From Candidatus Latescibacterota bacterium (GTDB taxonomy: Bacteria; Latescibacterota; UBA2968; GCA-2709665), in contig CAXXXF010000015.1 in assembly GCA_963667175.2 (NCBI GenBank), forward strand, positions 544,001-608,000: a stretch of DNA of 64,000 bases, written 5' to 3'. A model generated the notes under the pieces. It worked only from the letters and a program-made list of their open reading frames with translations. It searched no databases and was not told the origin of the DNA. The translations under genes were made by a program, and so were the position numbers. Every line of letters starts with the position of its first letter. Position 1 is the stretch's first letter. Positions 1 to 64,000 of this stretch are shown piece after piece.

Positions 1-995
1 GGTGGAGGGGCCGCATCAGAACCGTTCTGCTTTCCCGATGCGATGTCTCGGCTGCGACCGGCGTCCGCAGAGAGACCTACTTCCCGACAACGCGCATCCG
101 CAGCATCGCGAATTTCTTCGACAGCCGGCGATGGGTCTCTTCCGCGCGTGCAGGGGTTGATATCTCCCTGCCGGGGAAATCCGGAGTGTGGTCCCTGAGC
201 GCCGAACATCGGCACATCCGCAGTTCGTTTACGGGCGCCAATCCATTCGATTTTTCGCCCCTTGCGCCCGATTCGGCGAATACCCGCAATCTCACGAGCG
301 TGCGTACGGGTGTGCGACTGGATCTGACGTCCCGCCTTGCGTTCAAGGCCAATGCGGGGCGCGTATTCCGGATTCCCTCGTTCTTCGAGCTCTTCGGCGA
401 CCGCGGCGGTGTGGTGGGCAACGTCAATCTCCGGCCGGAACGCGGACTTGCGTTTGACGGGGGCCTGCGCTGGTCGGGCGGGACGACCTCGTTGGAGTTC
501 GCGGTTTTCGATCACCGCTATGAAGACCTGATCCAGTTTGTCCACACGTCGCAAGCCACCTCTCGGCCCGTCAACGTTGGCAGCGCCCGGGTGTACGGGA
601 TCGAAATATCCGCGCAAAGACGCCTCGGTCGCTACGTCAACCTCTCCGGAAATTACACGTGCCAGAATGCCAGAGACCAATCGGAAATTCCGTATCTGAA
701 GGGCAACGTACTGCCCAATCGTCCGCCCCACGCGCTGTTTGCCCGCGCGACGGCGCAACTGGGACGCTTTACCGCGACATATGACTACAGCCTGGAGGAC
801 GGGAGCTTTCTCGATCAGGCGAACCGGCGCCCTCTTTCGTCGCGCCACATTCACAACGCCGGCGTGAAGTTGAATACCGGGCGGCGGTTCCAAATCGGTC
901 TGGAGGCCAAGAACATATTCGGCGCCCAAATCGCCGATACATGGGGCTATCCGTTACCCGGGCGCGCGTTTTTCGTGAGCGTGAATACGGAATAG
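1..995 (+). CDS. TonB-dependent receptor, C-terminal part (BtuB-like), truncated by the window edge
   Basis: Frame is open from position 3 to the stop at 995. It has beta-barrel motifs FRIPSFFELF, NLRPE and the C-terminal YPLPGRAFFVSV, and lies upstream of cobamide salvage genes. Confidence 0.85.
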   Translation, partial: WRGRIRTVLLSRCDVSAATGVRRETYFPTTRIRSIANFFDSRRWVSSARAGVDISLPGKSGVWSLSAEHRHIRSSFTGANPFDFSPLAPDSANTRNLTSVRTGVRLDLTSRLAFKANAGRVFRIPSFFELFGDRGGVVGNVNLRPERGLAFDGGLRWSGGTTSLEFAVFDHRYEDLIQFVHTSQATSRPVNVGSARVYGIEISAQRRLGRYVNLSGNYTCQNARDQSEIPYLKGNVLPNRPPHALFARATAQLGRFTATYDYSLEDGSFLDQANRRPLSSRHIHNAGVKLNTGRRFQIGLEAKNIFGAQIADTWGYPLPGRAFFVSVNTE

Positions 996-1115
996 GGATC
1001 CGGCGAGCGCAGGACCGGAAGGCGCATCCCCCACTATTCGTCCGAAGCGCTCTTGATTCGTGAAAGATGAGGCCAAGGTAGCAGTTCTTTACACATTTCC
1101 CGACGGGAGGTTTGA

Positions 1116-2357
1116 ATGAGGTGGTTTCTGCTGATTCTGTTTCTGGCAACCGATGCACTGGCAAACCAGGCGGTGATGACGACGACGGATTACGCCACGG
1201 GTGGACTTTCGAGCCTGGATCTCGGTACAAATACGGCTGTAAACGACCATCTGACGATTCATTCGGACGCGGTGGTTCGCACGTATCGAGACAAGGTGTA
1301 TATACTCAACCGCCTTGGGCAGGATAACGTCATTGTTCTGGATGGAGACGATCTGCAGACGCCACAGACGCAGTATTCCACGGGAAACGGCACGAATCCC
1401 CACGACATCGCCTTTGTCAGCGAGGAGAAGGCGTATATTTCCCGATATGGCCGAACCCATCTCCTCGTCGTCAATCCCGTCACGGGCGATTCGCTGGGTA
1501 CGGTCGATCTTTCGACGTTCGCGGATGCCGACGGCCTGCCCGAAACTTCCCAACTCGCCGTACACGGGGGCCATCTGTTCGCGGCCTGTCATCGGCTGGA
1601 CCGGGAGAACGGATGGGCGCCGACGGAATTTTCGGCGATTGCCGTTGTCGACGTGACGACTGATGAATTGGTGGATGCGGACCCGGACACAGAAGGTACG
1701 CAAGGAATTGTCATGACCGGCAGCAATCCCTCAGGGGCCGCGCTGCGAGGCGGCAAGTGGTACTTGAGCGCCGTCAATTCGTACACCGATTTGACCGACG
1801 GCGGCATCGAGGTGATCGATCTGGCAAATTTACGGAGCGAAGGAATCATGCTCGATGAGACGACCGCGGGCGGCAATCCGGGTTCCCTGGTGATGACTTC
1901 CGATCGCGACGGCTATGCCGTCATTACCGACGAGTATTTCGTAAATACCGTCAAACGCCTGGATCTGGCGACGCAGTCGGTGTCCCCGGGCCTGGAGGGC
2001 CTCTCTGGCGGATCTGTGCCCGGTCTTGGCCTGTTCGGCACGCGGCTATTTGTTCTGGATCAGGGGAGTTTCGGCGATCCGGCCTCCGCCGGCGTGAAAA
2101 TCTATGACGTGAATTCGGACGACCTTCTGGCCGGTCCGATCGGCACGGGTTTGCCGCCGTCGAGCATTGCGTTCCTGGGCAGAGTGGCGGATTTCAATGG
2201 CGACTACGTGGTGGACTTCAACGATTTTGTGGCATTCGCCTCCATGTTCGGCAGGACAGCCGGCGACGATGATTTCGAAACCAGGTTCGACCTGAATGGA
2301 AACGGTGAGATCGATTTTCAGGACTTCCTCATCTTCGCATCGGAATTCGGGCGTTGA
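1116..2357 (+). CDS. Secreted YncE/BtuG-like beta-propeller protein with C-terminal dockerin/EF-hand-like domain
   Basis: Signal peptide MRWFLLILFLATDALA; propeller repeats (NPHDIAFVSEEKAYIS); C-terminal DFNGDYVVDFNDF...DLNGNGEIDFQDF Ca-binding pair; RBS GGAGG upstream. Confidence 0.75.
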   Translation: MRWFLLILFLATDALANQAVMTTTDYATGGLSSLDLGTNTAVNDHLTIHSDAVVRTYRDKVYILNRLGQDNVIVLDGDDLQTPQTQYSTGNGTNPHDIAFVSEEKAYISRYGRTHLLVVNPVTGDSLGTVDLSTFADADGLPETSQLAVHGGHLFAACHRLDRENGWAPTEFSAIAVVDVTTDELVDADPDTEGTQGIVMTGSNPSGAALRGGKWYLSAVNSYTDLTDGGIEVIDLANLRSEGIMLDETTAGGNPGSLVMTSDRDGYAVITDEYFVNTVKRLDLATQSVSPGLEGLSGGSVPGLGLFGTRLFVLDQGSFGDPASAGVKIYDVNSDDLLAGPIGTGLPPSSIAFLGRVADFNGDYVVDFNDFVAFASMFGRTAGDDDFETRFDLNGNGEIDFQDFLIFASEFGR

Positions 2358-2750
2358 GCAAGTCACCTACCCCCAATTCCCCGTCCCCGCGGGGAGACGT
2401 AAGACGTGAGACGGGAGATGACATCCTTGCCCGATTAATGCCTCCGGCACGAAACGAAACCGAACGGGGCGGACAATCTCTCACGTCTCACGTCTACCCT
2501 CTCACCGCTTTTGAGGGGCCGGGGGGAGAGGTCTGCGCCCGTTACGGCGCTGACGTCAATGGGTTTGCCTCTTGCTGTTTGGTTTTTGATTCAAGCTGAC
2601 TACTGATTGCTGTTTGTTTTTCGCTGTTGCCTCAAGCTGATTGCTGATCACTGAAGGCTGAAAGCCCTTCTTTCCCTTTGTGTCTTTGTGTCTCCGTGTG
2701 AGCAGATTTTGATTCAAGCTGAACGCCGAGCGCTGATAGCTAACGACTGC
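2357..2750. repeat. Composite intergenic repeat (GACGTGA/GCTGATW heptamer arms, CCCCCCGG/GGAGAGG hairpin, CTTTGTGTCTTTGTGTCTCCGTGTGAG module)
   Basis: The same modules recur at 24940-25120, 33460-33990 (inverted) and 49925-50135. Confidence 0.7.
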
Positions 2751-2752
2751 CT

Positions 2753-3877
2753 ATGGATGAATATCTCGATCGCCATGAACACTACGATCTGACGCGCGAC
2801 GGCCGTTTTCTGATCGCCGAGCTGCGTACGCCCCACAGGGTGCTGAGTACGTCGGCGCATCGCGGCGGCATGTGCACGGGCATCCGATATCTCGTGAATC
2901 ACCAGAGTTGCGAGGGTACGGGCCACGATGCGCGATTCGCGTTGATCAGGAAACTCGGCCAGGCGGGCTATCACCGCCACGTCTGCGCGGAACGCGGCCT
3001 GCCCCCCAATGAGGTCGCGGTGATGGGTACGGCTGCGAACATGAACTGCGCGGCGCACGTCGTGAAGACCCATGCCGAATTGCGCGTGTGCGCGGTGGTG
3101 ACCGCGGGCGTGGAGGGCAACGCGGGATGTGCGGGCGATCCGGCAACCTGGCATGAAGAGGATGAAAAATGGATCGAAACGCATCCGCACGCGGGTACGA
3201 TCAACACCATGGTTCTCATCAACTGGCCGCTCACACGGGGCGCGATGGCCCGGGCGGCAGTCACGATGACCGAGGGCAAGTCTGCCGCGCTGCGCGATCT
3301 CGCCGTGTCGAGTCGGTATTCTCGCGATCTCGCGACGGGAACCGGTACCGATCAGTATTGTATTGCCGCGCCATTGGACGAAGCGAAAAAGCCGAAGGCC
3401 AACGCCGGCCATCACGCGAAGTTGGGCGAGTTGATCGGAGCGGCGGTCCGAAAAACCACACGCGAAGCGCTGCGATGGCAGAACGGTCTCGAGCCATCCC
3501 AAACGAGATGCCTTTTCCATGTGCTGAAGCGGTTCGGGTTTCGTCGCGACCGGTTCCTTGCGGCGATGGATATCCGACTGACGGATGCCGATTGCGCCCT
3601 GCTGGAGAAAAACCTCAAGTCCGTTGTGTATGAACCGCGCGTCTCGGCGGCGGCCTATGCGTTTGCGGCGGTCTGGGACCGCGTCCGATGCGGCGCGATT
3701 CCTTATTCGCTGGCCGAACCGGTATTCCGGCAGCAGGCAGCGACTTTGGCGTCCTCGCTCTCGGCGAGACCGGGGGAGTGGCCGGCCTGCTACGAGCAGC
3801 TCAGGACCAACGAAGACAATCTCCTGGAACTCGTCTATGATGCGCTTGCGCTGGGTTGGCGTCTGAAATGGACCTGA
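2753..3877 (+). CDS. cbiZ: Adenosylcobinamide amidohydrolase
   Basis: Motifs VLSTS..RGG, MGTAANM, VTAGVEGNA, GTINTMV, TEGKSAAL, ATGTGTDQ; overlaps cbiB. Confidence 0.9.
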   Translation: MDEYLDRHEHYDLTRDGRFLIAELRTPHRVLSTSAHRGGMCTGIRYLVNHQSCEGTGHDARFALIRKLGQAGYHRHVCAERGLPPNEVAVMGTAANMNCAAHVVKTHAELRVCAVVTAGVEGNAGCAGDPATWHEEDEKWIETHPHAGTINTMVLINWPLTRGAMARAAVTMTEGKSAALRDLAVSSRYSRDLATGTGTDQYCIAAPLDEAKKPKANAGHHAKLGELIGAAVRKTTREALRWQNGLEPSQTRCLFHVLKRFGFRRDRFLAAMDIRLTDADCALLEKNLKSVVYEPRVSAAAYAFAAVWDRVRCGAIPYSLAEPVFRQQAATLASSLSARPGEWPACYEQLRTNEDNLLELVYDALALGWRLKWT

Positions 3878-4848
3878 CCCTGCTGGACCCGGACCCGATC
3901 CTGCTCATCGGCGCTGTCCTTCTGGATGGCCTGTTCGGCGATCCGGTCTATGCCTGTCACCCGATTCGCCTGATCGGCGGCACGCTATCCGTATTCGAAC
4001 GGTTTCTGCGCCGTCTACGCCTGGACGGTTACGCCGGCGGGTGTCTTCTGATGCTGGCGCTTTCCGCGTTCTGGATGGGCGCCGTCTGCGGATTGGCAAT
4101 CGTGTTGAATCACGTTCATTCCTCGGTCGGCTGGGTTTTCCAGTTATATATTATATATAGTATGATCGCTCTCAAGGACCTGTGCAAGCACGGGTTGGCC
4201 ATCGATCGCGCCGCCAATCCGGACGACGGCCGGAGGGCTGTCTCCCAACTCGTTGGGCGCGATACCGATACAATGGACGCTACGGCCTGCCGGCGAGCCG
4301 GCATGGAGAGTTTGAGCGAGAACGCCGTAGACGGGTTCATTTCGCCCCTGTTCTGGTATACTGTATTTGGTATTCCCGGGATTGTGTTCTTCAAGGTGAT
4401 CAGCACCATGGACTCCATGGTGGGTTTCAAAACCCCGCGATACCGCGCTTTTGGGTGGTGCGGCGCCCGGCTGGACGACGTGCTCAATTACCTGCCTGCG
4501 AGATTGACTTATCTCTGGATGGTGCTGGTCGCGTTATTCCTGCCCGGGTGTTCCGCCCGCAAGGCGATGCTTTTCGGCTGGCGGCAGCACGGGCTTGTTC
4601 CGGGACCCAATGCCGGATGGAGTGAAGCGACGGCCGCGGGTGCGTTGCAGCGCCGGCTGGTTGGCCCCGTCCGGCAGGATGGAACACTGATTACAGAGCT
4701 GTGGCTGGGCGCTGAATCCGATCCCGAAGGCGGCCAACCCGGGGATATGCGCCGCGCGTGCGCATTTGTCATTGGCGCCTGTGTGCTCGCAACGTGTCTG
4801 GCGGGCGCTTATCTCTTCGTTTTGCGCCCGCACGTATTGACTTTCTGA
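3868..4848 (+). CDS. cbiB: Adenosylcobinamide-phosphate synthase CbiB/CobD
   Basis: Motifs DGLFGDP..HPIRLIG, VGRDT, ESLSENAVDG, STMDSMVGFK, ARLDDVLNYLPARLT, PNAGWSEA. Start placed at the ATG overlapping the end of cbiZ. Confidence 0.92.
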   Translation: MDLTLLDPDPILLIGAVLLDGLFGDPVYACHPIRLIGGTLSVFERFLRRLRLDGYAGGCLLMLALSAFWMGAVCGLAIVLNHVHSSVGWVFQLYIIYSMIALKDLCKHGLAIDRAANPDDGRRAVSQLVGRDTDTMDATACRRAGMESLSENAVDGFISPLFWYTVFGIPGIVFFKVISTMDSMVGFKTPRYRAFGWCGARLDDVLNYLPARLTYLWMVLVALFLPGCSARKAMLFGWRQHGLVPGPNAGWSEATAAGALQRRLVGPVRQDGTLITELWLGAESDPEGGQPGDMRRACAFVIGACVLATCLAGAYLFVLRPHVLTF

Positions 4849-4914
4849 TATCCCGCCGTTATCTTCATCTGCCACACTCAACCGATCTAATCAGCATGTT
4901 ACCAGGAGCGGGCG

Positions 4915-6504
4915 ATGATGAAATCTCTACTTGCCGGCTTGACTCTGGCGGCGACCTGCATGTGTCTGAATCCTGCCTTTGCACAGGACAACAGGACGAC
5001 GGCAGGTGACGTGGTGGACCGTGAGACCCTGATGGCCTTTGTGGAAGGAGCAAAGGACTCCCTCGATGGCGCCGCCGACTTCGCCGCGGTCGGGCGATTG
5101 ATAGAGGCGTTCAGGACCGAAGGCGACTGGAAGGCCGGGCGGGTCTATCTCGTCATTCTGACCGGCGAGGGACTCGTGCAGTTTCACGCGGCGGACGTTA
5201 CGTTCGAAGACAAGAACGTACTTGATCTCGAAGATGACAGGGGCAATGGGATCGTCCGGGACATGCTCGCCGCTGCCGCTGAAGACGGCGGGTTTGTCGA
5301 GTACTATTGGGACGACCCGACCGTGGAGGACGACGATTTACCCACGCTGACCTACTCGGTTCCTGTTACCATACGCGGGCAGGAATTCGTCCTTGTCGGC
5401 GGTTTTCACATGGACCTGTCGGACGTCGATGCCGAGCCGAACATCTTTGAACTGCTGGAGGTAACCGCCCGGGACGTAAAGGACAGGGCATCCCTCAGGG
5501 CGTTTGTGGAGGGCCTGCGGGTACTCGTTCCCGTCATCGAAGAAAAGGGATATCCCTACCTGGCAACCGTGCAGTCCGCCATCAGGACCGAGGGGGAGGA
5601 TTTCAAACACGGTTCGATATACATCTTTGTGATCAACACGTCGGGCATACTGATCTTTCACGGCACGGCGGACCCCAGTTCTTTCGGCGAGAACATGATC
5701 GACGTGGAGGACGTTAACGGAGTCAAAATCGTCCGCGAAATTATCGCGACGGCCGAAGCCGGCGGCGGGTTTGTGAAATACTACTGGGACAATCCGGCGG
5801 TCATCGGAGACGAGGACACCAAGTCGCCCAAGCTCAGCTACGTGATCCCGATTCACGTTTTCGGTCAGACGTTTGTCGTAGGCGCGGGCATCTATCTGGA
5901 GAGCGATATCGCCTTCGAAGAGGTCGCGCAGGTGGATGTACAGGTCGTCGGCGATGGCGACCCGGGCGGTCTTACAGTGGAAGTTTCGCGATCGATTTCC
6001 GGACGCGCGCCCGTCTATGCGTGGCGCAAGACGACCGATGAGACGGGGCGCGCCGTGGTGAGAGTCACGCCGGACGAACAGCGCCGCGTCAACGGCATGT
6101 ACCGGGCGCGGGTGCGCACGTCCGATGGCGCGACCGTCGCAAGCTGGAGCAGCATTCCCCTGATGCCCGGAAGGCGCGTGACCTATGAGGTCAATCTGAA
6201 TGGCGACGTACGTGCCGTCAGGACGATCGCGGCATCATTGGGACCGAACCGGCCGAATCCGTTCAACCCTTCGACCTCCATTCGCTATTCGCTTGACGAA
6301 ACGGTGGACGTGAAACTGGCGATCTACAACCTGCTGGGCCAGGAGGTCCGCCTGCTGGTTCGACAGTTCCAGCCGGCGGGAAGCTATATGGTCTCGTGGG
6401 ACGGTCGGGACGCCGTCGGAAGGCAGGTGAGTACAGGTCTGTACCTGTATCGGCTTCAGGCCGGGGCGGACGTTGTCACGCGCAAGATGGTGCTGGCGAA
6501 ATAG
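4915..6504 (+). CDS. Secreted protein with two single-Cache domains and a C-terminal FlgD-Ig/T9SS-sorting-like domain
   Basis: Signal peptide; two repeats of GG(G)FV(E/K)YYWD(D/N)P...YSVP/YVIP...VGGF/VGAG; tail PNPFNPSTSIRY...IYNLLGQEVRLLV...WDGRD..G..VSTGLYLYRL. Confidence 0.8.
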   Translation: MMKSLLAGLTLAATCMCLNPAFAQDNRTTAGDVVDRETLMAFVEGAKDSLDGAADFAAVGRLIEAFRTEGDWKAGRVYLVILTGEGLVQFHAADVTFEDKNVLDLEDDRGNGIVRDMLAAAAEDGGFVEYYWDDPTVEDDDLPTLTYSVPVTIRGQEFVLVGGFHMDLSDVDAEPNIFELLEVTARDVKDRASLRAFVEGLRVLVPVIEEKGYPYLATVQSAIRTEGEDFKHGSIYIFVINTSGILIFHGTADPSSFGENMIDVEDVNGVKIVREIIATAEAGGGFVKYYWDNPAVIGDEDTKSPKLSYVIPIHVFGQTFVVGAGIYLESDIAFEEVAQVDVQVVGDGDPGGLTVEVSRSISGRAPVYAWRKTTDETGRAVVRVTPDEQRRVNGMYRARVRTSDGATVASWSSIPLMPGRRVTYEVNLNGDVRAVRTIAASLGPNRPNPFNPSTSIRYSLDETVDVKLAIYNLLGQEVRLLVRQFQPAGSYMVSWDGRDAVGRQVSTGLYLYRLQAGADVVTRKMVLAK

Positions 6505-6649
6505 CTGCCACGCGCGAATTTGCGAGATATTGACTTTCCAGAGTCGGTCCGCTTCTGAGGAGGGGCAGGAGGAAGCGAGGGAAGACATAATAAGAATGCC
6601 CGCCAATCTGATTTACTGGCAGGCCTTTGACAATGTTAAGCGCAGCGGA

Positions 6650-6892
6650 CTATTGCTTTGCGTTGTTGATCCTTTCTTCGTTTTTGGCGATGCGTTCTCC
6701 GAACGAATCCAGACGTTCGTCGATACGCTTGATGTCTTGCCTTAGTTCTCGAATATCGGCTTTTAATTCTGTTCGTAAATCTTGAATGTTGGCTATGAGA
6801 CTGAACATCGTGAGAAGAATAGCCGCAAGCGCAACAAGATTGGGCGTATTTACCTTGAGTATATCACCCCATGAGATGGTTTTCCCGTTCAT
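6650..6892 (-). CDS. Small membrane-anchored coiled-coil protein (80 aa)
   Basis: GGAGG RBS; one hydrophobic helix followed by heptads LRTELKADIRELRQDIKRIDERLD. Confidence 0.65.
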   Translation of the reverse strand: MNGKTISWGDILKVNTPNLVALAAILLTMFSLIANIQDLRTELKADIRELRQDIKRIDERLDSFGERIAKNEERINNAKQ

Positions 6893-7042
6893 TGTGTACC
6901 TCCAATCTGTTCGAAAGAAAAGTACGTCAATCAGTTACATTTTGTCAAGCGGAAATATTGAAATACAGACGCTGTCGCACCGAGGGGATTACTACGGGAG
7001 AGAACGAATTGGAAGAGCGGAAGAAAGTGTCGGCGGTAGAGG

Positions 7043-7289
7043 TTGTGGAAATTGCGGACAACCTGCCCAAATATAACTCTTGCCTACAATTCCCTTAAAT
7101 CAAGACGGGTTTCGCGAATACGGAAGGAAAGGCGCGACCCGTTTTTTTGTGCACGCGGATGGGAGAATGACAACCGTCCACCTCCACGGCATGAATCAGA
7201 CCTTTGCGGTGGGTACCCTGAAGTCAATCGTCGAGCGTCAGGCTCTGTGGGAAGAGATCGATCTTGAGCGTCTTGGGCTATTGAAGTAA
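7043..7289 (+). pseudogene. hicA: HicA-family toxin, probably frameshifted/degenerate
   Basis: DGFREYGRKGATRFFVHADGRMTTVHLH...TFAVGTLKSIV...W...DLERLGLLK fits the HicA pattern, but the G-S-H catalytic motif reads GAT and the N-terminus appears to be in another frame. Confidence 0.55.
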
Positions 7290-7316
7290 GGTTCTTGATT
7301 CTTGCGGAGAAACAAT

Positions 7317-8363
7317 GTGATTGAGGTGATTCTGACGGCGCGAGACCTCTCCATCGGTTACAAACGCGGTCGAGGGACCCCTCGCGTTGTGGCTCGCAAT
7401 TTCGACGTTTCGCTCGATGCCGGCGATTTTGTGTGTCTGCTTGGCCCCAATGGCGCGGGGAAATCCACGCTCCTGCGCACGCTGGCCGGGATGCAGCCGC
7501 CGCTGAACGGGCACGTACATATCGCAGGAAGAGATATCGCGGAGATGTCCGCGACGGAAGTCGCCCAGGTGCTCAGCGTGGTGCTCACGGACCGCGTCAG
7601 CGTCGGTACTATGACGGTGCGCGACCTGGTGGGCCTGGGACGGCATCCGCATACCGATTGGATCGGACGCTTTGCTACCGAAGATGAACAGGCTGTATCC
7701 TGGGCGATCCGGGCGGCGCGGGCTGAAGACCTGGAACACCGCAACGTGGCCGAACTGAGCGATGGCGAGCGCCAGAGGGTGATGATTGCGCGGGCGCTGG
7801 CGCAGCAGCCCGACCTGATGATTCTGGACGAACCCACGGCCTTTCTCGATCTGCCCCGGCGAATTGAAATCATGGCGCTGTTGCGGGGCCTCGCTCATAC
7901 GACCCGGAAAGCGATCCTCCTCTCCACGCACGATCTGGACCTGGCGCTGCGGTGTGCAGACCGGATCTATCTCCTGCCGTCAGAAGGCGCATTGCAGACC
8001 GGCGCGCCCGAGGACCTGGTCCTGAATGGGGCCTTTGAAGGCGCGTTCGGCAGCGACGGCGTGCGCTTCAACGCCGACACGGGCGCGTTCAGGATGACGC
8101 CGGAGACCGGCCGCGCCACGGTCGCCTTGACGGGACGGGGACGGCGGGCGTATTGGACAAAGCGGGCGCTGGAACGCGCCGGGTTCCGGGTGGATGACGT
8201 GGAATCCGTGTGCCGCGTCGACGTCGTCGACGGAACAAACGGCTCGTGGCGTTTCGAACGTGGCGAATCAACCCGGATCTTCCATTCCATTTACGACTTG
8301 ATTTCAGCACTTAAAGTCGAAATTGGAATAGATACCGCAGCGCAATCGGGAATTACGGGATGA
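7317..8363 (+). CDS. ABC transporter ATP-binding protein (FepC/BtuD family)
   Basis: Walker A GPNGAGKST, signature LSDGERQR, Walker B ILDEPT, H-loop STHD. Confidence 0.92.
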   Translation: MIEVILTARDLSIGYKRGRGTPRVVARNFDVSLDAGDFVCLLGPNGAGKSTLLRTLAGMQPPLNGHVHIAGRDIAEMSATEVAQVLSVVLTDRVSVGTMTVRDLVGLGRHPHTDWIGRFATEDEQAVSWAIRAARAEDLEHRNVAELSDGERQRVMIARALAQQPDLMILDEPTAFLDLPRRIEIMALLRGLAHTTRKAILLSTHDLDLALRCADRIYLLPSEGALQTGAPEDLVLNGAFEGAFGSDGVRFNADTGAFRMTPETGRATVALTGRGRRAYWTKRALERAGFRVDDVESVCRVDVVDGTNGSWRFERGESTRIFHSIYDLISALKVEIGIDTAAQSGITG

Positions 8364-9427
8364 AATCGGCTTCTGAAGTTGAAGCGCGGGGCGGACCGCG
8401 GCGCGCGATGATCTTACCGGGACTGTTTCTGCTGCTTCTGGTCGCGTTCGGCCTGAGCCTCTCGCTCGGGTCGGTCCGCATTCCTCTGTCCGGACTGTTC
8501 GACATACTGATGGGCGGCGAGCCCGCCTCTCCGGCATGGTCGATCATCATTCACACCATTCGATTGCCGAAGGCGATCACCGGCGTGCTGGCCGGCGCCG
8601 CCCTGGCGGTCAGCGGACTGCAGATGCAGACGTTGTTTCGCAATCCGCTGGCCGATCCGTTTGTGCTTGGCATCAGCGCGGGCGCCAGTCTGGGCGTGGC
8701 CATCGTGGTGTTGGCGGCGGGCGCCGTTGGCAGCGCGCTGATCGCCGGCCTGGGCTTCCTGGGCGACCTCGGCCTGGCTGTTGCTGCGATTCTGGGCGCC
8801 GCCGCGGTGCTGGGGGGTGTGCTGCTGGTTTCCCGCAGCGTGAGCAGTGTGATGACGCTGCTCATCCTGGGCCTGATGTTCGGATACGCGACCGCCGCGT
8901 TCGTCAGCATTCTGATCTACTTCAGCGTGCCCGAACAGATCCAGTCGTACATCCTTTGGACGTTCGGCAGTTTCGGCGGCGTGACGTGGCGCCAGGTCCC
9001 CGTGCTCGCCGGCGCCATACTGCTCGGGCTCTTGCTGGCGTTGCTGTGCATCAAGCCTCTCAATGCGTTGTTGCTGGGCGAAAACTACGCCCGAAGTATG
9101 GGCCTGAACGTGAAACGCGCGCGCCTGTGGATCCTTGTGAGTGCGTCGGTTCTCGCGGGCGCCACCACCGCCTTTTGCGGCCCCATCGCCTTCCTGGGCC
9201 TGGCGGTGCCGCACCTATGCCGAAGCCTGCTGCACACGTCGGACCACCGCGTGCTCATGCCCGCCGTCATCTGCCTTGGCGCAACCCTCGCGCTGCTGTC
9301 CGATCTTTTCGCGCACCTGCCGGGCAGTCAATACGTGCTGCCGCTCAATGCGGTGACCTCCCTCATCGGGGCGCCCGTCGTCATCTGGTTCATCCTGCAC
9401 CGGAAGAACCTTAACCGGACGTTTTGA
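8360..9427 (+). CDS. FecCD/BtuC-family ABC permease
   Basis: Motifs IRLPKA, QTLFRNPLADPFVLGISAGA, LLLGENYARSMG, GPIAFLGLAVPH. Confidence 0.92.
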   Translation: MKSASEVEARGGPRRAMILPGLFLLLLVAFGLSLSLGSVRIPLSGLFDILMGGEPASPAWSIIIHTIRLPKAITGVLAGAALAVSGLQMQTLFRNPLADPFVLGISAGASLGVAIVVLAAGAVGSALIAGLGFLGDLGLAVAAILGAAAVLGGVLLVSRSVSSVMTLLILGLMFGYATAAFVSILIYFSVPEQIQSYILWTFGSFGGVTWRQVPVLAGAILLGLLLALLCIKPLNALLLGENYARSMGLNVKRARLWILVSASVLAGATTAFCGPIAFLGLAVPHLCRSLLHTSDHRVLMPAVICLGATLALLSDLFAHLPGSQYVLPLNAVTSLIGAPVVIWFILHRKNLNRTF

Positions 9428-9942
9428 AATCAACAGGCGGGAAGAAACATGGATGGACCTGCCTGCTGAAGCAGGCGAGGCAGGCAGGATGGGCAGGATA
9501 AAGACGAAAAGGCGCGACAAAGGCACGAGAAAACGAGGAAAAACGAATCGCGCGACAAAGGCACGAGAAAACGAACATCAGAAACTACGAAACACGCGAA
9601 AGAAACGAAAAATCCGAGGCTGAAGTCAGTTGCCACAAGAGGCCTGCCCGCAGCACAGGGCACTGCGCAGGCAGGCGCATAACCACAGTGTTGCACGTCA
9701 GCCTGACACACCAACACGACGACGGCCGACTCGACATTGGACGGATCAGGGTTTTCGTTAAATTCTCCACTCATGTTATTGAAAATCAACCGATTATACG
9801 AAAAAGTCACCGGTTTTCGTGAGTAATCCAGAATACGCTGTGCAATGCGGTTTTTTGTGATTAGGCATTGTCTGGTGCGGCATGCGCGGAAGCGGTAGTA
9901 CCTTGACTTTTGATCTTGATTTTGGCATTATTGTGACGTCGT

Positions 9943-10359
9943 GTGGAGACTTCTGCCAATCGAATGGAGCGCGAAGTGTTGGATTCGGAAGATTGGACGA
10001 TATTTCCATCGGAATTGTATTTGAGGAAGCAAAAGTGGTTTGAGAAGAAGGATAAAGATGTGATCGTAGCCCTGATGACGAATTGGGCGAGAGTTTTTGG
10101 TGCTTTAAACGATGGTGTACCGTTGGGGGAGGTACGCAAGCGGGGCAAGGTTCGTGGTGGTGGAGATCGAGGCCTGCTCGAAATTGATCAGAGAGGTCGA
10201 GGAAATCTGCCGGAAGCTCGTCTTTATGTGTATCCAGATAATGAGACCCGAACCTTGTATTTCATAACGATGGGATATAAGGACGCACAAGATACGGATC
10301 TCAAGGATTGCAAAAGGTATATTGACAAACTTGAGGCCCAGAACCAGAAGAGGAAATGA
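9943..10359 (+). CDS. Putative RelE/HigB-like toxin
   Basis: Basic ~130 aa protein with ARLYVYP...LYFITMGYKDAQDTDLK, immediately upstream of an XRE gene; lower GC than the flanks. Confidence 0.5.
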   Translation: METSANRMEREVLDSEDWTIFPSELYLRKQKWFEKKDKDVIVALMTNWARVFGALNDGVPLGEVRKRGKVRGGGDRGLLEIDQRGRGNLPEARLYVYPDNETRTLYFITMGYKDAQDTDLKDCKRYIDKLEAQNQKRK

Positions 10360-10368
10360 GGAGGCGCC

Positions 10369-11028
10369 ATGTCCAAGCGGTACAGCTCAGTAATGGAAAT
10401 GGTGAGGGACACGACAGAAGATCGTGAGCTTTGCGACGAGTTAGAGAAGGAGATCAGGGATCACGGCTGTGCGTTTTTCTTGCATTCTGTCAGGTGCAAA
10501 GCAAAAATGTCGCAGCGGGCTCTGGCCAAGAAGCTTGGCACTTCTGAGGAGCATATTGATGCTTTGGAGTCCAGTCGAAATTCAGAGTTGACTCTTGAAG
10601 ATGTTGCACGGTATGCTTCCGGACTTGGTCTCAAGTGTGGGATCTCCTTCGAAAGCGAAGATGCTACTTCTGTTGATATGGTTAAGTTTCACACGCTTCA
10701 AGTTTTCCATTATTTGAACCATCTGGCAACTCTTGTAGAAGACGATCACGCTATCAAGCAAGGCGTGGAGAACTTTTTCGAAGAGTATATGTACAACGCG
10801 ATTCTTCTATTTTTGAAGAGTCACAGAGATGTTCAGGGCATTGCTCGCAGTGACGATGAATTGGAGCAGATAACCAGGACCGCTCAAAAAACTGTGATGA
10901 AATTGTCGAAAAACAAAAGAAAAAAGGCGCCGGAACTTGCGATGGTTCTCTATGGTGGAGGGCCGATGGTGAAAATCCCGGCGGCACTATCTTCTGCAAC
11001 CGAACCGGCGACGGCGGGGTCGGGGTAA
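10369..11028 (+). CDS. XRE-family HTH protein (putative antitoxin) with C-terminal extension
   Basis: HTH motif VRCKAKMSQRALAKKLGTSEEHIDALES; strong RBS GAGGAGG. Confidence 0.7.
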   Translation: MSKRYSSVMEMVRDTTEDRELCDELEKEIRDHGCAFFLHSVRCKAKMSQRALAKKLGTSEEHIDALESSRNSELTLEDVARYASGLGLKCGISFESEDATSVDMVKFHTLQVFHYLNHLATLVEDDHAIKQGVENFFEEYMYNAILLFLKSHRDVQGIARSDDELEQITRTAQKTVMKLSKNKRKKAPELAMVLYGGGPMVKIPAALSSATEPATAGSG

Positions 11029-11228
11029 AGGCGCGCCGTGAAGAAAGTCCAGGCGTGTTCCTGGGCTTTTTTATCAAGAACAGGCGTACCATGATACCCT
11101 CAAACGGTCTGTCAAGTTAAGTATATTAGCCCCAACCCAATCCTCACAAGACGTCATCAGGACACACCGCGACTCGCCGTCGTCTTCACCTTATGAAAAT
11201 GGTAGGCGTTTTCTACGGGTTCACCTGA

Positions 11229-11500
11229 AACCTCGACTTCTCAGAATAGGGCGACGCCTTCCCCAATCGACACCTCGGCGCCGAAACCCTCGACCGCCTC
11301 AGACACGGCGCCTATCGCGTCATCCTCGACGGCGACAGCTATCGCTCCCCAAAACCCTTACCACAATCACCCAAAAAACACCTTGGAAAGGAGACTCAAA
11401 AACACTAATTACATGCCCCTTCCGAAACCCCCAAAATCGTCACTTCCAGGTGGCTCCATTATGCCGATCATGGGTGGCCTCATTGGGGCGATCCGTGACA
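11229..11500 (+). mobile_element. istB: IS21-family remnant: istB 3' end and right end
   Basis: Translates NLDFSE*GDAFPNRHLGAETLDRLRHGAYRVILDGDSYR (IstB C-terminus, TGG changed to TAG), followed by two GGTGGC.CCATT/CATT subterminal repeats ending in TGACA at 11500. Confidence 0.8.
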
Positions 11501-11525
11501 GTTACTCCACCGAAAGGAGTTAAGA

Positions 11526-11699
11526 ATGGATCGAGAAATAATCACCTATACGATTGCGGGCGAGCCGGCGAAGGTTGAGTTTGTTGATGACCCTTCAAAG
11601 CCGGGCTGGGACGACATCCCAGCCCTTGAATGGGAAGGATACGAAAGTCCTGTGGTGGAAAAGCCAGGACAACAATCGACGAAAACAAACTCGTCATAA
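11526..11699 (+). CDS. Small acidic hypothetical protein (57 aa; absent from the ORF track)
   Basis: GAAAGGAG RBS 6 nt upstream of the ATG; translates MDREIITYTIAGEPAKVEFVDDPSKPGWDDIPALEWEGYESPVVEKPGQQSTKTNSS. Confidence 0.5.
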   Translation: MDREIITYTIAGEPAKVEFVDDPSKPGWDDIPALEWEGYESPVVEKPGQQSTKTNSS

Positions 11700-11886
11700 G
11701 CATTTTCATTCTCACTTACAGAAGTTCAGTAAATGCAACCACTTAGCGGCGACTGTTTTCCAATCACGTCAAAGGCCCCGGCTACCACGGGGTCTTGTTG
11801 TCTTGCGGGCGTCGTCCTTATATAGAACGTAATACGTACGACACCTCTACAATTGACAGGCAACAGCCGCTGTTTCAAGAAACGAG

Positions 11887-11921
11887 AAAAAAACCCGCGC
11901 CATGTCGGTAGCGGGTTTTTT
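11887..11921. terminator. Bidirectional intrinsic terminator-like hairpin
   Basis: AAAAAAACCCGC-N-GCGGGTTTTTT. Confidence 0.6.
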
Positions 11922-12011
11922 GATTCACCAGGCGGCCAGTGAAAGCAAGTCCTGGCGACCTGTCTCAGGTGGTCGATACAATCAAGCGATTTCTCAAACG
12001 GACATTTGAAA

Positions 12012-12202
12012 GGGTGGAGCAGACATTCCTGTCTGCTCACATCAAACCCAAACCTCACAAGACGTAATCGGGGCACACCTCGACTCGCCTTCCTCTTCAC
12101 CATAGGAAAATGGAAGGCGTTTTGTACGGGTTCACCTGAACCGGGCAGACAAGAATGTCCGCCTGCCTGCCGCGCTCCGCTTGGCGCAGGCAGGCCCCAC
12201 CT
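12012..12202. repeat. REP doublet (REPIN-like): inverted pair of GGGTGGRGCRGACATTCYTGTCTGC, carrying a 33-bp mini-insertion
   Basis: Left REP at 12012-12038, inverted REP at 12143-12202; the same REP recurs at 46652, 52764, 53180, 56015, 58780, 59210, 59922 and 63887. Confidence 0.75.
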
Positions 12203-13453
12203 TCAGACACGCTGATTCATATGCCGGATGATCTCTGTTACGCTACACTCGGGCGCAGTTACGTCAAACGGAACACAGGCCAGCGACAACGCTTTGTCAA
12301 ATTTGAATTCTTCGGTCTTGTCGAACTCCTTCGTCTTCGGATAGACCAGCGCGACCTTTTCGCATTCGTATTTCTTTCCATAAGCGAACATCTGATACAT
12401 ATCGGCCTGGTGAATGTCGTGTTTCAGGTCGCCGTCTTCCGCGTTGATGCGCTTCCATTTCGTGTCGAGGATTAACCGCACGCCGTCGTGACTCGTAAGG
12501 CAGATATCCGGCTTCATACAGAAGACCTTCCTGTCGTCAATATACGCTAAAGGTTCTGACGGTCCTTGCTGTCTCACCTTGAATTGGCGCTGGTGCCGCC
12601 GGAATGACGCCGCTACGAAGTCCTCAAATATCTCCCACATCGGAAAAAGCAACGTCTGGTTGACGTGTCTACCGGAGAACGTGGTCAGGCCGTGATTGAA
12701 GAGAAACAGGCCGACCCACTGCATCACCGCGTCGTAATGTTGAATCGTACGATCCAGACGATGCCGGTCCCAGTCGCTCTGGTGGTTCGTGGAGAGCGGA
12801 ATGTCGGAAAAGCTGACCCGTAACTGGTGGAGCAACTGCTGGTTTCTCGGTTGCCGTGCGTTCCCGGTCAGTTCTTTAATCGTGCTATGGATCAATCGAT
12901 TGGCGGGTCGGTTTGCGCTGAACACGTCATAGCCTGCGTAGAAACGTGCACGGTTAGCCATGTTCTCACGAATGTGTTGGGGAAACTGAATGCGCCCTCG
13001 AAGGCAGGGCAGGTTCTCCTCCACCGGTTGATATTGGCGGGCAAGACCGCGCTGCGTGAGCATCACGAGGTTGTTCAAGAACAGGTGGGCGAACACCTCC
13101 AGCATATTGAAGCGTCGCACGGCGTTGATCTGGCTCTCGTTGAACTGGGCAGCCGATTTGAAACCGCGCCAGGTGCGCAGCATATTGAAAAACACCCGTT
13201 TTGTTTCTTCGATCTCCGCGCCTTCGACGAAATCCACCTTAGGGAGGATTTCCAGTACCGTTCCCTTGCGGGTTTCGATAATCCCGACGTAGTTTCCGGC
13301 AAATAGCCTTCCGTTCCTCACTGTCAGTACCGGTCGGTAGTTGTTCAGCTCATCTGCTTGATTCTCAATGGCGAAATCCTTCAGGCCTTTCAGTTCTTCA
13401 TCGCTGAGACCGGTCAGTTCTTCGTGTTCTCTGACTATCTTGGTGTCGGGCAT
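12203..13453 (-). CDS. mcrC: McrC-family restriction nuclease subunit
   Basis: Motifs NYVGII..LEILPK, LFPMWEIFEDFV, PD-(D/E)xK MKPDI...ILDTKWK and DMYQMFAYG. Confidence 0.92.
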   Translation of the reverse strand: MPDTKIVREHEELTGLSDEELKGLKDFAIENQADELNNYRPVLTVRNGRLFAGNYVGIIETRKGTVLEILPKVDFVEGAEIEETKRVFFNMLRTWRGFKSAAQFNESQINAVRRFNMLEVFAHLFLNNLVMLTQRGLARQYQPVEENLPCLRGRIQFPQHIRENMANRARFYAGYDVFSANRPANRLIHSTIKELTGNARQPRNQQLLHQLRVSFSDIPLSTNHQSDWDRHRLDRTIQHYDAVMQWVGLFLFNHGLTTFSGRHVNQTLLFPMWEIFEDFVAASFRRHQRQFKVRQQGPSEPLAYIDDRKVFCMKPDICLTSHDGVRLILDTKWKRINAEDGDLKHDIHQADMYQMFAYGKKYECEKVALVYPKTKEFDKTEEFKFDKALSLACVPFDVTAPECSVTEIIRHMNQRV

Positions 13454-13455
13454 AT

Positions 13456-15651
13456 TTAAACGTCCTCTTTACTCTCGCCGACATCTGCTTGTACGCTATT
13501 CTTGTAGATCTTGAGATAACTTTCGGGGGCCTCCCACTTGCCGTTATTGAATGGCAATAACTCATAAATCTTTTTCTGTTCATCAACAAACTCGCTCAAG
13601 TCTTCTGGGCAATCCTTTTGTAACTCCCCTGAGATATCTTCAACAAAGGGGTTATGGTTTAGCACCATTTTGATTTTCTTCCAGTCGTCGTAGAAGTATT
13701 CCTGTAGTAACGGGACAATCTTGTTTTTAAAGGCTTTAGCAAGGTCGCCCATTTTCTCGACATTCATGAAGTACGTATGACCGATCTGATGGTCCCGATC
13801 GAGAAGGATACGGATGCGTTTGTTCATAACCTTAAGTAATTCCTGGCAATTCACACCTTCGATATCGTCAGAAACCAGCGTTGGATCGGGCATCATCTCG
13901 ACGAAGTTAAACCGTCGCCGCAATGCCGTATCCAATAGGGCGATGGACCGATCAGCGGTATTCATTGTGCCGATGATGTACAGGTTGTCCGGTACTCCGA
14001 ATTCCTCCTTAGAATACGGGAGCGTGACGGTCGCCGGATCATTGCCGCCAGTACGTTTGGAGTCTTCAATCAGGGTAATCAACTCGCCGAAAATCTTCGC
14101 GATATTGCCGCGGTTGATTTCATCGATGATCAGGACGTACTTCCGCTTACTGTCAGTCCTGGCACTTTCTGCGATTCTCCGGAAGACACCTAGCGATAGC
14201 ACATAGTCAAGATTCCCATCCTCATCAGCGTTTTTGCGAAGGACCGGCCTGATGCCCTCGATAAAGTCCTCGTAGTTATAGCTCTGATGAAACGTTACCA
14301 TCTCGAACTGGCCGCTCTCTTTCAACTCATTAAATCGGCGCATCTTGTCTTCACGCTCTTCCTTGCTTTCCGTTTCGAACTGGTCCACAGGCTTGTTGTC
14401 AATAATCGCCAGCGCATAGTCAACCGTGTTCCACGTCTTGCCCGTTCCGGGGGGTCCGTAAAGGATCTGATTCAAGGGAGGTAGGTGTTTCTTAGGCTCT
14501 GTTCCCGATTCCATGGCATCCTCATCGTCTCCGGACTCATCCTCTGTATGTTCTCCGTTCAATTTCCCCATTAATTCAATCGAAGGCTTGTACTCATCGG
14601 CCCGAACGAAAAGCGAAAGAATTCCCCTTTCGGTCGTCCTGCTAAAGCCAGGTTGTTGTTTCACGTTACCCTTGGGTAGTTTGCATTCCGACTTGTTTAT
14701 CCACAACACATGAATTCTGCCCTTCTCTGTCCATTTGCCATCCCCATGATAATCGTTCTTGTAGACGACACCAATCGCCCGCGCCATTTGTATTCCCGTT
14801 CTAACCAGGACAATGTTCCCCGGGGTGGGTTCAGTCAGATGAGGATACTGGCCCCAGCCCGTAAACACCCAGTTATTTTCCTTAAAACTATCATCACGTT
14901 CTTCCCAATAATCATCGCTGTCAGGATCATTTACGAAAGTGCTGATTTGATAGAATCTATCGCTCACTTTAATTTTCTCGGATCTGTGCAGATACAAGAA
15001 CATATTGATTTCATAGGGCTTGCACCCAGGAAAACCACTGTTCAGCTTCTGAATAAAAGTGTTGTATTCCTTAAAGCCGCCGGGTCCATTGATCTCACGC
15101 TGCAATTCTGAGGGCCGTCTCAGATCCAGTGCCTCCGACAGCTCATCGGTTAAACTGTCCACGGGTTGGAAGTATTCAGGGTTTATCAAAAACAATGTCT
15201 GGGTCAATCTCGTTACTCCAACTCCGCTCAACTTTAACGCGTTTTCGAAATCAGTTGGATCGATCGTCGGTTCATCCTTTACGGCGTCACTAAACAACCG
15301 CCAAAGTAATTCATGACCTGAGTCACTCCTTTCATAAAAGATGTTAAACCGGGACTGGGGAGTGGGAAAGATGTAGTAATCGTAAACTTCCGTATCTGGA
15401 AGCGGCCTTTCTATTCCAAATTCACGGCTTACACTCTCGTACACGGTTTTCAGTTGGCTCGTACCAGCCTTCGAAGCCAAGAAATAAAAGAACGAAAAAG
15501 GATCGATGCCCTGATCTCCGTACCTTAACAGAGGCGGGTTTTCGCCCCACTCGATCTTCTTGGCTCTGTCGATCAGATACCCCTTACCGCCTTCCGAGAT
15601 GTTTTCTGCCAACTCTCGAAACCACAGTACCCAGTCGTAAATCTCTTTCAT
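13456..15651 (-). CDS. mcrB: McrB-family AAA+ GTPase (type IV restriction)
   Basis: Motifs [50 protein letters not shown]; adjacent to mcrC. Confidence 0.93.
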
Positions 15652-15809
15652 CTTGGTATGTCCTTCCCCTCGGAGGATTGGAACGGATAAACGATTAAGA
15701 CAGGATGCCGGCGTTACTCTATCCGCGGGCTACTTGCCAGTGGACCGAGAAGACAACCCTTCTAAGTGATCTGTAAGGTGCTGATCGCCGACGGCTGAGT
15801 GCTGAGAGC

Positions 15810-16430
15810 TTATATCAACCCCTTTCCCGTCGCGATGGCGACGGCTTCGGTGCGGTTCCCGGCGTCGAGTCTGGCCAGAATCTCGCTGACGTGGAACTTG
15901 ACGGTGCGTTCGGAGACGTAGAGTTGATCGGCGATTTCTTTGTTCAAAAGACCCGTTGCAACCAGTTTCAGCACTTCCTTCTGACGCGGCGTCAACGCAT
16001 CGGGGTTGTTGACGCTCTCCAGCAATTTGGAAGCAACCAGGGGTTCGAGCAGCGACCCGCCTTCGTGTACCACACGAACGGCGCGAAACAGCTCCTCTCT
16101 GGGCGAGCCCTTCAGCAGATAGCCTCTTGCGCCGGCCTTCATCGCGGAAACAATGCGCTCGTCCGTGTCAAAGACCGTAAATACAATCGTCCGTGCCCGG
16201 ACCTTGCATTCCTTCAATCGTCGAAGGGTCTCGATTCCATCCACGCCGGGCATCTCCAGGTCAAGCAACAGCACGTCCGGGTCACATCCGGCAATCTTCC
16301 GCATCGCCTCTTCCCCGTCGCCGGCTTCTCCGACGACCTCGAAATCGCTCTGCGTACCCAGCATCGCCGCCAGGCCGTCGCGCACAACCGGATGATCGTC
16401 GACAATCAGAATGCGAATCGGGGCGGTCAT
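15810..16430 (-). CDS. NarL/LuxR-family response regulator
   Basis: REC domain (VDDHPVVR, LLDLEMP) plus HTH LTPRQKEVL...NKEIA..L.VSERTVKFH. Confidence 0.95.
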   Translation of the reverse strand: MTAPIRILIVDDHPVVRDGLAAMLGTQSDFEVVGEAGDGEEAMRKIAGCDPDVLLLDLEMPGVDGIETLRRLKECKVRARTIVFTVFDTDERIVSAMKAGARGYLLKGSPREELFRAVRVVHEGGSLLEPLVASKLLESVNNPDALTPRQKEVLKLVATGLLNKEIADQLYVSERTVKFHVSEILARLDAGNRTEAVAIATGKGLI

Positions 16431-17587
16431 TTCTTGCTCCGCGAAGGAATGCGAATTCTCAATCGCGTACCCTTTCCCTGCGAACTCTCGATTTCCAGTG
16501 AGCCCCCCAGCAAACGCGCCCGCTCGCGCATCCCGACCAGCCCATGTCGACCAGGGGGCACGTTTGAAGGGTCGAATCCGCAGCCGTCGTCCTCGACGAT
16601 CAGGGAAACGTAATCGGGCGTTGACGTCAGTTCGACAGACACGACACTTGCGTTCGCATGCGCCGTGACGTTGTTCATCGCTTCCTGTGCGATGCGATAC
16701 AGGCCGGTTTCAACGCTCGCGGACAGAGGATATCCGCCGACGCAATTTACCCGGACGTCCAGACCTGCCCCGGATCCGATCTCCGTCACCAGGGCTTCCA
16801 GCGCTCCGGTCAGCGAGCGTTCCTCGAGCGGGGCGGCGCGGAGATCCTGAACGGCGCGGCGCGCATCCTCGAGATTGCCGCGAGCCATCGCGATTGCGTC
16901 GCGCACGATATCCGACAGCTTTTCTCGGCCCGTATCGTCCTCAAGCAGCGCATCCAGCGTCTCCAGCCGCATGAGAATCGCCGCGAGATTCTGGCCGAGC
17001 GTGTCGTGTATCTCTCGCGCAAGCCGGATTCGCTCATCCACCGCGCCGGTTTCCACGCTCTGTTCGTAGAAACGCGCCCGTTCAATCGCGATGCTCGTCA
17101 GATCGCCGATGGTATTGAGCAGTCGCAGGTCTTCGGCCGAGAGTTCTCGCCACGCGGCGCTGGCCACGTTCAACACGCCTACCTTCTTTCGTTTCGCGTA
17201 CAGCGGTATGCTCGCGTGATACTTCAAGCCCTCCGAGCCTTCGACAAGCCCTTTCAGCCTGCTGCATGCCACGACGTTCACGTTCGCGGCGCCCTTCAAA
17301 TCACCTTTCCGATAGGTGTCCAGGCAATAGCACCATCCGCCCATCTTGACCGGGTTGTCGCGCAACGCGGGCGGAAGGTTTTGCGCAGCGGCCAGATACG
17401 GCTCACCGGTCTCTTCGCTGAGGAGCCATATCCAGCTTGTCCTCAGGTCGAGCAATGCGGCTACTTTTCGAAGTGCCGCTTCTAGCGCCTGATCGAGACC
17501 CACGGACTGGTTCAATTCGTGGGCAATCTCGTTCAGAACCGTGAGTTCGCGATTGCGTCGTTTGAGTTGGTCGTTTGGCGTCGGCAT
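16427..17587 (-). CDS. Cytoplasmic GAF-domain HisKA_3 sensor histidine kinase
   Basis: GAF domain, ERIRLAREIHDTLGQ, QEAMNN..HA, DDGCGF, GLVGMRERA; no transmembrane segment. Confidence 0.93.
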   Translation of the reverse strand: MPTPNDQLKRRNRELTVLNEIAHELNQSVGLDQALEAALRKVAALLDLRTSWIWLLSEETGEPYLAAAQNLPPALRDNPVKMGGWCYCLDTYRKGDLKGAANVNVVACSRLKGLVEGSEGLKYHASIPLYAKRKKVGVLNVASAAWRELSAEDLRLLNTIGDLTSIAIERARFYEQSVETGAVDERIRLAREIHDTLGQNLAAILMRLETLDALLEDDTGREKLSDIVRDAIAMARGNLEDARRAVQDLRAAPLEERSLTGALEALVTEIGSGAGLDVRVNCVGGYPLSASVETGLYRIAQEAMNNVTAHANASVVSVELTSTPDYVSLIVEDDGCGFDPSNVPPGRHGLVGMRERARLLGGSLEIESSQGKGTRLRIRIPSRSKK

Positions 17588-17648
17588 GGCGTTCGTCGCT
17601 GGTATCCTGTTGTTTTCGCATCTTACGACCTGCCAATATATCTCCGGT

Positions 17649-18755
17649 TCAAGGCAAAATCAAATGCAGATCGCCAAACTCGTGCCACAGATACCCTTCA
17701 TTGAGCGCCGCTTCATACGTCAATTGAAGATGCTTCAACCCCGCCAATGCCTGCAGCATGGCGAGATGTGATGCCCGGGGCTCATGGAATCCGGTCAACA
17801 GTCCGTCTACAATCCGCATGGGTCGTTGCGGAGAGATGACAAGCGACGTCCACCCTTCGCCGTGCGAAACCTTTCCGGCGCGGTCGGCGACGGTCTCCAG
17901 CGCGCGGACCACCGTGGTGCCGACGGCGATGATCCGTCCGTCATTTTCGCGCGCGAGGTTGATTGCCCGCGCCGATTCGCCCGGAACGCGGTAATACTCC
18001 TCGAAAGGCGGTTCGTCGGCTTCCAGACTTGCCACGCCGGTGTGCAGGATCAGCGGCGCGACCTGAATGCCCTTTGCGACCAGCTTTGTGATGACCTCGG
18101 GCGTGAACGCGCGGCCTGCCGATGGCATCTCAGCGCTTCCTGCTTCGGTTGCATAGACGTTCTGGTAAACCTCAATGGGCCAGTTCTCTCGAACGTATCC
18201 ATACCGGATTGGCGCGCCGTAGACGTCCATGTACGTATCCACGTCGTAGGGCAACGCCAGCGTAGCTATCCATAGACGAACATCGGCGCCCGGACCGTCC
18301 CGCAACTCAGGCCTGTAGGGCGCGTGCAGATGCGCCGATCCGCCACCGGGCAACGCGAAGACCTCACCGGGTCGTGCGTGAAGGAACGGACGTGTCCCAT
18401 CCGATGAGCGCATTTCAACCATCCACATTTCGGCCGGCAGACGCGTTGACAGATGCAGCCTCAGTTCAGAACCATCGGCCCGGATGGCCGGCAGTGACGC
18501 TTTCCGGGTTCCACTTGTATTGATCGCCAAAATGTCTCCGGGGCGAAGCACGTCGGGAAGATCGCGAAATCCGACGTGTTCAATCGAATCGTCACTTATT
18601 CGCGACACCATCAGCCGGACCTCGTCCCGACCGAGGCCGCGCGCTTCCGGCGGTTCTCCTGCCTCGAGGCTCGATGGCAGATCAAAGGAAAGAGTATCAA
18701 GGTTTGTGTCAGGATTCGTGACAGGCGATACCAGATCCGGCATCGAATTGGACAT
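17649..18755 (-). CDS. QueA-like (SAM:tRNA ribosyltransferase-isomerase family) divergent paralogue
   Basis: QueA-fold motifs YQNVYA, AVGTTVVRALET, GFHEP, but with SAEMPSAGRAF and YLWHEFGD in place of canonical AVAAPTAGLHF and YRFFSYGD. Confidence 0.85.
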   Translation of the reverse strand: MSNSMPDLVSPVTNPDTNLDTLSFDLPSSLEAGEPPEARGLGRDEVRLMVSRISDDSIEHVGFRDLPDVLRPGDILAINTSGTRKASLPAIRADGSELRLHLSTRLPAEMWMVEMRSSDGTRPFLHARPGEVFALPGGGSAHLHAPYRPELRDGPGADVRLWIATLALPYDVDTYMDVYGAPIRYGYVRENWPIEVYQNVYATEAGSAEMPSAGRAFTPEVITKLVAKGIQVAPLILHTGVASLEADEPPFEEYYRVPGESARAINLARENDGRIIAVGTTVVRALETVADRAGKVSHGEGWTSLVISPQRPMRIVDGLLTGFHEPRASHLAMLQALAGLKHLQLTYEAALNEGYLWHEFGDLHLILP

Positions 18756-18774
18756 AATCCACCCCCTGCGAAAA

Positions 18775-19479
18775 TCAGCTATCGGTCACGCTGAAAGATT
18801 CACGTGCGGCGTAACGACCGCTGTCATAATCGCCTTCCAGCAATTCAAGAAAACCAGGGACACTGGCCTCCGGCAATGGCCTGTCTTCGATGTCTTCACC
18901 AGGAAACGCGTCCTGGTGCATCTGCGTCCGCATATCGCCCGGATCCACCCAGTAGACCCGCCAGTCCGGACGTTCCGCGGCCAACACGTTCGAAAGCTGT
19001 TCGACCGCCGCCTTGGATGAACCGTACCCGCCCCAGCCCTCATACGCCTCCCTCGCGGCGTCGCTGGTCACGTTGATCACACGTGCGCCGAGCTTCAATG
19101 CCACCTGTACCGCCTGCAGAACCCCGAGCGGCGCCACAACATTAGCGCGATACACGTCTTCCAGGATATCGAGCGGATAATCCAGCAATCCCGTCTGGGG
19201 ACTCGGACCCAGCATGCCGGCGTTGTTGATCACCGCATCCAACCCTCCCGCCTCAATTGCGGCTTGTGCCAGCTTCAAGCGGTCTTCGGCGCGTGTCACG
19301 TCTCCGGGAACAGCGATGACGTCCGTCCGCTTTGCCAATCCCTCACGCGCGGCTTCCAGCGCCACCGCGTCTCTGCCGTTGATGACCAGGCCCCATCCTC
19401 TCCGTGCGAGTGCTCGCGAGAGAGCAAGGCCCAGACCCCGGGATGCGCCTGTTATAAGTGCAGTTCGTATTGACATCAT
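18775..19479 (-). CDS. Short-chain dehydrogenase/reductase
   Basis: Motifs TGASRGLG, NNAG, YGSSK; GGAGG RBS. Confidence 0.93.
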   Translation of the reverse strand: MMSIRTALITGASRGLGLALSRALARRGWGLVINGRDAVALEAAREGLAKRTDVIAVPGDVTRAEDRLKLAQAAIEAGGLDAVINNAGMLGPSPQTGLLDYPLDILEDVYRANVVAPLGVLQAVQVALKLGARVINVTSDAAREAYEGWGGYGSSKAAVEQLSNVLAAERPDWRVYWVDPGDMRTQMHQDAFPGEDIEDRPLPEASVPGFLELLEGDYDSGRYAARESFSVTDS

Positions 19480-19548
19480 CAGCCTCCTCTCGAATTATTA
19501 CCAAGAGCAGTAAATAGTGGACAGTGGCCAGTGGTCAGGAAGAGCAGT

Positions 19549-20309
<761 letters not shown>

Positions 20310-20464
20310 TATCAGCTTTCATTTATTTTCAGGAGCAGCAAATAGTCGACATCCGGATCCAACCAAAGAAGAGTGGGAGGATGTAAACAATACGGTGCTC
20401 CCCGTAATAGACCGCCGAATGTGATGAAACACCGCTGTCTTGTCGTGGTAGAAATGTATTTAAA

Positions 20465-20493
20465 TAAAAAGCCCTCCGCATCGAACGGAGGGC
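20465..20493 (-). terminator. Intrinsic terminator
   Basis: Minus strand GCCCTCCG-7nt-CGGAGGGC-TTTTT, downstream of the heparinase gene. Confidence 0.65.
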
Positions 20494-20656
20494 CTGTTTG
20501 AATCCTGTACTTTCGTGCAGGGAAAACCTGCCTACATGATCAGGGTATCGCGCATAACCAGGGCTACCCGGTGTTGTTCGTCAGCAAACGTGAACCGTTT
20601 GAGAAGTGTGCTGGTGAGGGTGTGCATCGCCCTGTTGTCGCGATGTGTTTCGCACC

Positions 20657-23374
20657 TCAAAACCCCGAAAACTTCGCATTGCCGATTGAGGTGAGCGAGC
20701 GGTCGGCCGTGTTCAGGAAGGCCGAGGTTCGCAGGCGAAAGCGTACCGTTCCGGGAATCTCGCGGTGCGGGAAGAACAGGTGGCGCATGCCTTCTCCTTC
20801 GACCGCAAATCCGGGGTCGGCTTCCAGCAACACGTGGGTTTCGCTTCCTTCGCACGCGACCCCTCGCACCCGGCATCCGCGGGTCGATCCGTCGCCGAAC
20901 GTGACGATTGACGTTGCGCCGTCCAGCAGGTCGCCCTCGGGCAACTCGCCGGTGACGACGAGCGCGTTGTACGGCGCGCCGGCATCCGCCCTCATCGTAC
21001 CCGTCACTTCCCCCTCATACGCACCCGTGCCTTCGAGTTGGACCTGATTCCACTTCAGCAGCGTGCCGCCCCAGAGTCCCATCAATTCGGGCTGCCCGTC
21101 GCGCACCCTCACGAATCCCACCTCGCCCGCGAGCGACAGAACTCCCCATTCGACGGCCTGCCCTCCCGAATCGCCCGAATACACGATGTGGTCGACAACG
21201 CCGTGGTGCGATATGTTGAGGCCCACCGCGCCCCATTCCAACCTCTCAACACGGACCTCTTCGACAAACGGAGACTCTTCGTACGGCTCGTGTACCGCGG
21301 CGAACAGACTCGAAAAGGGCGCGAGTCCCTTCCTGCGCACCAGAAGGATGGGCATTCGAAACCGGTCCAGGAGCGCGTCGTTCTCCTCCGCCCTGCGAAA
21401 CGATATGGCATCCCCCGCAAACACCTCCGCGCCCGCCTGTTCGGGCAGATGGGTCCGCACGGCGGCTGGCGAGCCGTCCACCGCAAAGGTGATTCTCAGA
21501 CTGTCAGAAGCCTCGCCGCGAGAGACGTTCTGGAAGTACGCGTAGGCGATATTTCGACCTTCGGCGTCGCCCCGGTCCGACTCGCCGGCGGGAAACCGGA
21601 TGTCCACGCCGGGCAGCATGTTTTCGCCGTAGGCCGCGAGGGGAACGCTCACCCTCGCATCCCCGTCCGCATCCGCGCTTCCATGAAGCGCCCAGTCGTG
21701 CTGTGAACCCCCTGTTACGCGAAAAAGGTCCACCGCGTAACCATCCGATTCCCCGGCGCCCACCAGAAGCAGCGCGCGACGGTAGACCTGCGCCACACCG
21801 GGGTACGCCCCCTCCCCGCTCGCTTCCACCCACTTCACCGCATCGAAACCCGGTTCGAAGGCCAGCAGCCGTCCGTCCGAGGGCCCTCGTCTGCCACCTG
21901 AATACTGCCGCTGCTCATCGATAACCACCGTATTGTGACAAAGCGTGCTCGTGCTCCAGACCCGGTGCCGCGTGTGGGTGTACCCGACGTCCGGAAACAG
22001 TTCGCGGCCTTTGGCGAACAGAACCATGTTCAGATTGTCCGCGTGCTGGTGCCCGTAGCCGCCGGAAAAGTGAAGATGAAGCTGCACCTGTTCGTCGCCC
22101 ATGCCACGCCCCAGCCACGCGTGCCCGACTCCCGCCAGCAATGTTGAAACCGAGCGATCGGGTACCTTGAGGTTTCTGAAGTGCGCCCAGTTGTCGTGCA
22201 TGGTCATCTGCCGCCCGTCGGGATACCGGCAGATTTCCAGGATTCGCTCCGCCGAGGCGATCACAGGGATATCCCGTGAGAGTTCCAGGTTGTCCAGGCG
22301 GGTCCCGTTCTCCGGATGGACATAGCCCGGCGGGTCGCTATATCCCCGAACTGCACGGAATACCCTGTTCATTCCACCCATCGTCATCTGATGATAACCT
22401 ACACTGCCCTCCATCCAGAACCCGTCTTCGTAGAACGTCCGTCTGAACAGTTCCCGACTTCGCCTTACGCCTTCATGCACCAGCCCGGGATCCACCAGGA
22501 CCCGGCCGATCACAATGTATCCTTCGTATATTCGCGGCCCCGCATTGCCATAAACGGGCTCGTGAAACCGGTCCTGTCGAATGGCGCCGCGGAAGAAATC
22601 GTCCTCGATACGCGCTTTAACGTCGTCGTCTGTTTCTTCCGAGAGCCGCTCGAGTTCGCCGCTCTCGTAGATCGAATCGTACGCGTAGACCAGGGGCGTG
22701 GGCATCTCGTCATGGCGCCATCGTCCCCACTTTCCGCCGCCGTTGGGATACGGCGGTTCCAGCACGAACCCTTTGGGACGGTGCGGCCAGTCCCTGCTCA
22801 CGAGGAAGCCGGGATAATACCGCGCGAATGCGTCCAGAATCAGCACCGCGCGGCGCGCGTACGCCTGATCGCCCGTCATCTGGTACAGGTCGCCGAGCCG
22901 ATGGGCGACCGTCGAAAAGTACGAACGCGCCTCCCGCCATGCCCTGGCCGAAAAGAGATATCTGTATCCGGTCGCGTCTTCCCAGTAGGGGTATTCCACC
23001 TCCACGCCCACGGGATTGACGACCTTCATCACCCTGTCCTCAGGGTACTGTTCGTTCGGAAACACCATCTCGCAGAACCGGCACTGAACGCGGTGCGGGT
23101 CGGAGATCGTCCATCGCAATTGTCCCTCCTGCGTCCCCTCGTCGCAGTTCGGGCACCCCATGAACCGGAAGCCGGTTTTGTCCGGGACCAGCGCCACCAT
23201 CCCGGCTTCGGACATCGCCATCACTCTGGATACCGATCGCTTCAACGCGTTCACGCGTTTCGCCGACGCCTCAACCGGATAGACCGGGCGGGTCGTTTCC
23301 GCCAGGACCGATCTCGACCAGCCCAGAACAAACATGCAGAACACCGCCAACACCAAAAGGCCCATCCATTCCAT
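20657..23374 (-). CDS. Heparinase II/III-family polysaccharide lyase-like secreted protein
   Basis: Signal peptide; motifs DGFWMEGSVGYH, GHQHADNL, PDVGY, CHNTVVID; N-terminal CPNC...CRFC. Confidence 0.8.
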   Translation of the reverse strand: MEWMGLLVLAVFCMFVLGWSRSVLAETTRPVYPVEASAKRVNALKRSVSRVMAMSEAGMVALVPDKTGFRFMGCPNCDEGTQEGQLRWTISDPHRVQCRFCEMVFPNEQYPEDRVMKVVNPVGVEVEYPYWEDATGYRYLFSARAWREARSYFSTVAHRLGDLYQMTGDQAYARRAVLILDAFARYYPGFLVSRDWPHRPKGFVLEPPYPNGGGKWGRWRHDEMPTPLVYAYDSIYESGELERLSEETDDDVKARIEDDFFRGAIRQDRFHEPVYGNAGPRIYEGYIVIGRVLVDPGLVHEGVRRSRELFRRTFYEDGFWMEGSVGYHQMTMGGMNRVFRAVRGYSDPPGYVHPENGTRLDNLELSRDIPVIASAERILEICRYPDGRQMTMHDNWAHFRNLKVPDRSVSTLLAGVGHAWLGRGMGDEQVQLHLHFSGGYGHQHADNLNMVLFAKGRELFPDVGYTHTRHRVWSTSTLCHNTVVIDEQRQYSGGRRGPSDGRLLAFEPGFDAVKWVEASGEGAYPGVAQVYRRALLLVGAGESDGYAVDLFRVTGGSQHDWALHGSADADGDARVSVPLAAYGENMLPGVDIRFPAGESDRGDAEGRNIAYAYFQNVSRGEASDSLRITFAVDGSPAAVRTHLPEQAGAEVFAGDAISFRRAEENDALLDRFRMPILLVRRKGLAPFSSLFAAVHEPYEESPFVEEVRVERLEWGAVGLNISHHGVVDHIVYSGDSGGQAVEWGVLSLAGEVGFVRVRDGQPELMGLWGGTLLKWNQVQLEGTGAYEGEVTGTMRADAGAPYNALVVTGELPEGDLLDGATSIVTFGDGSTRGCRVRGVACEGSETHVLLEADPGFAVEGEGMRHLFFPHREIPGTVRFRLRTSAFLNTADRSLTSIGNAKFSGF

Positions 23375-23476
23375 TCCAGGCCGTCCTTTCTTTTCAACGT
23401 ACTGTCTGTGCCGACAGTACGGATAACAGGTGTTCGGGTACATGGGTAACACTCTCTGAAGTGGAAGCACTCTCCA

Positions 23477-24457
23477 CTATTGTGCGTCGTCCCTGCGAAC
23501 CAGCTTCCAGACGTCCGGAAACATGTTGTTGCCCGCGACCATCCAGAGCGCGTCGCTGTAGACGAACACACTGGCTGCATGGCGTGGGGCCCACGGCGTA
23601 TCCGGCAGTTCGGACCAGTCCACACCATCAGAGCTGTACCACACGTCGTTCCGGTTCCAGCTTCCCGTCGCTTCGTCCATCGAACGATGGGCCGCCTCGT
23701 GAAAACACCCCTCCATCACCCACAGCTTTTCGTCCCAAACGCCAACGTCGTGATACTGGCGAGGGACCCACGGCGCCGTCCGGGTATGCAGTTCCCAATT
23801 GACGCCGTCGCAGGTACTCCAGACGTCGCCGAACGTCTTCCGGCTGTTGATCCGCGGCGTATCGTACGTGCCGCCGCCCAGAATCCAGATCCGGTCCTGA
23901 AAAACGGCGCTGCCGCCAATCATCCCCCTCGGCTCCCACGGCGCGTTTTCCAACACCCGGTTCCAGGTCCGCCCGTCGGCCGAATGCCATACGTCGTTGA
24001 AGAAGACCTCGTCTTCGTCCGCGAACTGCGGGATGGTCTGCCCGCCCATCACCCAGAGGCCGCCGTCGTGAACCGCCGTATAGTGCAATACCCTCGGTCC
24101 CCAGGGTACGGGGTCGCACACCAGTTCCCAGTCCACGCCGTCGGAACTTCGCCACACGTCGTTCTGATAGTGTCCCTGGTTGCAGTCTCCGCCCACGATC
24201 CACATGTGACCGTCGTGGACCGCGTATCCCGCGGTGTGGCGGCCCTCCCAGGGCGCCTCCTCGTTCACCTCGATCCAGGTTAACCCATCGACGGAACTCC
24301 ATACCTCGCTGTTGCAGATGATTGGGAAATTGACCTTGTCACGCGGATTCCAGCCGCCCAGCAGCCACATTTTGTCCTGAAACACCAGCGCGCCCGCGCC
24401 ATCCCGGCCCGCGAACGCGGCATCTTCCGTTACGCATACCCATTCATATTCGGACAT
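23477..24457 (-). CDS. Kelch-like beta-propeller protein
   Basis: Six repeats of PW.PR..H....D..W..GG...NDVW.S.DG..W. Confidence 0.8.
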   Translation of the reverse strand: MSEYEWVCVTEDAAFAGRDGAGALVFQDKMWLLGGWNPRDKVNFPIICNSEVWSSVDGLTWIEVNEEAPWEGRHTAGYAVHDGHMWIVGGDCNQGHYQNDVWRSSDGVDWELVCDPVPWGPRVLHYTAVHDGGLWVMGGQTIPQFADEDEVFFNDVWHSADGRTWNRVLENAPWEPRGMIGGSAVFQDRIWILGGGTYDTPRINSRKTFGDVWSTCDGVNWELHTRTAPWVPRQYHDVGVWDEKLWVMEGCFHEAAHRSMDEATGSWNRNDVWYSSDGVDWSELPDTPWAPRHAASVFVYSDALWMVAGNNMFPDVWKLVRRDDAQ

Positions 24458-24939
24458 AAAACCCTCCCGGTTTCACGATTCAAGATCGCTACCAATACGT
24501 CTCGTACTTTTCCCTGCAAAGAAAAAAGCCTCGCCACGGAGCATGCCTCGGGCGGGACGTTTATTACGCTGAGTAATTCGAGATTTCTATTTCCGGTCAG
24601 ATCGCATAACGGCGAATAAACACACTTTGGAATTAACCTCTTGGAAAACAAAGGCTTTAGATCTCCCACCAACTCTCATTTTCTCTTCGTCCTTTTTCTT
24701 GTACGCCCAAGAAAAAGGACCAAAAAGAACGGCGCCGCTCGGCGCGGGGCCGGTTTTTCCGTGAACCTGCTCAGTGGCGGAAATTGAAATTGGTTGCCCT
24801 TTCACCTGAACCTCCCGCCCGAGCGATGTTGCCGGACGGAATAGCACGGAAAAACCCCACACACACCACCGCGCGGAAGGAACGTCGTCCGGAGAGTTCA
24901 TCCTTGTGGATTTGCGTGGGTCCGCCGTTGGTCTTTTGT

Positions 24940-25120
24940 CTTTGCTTCAAGCTGATGGCTGATAACTGACAGCTTTTCGCTGCCTTTTGGCTTCGTAGGG
25001 GCAACCCTTGTGGTTGCCCGCTTTTTGATTGCTTCCCTTTGTGTCTTTGTGTCTCCGTGTGAGCTGTTTTTCGCTTTTGACTCAAGCTGACTGCTGATAG
25101 CTGATAGCTGACCGCTGCTT
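24940..25120. repeat. Composite heptamer/REP repeat
   Basis: Contains GCTGATGGCTGATAACTGACAGC, GTAGGGGCAACCCTTGTGGTTGCCC, CTTTGTGTCTTTGTGTCTCCGTGTGAG and GCTGACTGCTGATAGCTGATAGCTGACCGCT. Confidence 0.7.
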
Positions 25121-25122
25121 TT

Positions 25123-26178
25123 CTACCACCCCTGCCGTCCCACGTAAAGTCCCCGATTCTTCATGGGCAACCGGACGCGGACGCCGCCCAGTCGATGGGA
25201 CTCGATAAAGCCCATGATCATCTCCTGGCTGCGCCGGGCCAACTGGATCGGCCCACTGGTCTCGCGGTTGTCATCCAGCGCCTCGGCGATATCCCTGAGT
25301 CCGTTCACCGTACCACTTTCCCTCGGTGCCTCGGGAAACGGCCGCTCTTTCAGCGCACGCGGCGCGCCGGAGGCCTGCCGGAACTGACAGGTCATCCCGT
25401 TGTCGAACGTCCTCAGCTTTCCGCCGGAGCCGCAAAGCTCGAATTCCGCTCCGCTGCCGGCCGCTACATAACCCAGGACGCCGTTGTGAAACCGCACGAA
25501 CCCGGCCGCCACGCCCGGGTCCACGTTCAGCCGGTTGTCGTCCCAGTCCCCATCCTCACACACAATGGTTCCCTGAACGAAATCGATCTCCGGATCGCCC
25601 GCGAGATACAACATCATATCCGATCCGTGGGTGAGCCCCCACAACGCGGCGGTCACCCCCTGCTGCACGATCACGGCCTGGATCGTCCCCAATTCGCCCG
25701 CGTCGGCCAGTTCCCGCATTTTCTGATAGATCGGAATATACCGGCGCTGGGCGCCGTAATTGAACTTCGTTCCATTCCGCTCTACCGCCGCCACCATCGC
25801 GTCGGCTTCCTCCATCGAGCAGCAAAGCGGCTTTTCGCAATAGATCCCCTCTACGCCATGGTCAGCCGCGAACACGGTCATCTCCGAGTGGGTTGCGGGG
25901 CGCGTGGCGATACACACGATATCCGGATTCTCTTTGTCGATCATCTCCCGGTAGTCGGTGTAGCAGACCGGAACGTTGTACCGTTCCCGAATCGACTCCG
26001 CCTTCCCGGCCACCACGTCCGAGACCGCAATCAGTTCCGTCCGCTCGCAGGCCACGGCGGCCGCGGCGTGCGAGTACGGAATCCAGAGGTTGCTGTCGGG
26101 ATGGTCGCGCACTTCATCGTCGATGGTCGCCCCCATCCGTCCGCATCCGATCAGCGCCGTACGATAACGATCCGCCAT
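25123..26178 (-). CDS. Gfo/Idh/MocA-family oxidoreductase
   Basis: Motifs ALIGCGRMG and YCEKP; start set at MADRYRT. Confidence 0.88.
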   Translation of the reverse strand: MADRYRTALIGCGRMGATIDDEVRDHPDSNLWIPYSHAAAAVACERTELIAVSDVVAGKAESIRERYNVPVCYTDYREMIDKENPDIVCIATRPATHSEMTVFAADHGVEGIYCEKPLCCSMEEADAMVAAVERNGTKFNYGAQRRYIPIYQKMRELADAGELGTIQAVIVQQGVTAALWGLTHGSDMMLYLAGDPEIDFVQGTIVCEDGDWDDNRLNVDPGVAAGFVRFHNGVLGYVAAGSGAEFELCGSGGKLRTFDNGMTCQFRQASGAPRALKERPFPEAPRESGTVNGLRDIAEALDDNRETSGPIQLARRSQEMIMGFIESHRLGGVRVRLPMKNRGLYVGRQGW

Positions 26179-26203
26179 TTTCCTGTCCTCGTGTTGATGG
26201 GTG

Positions 26204-27769
26204 TCACTCCACCGCGTTTGACCGCATCTCCGCCCGCAGGGGGCCGAACATCCCGTGGCCCCATTGGACATCCGCGTCTATTGCCGCCTCCGCCCGCCCG
26301 GCGGGGACCGGCGCCGTGCCCAGCAGCCGCCCGTCCTGAGCGATGCCGATCCTCTCCTCTCCGATGGTGAATTCAAGCGTCGTGGGCTTTCCCGTCCAGG
26401 CAACCGGCACGGACACGCTGCCCGGTTTCCTCACCCGGTAGACCATGCGGTACTGGTTCCACACCTCGTCATCGTGCAGGAACGAATGCCGCATGTCACG
26501 CACGGGACAGCCCTTGGCGCTAACCGACAGAAACATGGCGTCCCCATTCGGCGCCAGCCCGGTCACGCGTTGTCCCCAGTCGTTGATTACCAGGTCGGTA
26601 CCATGTTTTTCGTTGTACGCGACCACACGGTCTTCGTAGGGATGATTCATCGTGTCCGTAATCGGAGGGTTCCGGAACATCCGTTTCACGAAATGCCACG
26701 CATTTCCGTGCGCGTCGTACCGCCACAATTCCGACCAGGGCCATACCCCCACGTAGAGGTCCCCTCCGTAAATCGCGGTTGTCTGCGCCTCCCGCACACT
26801 GCCGGATACGCCCGGCATCACCGGCGGCGAGTTCTCCAGGTGGCGAAGTTCCATGCCGTCGTACTTGAACAGGTTTCCCGTGGGGTACTGTGCGATCAGC
26901 ATCTCGTCGTACCAGTTCAACATCGAATACAGCTGAAAACTCACGCCCGCAAGCGACGCGCGGACGATCTTCCACCCGGATCCGTCGAAAACGTAAACGC
27001 CGCCCATATTGGACGAATTCACGATCTCATCTCCGAGTTGTCCGATGGAAAACGGCGTCTCCTGCGGATACTTCAGCTCGAGCGTCACCGCCTGATCCAG
27101 GTCGACCGGTCCATCTCCCGGCTTCCAGGGGACCGCGTACAGCGTGGTATACGGCTGGTCCGAATCGTGGTCCTTGTGGAAAAACGCAAGATGGCCCAGG
27201 GCGTAATAGAAGTGGTGATAGCGTCCAGACGCGGGCTTTTCCACGACCTGCTCTCCGTCGTACCAGGCCTCGCCTTCCTTGAACTGGAATATCTTTCCGG
27301 CAACCCGCATTTTTCCGTCGCCCGCCACGGTTTCGCCCACGCCGAAGCTCTCGTCCACCTGCCAGCGGCCTGCCTCGTCGTCCCACCATCGCGCGGTCCT
27401 GTCCTGGTGATAGCTGCACGAATACACCCGGCCATCCAGATCGAAAAGGTAGCTGCCGCCGTCCTCCGTGGAGGGCGGCAGGGCCTCGAATGTCTCCTCT
27501 GGCTCGTCGTCGCGGAGGAAAAACTGGAGCGTGAACCGATCCATCCTGAACGCGGTGTTGTAGACGCCCACAAAGCCCGCCCCCATCACCACACGGCCCT
27601 CCGAGTCGCGGGCTTCGAAGAGGGAACCCCAATTTTGCCCGACGTCCTGACCGAAATCAATCGTTGTTGTAATCTGCATCAGCGGTCTCTCCTCGGCATG
27701 CCCCGGCTTCGGCCAGAGCAGCAGTGTAAAAAGGATCCAGTTCGTCGTCCGACGGTTTAAAACGGCCAT
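26204..27769 (-). CDS. Secreted hypothetical protein (probable beta-propeller)
   Basis: Signal-like N-terminus MAVLNRRTTNWILFTLLLW...HA-EE; repeated GxxYxFDGxxW motifs. The ORF-track extension to 28081 overlaps the next gene and is discounted. Confidence 0.65.
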   Translation of the reverse strand: MAVLNRRTTNWILFTLLLWPKPGHAEERPLMQITTTIDFGQDVGQNWGSLFEARDSEGRVVMGAGFVGVYNTAFRMDRFTLQFFLRDDEPEETFEALPPSTEDGGSYLFDLDGRVYSCSYHQDRTARWWDDEAGRWQVDESFGVGETVAGDGKMRVAGKIFQFKEGEAWYDGEQVVEKPASGRYHHFYYALGHLAFFHKDHDSDQPYTTLYAVPWKPGDGPVDLDQAVTLELKYPQETPFSIGQLGDEIVNSSNMGGVYVFDGSGWKIVRASLAGVSFQLYSMLNWYDEMLIAQYPTGNLFKYDGMELRHLENSPPVMPGVSGSVREAQTTAIYGGDLYVGVWPWSELWRYDAHGNAWHFVKRMFRNPPITDTMNHPYEDRVVAYNEKHGTDLVINDWGQRVTGLAPNGDAMFLSVSAKGCPVRDMRHSFLHDDEVWNQYRMVYRVRKPGSVSVPVAWTGKPTTLEFTIGEERIGIAQDGRLLGTAPVPAGRAEAAIDADVQWGHGMFGPLRAEMRSNAVE

Positions 27770-27771
27770 GG

Positions 27772-28734
27772 TCAGAAAGCCAGCACAACCTTTACCGCGC
27801 CGTCCGTCTCCGGATGCTCGAACGCCAGTTCGAATGCTTCCTGAATCCTTTCGAACGGCATCAGGTGCGTCAGAATCGGCCGCACGTCCAGCCGGCCCTG
27901 TGTGATCCAGTCCAGCGCAAGCGTATAGTCCAGGCCCGGATTCGGACCGACCGACGTCACGATCTGCAGTTCCTTCCTGAACATATTCATAAACGAGAGC
28001 GTCATCCGTCCTTCGGCATTCTCCTTGTTCGGCACCCCGAAGTATACCAGCGTGCCGTCCTGGCGAAGCAGGTCGCCGCACAGGTTGAACGTGGATTCCC
28101 TGCCCACGGCCTCCACCGCAAGGTCCACCATCTCTCCGTCGGTAATCACCGCGACAGCGTCCTCAAGATCGCACGTCTCAGGATCGATGGTATGGGTCGC
28201 CCCCATCTTCGAGGACACCGCAAGCCGGTGGGGGAGCGGATCCACGCCGATAATGGTCCTTGCGCCCAGGTTGCGCAACGTGGCATTGAACAGTTGTCCG
28301 ACCGGTCCCTGCCCCATCACCAGCGCCTTCCTGTTGATCACGTTTCCCAGCTTGTAAAAGCAATGGATGACCGTCCCCAGCAACTGGCTCATCAGCGCCA
28401 CTTCCGGGTCGACGTCCTTTGGAAGCATCACGCACGCGGTCGGATCGGCCAGCACGTATTCCTGGAACAGGCCCCGGTCGAAGCCCCATAGCAGCACACG
28501 GTCCCCGGCATTGAAGGCCTCCGTCGGACACGCCTCGACGATCCCAAGGCCTTCGTGCCCCGTTTGCCCAACCGCCATGGGATAGGACGTATCCACACCA
28601 CAAAAGGCCGGCTTGTCCGTTCCGCATATCCCCACCCGCTCCAGGCGGACAAGCATCAACTCCCCTTTTGCCTCGGGTCTCTCCACCTCGGCAAGCTCCC
28701 ACTGACGGGGCGCAACCAATCTAGCCGCTCTCAT
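27772..28734 (-). CDS. Zinc-binding (MDR) alcohol dehydrogenase
   Basis: Motifs GICGTD, GHEGLG, GQGPVG, EAVG. Confidence 0.9.
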   Translation of the reverse strand: MRAARLVAPRQWELAEVERPEAKGELMLVRLERVGICGTDKPAFCGVDTSYPMAVGQTGHEGLGIVEACPTEAFNAGDRVLLWGFDRGLFQEYVLADPTACVMLPKDVDPEVALMSQLLGTVIHCFYKLGNVINRKALVMGQGPVGQLFNATLRNLGARTIIGVDPLPHRLAVSSKMGATHTIDPETCDLEDAVAVITDGEMVDLAVEAVGRESTFNLCGDLLRQDGTLVYFGVPNKENAEGRMTLSFMNMFRKELQIVTSVGPNPGLDYTLALDWITQGRLDVRPILTHLMPFERIQEAFELAFEHPETDGAVKVVLAF

Positions 28735-28795
28735 CCATCCCGACCTTTCTGTTCGTATCAGAACCCATCCTGACGTCCCTTTACTGTCTTGACAT

Positions 28796-30052
28796 CTACT
28801 CCCATACGGGCCAGTCCTGCGCCTGAAGCCGCTTCCACAACCGGTCGAACGCCTCGCTTCCGTCGTCCTCCCACTCGTCCAGGCGCACGCCGGTCGCAAA
28901 GGACTCGTCCACGCCCTCTTTCATCAACCGCTCCGCCTGCTGCAGATTCCGATAATAGTGCTTGACGCCGCCGGGGAACGTCACCACGGACAGATGCCTG
29001 GACCAATCCGCCGCGGGCGTCTGCCGGTATTTCGCGACGGCATCCTCGTCCAGCGTGACGCCCAGCCCGGGCGCCTCCGGGACTTTCATGAAGCCGCGCT
29101 GGACGACATGCGGGGTCGCAATCAGGTCGTCCTCGTACGAGTGGCCGGCCGTCACCCCCGGCAACGTCGCCGTCGGCATGACAGCGCCCAGTTGAAGCGC
29201 GAACGCCGTTGTGATTCCCGTTCCCACGTATTGCAGCAGGATCGGCGTATTCGCCGCGGCGAACGTCCAGCCCGCGGCCAGCGCGTCCCGCACGCACTCG
29301 TGGCTGCATAACGCGCCTTCGAAGTCGCCGGCGCGAAGCCCCGTCCACGGGCCGGACGGCTGCCGGGACGCGGCCTCGGAAAGCACGCGCACGCCGTGCA
29401 GATAGAAGGGGATTCGGATCTCCCGGTGCAGCCTGCGCCATCCGTCGATGTCGTACGCGAAGATCGGCTCCTCGACGCCTTTGACAACGGGGATTCTTTC
29501 CAGCGCCCTCAGCACAGGCAGCGCCTTCTCGACGCATATCAACGCGCCGTTGAAATCGAACTCCACGCGGAAATCCGGCGGCGCCGCCTCCTGAATCGCC
29601 TGCGCGCATTCCACCACGTCGTAAAACGCGCGGGCTTTGCATTTCAGCCCGCGGTACCCGCGATCCGCCGCCGCCCTGACTTCCGCCGCCGTATCCTCAG
29701 GCGACATGCAGGGCATCCACCACCCCATCGCCACCCATTGACGCGCCTGCTGTCCCATCACCTTCCACGCGGGCAGCCCCAGGTGCTTCCCCATGAGATC
29801 GTAACACGCCATATCCAGATTGAACCGCCCACGACCCATCACGTGGTCGAAGGGATCCGTCCCGATATAGGCGTCCAGCGCCTCACGCTCCAGCGGCGGT
29901 CCGGGATTCTCGCCCAACCCGTCGAGCCCGGTGTCCGTATGAAACCGGTATACCGTGACTTCCTCCGTCATCGCGAAGTGATGGTACGCCTTCCGGATTC
30001 GGGCTACATAGGGAACCCGAAGGGGAATCACCTCGACGTCCGTAATTCTCAT
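28796..30052 (-). CDS. Mandelate racemase/muconate lactonizing enzyme (enolase superfamily)
   Basis: Motifs DMACYDLMGK..GLP, KCK, DFN, EEP, P.APGLGVTLDE. Confidence 0.85.
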   Translation of the reverse strand: MRITDVEVIPLRVPYVARIRKAYHHFAMTEEVTVYRFHTDTGLDGLGENPGPPLEREALDAYIGTDPFDHVMGRGRFNLDMACYDLMGKHLGLPAWKVMGQQARQWVAMGWWMPCMSPEDTAAEVRAAADRGYRGLKCKARAFYDVVECAQAIQEAAPPDFRVEFDFNGALICVEKALPVLRALERIPVVKGVEEPIFAYDIDGWRRLHREIRIPFYLHGVRVLSEAASRQPSGPWTGLRAGDFEGALCSHECVRDALAAGWTFAAANTPILLQYVGTGITTAFALQLGAVMPTATLPGVTAGHSYEDDLIATPHVVQRGFMKVPEAPGLGVTLDEDAVAKYRQTPAADWSRHLSVVTFPGGVKHYYRNLQQAERLMKEGVDESFATGVRLDEWEDDGSEAFDRLWKRLQAQDWPVWE

Positions 30053-30202
30053 CGGTATCGTCCTTGCCAAAGCGATCGGGAGGCACGCGCAAGGCCCGCC
30101 GTCCTGCTACAATGCTTGAATTTCGCGAGGTGCGGTGGTATATATAATGCGGGGAGAGGTAAGACGTGAGACGTAAGAGGACCTCTCCAGCCCCGGTGCC
30201 TG

Positions 30203-30340
30203 GTGTACTTCAACGGCAGCTATGTTTCCGAACGGGACGCGCGGATCTCCATTTTCGACTCGGATCTCATGTTCGGTGACATGGTATTTGAAATGACCCG
30301 TTCATTCAAGCAAAAACCCTACTGCTTGCGCAATCACCAC
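30203..30340 (+). pseudogene. ilvE: 5' fragment of a class IV (branched-chain) aminotransferase
   Basis: VYFNGSYVSERDARISIFDSDLMFGDMVFEMTRSF...LRNH matches the IlvE N-terminus, then similarity ends just before the next gene. Confidence 0.75.
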
Positions 30341-30380
30341 AACCCCCATACCCCCAACCCCGTTAATTGGAGCGACGTCG

Positions 30381-31397
30381 ATGTCCACCTACCGAGCGGC
30401 CCTCATCGGTTGCGGCAACGTCTCCGGCCGCCACGCGCGAGCCTACCTCGAACAGGGCAACGTCGAGCTTGTTGCCGCCTGCGACATCAACCCGGAGAAT
30501 CTCAACAGAACCTGCGACGATCTGAACATTCCCGGTCGCTACGCTTCTCACCAGGATCTCTTCGAGCGCGAGTCCGACGTGGATCTGGTCAGCGTATGCA
30601 CGTACCCGAAGGTCCACGCCGAACAGTCCATCGCCGCCGCAAACGCCGGCGCAAAAGGCGTACTGTGTGAAAAACCCATGTGTCTGAGTCTGGACGAAGC
30701 CGACGCCATGATCCGCGCCTGCCGGCAGAGCAATACGCGGCTGGTCATTGCCCACCGCCACCGCCAGAGCCCCAACTTCAACAAGGCGCGAGCCCTGATC
30801 GCCGAAGGCGCCATTGGAGAACCCCGCCTGGTCTGGAGTTATCTCACCAGTTGCCTGGTGGACAACGGCACCCATATTGTGGACATGATGCGCTACCTTC
30901 TGGGCGATCCGGAGGCGGACTGGGTAATGGGACAGGCTTCCCGCAAACGCGACACCCTGTATCAGGGCTCGCCCGCCGAAGAATCCAGCATGGGGCTTGT
31001 CGCCTTCAAGACCGGGACCCGCGCCTTCCTCGAGATGGGCGAAAAGACGCCGGAAAACGGGTTCCGCTTTCGCGTTCTGGGAAGCGAAGGGACATTGGAG
31101 GCCGCCCTCGACGAGGTGATCCTCGCGGACAAGAATGGCATCTCACGCTTTCGCGAGGAACCCAGACCCGGCTTCGTCGAACAGACCCGGGAGATGATCG
31201 CGTGGCTGGAAGGCGGACCCGAGCACCGGAGTTCAGCCGAACAAGGCCGGGCCGCAACCGAACTCCTGATGGCGATGCACGAATCCGCCCGGATCGGCGA
31301 ACTGATCGAGCTGCCACTCAAGATTGGTTACGATCCGATGAGGAAGAGGGCGGATGAAAGGCAGCCATCAGCAGTCAGCGGTCAGCCATCAGCTTGA
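30381..31397 (+). CDS. Gfo/Idh/MocA-family oxidoreductase
   Basis: Motifs ALIGCG, LCEKP, DNGTHIVD. Confidence 0.9.
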   Translation: MSTYRAALIGCGNVSGRHARAYLEQGNVELVAACDINPENLNRTCDDLNIPGRYASHQDLFERESDVDLVSVCTYPKVHAEQSIAAANAGAKGVLCEKPMCLSLDEADAMIRACRQSNTRLVIAHRHRQSPNFNKARALIAEGAIGEPRLVWSYLTSCLVDNGTHIVDMMRYLLGDPEADWVMGQASRKRDTLYQGSPAEESSMGLVAFKTGTRAFLEMGEKTPENGFRFRVLGSEGTLEAALDEVILADKNGISRFREEPRPGFVEQTREMIAWLEGGPEHRSSAEQGRAATELLMAMHESARIGELIELPLKIGYDPMRKRADERQPSAVSGQPSA

Positions 31398-31541
31398 ATC
31401 AAAAGCCAAATCAGGCGAAGTCTGCGCCGGGATGTAGCATATTGAGATGGGGCGCGTCGAGGGCAGGACCTGCCTGCAGCGCAGTACGCTGCGCAGGCAG
31501 GTGCCCTCGCTCCCAGGGGTCCTCTCCTCCGCCCCAGGGTC

Positions 31542-33296
31542 TTACCGCTTGGAAGGTGCGCCCTTTGGCGTCGCACCGGTGTATAGCCCACCCTGACTCC
31601 GGTCGTAAATGACCGTGATGTTTCCGTTCTCCGAAACCAGCCGCGGCACGTTGCTGCTCTTCTCGTCGCGGTCGGGCCCCCGCATCACCGCCAGCTGCGC
31701 CTCACCCATCCCCTCCAGCAGATCGCCCCATCGCTCCTCGGGGGTCGCCATGGCCGCTCCGCCGTTGAAGTGCCGCGAAGAGTACCGCGTGAGGATGACG
31801 CGGCGCGGCACGTCGCTCTTCCACGCCAGTGCCCCGTGCGCCTGCGGGCCGTCCATGAAGAAGATGACGTCGCCGGCCTTTGCCAACGGATGCGTCACCA
31901 GCCCCATGTCGTCGTCGCAGGTCCAGACACCCCTGGGAATACCGTACTGCGCCTTGTGGCTTCCCGGCACGCAGGCAAATCCCCCGTCGTTTTCGGTCAC
32001 GTCGCGCAATTGCCAGGCCACACCGATGGATGGGCCCCCCAGCGCGTAGCTACGGCCGTTCTGGTACGTATAGTTCCGGGATGGACTCAACGGCTCATTG
32101 CCGCCATGAAGAAAATGTCCTGCGCCTCCCCTGGGTGTGCAGATCGCCTCGAAGCCTGTACACCGGAAGCCCTTCCCGCCCATCCAGGTGAGGCGGTGCA
32201 CGACTGCCGGGTGGGCGAGCATCTTCCGGAACGGTTCACACCAGGGACGGGGCAATTCAAGCAGGCCGGTCAAGGTGGGCCGCCCGGTTCCGGCCAGGCT
32301 TTTGGACCCCATGGCCAGATCCACGCTTTCAACCACGATGCGTTCCGTAAACCGGTCGATCGCCTCGTTCGCCAGCGCAAGGTCTTCCGGCGTCATCACG
32401 TTTCTGAGGACGAGGTGACCGCACAGGTCCCAGAAATAGAACTCCTTTTCGTCGATGTTCGAATCCGGATTCCTGATGTAGATGGAGGGGTGGGACAGGT
32501 CGGGTTCCGGGTCCACCCGGCAGGTCTCACCATCCGAACTGAGCGTTGGAGGCGGGTCGGTATCCCTGTATCCGGGTTTGTGCAGCATCACGCGTTGCTC
32601 CGGCGTCAACTCCGCCATCCATTCAGGCTGCTCTTCCTTCCGAGTCTTCGGTCCTGTGCCGACGGACTGAACGGCTGCGTGTCCCGCGTATCTGTACATG
32701 AGCAGTCGCTGCGGGCGCTCCTTCGTTCCGGAACGTACGCCCTGAAGCAGGGTTGCCGCGCACAGCAGCAGGTCGCCCGCCTCCAGTGCCGGCTGAACGG
32801 TCAGTCCCAGGTCGTCCTTCCCGGTCAGCACGTCTTCAGGAGTTTCCACGTTGCTCTTATGGCTGCACGGGACCAGCGAAAACCCGCCGTCTCCCGCGCC
32901 CACGTCGGACAGCGCCCAGATGGCGTGTATCCCCTGGCAGTGCCGGCGGCCGTTGAGGATGTAGTAGGCCCGCCCGGCATCCATCGGTTCATTGCCGCCA
33001 ATCAGGCCGCCGGAAGCCCCATCCGTTTCACCGATCTGCTCCGGTTCGCGGTCCAGCCGAAAACCGTATCCGATGAGCTGGTTCAGGTACCCCACCAGCA
33101 CCGGATGGACCATCAGGTCCCGGAACGGCTCCCTCTGCGGTGCGGGCCACCCCAGCATGCCCGTCGTGCGGCCCTCCCGGTGGAGTGCCTGATTGCACGC
33201 CTCGATCTCTCTGGGAGTCAAGACGCCTCGTAAGATCAGGTAGCCGGCGACATCGAAACAGTAGTTCTCCTCGTGGCTCATCTCCTTCCGGTCCAT
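31542..33296 (-). CDS. Tandem two-domain phytanoyl-CoA dioxygenase (PhyH)-family Fe/2OG enzyme
   Basis: Duplicated units (FDVAGYLILRGVL / WDLCGHLVLRNVM; GGFSLVPCSHK / GGFACVPGSHK; AGDLL / AGDVI); GGAGG RBS before MDRKE. Confidence 0.85.
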   Translation of the reverse strand: MDRKEMSHEENYCFDVAGYLILRGVLTPREIEACNQALHREGRTTGMLGWPAPQREPFRDLMVHPVLVGYLNQLIGYGFRLDREPEQIGETDGASGGLIGGNEPMDAGRAYYILNGRRHCQGIHAIWALSDVGAGDGGFSLVPCSHKSNVETPEDVLTGKDDLGLTVQPALEAGDLLLCAATLLQGVRSGTKERPQRLLMYRYAGHAAVQSVGTGPKTRKEEQPEWMAELTPEQRVMLHKPGYRDTDPPPTLSSDGETCRVDPEPDLSHPSIYIRNPDSNIDEKEFYFWDLCGHLVLRNVMTPEDLALANEAIDRFTERIVVESVDLAMGSKSLAGTGRPTLTGLLELPRPWCEPFRKMLAHPAVVHRLTWMGGKGFRCTGFEAICTPRGGAGHFLHGGNEPLSPSRNYTYQNGRSYALGGPSIGVAWQLRDVTENDGGFACVPGSHKAQYGIPRGVWTCDDDMGLVTHPLAKAGDVIFFMDGPQAHGALAWKSDVPRRVILTRYSSRHFNGGAAMATPEERWGDLLEGMGEAQLAVMRGPDRDEKSSNVPRLVSENGNITVIYDRSQGGLYTGATPKGAPSKR

Positions 33297-33459
33297 TTCC
33301 GACCTCCGATATGTTGTACATTCGCCAGAAACCATGATAATATGTAGTAGTCATGATACTTGTGAACATCTGGAGGTGTCAACAGAAAACGGGACGCGCC
33401 CCGCGTTCGCCTGTCGCTTGCGGACCACGCCGCAAAGTGTTACCTATGTAACCGAACGG

Positions 33460-34302
33460 CGAGAAGCAGCGATCAGCGGTCAGCTTGATTCAAGAGACGA
33501 AGATCAAATTCAAACTAACCTTTTCCCCAAATTCCCTGAAGAACGGGTAGACGTTAGACGGGAGACGGGAGAGGATAGCCCGCGCCCAGGGGAAGACGAT
33601 AGGGCTTGGCGAAAACTACCTGCAATAGGCGCGCGGACCTCTCCCCCCGGCCTGCCTGCGCCGAGTTCTGCTCGGCAGGCAGGCTCCCTCTCCCGGGGGA
33701 GAGGGGGAGCAGAGCGAGGTGTCGTATCTTCGCCGAAATCGAAATTCAGCTCACACGGAGACACAAAGACACAAAGAAAACCAAAGGGCAAGACCCGAGA
33801 CACCGTTGAGGCGGGCAACCACCAGGGTTGCCACGACAAACGAAAATGCAGCGATCAGGAGTCGGTCTTCGGCCGTCAGCTTGAACCATAACAAACCCTT
33901 TGACGTCAGCGCCGGGAGGTAGGCGCAGACCTCTCCCCCCGGCCTGCCTGCGCCGAGTTCTGCTCGGCAGGCAGGCCGGGGGGAGAGGGGGTGAAAAGCG
34001 GAGACCGCGAAGGGATCACAGTTCCCCCTTCCCCCCGGGAAGGGGGAAAGGGGGTAGGTCGGTGGGACGGTGAGGGGTAAAGGCAGTTGTCAGTTAAATT
34101 CGGTTGGCGAAGGGTACACGTGATGTCATCGGTCGTTGTCTGCGTCGCGATGTGGATTAACCAGAAGGGACGCGTCGAGGGCAGGACCTGCCTGCAGCGC
34201 AGTACGCTGCGCAGGCAGGTGCCCTCGCTCCCAGGGAGACGTCTTCCTTCTTCCTTTTTCTTTCTTCGTTCTTCCTTCATCTTTTTCCTTCTTCCTTTTT
34301 TT
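33460..34302. repeat. Dense composite repeat region, including three 33-bp mini-insertions and a pyrimidine heptamer tract
   Basis: Inverted copy of the 2357-2750 modules; CCTGCCTGC...GCAGGCAGG at 33651, 33943 and 34187; CTTCCTT-type tract at 34243-34302. Confidence 0.75.
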
Positions 34303-34315
34303 GAAAGGAGTCGAC

Positions 34316-35278
34316 ATGACAGATCTAAAGGCCGCGGTTATCGGCTGCGGCGGGCACGCCCAGTCGCACCTGCAGATGATCGCGAACGAACCGAGGCTTC
34401 GGCTGGCGGGCATCGCGGAACTCGATGAGGAGCGGTTGCGCGGGAATCGGGCCGAATGGGCGCCTGAGCAGGCCTTTTCGGACTACCGCCAGATGCTCGA
34501 CGCGTGCAGTCCGGACGTGGTGTACGTGGTCACGAATCCCGGACACCTTCTGCCCATTGTTCTGGAATGCCTGAACAGGGGCATCCACACTTCGGTGGAG
34601 AAGTCTCCCGGAATGAACGTGGACGAGACCTCCCAGATGGCGCGGGCCGCCCGGCAGAGTACGGGCAAGGCCATCGTATCGTTCAACCGTCGATACTATC
34701 CTCACGTGCTGGCCGTCCGGCGGCGCATCCAGGCGGGCGGGGGCGCGGTACACGTCGCGGCCACGTACAACAAGCCGTTATCCCGGTTTAAGGACGCAAC
34801 GCCCGATCCGGTGATCTGCGACGCCATCCACCACGTGGACCTGATTCGCTGGTTGGCGGGTTCCGGCCCGGAAGAAGCAGCGATACCGGTGGAAGTGCGG
34901 GGAATGGTGCAGGACGGCGCGCGCCCCGTGTGCCATCGCCACAACGCCGTGGTGCGCTTCGACACGGGCGCGTTCGGCGTCCTGATGTGCCACTACGGCG
35001 TGGGCTATCGCATCCAGAGGGCGGAAGTACACGCGGAGGACCTGTCGGCCTATCTCGATCTGACTCGGGCGCCGCAGGTGGAGGGATATGAGCGGGGCGA
35101 GCCTTTTTTGGTGGAAGACGAGGAAATCGAGGCCGTGGGCGGCCCCGGCTTCAACGAGACCGCCCACTTCACCGATTGCATTCTGGAAGACCGCACGCCA
35201 TGGTCAACCCTGGACGACGCGGTGCAGACCATGCGCCTGTGCGAGGCCATCCGCGCAGGTCACGTGGGGACGTTGTGA
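34316..35278 (+). CDS. Gfo/Idh/MocA-family oxidoreductase
   Basis: AAGGAG RBS; motifs VIGCGGHA, VEKSPG, FNRRY, DAIHHVD. Confidence 0.88.
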   Translation: MTDLKAAVIGCGGHAQSHLQMIANEPRLRLAGIAELDEERLRGNRAEWAPEQAFSDYRQMLDACSPDVVYVVTNPGHLLPIVLECLNRGIHTSVEKSPGMNVDETSQMARAARQSTGKAIVSFNRRYYPHVLAVRRRIQAGGGAVHVAATYNKPLSRFKDATPDPVICDAIHHVDLIRWLAGSGPEEAAIPVEVRGMVQDGARPVCHRHNAVVRFDTGAFGVLMCHYGVGYRIQRAEVHAEDLSAYLDLTRAPQVEGYERGEPFLVEDEEIEAVGGPGFNETAHFTDCILEDRTPWSTLDDAVQTMRLCEAIRAGHVGTL

Positions 35279-35300
35279 TCGGAATTCCAGGACCTGAGGG

Positions 35301-37721
35301 CTACTCATAACGCAACGTGTCGACCGGATTTGCGAGCGCGGCCATCATCGACTGGGCGCCCACCGTGAGCAGCGCGATCCCGAGCGCCAGAATGCCGCAC
35401 AGAATGAAGACGACCGGCTCCGGATCGATCCGATAGGCGAAATTCTGAAGCCATTCGTTCATCACGTAGTAGGCAGCCGGCCACGCCAGCAGGTTGGCGA
35501 CGAGGACAAGCTTTATGAATTCACCGGAAAGCAGGAATGAAAGGGTAGCAACCGAACCTCCCAGCACCTTTCGGATACCGACTTCCCTGGTCCGCCGCGC
35601 AACGGCAAGAGACGTCAGCCCGAGAAGCCCCAGACAGGAGATCAGGATCGCGAACAGGAACGTATACCCGGTAATCCTGAACCACCGATCTTCATTCTGG
35701 TACTGGCGGGCGAGATTGTCTTCGAGGAAGGAATGAAGAAACGGGCTGTCGGGCGCAACCGCCTCCCACGTCTCCTTCAGAAACGCGATGCTACCTGCGA
35801 TGTCCTCAGGCTGGATACGGATCAGGACGAAGGGTCCCCACGACCGTGGCCCGGTGTGCAGCAACAACGGCTTGATTTCTCCGCGCAGGGAATCGAAATG
35901 GAAATCTTTTACAACGCCAATGACGGTCGGTTCGCCGAGTTGCTCCCACGCCTCCTGTTTCAGCGTTTTGCCGACCGGGTCCTTCCCCTCCCATCCGAGC
36001 ATTCCAGCCAGCTTCTCATTTACCAGCGCGTACAGTTTCAGGCCCGACGACGCTGGTGTGAGATTCCGACCAGCGATTAGCTGGATCTTCAGGGTCTCGA
36101 GATAGTCATGGTCAATTCGAACAATCCTTGCCTGGACACGCTCGCCGCTCTCCGATTCCAATCTGGTGGAATGGGTGCCGCTCGTAAACGCCCGGTCACT
36201 GATGGTTGCATTGAGTATCCGAGGAGATCCGGATATTTCCGCTTTGTACCGTTCGCTGACAGTGTCCGCATTCCTCACCATGGCGGGGACAACGACCACC
36301 TGTTCTGCACGGTACCCGAGATCTCTTTCTTTGACGAATCTGAGTTGTTGGAACATCATCGCGGCGCTGATCATCAGCGTGATGGTCAGGCCGTATTGCA
36401 CAACCACCAGCACCCTCGATCCCAGGTTTCGCCCCCCAATTCCTTTCTGCCCCTTGAGCACCTCCACCGGCTGGATCCGGAGCAGGACGGCGGCCGGATA
36501 ACTGCCCGCTACGAGTCCCGCGATGCCCACGATCCCCATGAGAGCCACCATCGTTCCCCAACTGTCCATATAGGGTATACTCAGATTCTTCCGCGCCAGA
36601 TCATTGAAGACAGGTAGAAACAACTCCGCCAGAGCGATTCCCATCGCCAGGGCAATCATGCTCAGAAACAATGCCTCGCCCAAAAACTGCTCTACAAGCT
36701 GCATCCTCTGGGCCCCGAGCACTTTTCGCATTCCCACTTCGCGGGCGCGTCCAACCAACCGGCCGGCGGTCAGCGTCATATAATTGATACATGCGATTGC
36801 CAGCACGAGAAGCGCAAGCCCGGACAGCACGTAGGAGTAGAACACGTTACCACGAGCTTCGTACGAATTCCTTCTGACCTCGGAATTTAGATAGACGTCG
36901 CGCAGCGGCTGGAGAGCCAGCAAAAACCCGTCGTCCGTTTTCCTCACGCGACCGTGCGTTTTGTAAACCTCGATTCTGTCTCCGAGGTGTTTCTCGGCGA
37001 ACGGCGGGAGCTCCGCTTCCAGGGCCTCTATATCCTGTCCTTCCACAAGTTGCACGTACATGGAGGCCTTCGCGTTCATCCAATCCGAATTCGTCCCATA
37101 GTTCTCGTGGTATCCAATGGGGACAAGTAAACTGAATTTCAGGCTGGAAGTCTCGGGAACGTCCCGCATCACACCCGTGACGCTAAACTCCTTGACTCCA
37201 ACCGACAGCGGCTTTCCCAGGGCTGCTGTGTATCCATCTTCCGGATTCCCGAAGAGCTTGAGGGCGACGGTCTCGCTCACCACCACGCCATCCGGCCGCC
37301 GCAGCGCGGTTGCGGCGTCTCCCGCGAGGAGTGGAAACGAGAATATCTCCAGAAACTGGGGGTCCACCAGACCGAAGGATTCGCGAAGGAAGATCTTCTG
37401 GTACGAGACCTGAGCCCTGGCACGCAGGAATCCGCTCGCGCGTTTGATCCCTGGAAATTCCTCCTCGAGCGCTGAGGCAAGAAAAGTCGGATGGAGGGTG
37501 GAATAGCCGATACTGCCATCGGGCCTGGTTTCGCGACCAATCACCCGAAAGATCCGGTCGGCATCCTCGTGGAAAGCATCGTGCCGCCATTCGTGCCGGA
37601 CGTACAGGAAGATCAGGATACAGCAGGCGAGGCCGATCGCCAGACCGAAGACGTTGATAAACGCGTAGAGCTTCTGGCGAAGCACGTTTCGCATGGCCAC
37701 GACGAAGTAGTTGCGGAACAT
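35301..37721 (-). CDS. MacB/FtsX-like ABC permease (double MacB_PCD+FtsX), copy 1
   Basis: Motifs MFRNYF..A.RN, LQPL.D.Y, IACINY, REVGMRKVLGA, ANPVDTLRYE. Confidence 0.93.
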   Translation of the reverse strand: MFRNYFVVAMRNVLRQKLYAFINVFGLAIGLACCILIFLYVRHEWRHDAFHEDADRIFRVIGRETRPDGSIGYSTLHPTFLASALEEEFPGIKRASGFLRARAQVSYQKIFLRESFGLVDPQFLEIFSFPLLAGDAATALRRPDGVVVSETVALKLFGNPEDGYTAALGKPLSVGVKEFSVTGVMRDVPETSSLKFSLLVPIGYHENYGTNSDWMNAKASMYVQLVEGQDIEALEAELPPFAEKHLGDRIEVYKTHGRVRKTDDGFLLALQPLRDVYLNSEVRRNSYEARGNVFYSYVLSGLALLVLAIACINYMTLTAGRLVGRAREVGMRKVLGAQRMQLVEQFLGEALFLSMIALAMGIALAELFLPVFNDLARKNLSIPYMDSWGTMVALMGIVGIAGLVAGSYPAAVLLRIQPVEVLKGQKGIGGRNLGSRVLVVVQYGLTITLMISAAMMFQQLRFVKERDLGYRAEQVVVVPAMVRNADTVSERYKAEISGSPRILNATISDRAFTSGTHSTRLESESGERVQARIVRIDHDYLETLKIQLIAGRNLTPASSGLKLYALVNEKLAGMLGWEGKDPVGKTLKQEAWEQLGEPTVIGVVKDFHFDSLRGEIKPLLLHTGPRSWGPFVLIRIQPEDIAGSIAFLKETWEAVAPDSPFLHSFLEDNLARQYQNEDRWFRITGYTFLFAILISCLGLLGLTSLAVARRTREVGIRKVLGGSVATLSFLLSGEFIKLVLVANLLAWPAAYYVMNEWLQNFAYRIDPEPVVFILCGILALGIALLTVGAQSMMAALANPVDTLRYE

Positions 37722-38058
37722 TCTGAATCCTTAAAAGTGCGTAACCAGCACAATCTTCCCGTCGCACATAGCGAGGCTTCGCGTCGTTCAGCCGAAACGA
37801 GATAGGTGGAAGTAAAGGCGCGAGCCCGCTTGAAGGTCGAATCACTCCCCCCTTGAGGGGGAGTCGCCTGCCTGCGTCCGCAGGACAGGCAGGCAGAAGC
37901 AGAGCCGGTGCTCTGAGCCTGTGGTCCCAATGCTTGTCGAAGGGTCAATGGATATTGACGCACCGGCGAAGGTGGTGGGGGGATTGCAACGCCTTGCCGT
38001 GAGCAAAAAGCACGGATAAACATGCGCGCGGTTTGCGTAGCAGTCTTACCGAAGGGAC

Positions 38059-38748
38059 CTAATTCGGCGCCTGTTCCTTGATGTTTTCCGACACCACGTG
38101 GCCGTCGAACAGGTGAACGACGCGGTGGGCAAACCCGGCATCGTGGGCCTTATGGGTGACCATGACGATGGTCGTCCCGTTCTTGTTCAGCTCCGTCAAC
38201 AGCCCCATCACTTCATTGCCGTTGGCGGAATCCAGGTTCCCCGTGGGCTCGTCGGCCAGAATGATCTTCGGATTCGAGATGACGGCCCGCGCCACGGCCA
38301 CGCGCTGCTGCTGGCCGCCCGACAACTGCTGCGGAAAGTGCTTCTCACGGTGCTTGATGCCCATATATTCCATCGACTCGTCCACGCGTTTTCTGCGTTC
38401 CTTCGACGGCATCTTCAGGTACAGCAGCGGCAGTTCGATGTTTTCGGCCACGGTCAGTTCGTCGATCAGATTGAAACTCTGGAACACGAAGCCGATGTTT
38501 TCCTTCCGGGCATCGGCTCTCTGCCGCTCCGTGTGTTTGGAGACCTCCACGTCATTCAGGTAGTATTCCCCATCGGTGGGATTGTCAAGCAGCCCCAGCA
38601 CGTTCAGGAGCGTGGACTTCCCGCAGCCCGACGGTCCCATCACGGCGACGAACTCGCCTTCGCTGATCTCGAGATTGACATTGCGCAGCGCGGTGGTTTC
38701 GACTTCTTCGGTCCTGTACACCTTCTGTAAATCCACAGTCTTGATCAT
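38059..38748 (-). CDS. ABC ATP-binding protein (LolD/MacB family)
   Basis: Motifs GPSGCGKST, LSGGQQQRVA, LADEPTGNLD. Confidence 0.95.
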   Translation of the reverse strand: MIKTVDLQKVYRTEEVETTALRNVNLEISEGEFVAVMGPSGCGKSTLLNVLGLLDNPTDGEYYLNDVEVSKHTERQRADARKENIGFVFQSFNLIDELTVAENIELPLLYLKMPSKERRKRVDESMEYMGIKHREKHFPQQLSGGQQQRVAVARAVISNPKIILADEPTGNLDSANGNEVMGLLTELNKNGTTIVMVTHKAHDAGFAHRVVHLFDGHVVSENIKEQAPN

Positions 38749-38971
38749 TTCGAGACTCCTTTCTGAAGTCAGCTTTCAGCAATCAGCAGTCAGCAGTTAG
38801 CCAAAAGCGGGTTCACGTCATTCCACAGAGTGGCCGCGAGTGTAGTCTTGATTTCGATGATTTCTCCCCTGATCCAATTGTCATCCGCTCGCTCTGGATG
38901 TCGCCGAGGCCAAGCGCCAAATGACATCGGTATACCATACGGGTTTAAGCTGACCGCTGATGGCTGACAGC

Positions 38972-40399
38972 TTATTGCTGCAGTACCAGCTTATCGATTT
39001 CCTCATAGTTCTCATACGACGACGTTACGACGCGATCACCGGGCGAGAGGCCCTCGAGCACCTCGAAGTACTCGGGATTCTGGCGGCCGATGCGCACGGG
39101 GCGCCGCACGGCCAGGTCGCCCTCGACCACGAAGACCCAGTTCCCGCCCGTGGTCTGATAGAAGCCGCCGCGGGGCAACAACAACGCGACTTCCGGCGCG
39201 TCCAGTTCCAGCCGGATCTGTTCCGTCTGCCCGCGGCGGATGCTTCGCGGCGCCTCGCCGACAAAGTCCATATCCACCTCGAACTGCCCCTCCTTCACCT
39301 CCGGGAAGACCCGGCGGATCTTCAGCTCGAAGATCTCGTCGTCGATCTCAATCGTCCCCTTGAGTCCGGTCGTGATTCTCGTAATGTAGAACTCATCGAT
39401 GGCCGCGCGCATCTTGTACGCGTCCAGAACGTCGATCTGGCCGATGCTGGTCCCTTTCGCGATCAACTTGCCGATCTCTGCGTTGAGTTGCGACAACTGC
39501 CCGTCGATCGGCGCGCGGACCGTCAGGTTTCTCAATGGACGTCGCACGTCGTCCAGTTGAAGCTGAAGACTCCTGGCGCGCTTCTGGAGGGCGGCCAACT
39601 CGTTGACGCGATAGATCGAGTCGCGTCGCACGGTTTCCAGCATAAACACTTTGAGCTTCTGCGCGTGTTCGTATTTGTCCTTTGCCGACTCGAATTCGTC
39701 GCGGGAGGCGAGGTCATTTTCGAATAGCGCTTCCTGCCTGCGAAAGTCGCGCTCGGACTTCTGAAGGTCCAGTTCGATGTCCATCAGGGAACGCTTGCGC
39801 TGGATGTCCTGGATTTCCTGGCTCAACCGCGTGTTTTCCATCCTGTTGATCTGCTCGAACAACTGCGCTTCCTGGCTCAACACGGTCTGTTCCAGGGTCG
39901 GATTCGACATCCGCAGGATCGGCGTCCCCCGTTCGACCATGGCCCCGACTTCGAGGAAGATCTCTTCCACCTGACCGCCTTCCAGGGCATCCAGGTAGTG
40001 TGTCTGGATGGGCATGACCGTGCCGCGCTGCGGGATGAACTCCTGGAAGTAGCCGACGGTGACTTCGGAAATCGTGATCCGCTCAGCCTGCACGTTCAGC
40101 CTGGCGCTGTGATCGCCGAAGACGGCCATATAGACCACCAGACCTACGAAGCCCGCAATCGCTGCCGCGCTGATGATGCGCTTCGGCGTCCACAGCTTCT
40201 TCTTGATCTTGCGGTCCATGCCCTCGGTTGGCGTCTCCCGTACAGACGCGGAAGTACCGGGATTCACGAAACGGGGAATCGGTTTATCTCCGCCAACGGA
40301 GTCTGCCGGTTCTGAGGGTGTTTCCTGACTGGAAGTCGCGTCCGTCCGATTCAGCTTCAACCGACGTCCCTTTTCCTTCTTCGGTTTTTGCTCTTCCAT
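38972..40399 (-). CDS. Efflux periplasmic adaptor (MFP/HlyD family)
   Basis: One transmembrane segment, lipoyl-like halves (GGQVEEIF...G, VRAPIDG), coiled coil, EVLEGL.PGD. Confidence 0.9.
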   Translation of the reverse strand: MEEQKPKKEKGRRLKLNRTDATSSQETPSEPADSVGGDKPIPRFVNPGTSASVRETPTEGMDRKIKKKLWTPKRIISAAAIAGFVGLVVYMAVFGDHSARLNVQAERITISEVTVGYFQEFIPQRGTVMPIQTHYLDALEGGQVEEIFLEVGAMVERGTPILRMSNPTLEQTVLSQEAQLFEQINRMENTRLSQEIQDIQRKRSLMDIELDLQKSERDFRRQEALFENDLASRDEFESAKDKYEHAQKLKVFMLETVRRDSIYRVNELAALQKRARSLQLQLDDVRRPLRNLTVRAPIDGQLSQLNAEIGKLIAKGTSIGQIDVLDAYKMRAAIDEFYITRITTGLKGTIEIDDEIFELKIRRVFPEVKEGQFEVDMDFVGEAPRSIRRGQTEQIRLELDAPEVALLLPRGGFYQTTGGNWVFVVEGDLAVRRPVRIGRQNPEYFEVLEGLSPGDRVVTSSYENYEEIDKLVLQQ

Positions 40400-40461
40400 C
40401 GTCTCGCCTTAACGTACTAATGAAACGCCAGCCTCCAGCCTTCCCGGATTTCCGGCCGTCC

Positions 40462-41082
40462 CTATGAACTCCTCGTCATCCCCCGCCGTTCCACTTCCCG
40501 CCTCAATTCGTGACGCCCCCGGTACAGCCAGACTTTCAGGGTCCCCATCGGTACCTGCAGCTGCTCGACGATCTCATCATAAGACCGTTCCATAAGATAA
40601 TGCAGTGAGACCGCTTCGCGCTGACGTTCCGGCAGCGCCCGGATGCCTTCGATCACGATCCGCCGGCGCTCCTTTCGCGCCAGAACGGCGTCGGGACCTT
40701 CGTCGGGCGACGCGCGCCACCGCGCCTGGAGCGCAGGCTCGGCATCATTGACTTCGCTCAACCAGACCCTCCGCTTCTTCAAGGACCTCAGGTAGTTTGT
40801 ACACACATTCATGGCAATGCGCGTGAGCCACGTGGTGAAAGCGGCCTGCCCGCGAAATCCCGGAAGCCCCAGGAAGGCCTTGATGAAGACCAGTTGAACC
40901 AGGTCCTCGGCCTCATCCACGTTGCCCGCGCACCGGTGAACGAGCGCACGCACCCGGTCACGATGCCGCCTGAAGAGAACCTGATAGGCCCACTCATCGC
41001 CGGCAACGGCCCGGTCGATCAGCGCCGCATCGGACTCCGGCGAGCACTGTAGCGGCAGGAATTCGCTTTTCTTTTTTATCAC
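40462..41082 (-). CDS. ECF sigma-70 factor
   Basis: Region 2 AEDLVQLVF...FTTWLTRIAMN; region 4 LPERQRE...SYDEI...GTLKVWLYRGR. Confidence 0.9.
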   Translation of the reverse strand: MIKKKSEFLPLQCSPESDAALIDRAVAGDEWAYQVLFRRHRDRVRALVHRCAGNVDEAEDLVQLVFIKAFLGLPGFRGQAAFTTWLTRIAMNVCTNYLRSLKKRRVWLSEVNDAEPALQARWRASPDEGPDAVLARKERRRIVIEGIRALPERQREAVSLHYLMERSYDEIVEQLQVPMGTLKVWLYRGRHELRREVERRGMTRSS

Positions 41083-41144
41083 AAGCAGCCGGTCTCCGTC
41101 TTATGTCGTACGTATACAAGACACCCGCGTCTCGATTATACAGA

Positions 41145-41262
41145 AGCGACAACCGTGCCAACGAACTTTTCTATATAATTTTCAACTGTTTATACGAATA
41201 TGCTCACGAAAGCGGAATAAATAAGTGTTCGATTTCGATACACTGATGTCCGAAAATGGACA
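41145..41262 (-). promoter_or_regulatory. sigma54 promoter with tandem palindromic upstream activator sites
   Basis: Minus strand TGGCACGGTTGTCGCT (GG-N10-GC) at 41160-41145; palindromes TGTTCGATTTCGATACA (41226) and TGTCCGAAAATGGACA (41247). Confidence 0.75.
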
Positions 41263-41289
41263 GTTCTGGCAGCGCCTGGACGGCACAGC

Positions 41290-43632
41290 TCACTCGGTCC
41301 GCAACGCATCCACAGGGTTTGCCCACGCCGCACGAATGGCCTGGACACTCACGGTCAGCAGCACGGCCAACAGCACGATCCCCCCGCCAAGCGCAAAGGT
41401 GGAAACTTGCGGGTCGATCCGGTACGCAAAATCCCGTAACCATTGTTCCGTTGCGTAGTAGGCGACGGGGAACGCGATGAGACTCGCGATGACCACGAGC
41501 TTTACGAAATCCCTGGACAACAGGGAGACAATCCCAAACACCCTGGCGCCCAGGACCTTCCGGATCCCGATCTCCCGGGTTCGGCGCGCGACGGCGAGGG
41601 CCGTAAGCCCGAACGCTCCGAGACAGGCGATAAAGACGGCGAGCAGCGTAGCATATCCGATAATACGGCTCCAACGTTCCTCGTTCCTGTATTGCGTGTC
41701 GAGATCATCGTCGAGAAACGAATAATGAAACTCGCGTCCCGGCGCGACCTCACGCCACTTCTCTTTCAGCAACGCCAGAGTCGCGGAGACGTTCGCAGCA
41801 CGAATCCTGACAAACACATGTCGAGATGAACGCGGATTGAAGGACAATACCAGGGGTCCGATCGGCTGGTGCAGCGAGCGAAAGTGAAAGTCGTTCACAA
41901 CCCCTATCACAGTGTAATCCCGGTTGATCCTGCGGAGCAACCTGCCCGCGACCGGTCTCTTCCATCCCAAACGGCGGGCCAGGGACTCGTTGATGAAAAT
42001 GGACCGCGATGAACCCGCCCGCCCGGAATCGAAATCGTTCCCTTCCAGGAGCGAGACGCCCATGGTCTCCAGGAAATCATCGCCGACGCTGATGTGTTCT
42101 ACATCGATCTTTTTTTCATCATGTTCGACGATTTCAGGGCTTCTCGCCCAATTGTTCAGCGTGTGACTGGTGGTCGTTACCCCCAGGATCATATGATGTT
42201 CTGACAACTCGTTTCGGTACACCTCGTGCGTTTGTGAATCCGGCCTCAGCGGATCAAATGCAAAGATTCTCACAAGATATTCACTATCAAATCCCAGCGG
42301 TTTCGTCCTCAGGTACTCCACTTGACGAACCATCATCAGCGCACTTACAACCAGGAATATAGAAAGGGCGAACTGCAATACCACAAGCGCCCTGCCGAAA
42401 CGGTTCGACCCTCCATGTCTGATGCGGCCCTTCAGAGCTGCGGCGGCCCGAGCGTCCGACAGCACGAAGGCCGGGTAGCCGCCCGCGGCCAGTCCGACGG
42501 TCACAGCCAGCCCGATAAGAAACGCCATGCCCGCGCCATCCGCCTGATGGTGCAGGGAGAGGTCCTTGACCACAACGCTATTGAAAACCGGCAGGAAGAT
42601 CTCCGCGACGCACACCCCGGCAACCAGCGCCAAAACGCTTAGTGCCATTGATTCTCCAAGGAATTGCGTCACCAGCTGTATTCGTGTCGCTCCCGCCACC
42701 TTTCGCATCGCCACCTCCCGGTCACGAGAGAATGACCGGCCCACTGCGAGGGTAATGAAGTTGACGCACGCAATCGTCAGGACAAGAAGAGCGATACCGA
42801 GAATGATATATGAAAACGCCGGATTCCCTGCTCCCACGGGTCCAGTCTTGTCCCGGTTGAGATGCATCTCCAACAGCGGCTGCAAACCCACTGACTCGTC
42901 CCACCGTTCTCCCCATCTTGTCTTTGGTAACTTCGAAAGCCAAAGTTCGACATCTGCTGGACGCACGTGATCCGGCAGAAATACAAACGTCTGGATTGGG
43001 CTAATGGCCCATGACGATCCTCTCGGATCGGGTTTGGCGGCAAGCGGCGAAAGAAAATCGAAACGGATGCTGGAGTTTCCGGGAATGGATTTCGCGATCC
43101 CGGTGACAACGAAATCCCGTGCCACCGGCGGTCGTCCCCAAAATTCGATCGTAAGTAATTTGCCGATAGGATCTTCGTCGCCAAAATATCTCCGCGAAGC
43201 AGCCTCGGTGACGACAAGAGAGTATGGATCTTCGAACACCGACTCAGGGTCTCCTTGTATCAGAGGAAAGGAGAACACCTTCAGAATCGCCGGGTCTGCA
43301 AACTGGAAACTTGCGTCTATAGCCCGATCCTGATACTTCGCAGACCCGCCCGAGCCAACCCTGACCGTCCGAACGTCCGGAAACGCCGCTTCCAGCGCGG
43401 GCCCCAGGGGGACGGGGGTCCAGTCGCTCGCGCCCGTACGATCAACGGTATAGGCTCGATAGAGTCGATCCGCGTTCTCATGGAATGCATCGTACGTCCA
43501 TTCGTGCCGAACGTACAGGAACGTCAGAATGCAGAACGCGATCCCGATCGATAGGCCCGCCACGTTGATCAGGGAGTAGACCGTGTGGCGCATGAGATTG
43601 CGATACGCCACGATCAGGTAATTTCGGAGCAT
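41290..43632 (-). CDS. MacB/FtsX-like ABC permease, copy 2
   Basis: Same architecture as copy 1: MLRNYL...ANPVDALRTE. Confidence 0.93.
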   Translation of the reverse strand: MLRNYLIVAYRNLMRHTVYSLINVAGLSIGIAFCILTFLYVRHEWTYDAFHENADRLYRAYTVDRTGASDWTPVPLGPALEAAFPDVRTVRVGSGGSAKYQDRAIDASFQFADPAILKVFSFPLIQGDPESVFEDPYSLVVTEAASRRYFGDEDPIGKLLTIEFWGRPPVARDFVVTGIAKSIPGNSSIRFDFLSPLAAKPDPRGSSWAISPIQTFVFLPDHVRPADVELWLSKLPKTRWGERWDESVGLQPLLEMHLNRDKTGPVGAGNPAFSYIILGIALLVLTIACVNFITLAVGRSFSRDREVAMRKVAGATRIQLVTQFLGESMALSVLALVAGVCVAEIFLPVFNSVVVKDLSLHHQADGAGMAFLIGLAVTVGLAAGGYPAFVLSDARAAAALKGRIRHGGSNRFGRALVVLQFALSIFLVVSALMMVRQVEYLRTKPLGFDSEYLVRIFAFDPLRPDSQTHEVYRNELSEHHMILGVTTTSHTLNNWARSPEIVEHDEKKIDVEHISVGDDFLETMGVSLLEGNDFDSGRAGSSRSIFINESLARRLGWKRPVAGRLLRRINRDYTVIGVVNDFHFRSLHQPIGPLVLSFNPRSSRHVFVRIRAANVSATLALLKEKWREVAPGREFHYSFLDDDLDTQYRNEERWSRIIGYATLLAVFIACLGAFGLTALAVARRTREIGIRKVLGARVFGIVSLLSRDFVKLVVIASLIAFPVAYYATEQWLRDFAYRIDPQVSTFALGGGIVLLAVLLTVSVQAIRAAWANPVDALRTE

Positions 43633-44075
43633 GGAACCGCTACCTCTAAATTGGTTATCTCATGAGTTCTCGCTGTAAGCGTTCTACGATAGGACGTCCA
43701 CGCAAAATACAGTTATATTTGGTCGCGATGCTGGCATAAGGTACAGCGTTGACGTCCCCCCACCGCATCAGCCGTCGCCTGCCTGTGCGCTGCACGCAGA
43801 CAGGCCGGCCCTTCGACACCCCTTCGACAAGCTCAGGGTACTGGCTCAGGAATCGGCTCGGCTTCTGCCTGCCTGCCGCCTGCCTGCGCCGCTGCGCTTC
43901 CCGCGGCAGGCAGGCGCTCCGCTTGGATCAGGCAGGCGACTCCCCCTCAAGGGGGGAGTGATTAAACCGTTGCAAGGGCGTGCGCGTTCACTTGCGCCTA
44001 TTTGGTTGCGGCTGAGCATCGCGAAGCCGTGGCAGGTCGTACATGTGTAAGATACCTGCGTCTTCATCCTACAGA

Positions 44076-44193
44076 AGCGACAACCGTGCCAACGGGCATT
44101 TCTATATATTTTTCAACGATTTAGACCGACATTCTCACGAAAGCGGGACAAACAAGTGTCCGTTTTCGATACACTGATGTCCGAAAATGAACA
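44076..44193 (-). promoter_or_regulatory. sigma54 promoter with activator sites (second copy)
   Basis: TGGCACGGTTGTCGCT at 44091-44076; TGTCCGTTTTCGATACA (44157) and TGTCCGAAAATGAACA (44178). Confidence 0.72.
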
Positions 44194-44220
44194 GTTCTGG
44201 CAGAGCCTGGACGGCACAGC

Positions 44221-46560
44221 TCACTCGGTCCGCAACGCATCCACAGGGTTTGCCCACGCCGCACGAATGGCCCGGACACTCACGGTCAGCAGCACGGCCA
44301 ACAGCACGATCCCCCCGCCGAGCGCAAAGGTGGAAACTTGCGGGTCGATCCGGTACGCAAAATCCCGTAACCATTGTTCCGTTGCGTAGTAGGCGACGGG
44401 GAACGCGATGAGACTCGCGATGAGCACGAGCTTTACGAAATCCCTGGATAACAAGGAGACAATCCCAAACACCCTGGCGCCCAGGACCTTCCGGATCCCG
44501 ATCTCCCGGGTTCGGCGCGCGACGGCGAGGGCCGTGAGTCCGAACGCACCCAGGCATGCGATGAATACCGCGAGCAGTGCGGACAATTGTAAGACCCGAT
44601 TCAGGCGATCCTCCGTCTTGTATTGCCCATTCACTTCGTCTTCAAGAAAGGAAGTTTGAAACTCAAGGCCCGGCGCGACCTCCCGCCACTTCTCCTTCAA
44701 AAACGCCAGTGTCGCCGGGATGTTTTCAGCGCGTATTCTGACAAAAAGCATGCCCCATCCCAGCGTTGCGAGCCTCAACACAGCCGGTCCGATCCTGTGG
44801 TGTAGAGAGCGAACGTGGAAGTCCTGGACAACCCCGATCACCGCAACGTCCCGTTCTTCCACTCGCAGCTTTCTTCCCACGACCGGCGTCTTCCAACCCA
44901 AACGCCGGACCAACTCCTCGTTCACCACTATTGAAGCCCGGGAATCGGTACTCCGTGGATCGAAATCCGCGCCCTCCAGGAGGGAAAAACCCATTGTTTT
45001 CAGAAATTCATCTCCGACGTCTAACAGCTCGACATCGAATTGTTCTCCTTGATACTCAACGTTTCCGATGTACCGCGTCCTGTTGCTCAGTGCATGCGTG
45101 GTGGTCGTTATCCCCATGACCGTATGGTACCGCATCAACTCGTTCCTGTATACGTCGACATGGCCTGAATCTCTCTGCCAGAGATTCCATATCGGGATGC
45201 GCAGTACATGCTCGCTATCGAAGCCCAGCGGTTTTGTCTTTAGATACTCGAGTTGACGGACCATCAGCAGCGCACTGACAACGACACAGGCGGAAATCGC
45301 CAACTGAATAACCACAAACGCCCTTGCGAACAGGCTGGTGGCTCCGAACCTGTGCCTTCCACCTAACACCACAACCGGTTGAAACCCGGACAGAACAAAG
45401 GCCGGATAGCCACCGGCCGCCAGCCCGACGGCCGCCGAGAGTCCGACGAGAAAGGCCAGCCCGGCGCCATCCGTCTGATCGCGAAGAGCGAGGTCCATCC
45501 CAACCAGGTTGTTGAATGCCGGCAGGAGGAGTTCTGCCAGAACGACCCCGGTAATCAGGGCCATCACGCTCAACAACATCGACTCTCCCAGGAACTGCTG
45601 AGTCAGCTGCGTCCGCGATGCGCCAGACACTCTACGCATCGCGACCTCCCGGTCGCGAGAGAATGACCGGCCCACGGCAAGGGTCATGAAATTCACGCAT
45701 GCAATTACCAGCACCATTAGTGACATTCCAATAAGGACATATGCATAGACCGGATCGCTCACAGGCTTCGGTCCCCGACCGCCGCGGTTGAAATGTACCT
45801 CCAGAAGGGGCTGAAGGCCGACCTTAGTTTCCGCATCTTCACCGAACCATGTCTCTACAAGTCCCGGAAACTGCTCCTCCAGATCGACCGGCCAGACGTG
45901 TTCCGAAAGAAGCACATAGGTCGCGATATTATAATGTCTCCAATTTCGGGGTTCGCCCCTGGCGGCAAACGGCGCCAGAAAGTCGAACCGGATGCTGGAG
46001 TTTTTTGGAATGGTCTTGGCAATCCCGGTGATAACCAAATCCCGGACCACCCGCCGTAGTCCCACCAAGTCTACCGAAAGGACCTTGCCAATGGGGTCTT
46101 CATCTCCGAAGTATTTCCGCGCCGCCGCGTCGGTGATCACAAGAGAGTACGGATCCTCCAGCACGGTCGCCGGATCTCCCTTTAATAGCGGAAAAGTGAA
46201 CACTTCGAGGATCGTCGGATCGGCAAAGTAGATACTTCGCCCTAAAGACCGGTCCCCCTCTTTCACAGATGAAGCGCCCCCGCCGATTCTTACGGCGCGG
46301 ATGTCCGGAAACGCTGCCTCTAGCGCGGGCCCCAGCGGATCCGGCGTCATGCCCGACTGTCCAAATCGCGTTTCAGTATATACGCGATATATCCGATCTG
46401 CCTTATCATGAAATGCGTCAAAAGACCATTCGTGCCGGACGTACAGGAACGTCAGAATGCAGAACGCGATCCCGATCGATAGGCCCGCCACGTTGATCAG
46501 GGAGTAGACTTTGTGGCGCATGAGATTGCGGTACGCCACGATCAGGTAATTTCGGAGCAT
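44221..46560 (-). CDS. MacB/FtsX-like ABC permease, copy 3
   Basis: Same architecture; termini nearly identical to copy 2. Confidence 0.93.
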   Translation of the reverse strand: MLRNYLIVAYRNLMRHKVYSLINVAGLSIGIAFCILTFLYVRHEWSFDAFHDKADRIYRVYTETRFGQSGMTPDPLGPALEAAFPDIRAVRIGGGASSVKEGDRSLGRSIYFADPTILEVFTFPLLKGDPATVLEDPYSLVITDAAARKYFGDEDPIGKVLSVDLVGLRRVVRDLVITGIAKTIPKNSSIRFDFLAPFAARGEPRNWRHYNIATYVLLSEHVWPVDLEEQFPGLVETWFGEDAETKVGLQPLLEVHFNRGGRGPKPVSDPVYAYVLIGMSLMVLVIACVNFMTLAVGRSFSRDREVAMRRVSGASRTQLTQQFLGESMLLSVMALITGVVLAELLLPAFNNLVGMDLALRDQTDGAGLAFLVGLSAAVGLAAGGYPAFVLSGFQPVVVLGGRHRFGATSLFARAFVVIQLAISACVVVSALLMVRQLEYLKTKPLGFDSEHVLRIPIWNLWQRDSGHVDVYRNELMRYHTVMGITTTTHALSNRTRYIGNVEYQGEQFDVELLDVGDEFLKTMGFSLLEGADFDPRSTDSRASIVVNEELVRRLGWKTPVVGRKLRVEERDVAVIGVVQDFHVRSLHHRIGPAVLRLATLGWGMLFVRIRAENIPATLAFLKEKWREVAPGLEFQTSFLEDEVNGQYKTEDRLNRVLQLSALLAVFIACLGAFGLTALAVARRTREIGIRKVLGARVFGIVSLLSRDFVKLVLIASLIAFPVAYYATEQWLRDFAYRIDPQVSTFALGGGIVLLAVLLTVSVRAIRAAWANPVDALRTE

Positions 46561-46941
46561 GGAACCTGTGCCTTTAAAGGAGGGAGTCGCGAATCAGCCT
46601 TTTCGATCCGCGCACACCCGGCTGTCGGTGCGTTCAGGAAGTGTGTGTGAAGGTAGGGCCTGCCTGCAGCGCCTGTCTGCGTGCGTGCACGCACAAGCAG
46701 GCAGTTCGCTGCGCAGGCAGGCAGACATTCCTGTCTGCCCTTAGCAGCACGTTGAAAAAGCCCATCCGGGCTACGTCCCGCCCTTGCGATCGAAATACTG
46801 CGTTTCGCGTCCTCGAGTCGGTGGCTTTGGCTCCGAAGGTTGAACGCTTATGTGAATATCGCTCCTTCAAGGGTTCGACTACGCTGGAATGTGGATGGTC
46901 TCCTTGAAGAACGAAGACGCGAGTCTGAACGGCTTTGCGGT

Positions 46942-49305
46942 TTATTCATACCGCAGCGCCTCCACCGGGTTCGCGCGAGCCGCCCGGACTGTCCGGACGC
47001 TCACCGTCAGCAGCACGACCGCCAGCGTCAGCACACCACCCAAGACGAACGTCCAGACACCCTGATCGATCCGGTACGCGAAATCCCGCAGCCATCGTTC
47101 CATCACCCACCACGCGACCGGCCACGCGATTGCATTGGCCACCGCCACCAGCAGTACGAACTCACGCGACAGCAGACTCACGACGTCCGTCACACTGGCG
47201 CCCGATATCTTCCGAATGCCGATCTCCTTCGTTCGCCGCGTTACGGCAAACGCCGTCAATCCAAACGCCCCCAGACACGCAACGAAAACCGCGAGCAGCG
47301 TTCCGTAACCGATGATTCGATGCAATCGCTCTTCGGTTCGGTATTGGCGATCGATGCTCTCATCGAGGAAAAAATAGTGGAAACCGGAGGACTGTGTCAC
47401 GGCTTCCCATTGATCTTTCATATACGCCAGTGTGCCGGGGATATCGTCGGGACGAACTCGAACCACCAGTCGGCTGAATGGATATTCCGGATCGCATTTC
47501 AGGAGTGCGGGGCCAATCTTGTGATGGAGAGAACGAAAATGAAAATCGTTCACCACCCCGATCACCGTCATTTCGTCGAAAAATCTCAATGTCTTCCCAA
47601 TTGGCGACCTCGGTCCCAGCCGACTGGCCAGCGTTTCATTGATGATCACGGACGCAGCAGGGGCTGTGGCAAGGTCCCGCGAATAATTCCGCCCCTCGAT
47701 CAATTCGATTTGCAGCGTTGGGATAAAATCGAAATCGACATAGAACACCTCCACGCCCTTGACGTCTGTTCCATCATGCGCCACACCGCCGCGCGACTGT
47801 TGTCTGTTATCCATCAGGTGGAACATCCCGCTCACGCCGAGAATCGCGTGATGAGATAAGAGAGCGTCCCGAAAGGTTTCAATGCCTTCTTTCCCCTGGT
47901 CCCGGAGCTTGGCGGCCTGCCAGACGCCGATGAGGTGTTCGCTGTCAAAGCCGAGGGGTTTGTTCCGCAGATGGTCGAGCTGAACGGTCGCCACCAGGGC
48001 ACAGATGACCAATGCCGCGGACGTCGAGATCTGAAAGGCCAGGAGAAACCGGCTGATCTGTCCTGCGGCGACAATTCTCAGTCGGTTGTTGAGCACATGA
48101 ATCGGCACAAAACCGGACAGGACAAAAGCCGGGTAGCTGCCAGCAGACAACCCCACGATCAAGGCCAGGCCGATCAACGGGGCCACTGCCGATCTGTCCA
48201 GATCCGCAGCCAACGAAAGCTCCTGATCCATCAGGCTGTTGAACAACGGCATCAGCACTTCTGCCAGTACAACGCCAACCATCAATGCGACGAGGCTCAG
48301 GAGTATCGATTCCGATAGAAATCGCGCGATGACCTGAGGTCTGCGGGCGCCAGCCACTTTGCGTATGCCTACTTCTCGCGCCCGGACTGGCGACCTTCCC
48401 AGCGCAAGGGTCGTAAAATTCACACACGCGATCAACATTATCAGAACGCCGATGCACAGCAGGATGTAACTATACGCCCGGTCGGTCGCGGGTTCGGGCG
48501 CACGTATTTCAGGACTGAAATGCACGTCGGCCAACGGCTGCAGTTTCATCTCCTGCTTCTCACCCATAATGGGCCACGACCACTTAACGAAACGCGGAAA
48601 CAGGCCTTCCAATTCCGCAAAGTCGACCGGTTCGTTCAGCAACACGTAAACGCTGGTATTGTTTGTCATATTCCATGTATTGAGCGCCTCCTCGACGTTT
48701 TCAAAAGACTGCAGACAGTCAAACTGAATGCTGGACACCGCGGGAACATCCCTGAGAATGCCAGTGATTAGCGCCTCGTGCACCTCCGAATCTCTTGTAA
48801 AGGTTATCGATTTGCCCAGCGGATCTTCTTTACCGAAGATTCTCTGAGCGGTTTTTTCTGAAATAACCATGGCGTCCTTTCGGTCCAGCGCTGTTTCCGG
48901 GTCGCCTTTCAACATCGGAAACGTAAAGACTTCCCGGAAACCCGGATCGACGTATGCGATACGGGCCCGAAGCGAACGGTCTTCATACCGGAGTGTGCGA
49001 TTCCGGGTATGGATTCTTACGACCCGCTGCATTTGTTCGGGAAACGCTTTCGCCAGGGCCGGACCGAGAGGTCCCGGCGTCGTCGCCATGGCGACACTTC
49101 CTTCGCCCACTTCACCCTTGCTGTAAACACGATATATCCGATCTGCCTTTACATGAAATGCGTCAAAAGACCATTCGCGCCGGACGTACAGGAACGTTAG
49201 AATGCAGAACGCAATCCCTATTGAAAGTCCTGTCACGTTGATCAGGGAGTAGACCTTGTGGCGCATGAGATTGCGATATGCCACGATCAGGTAATTTCGA
49301 AGCAT
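46942..49305 (-). CDS. MacB/FtsX-like ABC permease, copy 4
   Basis: MLRNYL...ANPVEALRYE. Confidence 0.93.
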   Translation of the reverse strand: MLRNYLIVAYRNLMRHKVYSLINVTGLSIGIAFCILTFLYVRREWSFDAFHVKADRIYRVYSKGEVGEGSVAMATTPGPLGPALAKAFPEQMQRVVRIHTRNRTLRYEDRSLRARIAYVDPGFREVFTFPMLKGDPETALDRKDAMVISEKTAQRIFGKEDPLGKSITFTRDSEVHEALITGILRDVPAVSSIQFDCLQSFENVEEALNTWNMTNNTSVYVLLNEPVDFAELEGLFPRFVKWSWPIMGEKQEMKLQPLADVHFSPEIRAPEPATDRAYSYILLCIGVLIMLIACVNFTTLALGRSPVRAREVGIRKVAGARRPQVIARFLSESILLSLVALMVGVVLAEVLMPLFNSLMDQELSLAADLDRSAVAPLIGLALIVGLSAGSYPAFVLSGFVPIHVLNNRLRIVAAGQISRFLLAFQISTSAALVICALVATVQLDHLRNKPLGFDSEHLIGVWQAAKLRDQGKEGIETFRDALLSHHAILGVSGMFHLMDNRQQSRGGVAHDGTDVKGVEVFYVDFDFIPTLQIELIEGRNYSRDLATAPAASVIINETLASRLGPRSPIGKTLRFFDEMTVIGVVNDFHFRSLHHKIGPALLKCDPEYPFSRLVVRVRPDDIPGTLAYMKDQWEAVTQSSGFHYFFLDESIDRQYRTEERLHRIIGYGTLLAVFVACLGAFGLTAFAVTRRTKEIGIRKISGASVTDVVSLLSREFVLLVAVANAIAWPVAWWVMERWLRDFAYRIDQGVWTFVLGGVLTLAVVLLTVSVRTVRAARANPVEALRYE

Positions 49306-49369
49306 GGAATCCGGGCCTCTAAATCAGTGCGTCGCGACTCATCATTGCTGAATCTGGCCGATTGCTAAC

Positions 49370-49485
49370 GCGATTATTGTGCCAATGAATCAAGTTATTA
49401 ATTAACAAATGGTTGTGAAATATGACGGTCTCTGCGGCCAACCACAAGTGTTCGATTATGATACACTAATGTCCGAAAATGAACA
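49370..49485 (-). promoter_or_regulatory. sigma54 promoter with activator sites (third copy)
   Basis: Minus strand TGGCACAATAATCGC (GG-N10-GC); TGTTCGATTATGATACA (49449) and TGTCCGAAAATGAACA (49470), with an AT-rich spacer between. Confidence 0.72.
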
Positions 49486-49857
49486 TTCTGTTGGGCGACT
49501 CACCGTCTCGGGGACGGATATCGGACAATTGGCCGAACGCGGGCGGGCGGTTCGAGAACCGCCCCTACGTGTATCGGAAAACCGTCAAATTGGTTTCGTC
49601 CTGTAGCCCGCTGTCATTGTATCCGTAGGGGCCTGCCTGCTGAAAGGAGCAAGGCAGGTAACTCACCGGCCCTATCTCCAGGACGGGTGGCGAATATTCC
49701 TGGAACAAATCGACTCGGAAAACGATCAAATCCTTGAAACCGATATTCTTACACCAAAAAGGGGGTGGTCATCGTGCCACAGATCAAACGACGAAGACGC
49801 CGCCCGAGGCTCATATTCGTCAAAGGTCAAAGGCGACCGAAGGGTTAATTCGTCCCA

Positions 49858-49899
49858 TAAAATCACCGGTCTCGTGGAGAGGCCGGTGATTCTTTTTTC
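49858..49899. terminator. Hairpin terminator
   Basis: AAAATCACCGG-N-CCGGTGATTCTTTTTT. Confidence 0.55.
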
Positions 49900-50155
49900 A
49901 CAATCAAGTCTCTGCCGTCTGACTTCGGTGAGACGTGAGACGGTAGAAGAAATCCTTGCCCGATATGCTCTTCCTCAATGCCTCCGGCACGAAATTTAAC
50001 CCCACGGGGCAGGCGATCTCTCACGTCTCCCGTCTAACGTCTACCCCTTTACGTCTCCCCGCCCGTAGGTCTCTCCCCGCCTTCGGGTGTTTCCAGTTTC
50101 CCTTTGTGTCTTTGTGTCTCCGTGTGAGTCGAAGTTCTCTCCCATGTCACCGCTT

Positions 50156-50619
50156 TTCAGGATGGGCCCCAGGGTGCGGCCAAGCTCACCGCACAACATC
50201 CAGATGCCCATACCGCGGCCCAGGTTCGGGCCCGAGAGCAGCCCCGCCATCGCCGGTCCGACCGCGTGAAAGGCGGCCGAGGCAAATCCGGTGACCAGCA
50301 GCAGCGCGACCAGGGACCCATAGTTCGGCGCGACACCCAGCAGGCTCATGGCAATGCCCGTTATCGCGGGTCCCAGGATTACGAGGAACCGCAGATTCGA
50401 GCGGTCCGCCCGATGCCCGATGAACGGTTGAAACACGGACGGCGCCTGTCTCGCCAGCATCAACAGACTGGCCTCGGTCTTCGACAGGGAAAGCGTTTGA
50501 ATGAAGATGGGAAGCAGCGGCGCCAGGAATCCGCTGTACGTATCATGCACGGCGTGCCCGCCGGACAGAACGACCACGTCGGCGGTCCGGAACCGTTCCT
50601 CCTGACGCTTATCGGACAT
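50156..50619 (-). pseudogene. Truncated MFS transporter (Fsr-like)
   Basis: HAVHDTY.GFLAPLLP, QPFIGHRADR, SAAFH, GRGMGI..LCGELGRTLGP; after about 5 transmembrane helices the frame runs into the composite repeat. Confidence 0.75.
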
Positions 50620-50956
50620 TGGATGCTCACACGGAAAAAGCGGCCCGTACTGACCACTTTTCCAATCTCTTCAATTTATAAAGCAGCAATCCACATGGGT
50701 GGACAGGATGAAACCGAAAAGCGCGAGAAAACGAGAAGACGAAAAAGCGCGAGAAAACGAGGAACGGAAGTGAATCGATTCAGCATAGCAGGTGCGTCGT
50801 CACTCCGGCCATCCTGAAATCCAGACGTTTCGCTGGCCAGCCCGATTCCGGGTTCTTGAAGGTTCTCGTTACATTCACCGCTAACGTTATTGAAAATCAA
50901 CAATGAATCGGGATAAAGTCACAAGCTCAGTACCGGTTCCTACAGCCGCGTCATGG

Positions 50957-52330
50957 TCAGACGCGCACCCAATACAGCTGGTTGTCGATGGTCTCGCCCT
51001 CGTCCGCGTATCGGGATTCGCCCAGCGTGTAGATGAATGACGGACGGACGCCTGCCGGGATCGGGTTGGCGCCGTTCGGGCGTTCCAGGGAAGACATAAC
51101 CTGACCCTGTTCAGGGTCGAATGCGAGCACCTCGCGCGGCGTGAACGTCTCCCCGTAATCGGACGATTCGAGCCACACGATGCGTGAGAGTTCGTCATGC
51201 TCGCGCAGCCAGAAGGTTGGCAGTCCATAGACGCCGGGGGCCCAGTTCGCGTCTGGATGCCCCAGGGCAACGAGCTGGGCGAGAACGCAAAGGACGTCAT
51301 CGGACGTCATTACCGGCTTGAACGCGAGTATCCCCCAACCGGGCCATTGCGACGCCACGGCCTCACTCAACGGCAGTTCACGCCACCTCCCGGCGTCGGG
51401 CGTCTTCAAGAAGGCACGACAGGGCGTGGGTGTGTGGCGCACGTAGCCGACGTAGGGTCGGTCCTTCGAATCGACGGCCAGGCCGCAGTGGTCAATGCCT
51501 GGCTTGGGGTTGTTGCTCTCACCCTCCTCCAGCAGGTCGAGCGTGTCGGACGTCGCCGGACGCGGAACCGGCGTCCCGTCGTCCTTCTGCCAGGTACGGC
51601 CGAAGTCGAACGAGCGCATGTAGCCCACGGCCTGGTACAGACCGGATACGTCGCGTGAGTGCTCCCCCGCATTCGGCGTGCGACCCAGGAAAAAGGCCGT
51701 GCTCATGTGCATTGTCTGCCGATCCGGGCCCCAGGCCACGTCGTTGTTCATGCCGGTGTACCCGGTGAAACGCGGCTGCCGGGTCGCGATCAGGCCGCGG
51801 CTCTGCCACGGACCGTCAGAACGCCTTACCCACGTCTCCATGCCCTTGTGGCTGCCGTCGCGGACCATGAGGTGAAGCGTGTCGTCGGGGCCGCACAGGA
51901 GCACGGGATAGGTGTTTCGGCCAAAGGCCTCGACGGGGGTCCAGGCCGACGCATCGTGCGGCCGCAGCGATCGCTGGTACTGCAGCGGCGAGTTGTGTCC
52001 GCCCATGACCATATGCAGGTAGCCCTGGCTGTCAACCGCAAGGGTGGGACGGGAATGCTCGTCGACGCCCTCGGCCAGAACGGCGCCGGCGGTCCACCTG
52101 CCCGTTTCATGATCGAGCGTGCGCACCCGGGCGAAGTACCTCTGGTCGTTCGAGTCCTGCCACGCAATGTGGGTCCTGCCGCGGCAGGTAACGATCTTGT
52201 TCCCCGGGCCCTGGCTTGCGCGCTCGCCGGCGATCACGGACAGCAAGGCGTCGCCGCGGTTGCGATCTGCCGCGGCGAACGGGTCGCCCACGTCGCAGGT
52301 CCTGATACGTTCGAGCAACTCAGTCGCCAT
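50957..52330 (-). CDS. BNR-repeat (sialidase-like beta-propeller) protein
   Basis: DEHSRPTLAVDSQGYLHM..GGHN; Asp-boxes SFDFGRTW and SSDYGETF. Confidence 0.75.
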   Translation of the reverse strand: MATELLERIRTCDVGDPFAAADRNRGDALLSVIAGERASQGPGNKIVTCRGRTHIAWQDSNDQRYFARVRTLDHETGRWTAGAVLAEGVDEHSRPTLAVDSQGYLHMVMGGHNSPLQYQRSLRPHDASAWTPVEAFGRNTYPVLLCGPDDTLHLMVRDGSHKGMETWVRRSDGPWQSRGLIATRQPRFTGYTGMNNDVAWGPDRQTMHMSTAFFLGRTPNAGEHSRDVSGLYQAVGYMRSFDFGRTWQKDDGTPVPRPATSDTLDLLEEGESNNPKPGIDHCGLAVDSKDRPYVGYVRHTPTPCRAFLKTPDAGRWRELPLSEAVASQWPGWGILAFKPVMTSDDVLCVLAQLVALGHPDANWAPGVYGLPTFWLREHDELSRIVWLESSDYGETFTPREVLAFDPEQGQVMSSLERPNGANPIPAGVRPSFIYTLGESRYADEGETIDNQLYWVRV

Positions 52331-52489
52331 TGATCTCCTCCTTCGTCATTCATCGAGCGCCGGATGCCGTTTATGCGGCAAGCGCCCGGGATATCCCGGG
52401 CGCAAAAGAAAAGACTTGATAACTGAATGTAAGTCCATTCGCTATGGAAACTCAAGAAGGAGTCGCTGTCGCTTTGTGCGCGGGATTTC

Positions 52490-53221
52490 GAGCCTGCCGA
52501 CTTTGCACAGAATGACAACTTGGGCGATGAACATCCGCGAATCCCATCCGTTTCCCCTCGCCCAGCATGTCATCCTGAGGAGGCCGTCCTGCCTGGCTGC
52601 GTTTCATCGGCAGGCAGGCCGACGAAGGATCTACTGCGGCATCGCTTGATGCCCGAGCGTGTTCTGTCATTCGCGGGGAGCAGGATGGCGGCACGTCCGT
52701 CGCGGAAGGCCGGGCGCCTGCCTGCCGCGGGAAGCGAAGCGGCGCAGGCAGGCGGCAGGCAGGCGGACATTCCTGTCTGCCCACGTCAATGTCGTTCCTG
52801 TCGGGATCGACACAGATCGAGGATTCCGCCAGGCAACAAAGCCTCCGCGCAGATGGGCCGGTGAACGGGTCCGCTGCTCGTCAAGCCGAGGTGACGGGAG
52901 ATTCTTCGCTGCGCTCAGAATGACATCCTGGGCGATGAACATCCGCGAAACACATCCGTTACACCCTCGCCCAACATGTCATCCTGAGGAGGCCGGTATG
53001 CCTGCCAGAGAATCATCGGCAGGCAGGCTGACGAAGGATCTACTGCAGCATAGGTACACACCAGTGTGATTTGTACGTGTCAATACCTGTCAGGCGGCAC
53101 GTCCGTCGCGGAAGGCCGGGCGACCACGAGGGACGCCCCTACAAAGGCCATGGTGGAGGCGATGAGAAATCCGCTCTGAGGGTGGGGCCTGCCTGCGCCA
53201 AGCGGAGCGCCTGTCTGCCCT
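52490..53221. repeat. Two tandem ~410-bp composite units
   Basis: GTCATCCTGAGGAGGCC...GACGAAGGATCTACTGC at 52569 and 52978; AGATTCTTCGCTGCGCTCAGAATGAC. Confidence 0.85.
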
Positions 53222-53224
53222 TTA

Positions 53225-55582
53225 TCACTCATACCGCAACGCATCGACAGGATTCGCCCGGGCAGCGCGGGCGACCTGAAGGCTCACGGCCAGGAGTACC
53301 ACGAGAAGCGTGAGCAGGCCTCCCAACAGAAAGGTCCCGATCCCCGGGTCCACGCGATACGCGAAATCCTGCAGCCAGCGCTCCGCCGCTACGTAAGCCA
53401 CAGGCGACGCGATCAGAGTCGCGATGCCGACGAGTATCACATATTCGCGGGTGAGTAGCGAGACGATACGCGACGTTGGCGCGCCCAGGACTTTTCGAAT
53501 CCCGATTTCCTTCGTTCGCCTGGCGACAGTGAGCGACGTCATCCCGAACGCTCCCAGGCAGGCAATGAATACGGCGAAGAACGTCGCGTAGCCGAGAATT
53601 CTTAGCCACCTGTTTTCCGCCCGGTATTGCCGGTCAATTAAGTCATCGATGAAGAGATAATCGAAGTCTTCGTCGGGCGCCATTTCTTTCCAATTCTCTT
53701 CCAGGAAACGAACGGTTCCTGCCCTGTCGTCCGGCCGAATGCGAAGCATCAGCATTTTTGGAGGAGAAGACCTTGGATGACGAAATAGAAGCATCACGGC
53801 AGGTCTTACGGGATGATGCAGTGAATGAAAGTGAAAATTCCGAACCACGCCTACGACTGTTAATCTCCGGCCACGGAGCCCCCCTATCCGTAACGTCTTT
53901 CCAAGAGGCAATTGCCATCCCAATCTCTCAACCAGAGCCTCGTTTACGAGCACGGACGTTCTTGCATCACCTTCTCTCTCAAAATCCCGCCCTGACTTCA
54001 ACTGTATGTGCAGTGTCTCCAACAAGCCCGGATCACATTGAAAAATCTCGACACCCTTCAGGGTCGTGCCTTTCCAAGCTACATCAATATAGCTCCGAAT
54101 CATGTTGCTGAAAACGTGACCTGTTCCCGTTGTCTTCAACACGGCATGGTATGACCGGGCTATCTCCTGATAGGTCTTGTAACCTGTTTCACCCAATTTA
54201 GGCACATTAAAGACGACCAGAACATGCTCTGGGTTAAATCCCAACGGTTTTGTTGCCATCATATTCAGTTGTCGGGCGACTAAGGTCGTACATGCAACCA
54301 ATAATATCGAAATGGCAACCTGAAATACCACGAGTACCCGTCTGACGTGGCCCATTCGGTCCAATCTCATCTGCCCTCTAAGCGCATCGACCGGCAGAAA
54401 TCCGGACATAAAGAAAGCCGGATAACCTCCTGAAACGATGCCGACAACCAGCAGAAGAAGAATCAGAAAACCGGGAGCGGCCGAATCCGCCAGATCGGAA
54501 AGTGAAAACTCCCTTTGGGCCAGACCGTTAAACCCTGACATGAATGACTCGGCCAGCGCCAGCCCAAGCGCGAGCGCAATCGACGTCAGCAGGACAGATT
54601 CAATCAAAAACTGCATCGCCAGTTGCGTTCGCAGACCGCCGGCGACCTTGCGCAATCCAATCTCACGTATACGGGAAGATGCCCTGCTCACGGAAAGATT
54701 GGTATAATTGACCGTTGCAACAACCAGCACAAGCATCGCTATTCCTGCCAAGATGTATGTATAGGCGGGATTGCCCGCGGGGCTTATTCCGACGCCCGCG
54801 CAATCGAAGTGAATGTCGCGCAGCGGCTGCAGTTTTAATTCCTTCCAAAATGGGCTCTTGGGCCATGTCGACACAAGATCTTTCAAACGTCTCTCGACTT
54901 CGGATGGACCGATATGGTCGGGCAACAATATGTACGTTGTTAACAATCTGTACTTCCATCTCGGATCATCGGCCGAGAGTTCAAGCCTGGAGAGAAGTCC
55001 GAAGCGAATGCTCGAATTCTTGGGCACTGACTCAATCAGCCCGGAAACCGTTAATTCCCGGACGCTGGCATCCGCGCCATCATCGGTCTTGATTGAAAGC
55101 GTTTCTCCCATCGGGTCTTCATCCGGAAAATACTTCTCGGCTATTTCCCTGGTGATGGCGACACTGTGCGGATCCTTAAGCGCCATTGAAGGATCGCCCT
55201 TCAGGAACGGAAAGGAAAAAACCTCAAAGATGTCGGGATCCACGAAATTGATCCTTTCCTCTATCGTCGTGTCGCGATGCTGAATGAAGCGGTATCGGGT
55301 ATTCATCCTCACGATTCGGACATCAGGAAGCACCTCCGCCAACGCCGTGGCCAGCGCGGAGGGAGCGCCGGACATGCTGGTTCCGTCATCGTCTTCCGCG
55401 TACACCCTGTAGATCCGATCGGCGTTTTCGTGAAACGCATCGTAGGTCCACTCGTGACGCACATAGAGGAACGCGAGCAGACAGAACGCAATCGCGATGC
55501 CCAGACCCACCACGTTGATCGCGGCATACAGCGGGTGCCGCAGCAGATTCCGATACGCGACCTTTAGATAATTCCTGAACAT
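53225..55582 (-). CDS. MacB/FtsX-like ABC permease, copy 5
   Basis: MFRNYLK...ANPVDALRYE. Confidence 0.92.
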   Translation of the reverse strand: MFRNYLKVAYRNLLRHPLYAAINVVGLGIAIAFCLLAFLYVRHEWTYDAFHENADRIYRVYAEDDDGTSMSGAPSALATALAEVLPDVRIVRMNTRYRFIQHRDTTIEERINFVDPDIFEVFSFPFLKGDPSMALKDPHSVAITREIAEKYFPDEDPMGETLSIKTDDGADASVRELTVSGLIESVPKNSSIRFGLLSRLELSADDPRWKYRLLTTYILLPDHIGPSEVERRLKDLVSTWPKSPFWKELKLQPLRDIHFDCAGVGISPAGNPAYTYILAGIAMLVLVVATVNYTNLSVSRASSRIREIGLRKVAGGLRTQLAMQFLIESVLLTSIALALGLALAESFMSGFNGLAQREFSLSDLADSAAPGFLILLLLVVGIVSGGYPAFFMSGFLPVDALRGQMRLDRMGHVRRVLVVFQVAISILLVACTTLVARQLNMMATKPLGFNPEHVLVVFNVPKLGETGYKTYQEIARSYHAVLKTTGTGHVFSNMIRSYIDVAWKGTTLKGVEIFQCDPGLLETLHIQLKSGRDFEREGDARTSVLVNEALVERLGWQLPLGKTLRIGGLRGRRLTVVGVVRNFHFHSLHHPVRPAVMLLFRHPRSSPPKMLMLRIRPDDRAGTVRFLEENWKEMAPDEDFDYLFIDDLIDRQYRAENRWLRILGYATFFAVFIACLGAFGMTSLTVARRTKEIGIRKVLGAPTSRIVSLLTREYVILVGIATLIASPVAYVAAERWLQDFAYRVDPGIGTFLLGGLLTLLVVLLAVSLQVARAARANPVDALRYE

Positions 55583-55659
55583 CGTCGAATTCTCGCGGAT
55601 TGATCCCTTCACATCAACCTGGCGCGGCTCTGCTGTGCCCGGCTGCGACCGAAGCTTTC

Positions 55660-56040
55660 AAGCCAACGAAGCCTCCGGGCATATGGGCCGGTGAAGGCGT
55701 CCGCTGCACGTCAAACCGAGGAGACGGGAGATTCTTCGCTTCGCTCAGAATGACATGTTTTGCACTCGACATCCGCGAAATGTTTCGTTCAGTCCTGTGC
55801 CAAACCTGTCATCCTGAGGAAGCCGCCCTGCCTGCCAGAGAATCATCGGCAGGCAGGCTGACGAAGGATCTACTGCGGCATCGCTTGAACCCCGACCGTC
55901 TTTTGTCATTCGCCGTGGCCTGGCAGGCGGCACGTTTGCGCCCACACTGTCAGGCTGAGGCGGCGCGTGTGTTGATGCGCCCGCCCAAACTGCCATGTTG
56001 ACGAATCCAATGCGAGGGCGGACATTCCTGTCTGCCGACC
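55660..56040. repeat. One composite unit of the ~410-430-bp family
   Basis: Same modules as 52490-53221 and 58570-59950. Confidence 0.85.
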
Positions 56041-56041
56041 A

Positions 56042-58425
56042 TCACTCATACCGCAACGCGTCCACCGGATTCGCGCGGGCTGCTTTGAGCGTCTCATAGC
56101 TCACGGTCAGTAGCGCAATCCACAACGCTAACAAGCCCCCAAGGACAAACGTGGAGATGCCCGGATCAATCCGGTAGGCGAATTTCCCAGCCATCTCGTC
56201 ATCGCAAAGTAGGCGATCGGCCAGGCGACGAGATTGGCAACACCGACAAGCAGGACATATTCTTTTGACAAGAGCAAGACAATACTGGAAACAGATGCCC
56301 CCACCGCCTTCCGGATACCGATCTCCTTGGTACGTTGTTGCACACTTATGGACGCCAGGCCAAACAGACCAAGAGCTGCCACGACAATCGCCAGGACTGA
56401 GAAACTGCCGAATAGCATCCCCAGCCGAGCTTCCGTCCGGTACAGCCGGTCGAATGACGCATCCAGAAACGAGTATTCAAACGGCGTATTCGGTACGACT
56501 TCGCGCCATTCAGTTCTCAGAAAATCCAGCGTATCCCCAATATCCTCCGGTCGTATCCGGATGGAAATGTAGTCTCTTGTCCAACCTCCGCCCGTCATGA
56601 TCACAAGCGGTTCAATCTCATAATGGAGAGACTTGTAATGAAAGTCATTCACAACCCCCACGACGTCTCCCTGGAGTCCCGCTTTCATTTCAGCACCTTC
56701 TCCATAGACGTCCATTCCAATCCTTTTATTCTCACAGGTAGTCCACCCCAGATTCCTCATCGCCGCTTGATTCAGTATAAAGGCTCCCTTGCGATCGCTT
56801 GAAACGTCATCCGAAAATGCCCTTCCCTCCAATACTTCAATTCCAAACGTCTCGATGAACCCGTGATCCACGTACATCACATTCATCAGCACAGCATCTT
56901 TGTAGGCGCCTTCCGTGAAGGGGAAAAACAAATTTCCGGGCATCACTCCGCCTGGTACAGTCGAAGAGGCTGTTACATTCAGTACGGCGCTGTGTGCCGA
57001 CACCTTATTTCGGTAGCGCCGCTCCGGCGCGCCGCCGCCGTTCGGCATGACAACGATATGTTCCTTTCGAAATCCAAGACGCCTGTTTCGAATAAACTCT
57101 GCCTGGTCATAAACCAAACCGGTCCCGATGACCAGAATGACCGATATTGCAAATTGGACGATAATGAGCGTCTTTCGAATGGCAGATTGTTTCGATCCGG
57201 CGTCCATCACCCCTTTGAATACCAGCACCGGTTTAAGCGCAGAGAGAAAAAACGCGGGATAGCTTCCGGAGAACAAGCCAGAAAACAGTGCAATGCCGAT
57301 CAGAGCCAACAGAGTGTTTCGGCTTTTCAGGTAATCAACGACCAGGTCGCGTTCGACAAAGGCTTCAAATGACGGAAGCAGCATCTCCACCATTACACCG
57401 GCGATGACAATGGCAATGGAAGCCAGCAACGTCGATTCGCCCAAAAACTGACCGATCAACTCACCCCGGTTCGCGCCGACCACTTTCCGCATCCCAATCT
57501 CCTTTGAGCGGTACTCCGAGCGGGCGGTCGAAAGGTTCATGAAATTGATACACGCGAGCATTAATACAATAAACGCGATAACCAGAAAGAGATAGACATA
57601 CCGGATATCCCCGTTGGGACTGATTTCAAAATCCAAGTGTGAATGAAGGTGAATATCGGTCAATGGCTGCAGAAAGAGCTTCAATTGAACACCCGCAGCT
57701 TCCATATCTGCTCCGAGGTGCCTGTGGATGAAACCCGGCAACTTCGATTCGACCTCCTCGGCAGCCTGCGTGGCCTGCAAGAGCAGATAGGTATGGAAGT
57801 CTATGCTAAGCCAGCCCTTGCTGATGTCTAGCGATGCGAGAAAGTCGAACTGTAAATGCGATCTGTTTTTTGAGTTCCTCAACACACCCGAAATCTTATG
57901 GGTGTTGCCGCCCAACGAAAGCGTCCGCCCCATCGGATCTTCGTCGCCGAAATATTTCCGAGCCACTGCTTCCGTCAGGACAATGGAATTCGGCTCCTGG
58001 AGTGCGGTTTGAGGATCACCTTTGCTCAGGGGAAAATCGAACACCTGGAAGACGTTTGAATCGACGAACAGGACGCCTCTCTCGTAGAAATGACGCTGCT
58101 GATTTGCAACAAGCGTCTTTTCATCTTTACGGTGAAACCTGACCGCGTCTTCTACTGACGGGTATTCTTGAACGAGAGTTGAACCCATTGGGAATGATGT
58201 AACGGCGAACCGACCGGGCGCACCTTCCGAATGTATCTCTGTGGCGAGCCGGAAAATCCGATCCGCATTCCTGTGGTGCCGGTCATAGCTCAATTCATCT
58301 TGAACGTAAAGGAGTATGAGCAAGCAGCAGGCCATGCCGATTGCAAGACCGAGGATGTTTATCGCCGAAAACGTCTTGTTCCTCATCAGGTTGCGAATGG
58401 CGACTTTCAGGTAGTTTGCGACCAC
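56042..58425 (-). pseudogene. MacB/FtsX-like ABC permease, copy 6, with a 1-nt frameshift near the 3' end
   Basis: Reads ...RWLGN then shifts; the expected FAYRID...ANPVDALRYE* continues in another frame to 56042. Could be a sequencing error. Confidence 0.8.
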
Positions 58426-58439
58426 GTAGGGTCACCTCC

Positions 58440-59950
58440 AGCGTTTCTTTGACGCGGCTTCGCTCAGAACGAATGGGCGCCCGCCCAAACTGTCATGCTA
58501 AGAAATCCGTTGTGAGGGTGGGGCCTGCCTCGACGTCGCTCACAAAAACAGGCCGGCCGATCTCCAAACGTGTCATCCTGAGGAGGCCGCCCTGTCTGCC
58601 AGAGATTCATCGGCAGGCAGGCCGACGAAGGATCTACTGCAGCATCGCTCGATACCCGACCGTCTTTTTTCATTCGCCGCGGGCTGACAGGCGGCACGTT
58701 TGCGCCTACATGGCCAGGCGGCGCAAGCGCGTGTGATGATGCAACCGCCCAGACTGTCATGTTTAGAATCCGTAGTGAAGGCGGGGCGGACATTCCTGTC
58801 TGCCCACGGCAATGGCATTCTGTCGGCATGGACGCAGATTGACGAGGCCGCCAGGCCAACAATGCCTCCGCGCATATGGGCCGGTGAAGGCTTGCGCTGC
58901 ATGTCAACCCGAATAGACGGGAGATTCTTCGCTCCGCTCAGAATGACATGTCTTGCAATAACGCTTGCCGAGACGTCTCCGTCACACCCTCGCCCATCAT
59001 GTCATCCTGAGGAAGCCGTCCTGCCTGCTGGCGGTTCACCGGCAGGCTGGCTGACGAAGGATCTACTGCGGCATCGCTTGATACCCGAGCGTCTTCTGTC
59101 ATTCGCCGTGACGTGGAAGGCGGCACGTCTGCGCCTACACGGCCAGGCGGAGCAAACGCGTGTGATAATGCACCCGCCCAGACTGTCATGTTTAGAATTC
59201 CGATGTGAGGGTGGGGCAGACATTCCTGTCTGCCCAAGTCAATGTCATTCTGTCGGCATGGACGTAGACTGAGGAAACCGCCAATGAAACGAAGCGTCCG
59301 CGCATATGGGCCGGTGAAGGCTTGCGCTGCATGTCAACCCGAATAGACGGGAGATTCTTCGCTGCGCTCAGAATGACATGTCTTGCAATGGATATGAGCG
59401 AAATGTTTCGGTCATACGTTTGCCAGGTCCATCACCCGCTCGGCCTGTGCCCCTCCCTGAGCCTGCGGTTCCTGAGCCGTTCCCTGAGCCTGTCGAAGGG
59501 CCGGCGAAGGGATTGCGAACGGTTTATGGGCTGCCTGAATGCGGGCATTTCGAAAAGCTCAATGACCACTTTTTGATAGGCCACTTCGACAAGCTCAGCG
59601 CTGGCAGAACGGGCAATGACCACGTTTCGACAGGGGCTTTCGGCTCCGCTCAGAATGACTGTTTGACTGACCTCCGACTGCGAGACGTTTCCGTCATACG
59701 TTCGCCCAAGCATGTCATCCTGAGGAAGCCGCCTTGCCTGCCAGCGGTTCATCGGCAGGCTGGCTGACGAAGGATCTACTGCGGCATCGCTTGATACCCG
59801 AGCGTCTTCTGTCATTCGCCGTGACGTGGAAGGCGGCACGTCTGCGCCTGCACGGCCAGGCGGAGCAAACGCGTGTGATAATGCACCCGCCCAAACTATC
59901 ATGCTTAGAAATCCGGTGCGAGGGTGGGGCGGACATTCCTGTCTGCCCGC
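58440..59950. repeat. Tandem array of composite ~429-bp units
   Basis: GTCATCCTGAGG anchors at 58572, 59001 and 59714; the units at 59001 and 59714 are nearly identical over about 230 bp. Confidence 0.88.
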
Positions 59951-61725
59951 TCTTACTCATACCGTAGCGCGTCGACAGGATTCGTGCACGCAGTTCTCCA
60001 AGCGCGATGACTCACAGTGGTCAACGCAATAAAAAACGCCAGAAAACCACCCATGACAAAAGGCCATACATCCAGATCAATGCGATAGGCAAAATTCCGT
60101 AACCACGCGTTCATTGCATAATATGCAACTGGCCATGCAATGAGATTTGCAAGTCCGACAAGCAGGACGAATTCTCTGGACATTAGCAGAACGACTGTGG
60201 AAACAGACGCGCCGAGGACCTTTCTGATGCCGATCTCCTTGACGCGCCGTTGCGCGCTGAATGAAGCCAGGCCAAACAGCCCAAGACTTGCGACAAGTAT
60301 GGCGAGGAGTGAGAACAGACCAAACAGCCTGCCAATCTGTTGTTCTTCACGATGCAGTTTCTCGTAATCATCGTCCAGGAAGAAATAATCGAACGGTGTA
60401 TTCGGCGCAATATCACCCCACTGCGCCTTTAGAAAACTGAGTGTACCAGCGATATCATCCGATCGAATCCTGATAACGAAATACTCAAACCACGTTTCCT
60501 GCGTCGTGATAATCAGAGGTTCGATTTCATGATGCAAAGACTGATAGTGAAAATCCTTCACAACGCCGACAACCTTTCCTCTGTATTCTACCTTTATTTC
60601 GTTGCCCTGTGGCCATATTTTCTCCAAATCCTTACCTACACACGAACTCCAACCGAATTTTCGCATGGCAGCTTCATTGAGGATAAGTTCGCCACGGTCA
60701 TCACGCGGATTTTTTTCCACAAAGCCTCTGCCTTCTACGAGTTCAAGCCCAAGTGTGGAGACGAATTCGTTGTCAACCACCAATTTGTTCATCCCAAAGC
60801 CATCCTCAGATCCGCCATCACGAGGAGATCGAAAAAGACCGGCGGGAAATGGTCGACCAGGCAGACTTGAAGTCGTCGAAGTGCTCAATACATCTGCATA
60901 CTCCGACAATCTCGATTTATATCGCTTTGACGCCTCAATGCCGGGATACGGCAATACTACGACCTGTTCCTTATTGAAACCCAGTTCCTTGTTTCTGATG
61001 TAATCCGACTGATCGTAAACAACAATCGTTCCGACAATTAGAATTACCGAAATGGCAAATTGAAACACGACAAGAGTTTTACGTGAACTGGATTTCTGCA
61101 ACCCAATCTTCACTGTGCTCTTGAAGACCTCTGCTGGCCGAAGAGCTGAGAGAATCAAGGCAGGATAAATCCCGGAGAGTAAGCCTGAAAACATCGCCAT
61201 CCCTATCAGGACAGACAGCACATCCAAACCTCCCGCGTATTCCAATTCCAACTCGCGGGAGATAAGGGCGTTAAACAAAGGAAGCGAGACCTCAACAATT
61301 ACAACAGCCAAGAATGACGAAAACAACGCCAACAAGATCGATTCGCCCATAAACTGGCGGAAAAGCTGTGAGCCGTCGGCGCCTACCACTCTTCGCATAC
61401 TCACTTCTTTTGACCGCGCCGTTGACCGTGCCGTTGACAGATTCGTAAAATTGATGCAAGCCAATACCAACACAATGAAGGCAATGATCAGGAAGAGATA
61501 AACATGGCGAATATCGCCGTTGGGACTCATTTCCCACTCCAAACTGGAATTCAAATGAATGTCAGCCAGGGGTTGCAGGAAGTACTTGATGTGTAAACCT
61601 GCAGCTTTGGCTCGTTTCCCTATGGGGAATGTACCTATCTTAGTTGAAATAGAAGAGGCTCCGATGTAAATTGGATACAGTAGTCCCGAGTAGAATACTG
61701 TATCCTCATACGAAAGGAGCCTGTA

Positions 61726-63042
61726 ATGAGCAAGGTATCATCGAAGTCTCGTGAAGTCAAGTTGAACACGGAAGGTGTTGTGAGTTCCAGGGCGGTCTCC
61801 GCAGGTATGCTGGAGGATGTTGACGTCCGTGTGGCCTTGATCCAGTCGCTGATCCCTCTGGGTCTGGCCGCCGTGGAAGAAATCTTGCAGAATGAGGTCG
61901 CCGCGTTGACGGGCAAGAGATACAGTCGTAAAGCAGACAAGGCCCCGAATCGCCGGTGGGGCGTGCAACGTGGATCGGTGTATCTATCGGACCAGAAAGT
62001 GCCCGTGGCGGTACCGAGGGTGCGCGACGTGGAAGCCAATGAGGAGGTGCCTCTACAGGCGTATCGCCGCTTGCAGCGCCCCAGAGACATGGACGAAGGG
62101 TTGCTGCTTCGCGTTCTGGGCGGCCTTGCCACGCGTTCTTACGCCAGTTGCGCAGAGGCGGTACCCGAGGCGTTTGGCTTGTCTTCGTCGACGGTCTCGA
62201 AGCGGTTCATAAAGACATCAGCGGCCAAGCTGAGGCAGTTTCAAGAACGGTCGCTTGCCGGCTATGACCTGGTGGGGCTGTTTATGGATGGCAAGACCTT
62301 TGCCGATCAGCAAATGATCATCGCCCTTGGCGTGACAATCGACGGGGACAAGGTCCCGCTGGGGTTCGTGCAGGCCGCCAGTGAAAATGAGCGCGTGTGC
62401 CGGCAGTTTGTCAATTCGCTCATCGATCGCGGACTGCAGTATCACCAGGGGCTGCTGTGCCTCATCGACGGCTCGAAGGGGTTGCGGACCGCGCTGACCA
62501 AGGCCCTATCCGGATACGTCGCCATTCAACGCTGCCAGCCTGCCTGCCGAGCATCCGGCGCAGGCAGGTGGCACAAACGGGAAAACGTGATCGCCTATCT
62601 GCCCAAATCACAGCAGGATGAGGTCAGAAAGGCCCTCCACGATGCGTACGACAAGGAGACCTACAACGAAGCCAAAGCCGCGCTACAGGCCCTCAAACCC
62701 TCCCTGGCGCTGAGGAACGCATCGGCACTGAACAGCCTCGAGGAAGGGCTCGAAGAAACCCTCACCCTCCATCGGCTGGGGCTCATGCCACAGCTCAAAC
62801 AATCGTTCCGCACCACCAACTGTATCGAATCCCTCAACGCCATGGTCGCTCAGCGCACACGAAATGTAAAACGATGGAACAACTCCGATCAGCGATATCG
62901 GTGGTTGGCAGCCGCGCTGTTAGACATCGAGCCACGACTGCGGAGAATCAAAGGATACCGCTTTCTTCCTATACTCAGACTTGCCCTACAAAAACACCTC
63001 AACCTCGATCACGACGCGCAAGAGGCTTTCGCCGCCGACTAA
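61726..63042 (+). CDS. IS256/Mutator-family DDE transposase with a 10-aa in-frame insertion
   Basis: Motifs VPRVRD, FMDG, LIDGSKGL, QRCQ[PACRASGAGR]WHKREN, RTTNCIESLN. Confidence 0.92.
   Translation: MSKVSSKSREVKLNTEGVVSSRAVSAGMLEDVDVRVALIQSLIPLGLAAVEEILQNEVAALTGKRYSRKADKAPNRRWGVQRGSVYLSDQKVPVAVPRVRDVEANEEVPLQAYRRLQRPRDMDEGLLLRVLGGLATRSYASCAEAVPEAFGLSSSTVSKRFIKTSAAKLRQFQERSLAGYDLVGLFMDGKTFADQQMIIALGVTIDGDKVPLGFVQAASENERVCRQFVNSLIDRGLQYHQGLLCLIDGSKGLRTALTKALSGYVAIQRCQPACRASGAGRWHKRENVIAYLPKSQQDEVRKALHDAYDKETYNEAKAALQALKPSLALRNASALNSLEEGLEETLTLHRLGLMPQLKQSFRTTNCIESLNAMVAQRTRNVKRWNNSDQRYRWLAAALLDIEPRLRRIKGYRFLPILRLALQKHLNLDHDAQEAFAAD
62539..62568. mobile_element. 30-bp palindromic mini-insertion inside the transposase gene
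   Basis: CCTGCCTGCCGAGCATCCGGCGCAGGCAGG; removing it restores QRCQWHK. Confidence 0.85.
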
Positions 63043-63986
63043 ACGCCTCTCCCGTTTCAACTAAAAATAGTACTTGCCCTTCCCTATGTGTCTCTCGGTG
63101 AAATCAGGTAACTTCGTTTCTAACTCGTCAGCTGCACGGGCGTCTTGCAAGAGCAGATAGGTATAATAATCGTGGGCAATCCATGCCTTACTCTTAATGG
63201 GCGATGCCAGAAAATCGAACGTCATATGGGTGTTGTGGGTGTGATCCTCCAAAATACCGGTTATCTTATACGCTTCACCCTCCATGGTAAGCGTCTGCCC
63301 TATCGGATCCCGGTCGCCGAAATATTTCCACGCCATCTCTTGTGTGAGAACAATGGAATAAGGCTCCAGCAGTGCAGTTTGAGGTTCTCCTTTGCCCAGT
63401 GGAAAATCAAAGACGTGGAAAACATTCGCGTCGGTAAACAAGACATTACTTTCGTAGAAATGATCCTGCTGGTTTCGAACAAGCGTCTTTTCATCGTCTT
63501 TCGAAAAACGGACTGCATCTATCACCTCCGCATAGTCTTCGACAAGTGCAGGTCCCGTTGAAAATGGCGTCATGGCAATATGACGCATGACCCCTGCGAC
63601 TTTTGCGGTAGTAGCAAGCCGATAAATGCGGTGTGCGTTTTCATGGTGTCTGTCATAGCTCAGTTCATCCTGAACGTAGAGGAGAATGAGCATGCAGCAG
63701 GCCATGCCGATTGCAAGGCCAAGAATATTGATGGCCGAAAACGTCTTGTTCCTCATCAGGTTGCGAATGGCGACTTTCAGATAGTTCGCGACCACGTAGG
63801 GTCACCTCCTGTGTCTTCTCTGGCGCGGCTTCGCTCGGAATGAATGGGCCTTCGCCCAAACCGGCATGTTGAGAAATCCAATGCGAGGGTGGGGCCTGCC
63901 TGCGCGAAGCGGAGCGCCTGCCTGCCGCGGCAAGCGAAGCGGCGCAGGCAGGCGGCAGGCAGGCAGACATTCCTGTCTGCCCTTTA

Positions 63987-64000
63987 TCACTCATACCGCA
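63987..64000 (-). CDS. 3' end of an eighth MacB/FtsX-like permease (continues beyond the window)
   Basis: Reverse complement encodes ...RYE-stop in the same context (CTGTCTGCCCTTTATCACTCATACCGCA) as copy 5. Confidence 0.65.

Follow-up and report, generated by a model that had tools for sequence, protein, structure and literature searches.

The question raised by a 64,000-nucleotide stretch of a Candidatus Latescibacterota genome (GCA_963667175.2, CAXXXF010000015.1:544001-608000; "the window" below) is what the hairpins of 19–36 bases are with which it is peppered, whether they move, and by what means. They sit in other repeats, insertion sequences and restriction genes, and they are a genuine repeat family; the motif CCTGCCTGC matches 38 times in the window, versus a mean of 0.50 (maximum 5) in 100 shuffles. 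An earlier sequence-only reading of this DNA had listed copies whose coordinates and sequences are as described on re-reading; these and others are collected in Table 1. In the whole genome there are 336 paired copies of 136 sequence types.

Table 1. Hairpin copies and empty target sites in the window (^ marks the junction).
Feature	Position	Context
31-nt variant hairpin CCTGCCTGC..GCAGGCAGG	9458..9488	within 36-bp segment missing in relative G009 (orthologous site empty)
33-nt hairpin, variant left arm CCTGCCCGC	9643..9675	intergenic
33-nt hairpin	12162..12194	8 nt past the stop codon of a McrBC-family ORF (12203-13453, minus strand)
33-nt hairpin	31469..31501	inside a different REP, in its loop GAGGGCAGGA^TGCCCTC; flanking genes convergent
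33-nt hairpin	33651..33683	centre of palindromic repeat CTCTCCCCCCGG^CCCC
33-nt hairpin	33943..33975	subfamily and target type as for 33651 copy
33-nt hairpin	34187..34219	REP loop GAGGGCAGGA^TGCCCTC, within over-extended 5' part of ORF 34136-35278
27-nt hairpin	37867..37893	inside larger repeat (..GAGGGGGAGTCG^CAGAAGC..)
27-nt hairpin, T-variant ends CCTGCCTGT..CAGACAGG	43778..43804	
Nested composite 33+36	43868..43936	36-mer (43879-43914) after base 11 of 33-mer
Nested composite 33+30	46659..46721	30-mer (46672-46701) after base 13 of 33-mer
Degenerate 27-nt copy, right arm decayed	49632..49658	
31-nt hairpin	52588..52618	integral conserved part of repeated unit upstream of MacB/FtsX permease paralogues
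36-mer (52717-52752) plus right 11 nt of partly deleted outer 33-mer	52717..52763	at ..GGGCG^CGGACATT
Shortened copy, left 22 nt of 33-mer	53188..53217	fused directly to CCTGTCTGCC target hairpin
30-nt hairpin	62539..62568	in-frame (10 codons) in IS256-family transposase ORF 61726-63042, plus strand; GCCAG^TGGCA, no duplication
Nested composite 33+36	63895..63963	36-mer (63917-63952) inside 33-mer; at GGGTGGGG^CAGACATT
Hairpin-forming target site GGGTGGGG^CAGACATTCCTGTCTGCC, empty	59205..59240	
Empty target site CTCTCCCCCCGG^CCCCTC	2510..2535	reverse strand

The canonical unit is 33 nt long and consists of a 9-bp outer stem of conserved sequence (CCTGCCTGC/GCAGGCAGG), a 13-nt inner hairpin and a conserved GC that is unpaired and present on one side only. 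The inner hairpin varies in sequence, with compensatory changes, and regular 33-mers fold as a 9-bp stem, a 2-nt bulge and an inner stem with z of about -3 to -4.8. Of 39 oriented copies that come from other phyla and differ in their flanks, all 39 have the G of the bulge and 38 the C. Derivation from this unit is the best explanation for the 27-, 30- and 36-nt forms and also for stumps of 19–20 nt, which are the two 9-bp arms alone (64/165 strict copies) and are found at the same target positions as 33-mers. In each of the hairpin-rich genomes listed, 33 nt is the commonest length.

The sequence-only reading held that every cleanly bounded copy has a length that is a multiple of three, and the genome-wide pattern scan and tabulation that it proposed bear this out only in part. 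Strict-end copies of at least 22 nt mostly obey it (94/101, namely 75 of 33 nt, 14 of 36, 3 of 30, and one each of 27 and 24), but it is not a rule for all copies: 164 of the 336 have other lengths, and the share of such multiples among the 250 intergenic copies (128; by our own ORF calls, which cover 81.6% of the genome) is the same as among all copies. In the window itself the copy at 9458, measured between its own symmetric ends, has 31 nt and lies within a 36-bp indel relative to G009, and those in the 430-bp units (52588, 55827 and 58591) are likewise 31 nt. The accompanying claim that copies of suitable length lie in-frame within intact genes is correct for the IS256 transposase (62539), for this genome's own hsdR and hsdM/S genes, and for HsdR genes of other phyla. 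The hairpin at 34187 is most likely upstream of the true start of its ORF, because the Pfam domain begins at amino acid 65 and the orthologous alignment at 34265.

We regard it as highly probable that these hairpins are a mobile REP-like family, and comparison of filled and empty sites, including those in IS256 and hsdR, supports their description as non-autonomous mobile elements. Among eight copies of the IS256-family element, five lack the 30-mer and have flanks 99.8–100% identical on both sides to those of the filled copy at 62539; of further copies, one at 94.6% is empty and one at 92.6% carries the identical 30-mer at the same site. The hsdR gene of this genome has a 21-nt in-frame insert at GACGA^CGGCAG that is missing from the loci of 11 relatives, two of them at 93% protein identity. 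Within the window, both proposed pairs of empty and filled sites are real: GGGTGGGG^CAGACATT holds a copy at 46659 and 63895 but none near 59215 (the entire 46659 composite is placed at GGTAGGG^CAGACATT, and empty sites resembling that at 59205..59240 lie near 56027, 58795 and 59938), and CCCCGG^CCCC holds one at 33651 and 33943 but none at ~2520 (reverse strand). The site of the 31469 copy holds another subfamily in G009 and is an unfilled REP in G010, and the 36-bp composite around the 9458 copy recurs at other places in G009 and G012. Genome-wide, 36 flank classes have an empty paralogous site, one and the same hairpin can be found in as many as 7 different flank classes, and nesting of hairpin within hairpin is common. 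Hairpin copy number ranges from 0 to 109 among relatives, while the control, the pattern reversed, has no match in any of the 41 genomes.

Empty alleles in relatives, suggested earlier as a check, were thus found for hsdR (11 relatives), for the 9458 copy (G009) and, as the unfilled REP, for the 31469 copy (G010), but not for the hairpins of the 430-bp units, which had been counted as insertions. The latter are conserved structural parts that hold the same position in the 430-bp-type units of G009 and G012, with compensatory changes in the arms of the 31-nt hairpins; the 52588 copy has sisters at 55827-55857 and 58591-58621 and decayed copies near 53019 and 59020.

What is inserted, precisely, is a single hairpin, not a doublet, with no duplication beyond a 1–2-nt ambiguity. 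The earlier description of the junction as purine^pyrimidine, mostly G^C, and free of target duplication holds genome-wide (27/36 flank classes are G^C); the other 9 include A^T sites that leave no room for a duplication, and at the hsdR site at most 1 nt could be duplicated. The flanks of the 39 oriented cross-phylum copies have R at -1 and Y at +1 and almost no further information. Very often the hairpins have entered other palindromes, in the loop or the stem (other REPs, copies of the same family, and a 190-bp MITE of this genome, which they colonise as a secondary parasite), and sometimes in-frame positions in genes. The REP GAGGGCA..TGCCCTC is filled in 9 of 39 copies, at a single loop position, by at least 4 hairpin types, and 4/4 orientable types lie in one relative orientation. 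Neighbouring hairpins are mostly far apart (219/318 spacings exceed 400 bp), the close ones being nested copies or lying within one MITE. Orientation relative to the sign of the local GC skew, a crude proxy in a draft genome, has no bias (23/23 and 20/13).

The family extends well beyond this lineage. Many phyla have the identical 33-mer, frequently in-frame within restriction-modification genes, and identical stems occur in about 20 phyla. One HsdR family has been struck recurrently in at least 3 different loops, in different phyla. A RAYT gene lies within the examined stretch at only 2 of 109 cross-phylum loci, and there GTAG REPs stand beside it.

The sequence-only reading placed the responsible enzyme outside the window, and indeed no plausible candidate is encoded there. 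The genome encodes several Y1/RAYT proteins, but no cognate enzyme was found among them. All these genes carry other REPs; in particular, palindromes other than our hairpins flank the Y1 genes C3:192478, C7:59525, C7:62893, C8:17533 and C12:166077, each of which has a different cognate REP. Close orthologues of the C3 RAYT (at least 74% identity) are present in 6 genomes, all with at least 11 hairpins. On the other hand, G015, with 109 hairpins, lacks a close C3-type orthologue, and G009, with 105, lacks a C7-type match. In the proposed comparison with HUH genes across genomes, the number of Y1_Tnp matches does not go with that of hairpins (there are 32 such matches in G017 and 75 in G038, and both have 0 hairpins).

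Among described elements the closest are the REP/BIME/REPIN sequences, which are also GC-rich imperfect palindromes of 20–40 nt with high copy number, mostly extragenic, patchy among relatives, and marked by a conserved irregularity of the stem (here the 2-nt GC bulge). According to Di Nocera (2013), REPs have occasional in-frame intragenic copies and insert into other palindromes. According to Corneloup (2021), the bulge of the E. coli REP is required for cleavage by RAYT, and GTAG is required by the RAYTs studied. Classical REP-RAYT pairs are present in this genome too. The hairpins described here differ in having no GTAG or CGTC tag (in the 39 oriented copies and the window flanks), in flanking no RAYT gene found, and in having an identical stem across many phyla, not in one lineage. 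Of the features of a REPtron they have the short repeated palindrome and the bulge but lack the tag and the adjacent RAYT. Nor do they behave as REPINs: Bertels and Rainey (2011) describe the doublets as mobile and singlets as immobile, whereas here single hairpins distinguish filled from empty sites and spacings are wide.

Other small elements are more distant. The cyanobacterial SDR of Elhai and colleagues are reportedly mobile repeats of 21–27 nt, some hairpin-forming, nested in each other and in larger repeats, with no target duplication and no known enzyme; compared by description only, they behave similarly, but their sequences and phylum are different. Rickettsia palindromic elements are about 100–150 bp and confined to Rickettsia, so that our 19–36-nt hairpins, mostly intergenic in this genome, differ from them in size and lineage. 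Both have in-frame copies in genes that stay open, as Di Nocera (2013) mentions for the Rickettsia elements. Bacterial MITEs (Correia/NEMIS, RUP, ERIC) are, like our family, non-autonomous, intergenic and sometimes intragenic, with inverted-repeat ends, but according to Di Nocera (2013) they are 70–300 bp and make duplications through DDE transposases. The hairpins are several times smaller and make no duplication, and their length and the A^T sites do not fit MITEs as generally defined (terminal inverted repeats and duplication, about 50–500 bp). The earlier statement that they are far smaller than MITEs or Rickettsia elements is therefore right, but "undescribed mobile system" was too strong: the general kind is that of REP-like palindromic repeats, and only for the tag-less family itself, and the mobility of its single hairpins, did we find no description in the literature searched. 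Our verdict is that they are a tag-less form of the REP-like kind, mobile as single hairpins.

How they move we infer as follows. A folded single-stranded hairpin would be recognised through its conserved stem and GC bulge, and a trans-acting HUH/Y1 enzyme, RAYT- or IS200/IS605-like, would cut and rejoin it, a route expected to give no duplication and a fixed orientation at a given target. In-frame copies with lengths in multiples of three would persist in genes, especially horizontally mobile restriction-modification genes, which could ferry the family between phyla. The working model is the "peel and paste" of IS200/IS605 elements (IS608, ISDra2), in which hairpins are read as folded single strands, excision and insertion are precise, no target duplication is made and no terminal inverted repeats are required. 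Those elements, unlike ours, encode TnpA, insert 3' of a defined 4–5-nt target and have a lagging-strand-template bias; the hairpins have no gene and only an R^Y preference, and the orientation bias that an IS608-like mechanism predicts is not seen with the crude skew proxy. The absence of duplication, the conservation of hairpin and bulge, the Y1/RAYT proteins of this genome and the co-occurrence of the C3 orthologue argue for an HUH-type mechanism; the missing tag, the lack of a Y1 gene flanked by the family, the unrelated Y1_Tnp counts, the unbiased orientation and the nearly uninformative flanks weaken it. Taken whole, with the enzyme class included, the statement that these are REP-like hairpins moved in trans by an HUH/Y1 enzyme seems to us about evenly balanced between right and wrong.

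Rather unlikely, though the strongest competitor, is that the hairpins are mobile through another kind of enzyme. A tyrosine, serine or IS110-type recombinase might handle the folded hairpins in the way that an integron integrase handles attC, or snap-back oligonucleotides might be captured at the tips of palindromes by host repair or replication. The lack of a cognate RAYT, of the GTAG tag and of a replication-strand bias all suit it, as do the frequent targets at the tips of other hairpins, and a stem and bulge conserved in many phyla would be more in keeping with a widely conserved protein than with RAYTs specific to single lineages. Against this, recombinases normally require a core site common to both partners, while the targets here share only R^Y, and no candidate gene can be named, the enzyme search in this genome having covered Y1/RAYT genes.

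It is improbable that the hairpins are ultra-short MITEs of a DDE transposase. On that view CTGCCTGC..GCAGGCAG, bounded by 8-bp terminal inverted repeats, is the element, and the G..C on either side of it is a 2-bp GC target duplication. The element ends are perfect inverted repeats, and the G^C junctions formally allow a 1–2-bp duplication of G, C or GC, but the remaining 9 flank classes and hsdR do not fit, and both the asymmetric conserved bulge and the compensatory inner stem suggest that what is recognised is a folded strand. A full-length element with these ends was not found in a crude search that was too permissive to be informative, and no MITE is known to come near a size as small as 19–36 bp.

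Still less probable is that they are structural motifs (terminators, mRNA stabilisers or protein-binding sites) spread passively with larger repeats and by gene conversion. Amplification of carriers does account for many copies (26 of a 28-mer lie in only 3 flank classes), several copies are just 3' of genes (e.g. 12162), and the hairpins of the 430-bp units stay in place. But the 62539 insert sits in a young IS copy, and 4 nt from the junction its flank departs from that of the one other copy that is filled, so that a conversion tract is not favoured; the hsdR insert is lineage-specific and one hairpin can occupy 7 unrelated flank classes. In addition, no T-tract as in intrinsic terminators is present in the window flanks, and the shares of hairpins in convergent, divergent and co-directional intergenic regions are near background. 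Scarcely credible is that the hairpins are excision footprints of a larger element, its two ends joined, with the 19-/20-mers as the pure end-to-end joint. The arms-only make-up of these stumps and the target positions that they share with 33-mers would suit it, but no larger element with such ends was seen, the 33-mer is the modal class and has a structured, covarying interior, and the stumps are more simply internal deletions of the inner hairpin in situ.

The reading of these hairpins as mobile and REP-like may have a wider form, which we offer tentatively and think possible though not probable: that the 33-nt hairpin is a pan-bacterial "nano-transposon" of an undescribed kind, a single folded strand defined by its 9-bp stem and GC bulge, moved by an enzyme other than a classical RAYT, and kept in restriction-modification genes. 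If this were true, in-frame copies in these horizontally mobile genes would be the long-term reservoir of the family, which would explain why forms of 27, 30, 33 and 36 nt are in excess and why identical stems range over so many phyla. A burst into intergenic palindromes such as that in this genome would be a secondary event.

Counted together with its complement, the sequence CCTGCCTGC has 38 occurrences in the 64-kb window, against a mean of 0.50 and a maximum of 5 in 100 dinucleotide-preserving shuffles; the hairpin family is real and lies well above chance. Pairing of the arms gives 16 simple hairpins plus nested composites in the window, where all of the coordinates assigned to copies by the sequence-only reading hold, and 336 hairpins of 136 sequence types in the 5.52-Mb genome. 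In the fold of the regular 33-mers, an outer stem of 9 bp is followed by a bulge of 2 nt and by an inner stem of 4-6 bp that closes a 5-nt loop (folding z-scores about -3.2 to -4.8); the outer stem is conserved in sequence, and the inner hairpin varies among subfamilies through compensatory changes. Rfam at gathering thresholds gave no match at the hairpins, its sole matches being to a group II intron (see table).

With ORFs called by a codon log-odds model (4014 ORFs, 81.6% of the genome), 250 of the 336 hairpins are intergenic, 9 lie across an ORF end, 49 are at most 150 nt from where the longest possible ORF starts (many such starts are over-extended) and 28 lie deep in an ORF, several among these being low-scoring ORFs or chance arm pairs. 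The only clearly genic hairpin in the window is that at 62539, and the copy at 12162 lies outside a McrBC-family ORF, 8 nt past its stop codon; the McrBC-type region has a G+C content of about 49-51%, below that of the rest of the window. Sixty placed 33-mers occupy 13 convergent, 9 divergent and 38 co-directional intergenic positions, close to background proportions.

These hairpins are mobile, and their precise insertion is directly evidenced. The IS256-family element of the window (Pfam Transposase_mut) has seven further copies in the genome, five of them 99.8-100% identical to it to either side of the insert and a sixth 94.6% identical; all six lack exactly the 30 nt at 62539-62568, and a 92.6% copy carries the identical 30-mer at the identical site. 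The two alignment blocks at this site overlap by one base, so target duplication is absent there. When the 35-nt left flank of each copy was joined to its 35-nt right flank and searched against the genome, 189 filled sites had an uninterrupted empty counterpart, and these reduce to 36 flank classes (a few being variants of each other) with junctions G^C in 27, G^T in 2, G^A in 1, G^G in 2, C^C in 1, A^C in 1 and A^T in 2. Members also insert into one another: the 36-mer at 43879 follows base 11 of a 33-mer, the 30-mer at 46672 follows base 13 of another, and the composite at 63895 has the same nested layout. Identical hairpins are found in unrelated flank classes (seven for a 19-mer, six for a 20-mer and four for each of four different 33-mers).

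Orthologous intergenic sites in related genomes are only about 85-93% identical and are crowded with other repeats, with clean calls only at 9458 (empty in the relative G009) and 31469 (filled in G009), so a comparison of hsdR was used in their place. The HsdR protein of this genome reads FIVFDDD[LSARQAG]GSG where 11 loci in relatives, two of them at 93% protein identity, read FIVFDDD/GSG; in the DNA, 21 nt have been added at GACGA^CGGCAG, with a 1-nt ambiguity. Presence or absence was also sought in sequencing runs, the best of which give short, low-depth Logan contigs that end at repeats. The IS256 copies, the flank classes and the hsdR insert bear out the earlier proposal of mobile, duplication-free insertion, and the empty orthologous alleles that it called for in relatives exist at 9458 in G009 and in the 11 hsdR loci.

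The list of targets is biased, because within one genome only repeated DNA can reveal an empty copy. It is nevertheless striking, and includes a MITE-like repeat (about 190 bp, inverted ends CAGCCCGTTGAAAAAGTC, dozens of copies) that is entered at three fixed positions, the palindrome CTCTCCCCCCGG^CCCC, entered at its centre, the stems of fellow family members, and the loop of another REP, GAGGGCAGGA^TGCCCTC. The last is filled in 9 of its 39 copies, always at the same position and by at least four hairpin types, and all four of the types that can be oriented share one relative orientation; it is the REP that flanks the genome's best RAYT (REP-associated HUH transposase) gene. In a Lentisphaerae MAG, hairpins likewise sit at the apex of GTAG-type REPs adjoining a RAYT. 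The CTCTCCCCCCGG/CCGGGGGGAGAG palindromes form a second family that is abundant in the genome. One copy of a 569-aa ORF that lacks a Pfam match, is present about 11 times in the genome and is probably an insertion sequence contains a 30-nt and a 54-nt hairpin insert, both in-frame.

Features of the window and of other contigs (C3 to C18) of the same genome; positions with no contig name are window coordinates
Feature	Location	Strand	Remarks
RAYT gene	C3:192478-193110		NCBIfam REP_Tyr_transpos 100.6 bits (cut-off 80); palindrome CGAGGGCAGGGATGCCCTCG, doublets
RAYT-like ORFs L002, L003	C7:59525-60130, C7:62893-63498		own palindrome in-frame; palindrome GTAGGGGCAGGTTTSAAACCTGCCCCTAC
RAYT-like ORF	C6:490202-490681		own palindrome in-frame
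RAYT-like ORF	C8:17533-18174		own palindrome in-frame; palindrome GTAGGGGCGACCGGCCGGTCGCCCCTAC
Y1/RAYT-like gene	C12		palindrome GTAGCACAAACTG..
hsdR	C14:321354-324563		all five HsdR Pfam domains
569-aa ORF	C4:188390-190099		in-frame hairpin inserts
MITE-like repeat	C18:76280-76470		empty
MITE-like repeat	C3:521600-521890		four hairpins
CTCTCCCCCCGG/CCGGGGGGAGAG palindromes	33620-33720, 33930-34010		
McrBC-type restriction genes	12203-15651	minus	Pfam McrBC component 12203-13453; 731-aa ORF upstream
Group II intron RNA domains	19618-20283	minus	Rfam group-II-D1D4-4 100.7 bits, Intron_gpII 40.9 bits
MacB_PCD/FtsX permease array	41290-63795 and beyond	minus	at least six paralogous genes, ~780 aa
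Permease paralogue split by IS256 element	59953-61554, 63061-63795		
31-nt hairpins of 430-bp units	52588, 55827, 58591		arms ATCCTGAGGAGGCCG and CGACGAAGGATCT

The sequence-only reading had held that every copy is a multiple of three in length. In that strict form the claim fails: the lengths of the 336 copies fall 172, 126 and 38 into the classes 0, 1 and 2 modulo 3 (72, 41 and 23 for the 136 types), and the suggested comparison of coding with intergenic copies gives an intergenic share (128 of 250) equal to the overall one. The exceptions are stumps of 19 and 20 nt (64 of 165 strict-end copies), a subfamily of 32 copies that are 28 nt long and have T-variant ends, and the 31-nt hairpins. 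A softer bias survives as a real excess among full-size strict-end copies, since 94 of the 101 that are at least 22 nt long are multiples of three, although copies are not independent and 33 nt is the master length. Among 77 places listed in the relative G015, 53 hairpins are of 33 nt, 16 are of 24, 27, 30 or 36 nt and 8 have other lengths (four being 19-mers); six different 30-mers there look like separate 3-nt loop deletions of different 33-mers, which makes a frame-related filter on hairpin length plausible. The stumps sit at the same targets as the 33-mers and are best read as internal deletions. Avoidance of stop codons was considered and dropped: when the inner 15 nt are simply shuffled, the 33-mers look stop-depleted (24 of 25 types where 18.5 are expected, and 73 of 88 where 63.4 are, values that none of 500 shuffles attains), but with the hairpin preserved in the shuffles the difference is not significant (9 of 9 where 6.8 are expected, attained in 35 of 500 shuffles, and 28 of 31 where 26.3 are, attained in 116 of 500).

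The copies in the 430-bp units, repeated between the permease genes, had been read as insertions, and this we revise. Their 31-nt hairpins keep their position in the paralogous units and in the orthologous units of the relatives G009 and G012, with compensatory changes in the arms (for example CCAGCCTGCC..GGCAGGCTGG), and belong to the unit itself. The units also contain a target hairpin, GGCAGACATTCCTGTCTGCC.

Among 41 related genomes, the strict pattern has 165 copies in this genome, between 0 and 105 in each of 14 congeneric genomes, and 109 and 99 in two other genera of the family, with almost none in the sister family; a reversed control pattern has no copy in any of the 41. Exactly matching subfamilies are shared by different genera. 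Searched with one genome per species, the 33-nt pattern occurs in at least 109 stretches from about 20 phyla (by record title). Some of these matches are surely due to chance, as their cores are not palindromic, but the inner hairpin is present in 76 of 104 cross-phylum copies with distinct flanks among the matches listed. The consensus of 39 listed copies with an inner stem of at least 3 bp is CCTGCCTGC-CG-N9-CG-GC-GCAGGCAGG, with a nearly invariant GC bulge. Several of the cross-phylum loci have a G+C content of 36-45%, and these loci are therefore not mis-binned Latescibacterota DNA.

Among the cross-phylum matches listed, 61 of 115 are in a stop-free frame of at least 200 codons, 34 of the 61 in the phase that reads L-P-A..Q-A-G. 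Scanned with Pfam and PADLOC, these 61 frames include three HsdR, one or two HsdM, one HsdS, two large N6_N4 methylases, two DUF1156 methylases and one PLD-SNF2 protein (among the matches listed), as well as housekeeping genes such as TsaD and polyprenyl synthases, in which true starts may differ and the intragenic position is a candidate one. In this genome two of six examined high-scoring ORFs with deep hairpins are type I genes, namely HsdR and an N6_Mtase-Methylase_S fusion in which 33 nt are inserted at residue 416. When an HsdR from a Nitrospira MAG is aligned with the EcoR124I HsdR of known structure, a gap of 10 residues falls exactly on the hairpin peptide. Among the 120 homologues closest to the Nitrospira protein (84-100% identity over 181 residues), 63 are empty (FPEEKGD/RHP), 27 have a single 11-residue LPA..QAG insert at GD^RH, two have LPAGQAG, one has LPAGKAG and one a double insert; 14 (for example P0030 and P0049) have an insert from another palindrome family, PSP..PSP..GRGG, in this loop, and the remaining 13 comprise 9 other variants and 4 with no match to the anchor pattern. 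The PSP..PSP..GRGG insert, in-frame in the HsdR loop that the CCTGCCTGC hairpin also enters, is a look-alike of the CTCTCCCCCCGG/CCGGGGGGAGAG palindromes. Within the family of this genome, insertion has also occurred in two other HsdR loops, one after FIVFDDD (this genome and the relative G016) and one after NQFTVTEN (G016 and a Trueperaceae MAG). The enrichment in restriction-modification genes is clear, and its cause could be loop tolerance, hitch-hiking on horizontally mobile genes or something mechanistic. A RAYT-like gene of the C7 type lies 12 bp to 3 kb from the hsdR orthologue in six relatives (G013, G015, G007, G008, G004 and G016), in most cases immediately downstream and in the same orientation; the hsdR of the present genome lacks such a neighbour.

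Very small, nested, mobile repeats have reportedly been described in cyanobacteria by Elhai and co-workers, and RAYTs are known to cleave DNA in vitro. This genome has a RAYT gene on C3, two Y1/RAYT-like genes on C7 with a fragment on C6, and one each on C8 and C12, and each of these has its own flanking palindrome, none of which is the CCTGCCTGC hairpin. Six genomes, each with at least 11 hairpins, encode a close orthologue of the C3 protein; G015, with 109 hairpins, lacks it, and G009, with 105, lacks a C7-type match. Pfam Y1_Tnp counts do not track hairpin load across the 41 genomes; the co-occurring HUH gene that the earlier reading suggested seeking did not emerge. A search of the genome for genes with hairpins on both sides found six, none of them repeated, and a scan for a long element bounded by split half-sites gave 839 pairs and was uninformative, as the degenerate 8-mers match by chance. 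From the behaviour of the hairpins (no duplication, features of folded-strand recognition, the conserved bulge and the fixed orientation at a hot spot), and by analogy with RAYTs and IS608 in the part of Corneloup 2021 consulted, we infer that a HUH-type single-strand mechanism may move them, although they lack the GTAG tag and no replication-strand bias was found with local GC skew, a crude proxy on a draft genome. Several RAYT-like ORFs of this genome (see table) carry their own cognate GTAG palindrome, which also flanks the gene, in-frame between the HUH and Tyr regions; GTAGGGGCAGGTTTCAAACCTGCCCCTAC, for instance, is translated as VGAGLKPAPT. In G007, G009, G011 and G016, open frames that span ~1200-1440 codons and lie 1-14 kb from the C3-type orthologue include a RAYT-like segment with 43-46% identity to the C3 RAYT; no such frame was found in the present genome.

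The hairpins are a tag-less variant of the REP-like palindromic repeats, with the single hairpin as the mobile unit. In the main text of Di Nocera et al. 2013, most REPs are sorted into GTAG- and CGTC-tagged superfamilies, and in-frame intragenic REPs, notably in DNA repair genes, and REPs within other palindromes are described; the present family has neither tag, and CCTGCC, GGCAGG and GCAGGC are missing from that main text (the figures and supplements, with consensus sequences and intragenic REPs, lie outside the search). Unlike the REPINs, for which the text of Bertels and Rainey 2011 gives doublets as the mobile unit and singlets as inert, here a single hairpin moves. Papers containing both hairpin 9-mers, among the matches listed, have them in primer or eukaryotic contexts and describe no bacterial repeat; the text searched, figures and supplements apart, contains no description of the CCTGCCTGC family, and a literature search on in-frame palindromes inserted in hsdR gave no relevant result.

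The spread of REP-like repeats is still poorly understood, and the present family supplies clean before-and-after pairs for single hairpins of 21-36 nt, including those in a young IS copy and in the conserved hsdR. Together with the target preference, the hot spots and the nesting, these pairs make the mechanism directly testable with oligonucleotides and the genome's few Y1 proteins. Protein loops of 7-12 residues of the form LPA..QAG are mobile DNA, a practical warning for annotation. The family is unexpectedly found in-frame in restriction-modification genes across phyla; with the same in-frame hairpin recurring there, such inserts may modulate restriction or may just ride these genes between hosts.

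Follow-up and report, generated by a model that had tools for sequence, protein, structure and literature searches.

An IS256-family element in a split permease gene

The window considered here, a stretch of 64,000 nucleotides from the genome of a Candidatus Latescibacterota bacterium, carries an insertion sequence (IS) whose transposase is encoded by a 438-aa ORF on the forward strand (61726..63042). The protein matches Pfam PF00872 (E = 1e-36, 127.1 bits for a cut-off of 21), which places it in the IS256/Mutator family, as well as NCBIfam NF033543 (208.9 bits, cut-off 150). Its candidate DDE residues, D188, D248 and E368, are invariant in an alignment of 18 sequences (hereafter A1). D248 and E368 align with residues of chain 6xg8_A that are named D241 and E348 in PMC7780238, and we infer from the aligned FMDG/FIDA stretch that D188 is probably the first residue of the triad.

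The whole element spans 61625..63079 on the forward strand, i.e., 1455 bp here and 1425 bp in its sister copies, and ends in terminal inverted repeats of 35 nt (left, 61625..61659; right, 63045..63079; both forward strand) that are 74% complementary. It is bordered by a perfect 9-bp direct repeat, the target-site duplication TTCCCTATG, whose left copy lies at 61616..61624 and right copy at 63080..63088; 8-bp duplications were read by eye at six of the seven other IS copies of the genome.

On the reverse strand, the IS interrupts a gene for an ADOP/MacB-type permease. The N-terminal part, with the MacB_PCD domain, occupies 63089..63795 (the listed ORF, 63061-63795, extends into the IS end), and the C-terminal part, with FtsX domains and corresponding to ADOP profile positions 270-803, occupies 59953..61624 (listed ORF, 59953-61554). 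Removal in silico of the IS and of one repeat copy restores a single open permease frame of 794 aa. The public metagenome run X1 has the permease allele without the IS, on a contig that joins 61615 to 63080 and omits 1464 bp. An earlier note on this DNA had described an IS with an intact 9-bp target duplication splitting a permease gene, and the perfect repeats and the restored frame bear this out. Its view that the jump is recent agrees with the IS-free allele in X1 and with the single substitution that separates the window copy from five sister copies. The three layers of nesting that it had proposed, with a palindrome in an IS256 transposase gene that itself lies in a permease gene, are likewise upheld by the coordinates, the IS ends and the duplication. 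A scan of 58000-64000 against Rfam (E <= 1) returned a single sub-threshold match, to the ES003 sRNA at 58594-58621 (25.2 bits for a cut-off of 37, E = 0.097), which was taken as chance.

A 30-bp palindrome in the C/DxxH motif

The innermost layer is a 30-bp palindromic mini-insertion (62539..62568, forward strand) made of two perfect 9-nt inverted repeats (62539-62547 and 62560-62568) that flank an imperfectly paired 12-nt centre; its predicted folding energy is -18.2 kcal/mol alone and -27.7 kcal/mol with 7-nt flanks (RNA parameters). It encodes PACRASGAGR and lies exactly between codons Q271 and W282, in codon phase 0, converting QRCQWHKREN to QRCQ-PACRASGAGR-WHKREN; the transposase ORF around the insertion reads AIQRCQPACRASGAGRWHKREN. 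The interrupted C/DxxH catalytic motif (62533..62574, forward strand) comprises C270 (62533-35), Q271 (62536-38), the ten inserted codons, W282 (62569-71) and H283 (62572-74), so that Cys and His stand 12 residues apart instead of 2 and the window copy lacks a regular C/DxxH feature. By codon position, the extra residues coincide exactly with the palindrome at 62539-62568, as had been proposed earlier. The site in the IS at which the 30-mer lies, TGCCA-G-TGGCA, is itself a small palindrome. The reading frame remains open over 438 aa (61726-63042), as had also been noted, because 30 bp is divisible by three and the unit is free of stops in the frame used.

According to passages of PMC5499845, the C/DxxH motif is conserved across superfamilies and lies 15-45 aa past the second D; in the window transposase, 22 aa separate D248 from C270. 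For ISCth4 TnpA, PMC7780238 has the insertion domain (residues 261-325) begin with C262 and H265, calls the motif 'important for catalysis' and reports that in Hermes its His touches the scissile phosphate. A HMMER alignment pairs C270 and H283 with the Cys and His of ISCth4 TnpA chain 6xg8_A, which are C262 and H265 in PMC7780238, with a 10-residue gap between them, in agreement with the claim that the palindrome sits inside the CxxH motif of an IS256 transposase. R269, C270, Q271, W282, H283, K284, R285 and N287 are all invariant in A1. An AlphaFold2 model of the 438-aa protein, built on an 18-row alignment, was too poor (mean pLDDT 45.2, pTM 0.30) to place the ten residues and was therefore not used.

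Sister copies lacking 62539-62568, which the earlier note had suggested looking for, do exist: of eight full-length IS copies in this genome, six are without exactly these 30 bp, their flanking sequence being continuous across the gap. The five sister copies show 0 differences among themselves and are all insertion-free, and their 428-aa transposase is encoded on 5 contigs. Since these five keep the C/DxxH spacing, the element belongs to the IS256 family and the window copy is a disrupted member of it. In six relatives (G002, G013, G014, G025, G029 and G035), each of the 23 listed IS places covering the site falls short of the query span by 29-30 bp, the empty state having been verified base by base in 6 of them, and QRCQWHKREN is found in all 16 aligned outside homologues (63-95% identical). 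Given these absences (6/8 copies, 23/23 places, 16/16 homologues), sequence comparison identifies the 30 bp as a derived insertion, not a natural loop.

The filled state occurs twice more. The identical 30-mer is present at the same site of a decayed, ~5% diverged IS copy with its own flanks and target duplication (C15:115393-116888), which carries three naked insertions, of 30, 20 and 19 bp, whose empty sites are known from the sister copies. PACRASGAGR is also found in P0001, an intact 438-aa protein from a 5443-bp contig of another assembly and the only other protein of that length among the best 120 database matches.

Two rival readings concern the insertion itself. That the ten residues form a natural variable loop of a transposase clade, which the earlier note had named as the finding that would overturn its own reading, is scarcely conceivable: the loop is found only in the window protein and in P0001, none of the 16 outside homologues has it, down to 63% identity, ISCth4 has no residues at this position, six of the eight genome copies and all 23 places in the relatives are without the 30 bp, and the DNA of the loop matches a dispersed family of palindromes exactly (see below). 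An assembly or sequencing error at a repeated element is very improbable as well. Because the IS is present in eight copies, the assembly of any one of them rests on spanning reads, and the Logan contigs of runs X1 and X2 over the IS show only the form without the 30 bp. However, these contigs differ at 5-9 other positions, and it is the commoner sister form that they should reflect; as contigs collapse repeats, they weigh little either way. An error would moreover have to account for the same 30 bp at the same site in a clearly different second copy with its own flanks and duplication, for the same ten residues in P0001 from a different assembly, and for an inserted sequence that is an exact family member, known from many further loci and from other genomes as well.

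As to the consequences for the enzyme, the insertion would most likely kill or cripple catalysis. Its length, a multiple of three, and its lack of a stop in the frame used keep the ORF open, but the Cys and His of the motif, which lies where the RNase-H core meets the alpha-helical insertion domain, are moved from 2 to 12 residues apart. The disrupted copy could then be mobilised only in trans, by the transposase of the five sister copies, which are intact and identical. It is unlikely, by comparison, that the extra loop is tolerated and that an active, insertion-bearing IS lineage propagates by itself. This second reading draws on the occurrence of one insertion in three differently located IS lineages (those of P0001, of C15:115393-116888 and of the window copy), on the intact state of the window ORF and of P0001, on the possibility that ten residues might loop out between a strand and a helix, and on a 1.7-kb element described below, in which in-frame hairpins leave a 583-aa coding-like frame and one hairpin is common to a copy in relative G009. 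Against it, the C-x-x-H spacing is invariant across the aligned homologues and, according to the relevant passages, conserved across superfamilies (PMC5499845, PMC7780238), with the His described as an active-site residue in Hermes (PMC7780238). The sole burst of identical copies in the genome consists of five copies with 0 differences, none of which has the insertion, and the open ORF is uninformative on tolerance, as a GC-rich unit of 30 bp leaves it open trivially.

A dispersed family of palindromes

The 30-mer belongs to a family of GC-rich palindromes with outer arms CCTGCCTGC / GCAGGCAGG and a variable centre. The genome holds 173 full hairpins of 19-47 bp (mostly 19-36), for 0 with a reversed-pattern control, and 572 arm 9-mers; in the window, an 11-mer of the arm motif has 14 matches for 0.03 expected. 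Most hosts of the hairpins are other repeats, and the 47-mers hold a second arm set. At least one seamless empty paralogous site was found for 126 of the 173. Across 74 distinct flank pairs, the boundaries of the insertions are always exactly at the outer arms, the 5' flank ending in G in 68 and the 3' flank beginning with C in 61, which defines a mostly G^C target; no target duplication was seen at any of these 74 junction types, and the empty sites are seamless.

In 41 relatives, hairpin counts range from 0 to 173 per genome (reversed-pattern control, 0). The exact 30-mer was found at nine other places in this genome and five relatives, in eight distinct flank contexts with unrelated flanks, and among species representatives it occurs in Candidatus Latescibacterota records only. 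Only some Candidatus Latescibacterota relatives carry the family, and a limited literature search found no paper on such repeats in Latescibacterota.

Hairpins also occur within reading frames. Open frames of at least 400 aa contain 30 of the 173, of which 23 fall in the first 100 codons of the stop-to-stop frame and are thus probably upstream of the true start. Five candidate hairpin-bearing frames were scanned: three are without any match in Pfam, and in the other two the domains begin only a long way past the hairpin. A screen of GC by codon position left just the 1.7-kb element and C16:489591, and these scans brought up no hairpin within a housekeeping gene that Pfam supports. Intragenic hosts could be confirmed only among genes of multicopy mobile elements, namely those of the IS256 family and of the 1.7-kb element, which has a 548-552-aa ORF. 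The latter holds two hairpins in frame, of 30 and 54 bp, which leave a 583-aa open frame whose GC by codon position is coding-like on either side of the 30-mer. Within the 54-bp insert, a 21-bp hairpin is nested in a 33-mer, and the 33-mer is common to one site in copies of the element at non-orthologous loci in two species (the other being G009). The 548-aa ORF belongs to no Pfam or NCBIfam family, and its Atlas clusters are all labelled 'hypothetical protein'. The earlier statement that the mini-element can target ordinary coding DNA is therefore overstated, all confirmed hosts being genes of mobile elements.

Routes of movement and related systems

The overall account, of a seamless palindrome in a recent IS copy that disrupts the catalytic motif, with, more tentatively, transfer between copies and a mobiliser of the Y1 type, appears probable. 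The history of the 30-mer at this site is less straightforward than the choice between an insertion later than the jump and mobilisation of the IS in trans, to which the earlier note had confined it. The 30-mer at the same site of a ~5% diverged copy and the ten residues in P0001 make insertion after the jump only one among several histories, and the dichotomy is too narrow. The most likely route, tentatively, is a homology-assisted, homing-like transfer from an IS copy that already carried the 30-mer. The two sequences are identical at 30 of 30 positions in copies that differ at 70 of ~1425 others; yet the closest diagnostic base, 4 bp upstream of the 30-mer (position -4), is copy-specific, each copy retaining its own state. 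Two other histories are both somewhat unlikely: that the 30-mer is ancestral and the sisters lost it seamlessly, and that it was inserted independently at the same site.

As for what moves the palindromes, a single-strand, hairpin-recognising transposase of the Y1/HUH (RAYT-like) type, acting by seamless peel-and-paste, is a possible agent, and the link to Y1/RAYT-like genes is weak. One of the six Y1 loci in the genome (C7:62896-63492) has hairpin repeats on both sides, 243 and 433 bp away; for random intervals, the chance of such flanking is 0.09% on both sides and 6.3% on one. A further locus has a hairpin on one side, the other four have none within 500 bp, and two Y1 genes in relative G016 have a common hairpin-bearing flank. 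The Y1 proteins score 44 and 54.3 bits against NCBIfam REP_Tyr_transpos (RAYT), below the cut-off of 80. Over 41 genomes, presence of the Y1 protein of this genome does not correlate with hairpin counts: G009 has 129 hairpins and no match to it, its two Pfam Y1 matches being of another subfamily, and G004, G008 and G017 have matches and 0 hairpins.

That no dedicated enzyme is involved, the palindromes being spread by homologous recombination or template switching among repeats with common flanks, is rather improbable. It would suit the 126 of 173 hairpins that lie in sequences with paralogues, the 30-mer common to the same site of homologous IS copies, and the 33-mer common to copies of the 1.7-kb element in two species. 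It fits poorly with the 74 distinct flank pairs, whose boundaries are always exactly at the outer arms, and with the exact 30-mer between unrelated flanks in at least nine contexts; flank homology cannot account for the first arrival at each new kind of site. At the speculative end, the 19-36-bp palindromes could be self-contained mobile units that enter and exit seamlessly and home between copies of mobile elements, the 30-mer being a reversible off-switch in C/DxxH and the window copy a parked master whose loss of the hairpin gave an active form and the burst of five copies; this we consider distinctly improbable.

The eight IS copies provide an unusually clean before-and-after record of a very small mobile palindrome: three sites known in their empty state have received 30, 20 and 19 bp, with boundaries that are exact and without duplication of the target. 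Evidence of this kind is usually missing for REP-like elements, and here it comes from an uncultured candidate phylum. One mobile element disables, or at least rewrites, the catalytic motif of another while the ORF stays open, and 'intact' transposase ORFs should accordingly not be counted as active. Should insertion and excision of the palindromes prove seamless, they might modulate IS activity and be a source of short peptide insertions; if they are self-contained mobile units, they would be among the smallest mobile DNA known in bacteria.

Among known systems, a MITE, with terminal inverted repeats and a target-site duplication produced by a DDE transposase, was considered and rejected, given the absence of target-site duplication at 74 distinct junction types and the seamless empty sites. 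The closest analogues are cyanobacterial small dispersed repeats (see below) and REPs and REPINs with their RAYT (Y1/HUH) transposases (PMC3116915; see also PMC2817692 and PMC3479197). Like REPs, the palindromes are short (~20-40 bp), GC-rich and imperfect, present in >100 copies per genome, lineage-specific and often arranged in composite repeats. The genome also has genes of the Y1 family, and hairpin-bearing repeats lie on either side of one of these. Unlike in REP/RAYT systems, the Y1 proteins are below the RAYT cut-off and the family does not co-occur with the Y1 protein of this genome across related genomes. In contrast to classical REPs, the symmetry of the outer arms is perfect, a conserved tetranucleotide at the 5' end was not observed, and single units of 19-36 bp show a clean filled/empty polymorphism, also inside ORFs of mobile elements.

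Rickettsia palindromic elements (RPE), of ~100-150 bp, are palindromes that lie in frame in protein-coding genes and add a peptide segment. The resemblance is the in-frame position of a palindromic repeat in a protein-coding gene; the differences are the size of the units (19-47 bp, 54 bp when nested) and the hosts, the confirmed ones being transposase-type genes of mobile elements, with no Pfam-supported housekeeping gene among the frames scanned. Small dispersed repeats (SDR) of cyanobacteria lie nested within each other or within further repeats, and they make no target duplication. Such nesting was found here (the 33-mer with a 21-bp hairpin inside, the 47-mers with a second arm set, the repeat hosts), and so was precise, duplication-free insertion with filled and empty sites (126 of 173), a resemblance in behaviour only. 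The SDR of heterocyst-forming cyanobacteria were reportedly described by Elhai and colleagues in 2008, in Genome Res 18:1484. Common to both are very small units, of ~20 bp or a little more, that go precisely into one fixed position within a second short sequence; the phylum (Candidatus Latescibacterota), the sequence and the target, G^C rather than HIP1, are different. The cyanobacterial SDR are, in the words of PMC2884548, 'some 20 bp long ... might be mobile'.

The host element resembles the IS256 family and ISCth4 TnpA (PDB 6xg8) in its DDE residues, in a C/DxxH motif at the start of the helical insertion domain, in its terminal inverted repeats and in its 8-9-bp duplication, and differs from ISCth4 and from all 16 aligned outside homologues in that the C/DxxH of the window copy is broken by ten residues. 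Finally, IS1397 and ISKpn1, which insert into REPs, likewise combine an IS with a small palindrome; the nesting is reversed here, the palindrome lying within the IS and within its ORF.

The IS256 element and the permease it splits

The ORF at 61726-63042 on the plus strand (438 aa, reading ...YVAIQRCQPACRASGAGRWHKRENV...) encodes an IS256/Mutator-family transposase, as indicated by matches to PF00872 (E = 1e-36) and to NF033543 (208.9 bits against a cut-off of 150). The whole IS spans 61625-63079, with terminal inverted repeats of 35 nt that are 74% complementary, and is flanked by a perfect 9-bp direct repeat, TTCCCTATG, at 61616-61624 and 63080-63088. The minus-strand ORFs on either side are the two halves of one ADOP/MacB-type permease, the N-terminal part matching MacB_PCD and the C-terminal part FtsX and positions 270-803 of the ADOP profile; in silico excision of the IS with one repeat copy yields a single open frame of 794 aa. 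The coordinates, the direct repeat and this restored frame bear out the three-layer nesting (palindrome in IS in permease) described in an earlier note made from the sequence alone.

The window's own genome, G000 (5.52 Mb in 18 contigs, C1, C2 and so on), holds eight full-length IS copies. Five are mutually identical, and the window copy departs from them in one substitution and the 30 bp discussed below; two, at C15:115393-116888 and C16:146898-148322, differ at 70-78 positions from the other six and from each other. In the sponge-metagenome run X1, a 976-bp Logan contig joins window position 61615 to 63080, skipping the 1464 bp of the IS and one repeat copy between otherwise identical flanks of 309 and 321 bp, and an IS-free permease allele is therefore present in a public sample. 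As X1 is possibly the sample behind the window assembly, it offers no independent confirmation of anything beyond this allele. The near-identical sister copies, one substitution away, and the IS-free allele support the recent jump proposed earlier. The copy at C3:371611-373035 (L004) is without an adjacent direct repeat; the 8-mer after its right end recurs 8 bp outside its left end, within a 22-bp palindrome. This layout suggests that the IS entered a hairpin-forming site and that a small rearrangement came afterwards.

A derived insertion in the catalytic motif

Two perfect inverted arms of 9 nt, at 62539-62547 and 62560-62568 and separated by 12 nt, delimit 30 bp (62539-62568) that, by codon arithmetic, form exactly ten codons between Q271 (62536-62538) and W282 (62569-62571). 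They are precisely the ten extra residues that the earlier note had equated with a 30-bp palindrome. Sister copies without 62539-62568, which that note had proposed to look for, were found: exactly these 30 bp are absent from six of the eight full-length copies of G000, whose aligned sequence is continuous across the gap. In relatives' genomes (G002, G013, G014, G025, G029 and G035), each of the 23 listed IS places that cover the site falls short of the query span by 29-30 bp, and the six that were aligned base by base are all empty. Among the best 120 protein matches, a single database protein, P0001, has 438 aa. In an 18-row protein alignment with 16 outside homologues (63-95% identity), R269, C270, Q271, W282, H283, K284, R285 and N287 are invariant, and all 16 homologues read ungapped QRCQWHKREN. 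A natural ten-residue loop at this position, looked for in these homologues and seen in none, is contradicted by them together with the empty IS copies (6/8 and 23/23). The 30 bp are thus a derived insertion in the window copy.

The only solved relative of the transposase is ISCth4 TnpA (6xg8, E = 8e-5), and in the HMMER alignment QRCQ, the ten residues and WHKREN stand opposite QRCI, a gap of ten positions and VHQIRN. Once a 3-residue offset between chain and paper is allowed for, C270 and H283 correspond to C262 and H265, and D248 and E368 to D241 and E348 (PMC7780238). According to passages of that paper, an insertion domain of four helices (residues 261-325) breaks into the RNase-H fold and begins with the C/DxxH motif; the motif 'is important for catalysis', and in Hermes its His 'directly contacts the scissile phosphate' (PMC7780238). 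An excerpt of a second source places the motif 15-45 residues past the second Asp (PMC5499845); in the window transposase it lies 22 residues past it. Judged from sequence, the insertion should damage catalysis, since it widens the spacing of Cys and His from 2 to 12 residues at the very hinge that joins the core to the insertion domain. The AlphaFold model (pLDDT 45) is too poor to use.

The palindrome family and its hosts

The 30-mer belongs to a family of which G000 holds 173 members built as CCTGCCTGC-(0-30 nt)-GCAGGCAGG, sized 33 bp (75), 19 (48), 20 (16), 36 (14), 30 (3) and others; 94 of the 173 lengths are divisible by three, a bias that comes mainly from the 33- and 36-bp units. When the 50-bp flanks of each unit are joined, 126 of the 173 give a seamless match elsewhere in G000 (identity of 85% or more, at most 2 gaps), and examples with exact flanks also occur. 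Most units are therefore housed in other dispersed repeats, of which there are both filled and empty forms. Across 74 distinct flank pairs, the preceding base is G in 68 and the following base C in 61, and a target duplication never occurs. Three naked units (30, 20 and 19 bp) lie in the IS copy at C15:115393-116888, and sister copies show the matching empty sites, so the mobile unit is the hairpin itself. Units also nest, as in another element whose 54-bp insert consists of a 33-mer that holds a 21-bp hairpin at its centre.

Counts in 41 related genomes range from 0 to 173, with 0 in all for a reversed-pattern control, and matches occur in 15 of 21 genomes of the same taxonomic family and 2 of 19 of the sister family. 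The exact 30-mer recurs at nine other places, in eight distinct contexts with unrelated flanks (G000, G009, G011, G015, G016 and G019); in the species-representative collection, 7 stretches carry it, spread over 4 records that all have Candidatus Latescibacterota in their titles. Its predicted fold strengthens from -18.2 kcal/mol alone to -27.7 with 7-nt flanks, because the target is itself a small palindrome, TGCCA-G-TGGCA. To judge from such comparisons, the family behaves as mobile DNA.

Within the window, clusters of these palindromes lie in larger repeats directly upstream of the split permease (63860-63990) and downstream of it (58590-59960), with long spurious ORFs running through them (PACLPAC/RQAGRQA-type peptides) and a sub-threshold Rfam ES003 match (E = 0.097) at 58594-58621. 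Elsewhere, at four places (C2:175536-175641, C3:491907-492012, C3:521681-521786 and C4:259101-259206), one composite repeat pairs a 19-mer with a 33-mer, 73-87 bp apart from start to start, in a REPIN-like doublet layout.

The claim that the unit can target ordinary coding DNA holds for intragenic hits as such; beyond mobile-element genes it found no support, as none of five scanned candidates has a hairpin inside a Pfam-supported domain. In G000 open frames of at least 400 aa, 23 of 30 units fall within the first 100 codons of the stop-to-stop frame, a part likely to be upstream DNA. An intragenic position is confirmed in the IS256 copies and in a 1.7-kb multicopy element, both mobile-element genes, where selection against insertions is weak. 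The copy of this element at C4:188348-190096 (loci L051/L092) contains the same 30-mer in opposite orientation and a 54-bp composite, both in frame, with coding-like GC by codon position on either side of the 30-mer. The 1.7-kb element has an ORF of 548-552 aa (1344-2990 in a sister copy, L098) and occurs in about 10 copies in G000 (95-96% identity), 11 in G007 and 1 in G009. This ORF has no Pfam or NCBIfam family and only 'hypothetical protein' Atlas clusters, and the element may represent an undescribed transposase family. A 33-bp unit at C16:489591-489623, with coding-like GC by codon position on both sides in a minus-strand frame (106 + 182 codons), is a possible further intragenic case.

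Routes of movement and likeness to known repeats

An identical 30-mer (30/30) occupies the same site in the C15 copy (L007) beside 70 other differences from the window copy. L007 is an IS256 pseudogene with a divergence of about 5%, an 8-bp duplication of its own, 1-bp indels and the 20- and 19-bp hairpins shifting its frame; it gives exact before and after sites for three insertions. P0001, from a 5443-bp contig of another assembly, has the same ten residues in an intact 438 aa and mismatches the window protein at 19 positions and the C16 copy at 12. Presence and absence are therefore mixed within all three IS lineages, and this shared same-site insertion is a complication beyond what the earlier note could show.

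By comparison with outgroup copies, the one base at which the window copy departs from its sisters (a C, 47 bp downstream) has kept its ancestral state, and the base 4 bp upstream, T in other copies, is a derived C in the window clade; each hairpin-bearing copy thus retains its own marker beside the hairpin. An ordinary long conversion tract between IS copies would have carried that marker along, yet it stays copy-specific. Seamless loss from an ancestral hairpin-bearing state is less likely, as an ancient common origin fits poorly with 30/30 identity beside 5% divergence. Repeated insertion at the same site is rated no higher: independent hits need a hot spot, and the other 30-mer sites are without a common target. 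Because each of these fits poorly, homing-like transfer between IS copies, with a break at the empty site, is favoured, if at slightly less than even confidence. The 1.7-kb element points the same way on transfer between copies: its G000 and G009 copies, at non-orthologous loci, have a 33-mer in common at one site, which is empty in ten other G000 copies.

Seamless gain and loss of hairpins without duplication is a signature of single-strand Y1/HUH transposition (IS200/IS605, RAYTs). Of the six Y1 loci in G000, C7:62896-63492 has hairpin-bearing repeats on either side, 243 and 433 bp away, and C8:17635-18159 has one 298 bp upstream, against expectations from random 600-bp intervals of 0.09% for both sides and 6.3% for one; in G016, a hairpin-bearing flank is common to two Y1 genes. 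The G000 Y1 proteins score under the NCBIfam RAYT cut-off, and across the related genomes Y1 genes are not distributed in step with the number of hairpins. Movement by Y1 transposition is accordingly put forward as a tentative reading. Template switching or recombination alone does not explain 74 different junction types. Two IS200/RAYT-like Y1 genes of 199 aa each, 92% identical, lie 3 kb apart at C7:59525-60124 (L057) and C7:62893-63492 (L056), with a third, partial copy at C6:490202-490675; of the pair, only L056 is flanked by hairpin-bearing repeats, both in the same orientation.

Overall, the earlier observation is confirmed and its interpretation supported in part. It offers a clean and well-controlled instance of a tiny palindromic unit that has entered a transposase's catalytic motif, and it leads to a whole family of very small palindromes that is lineage-specific and inserts seamlessly; a limited literature search returned nothing relevant on such repeats in Latescibacterota. 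The IS is an ordinary member of the IS256 family, with one disrupted copy. The palindromes differ from MITEs, of which duplication is a feature, and from Rickettsia palindromic elements, which are several times larger. In behaviour they resemble REPs and, more closely still, the small dispersed repeats of cyanobacteria, described in passages of citing papers as about 20 bp long, possibly mobile and precisely inserted into HIP1.
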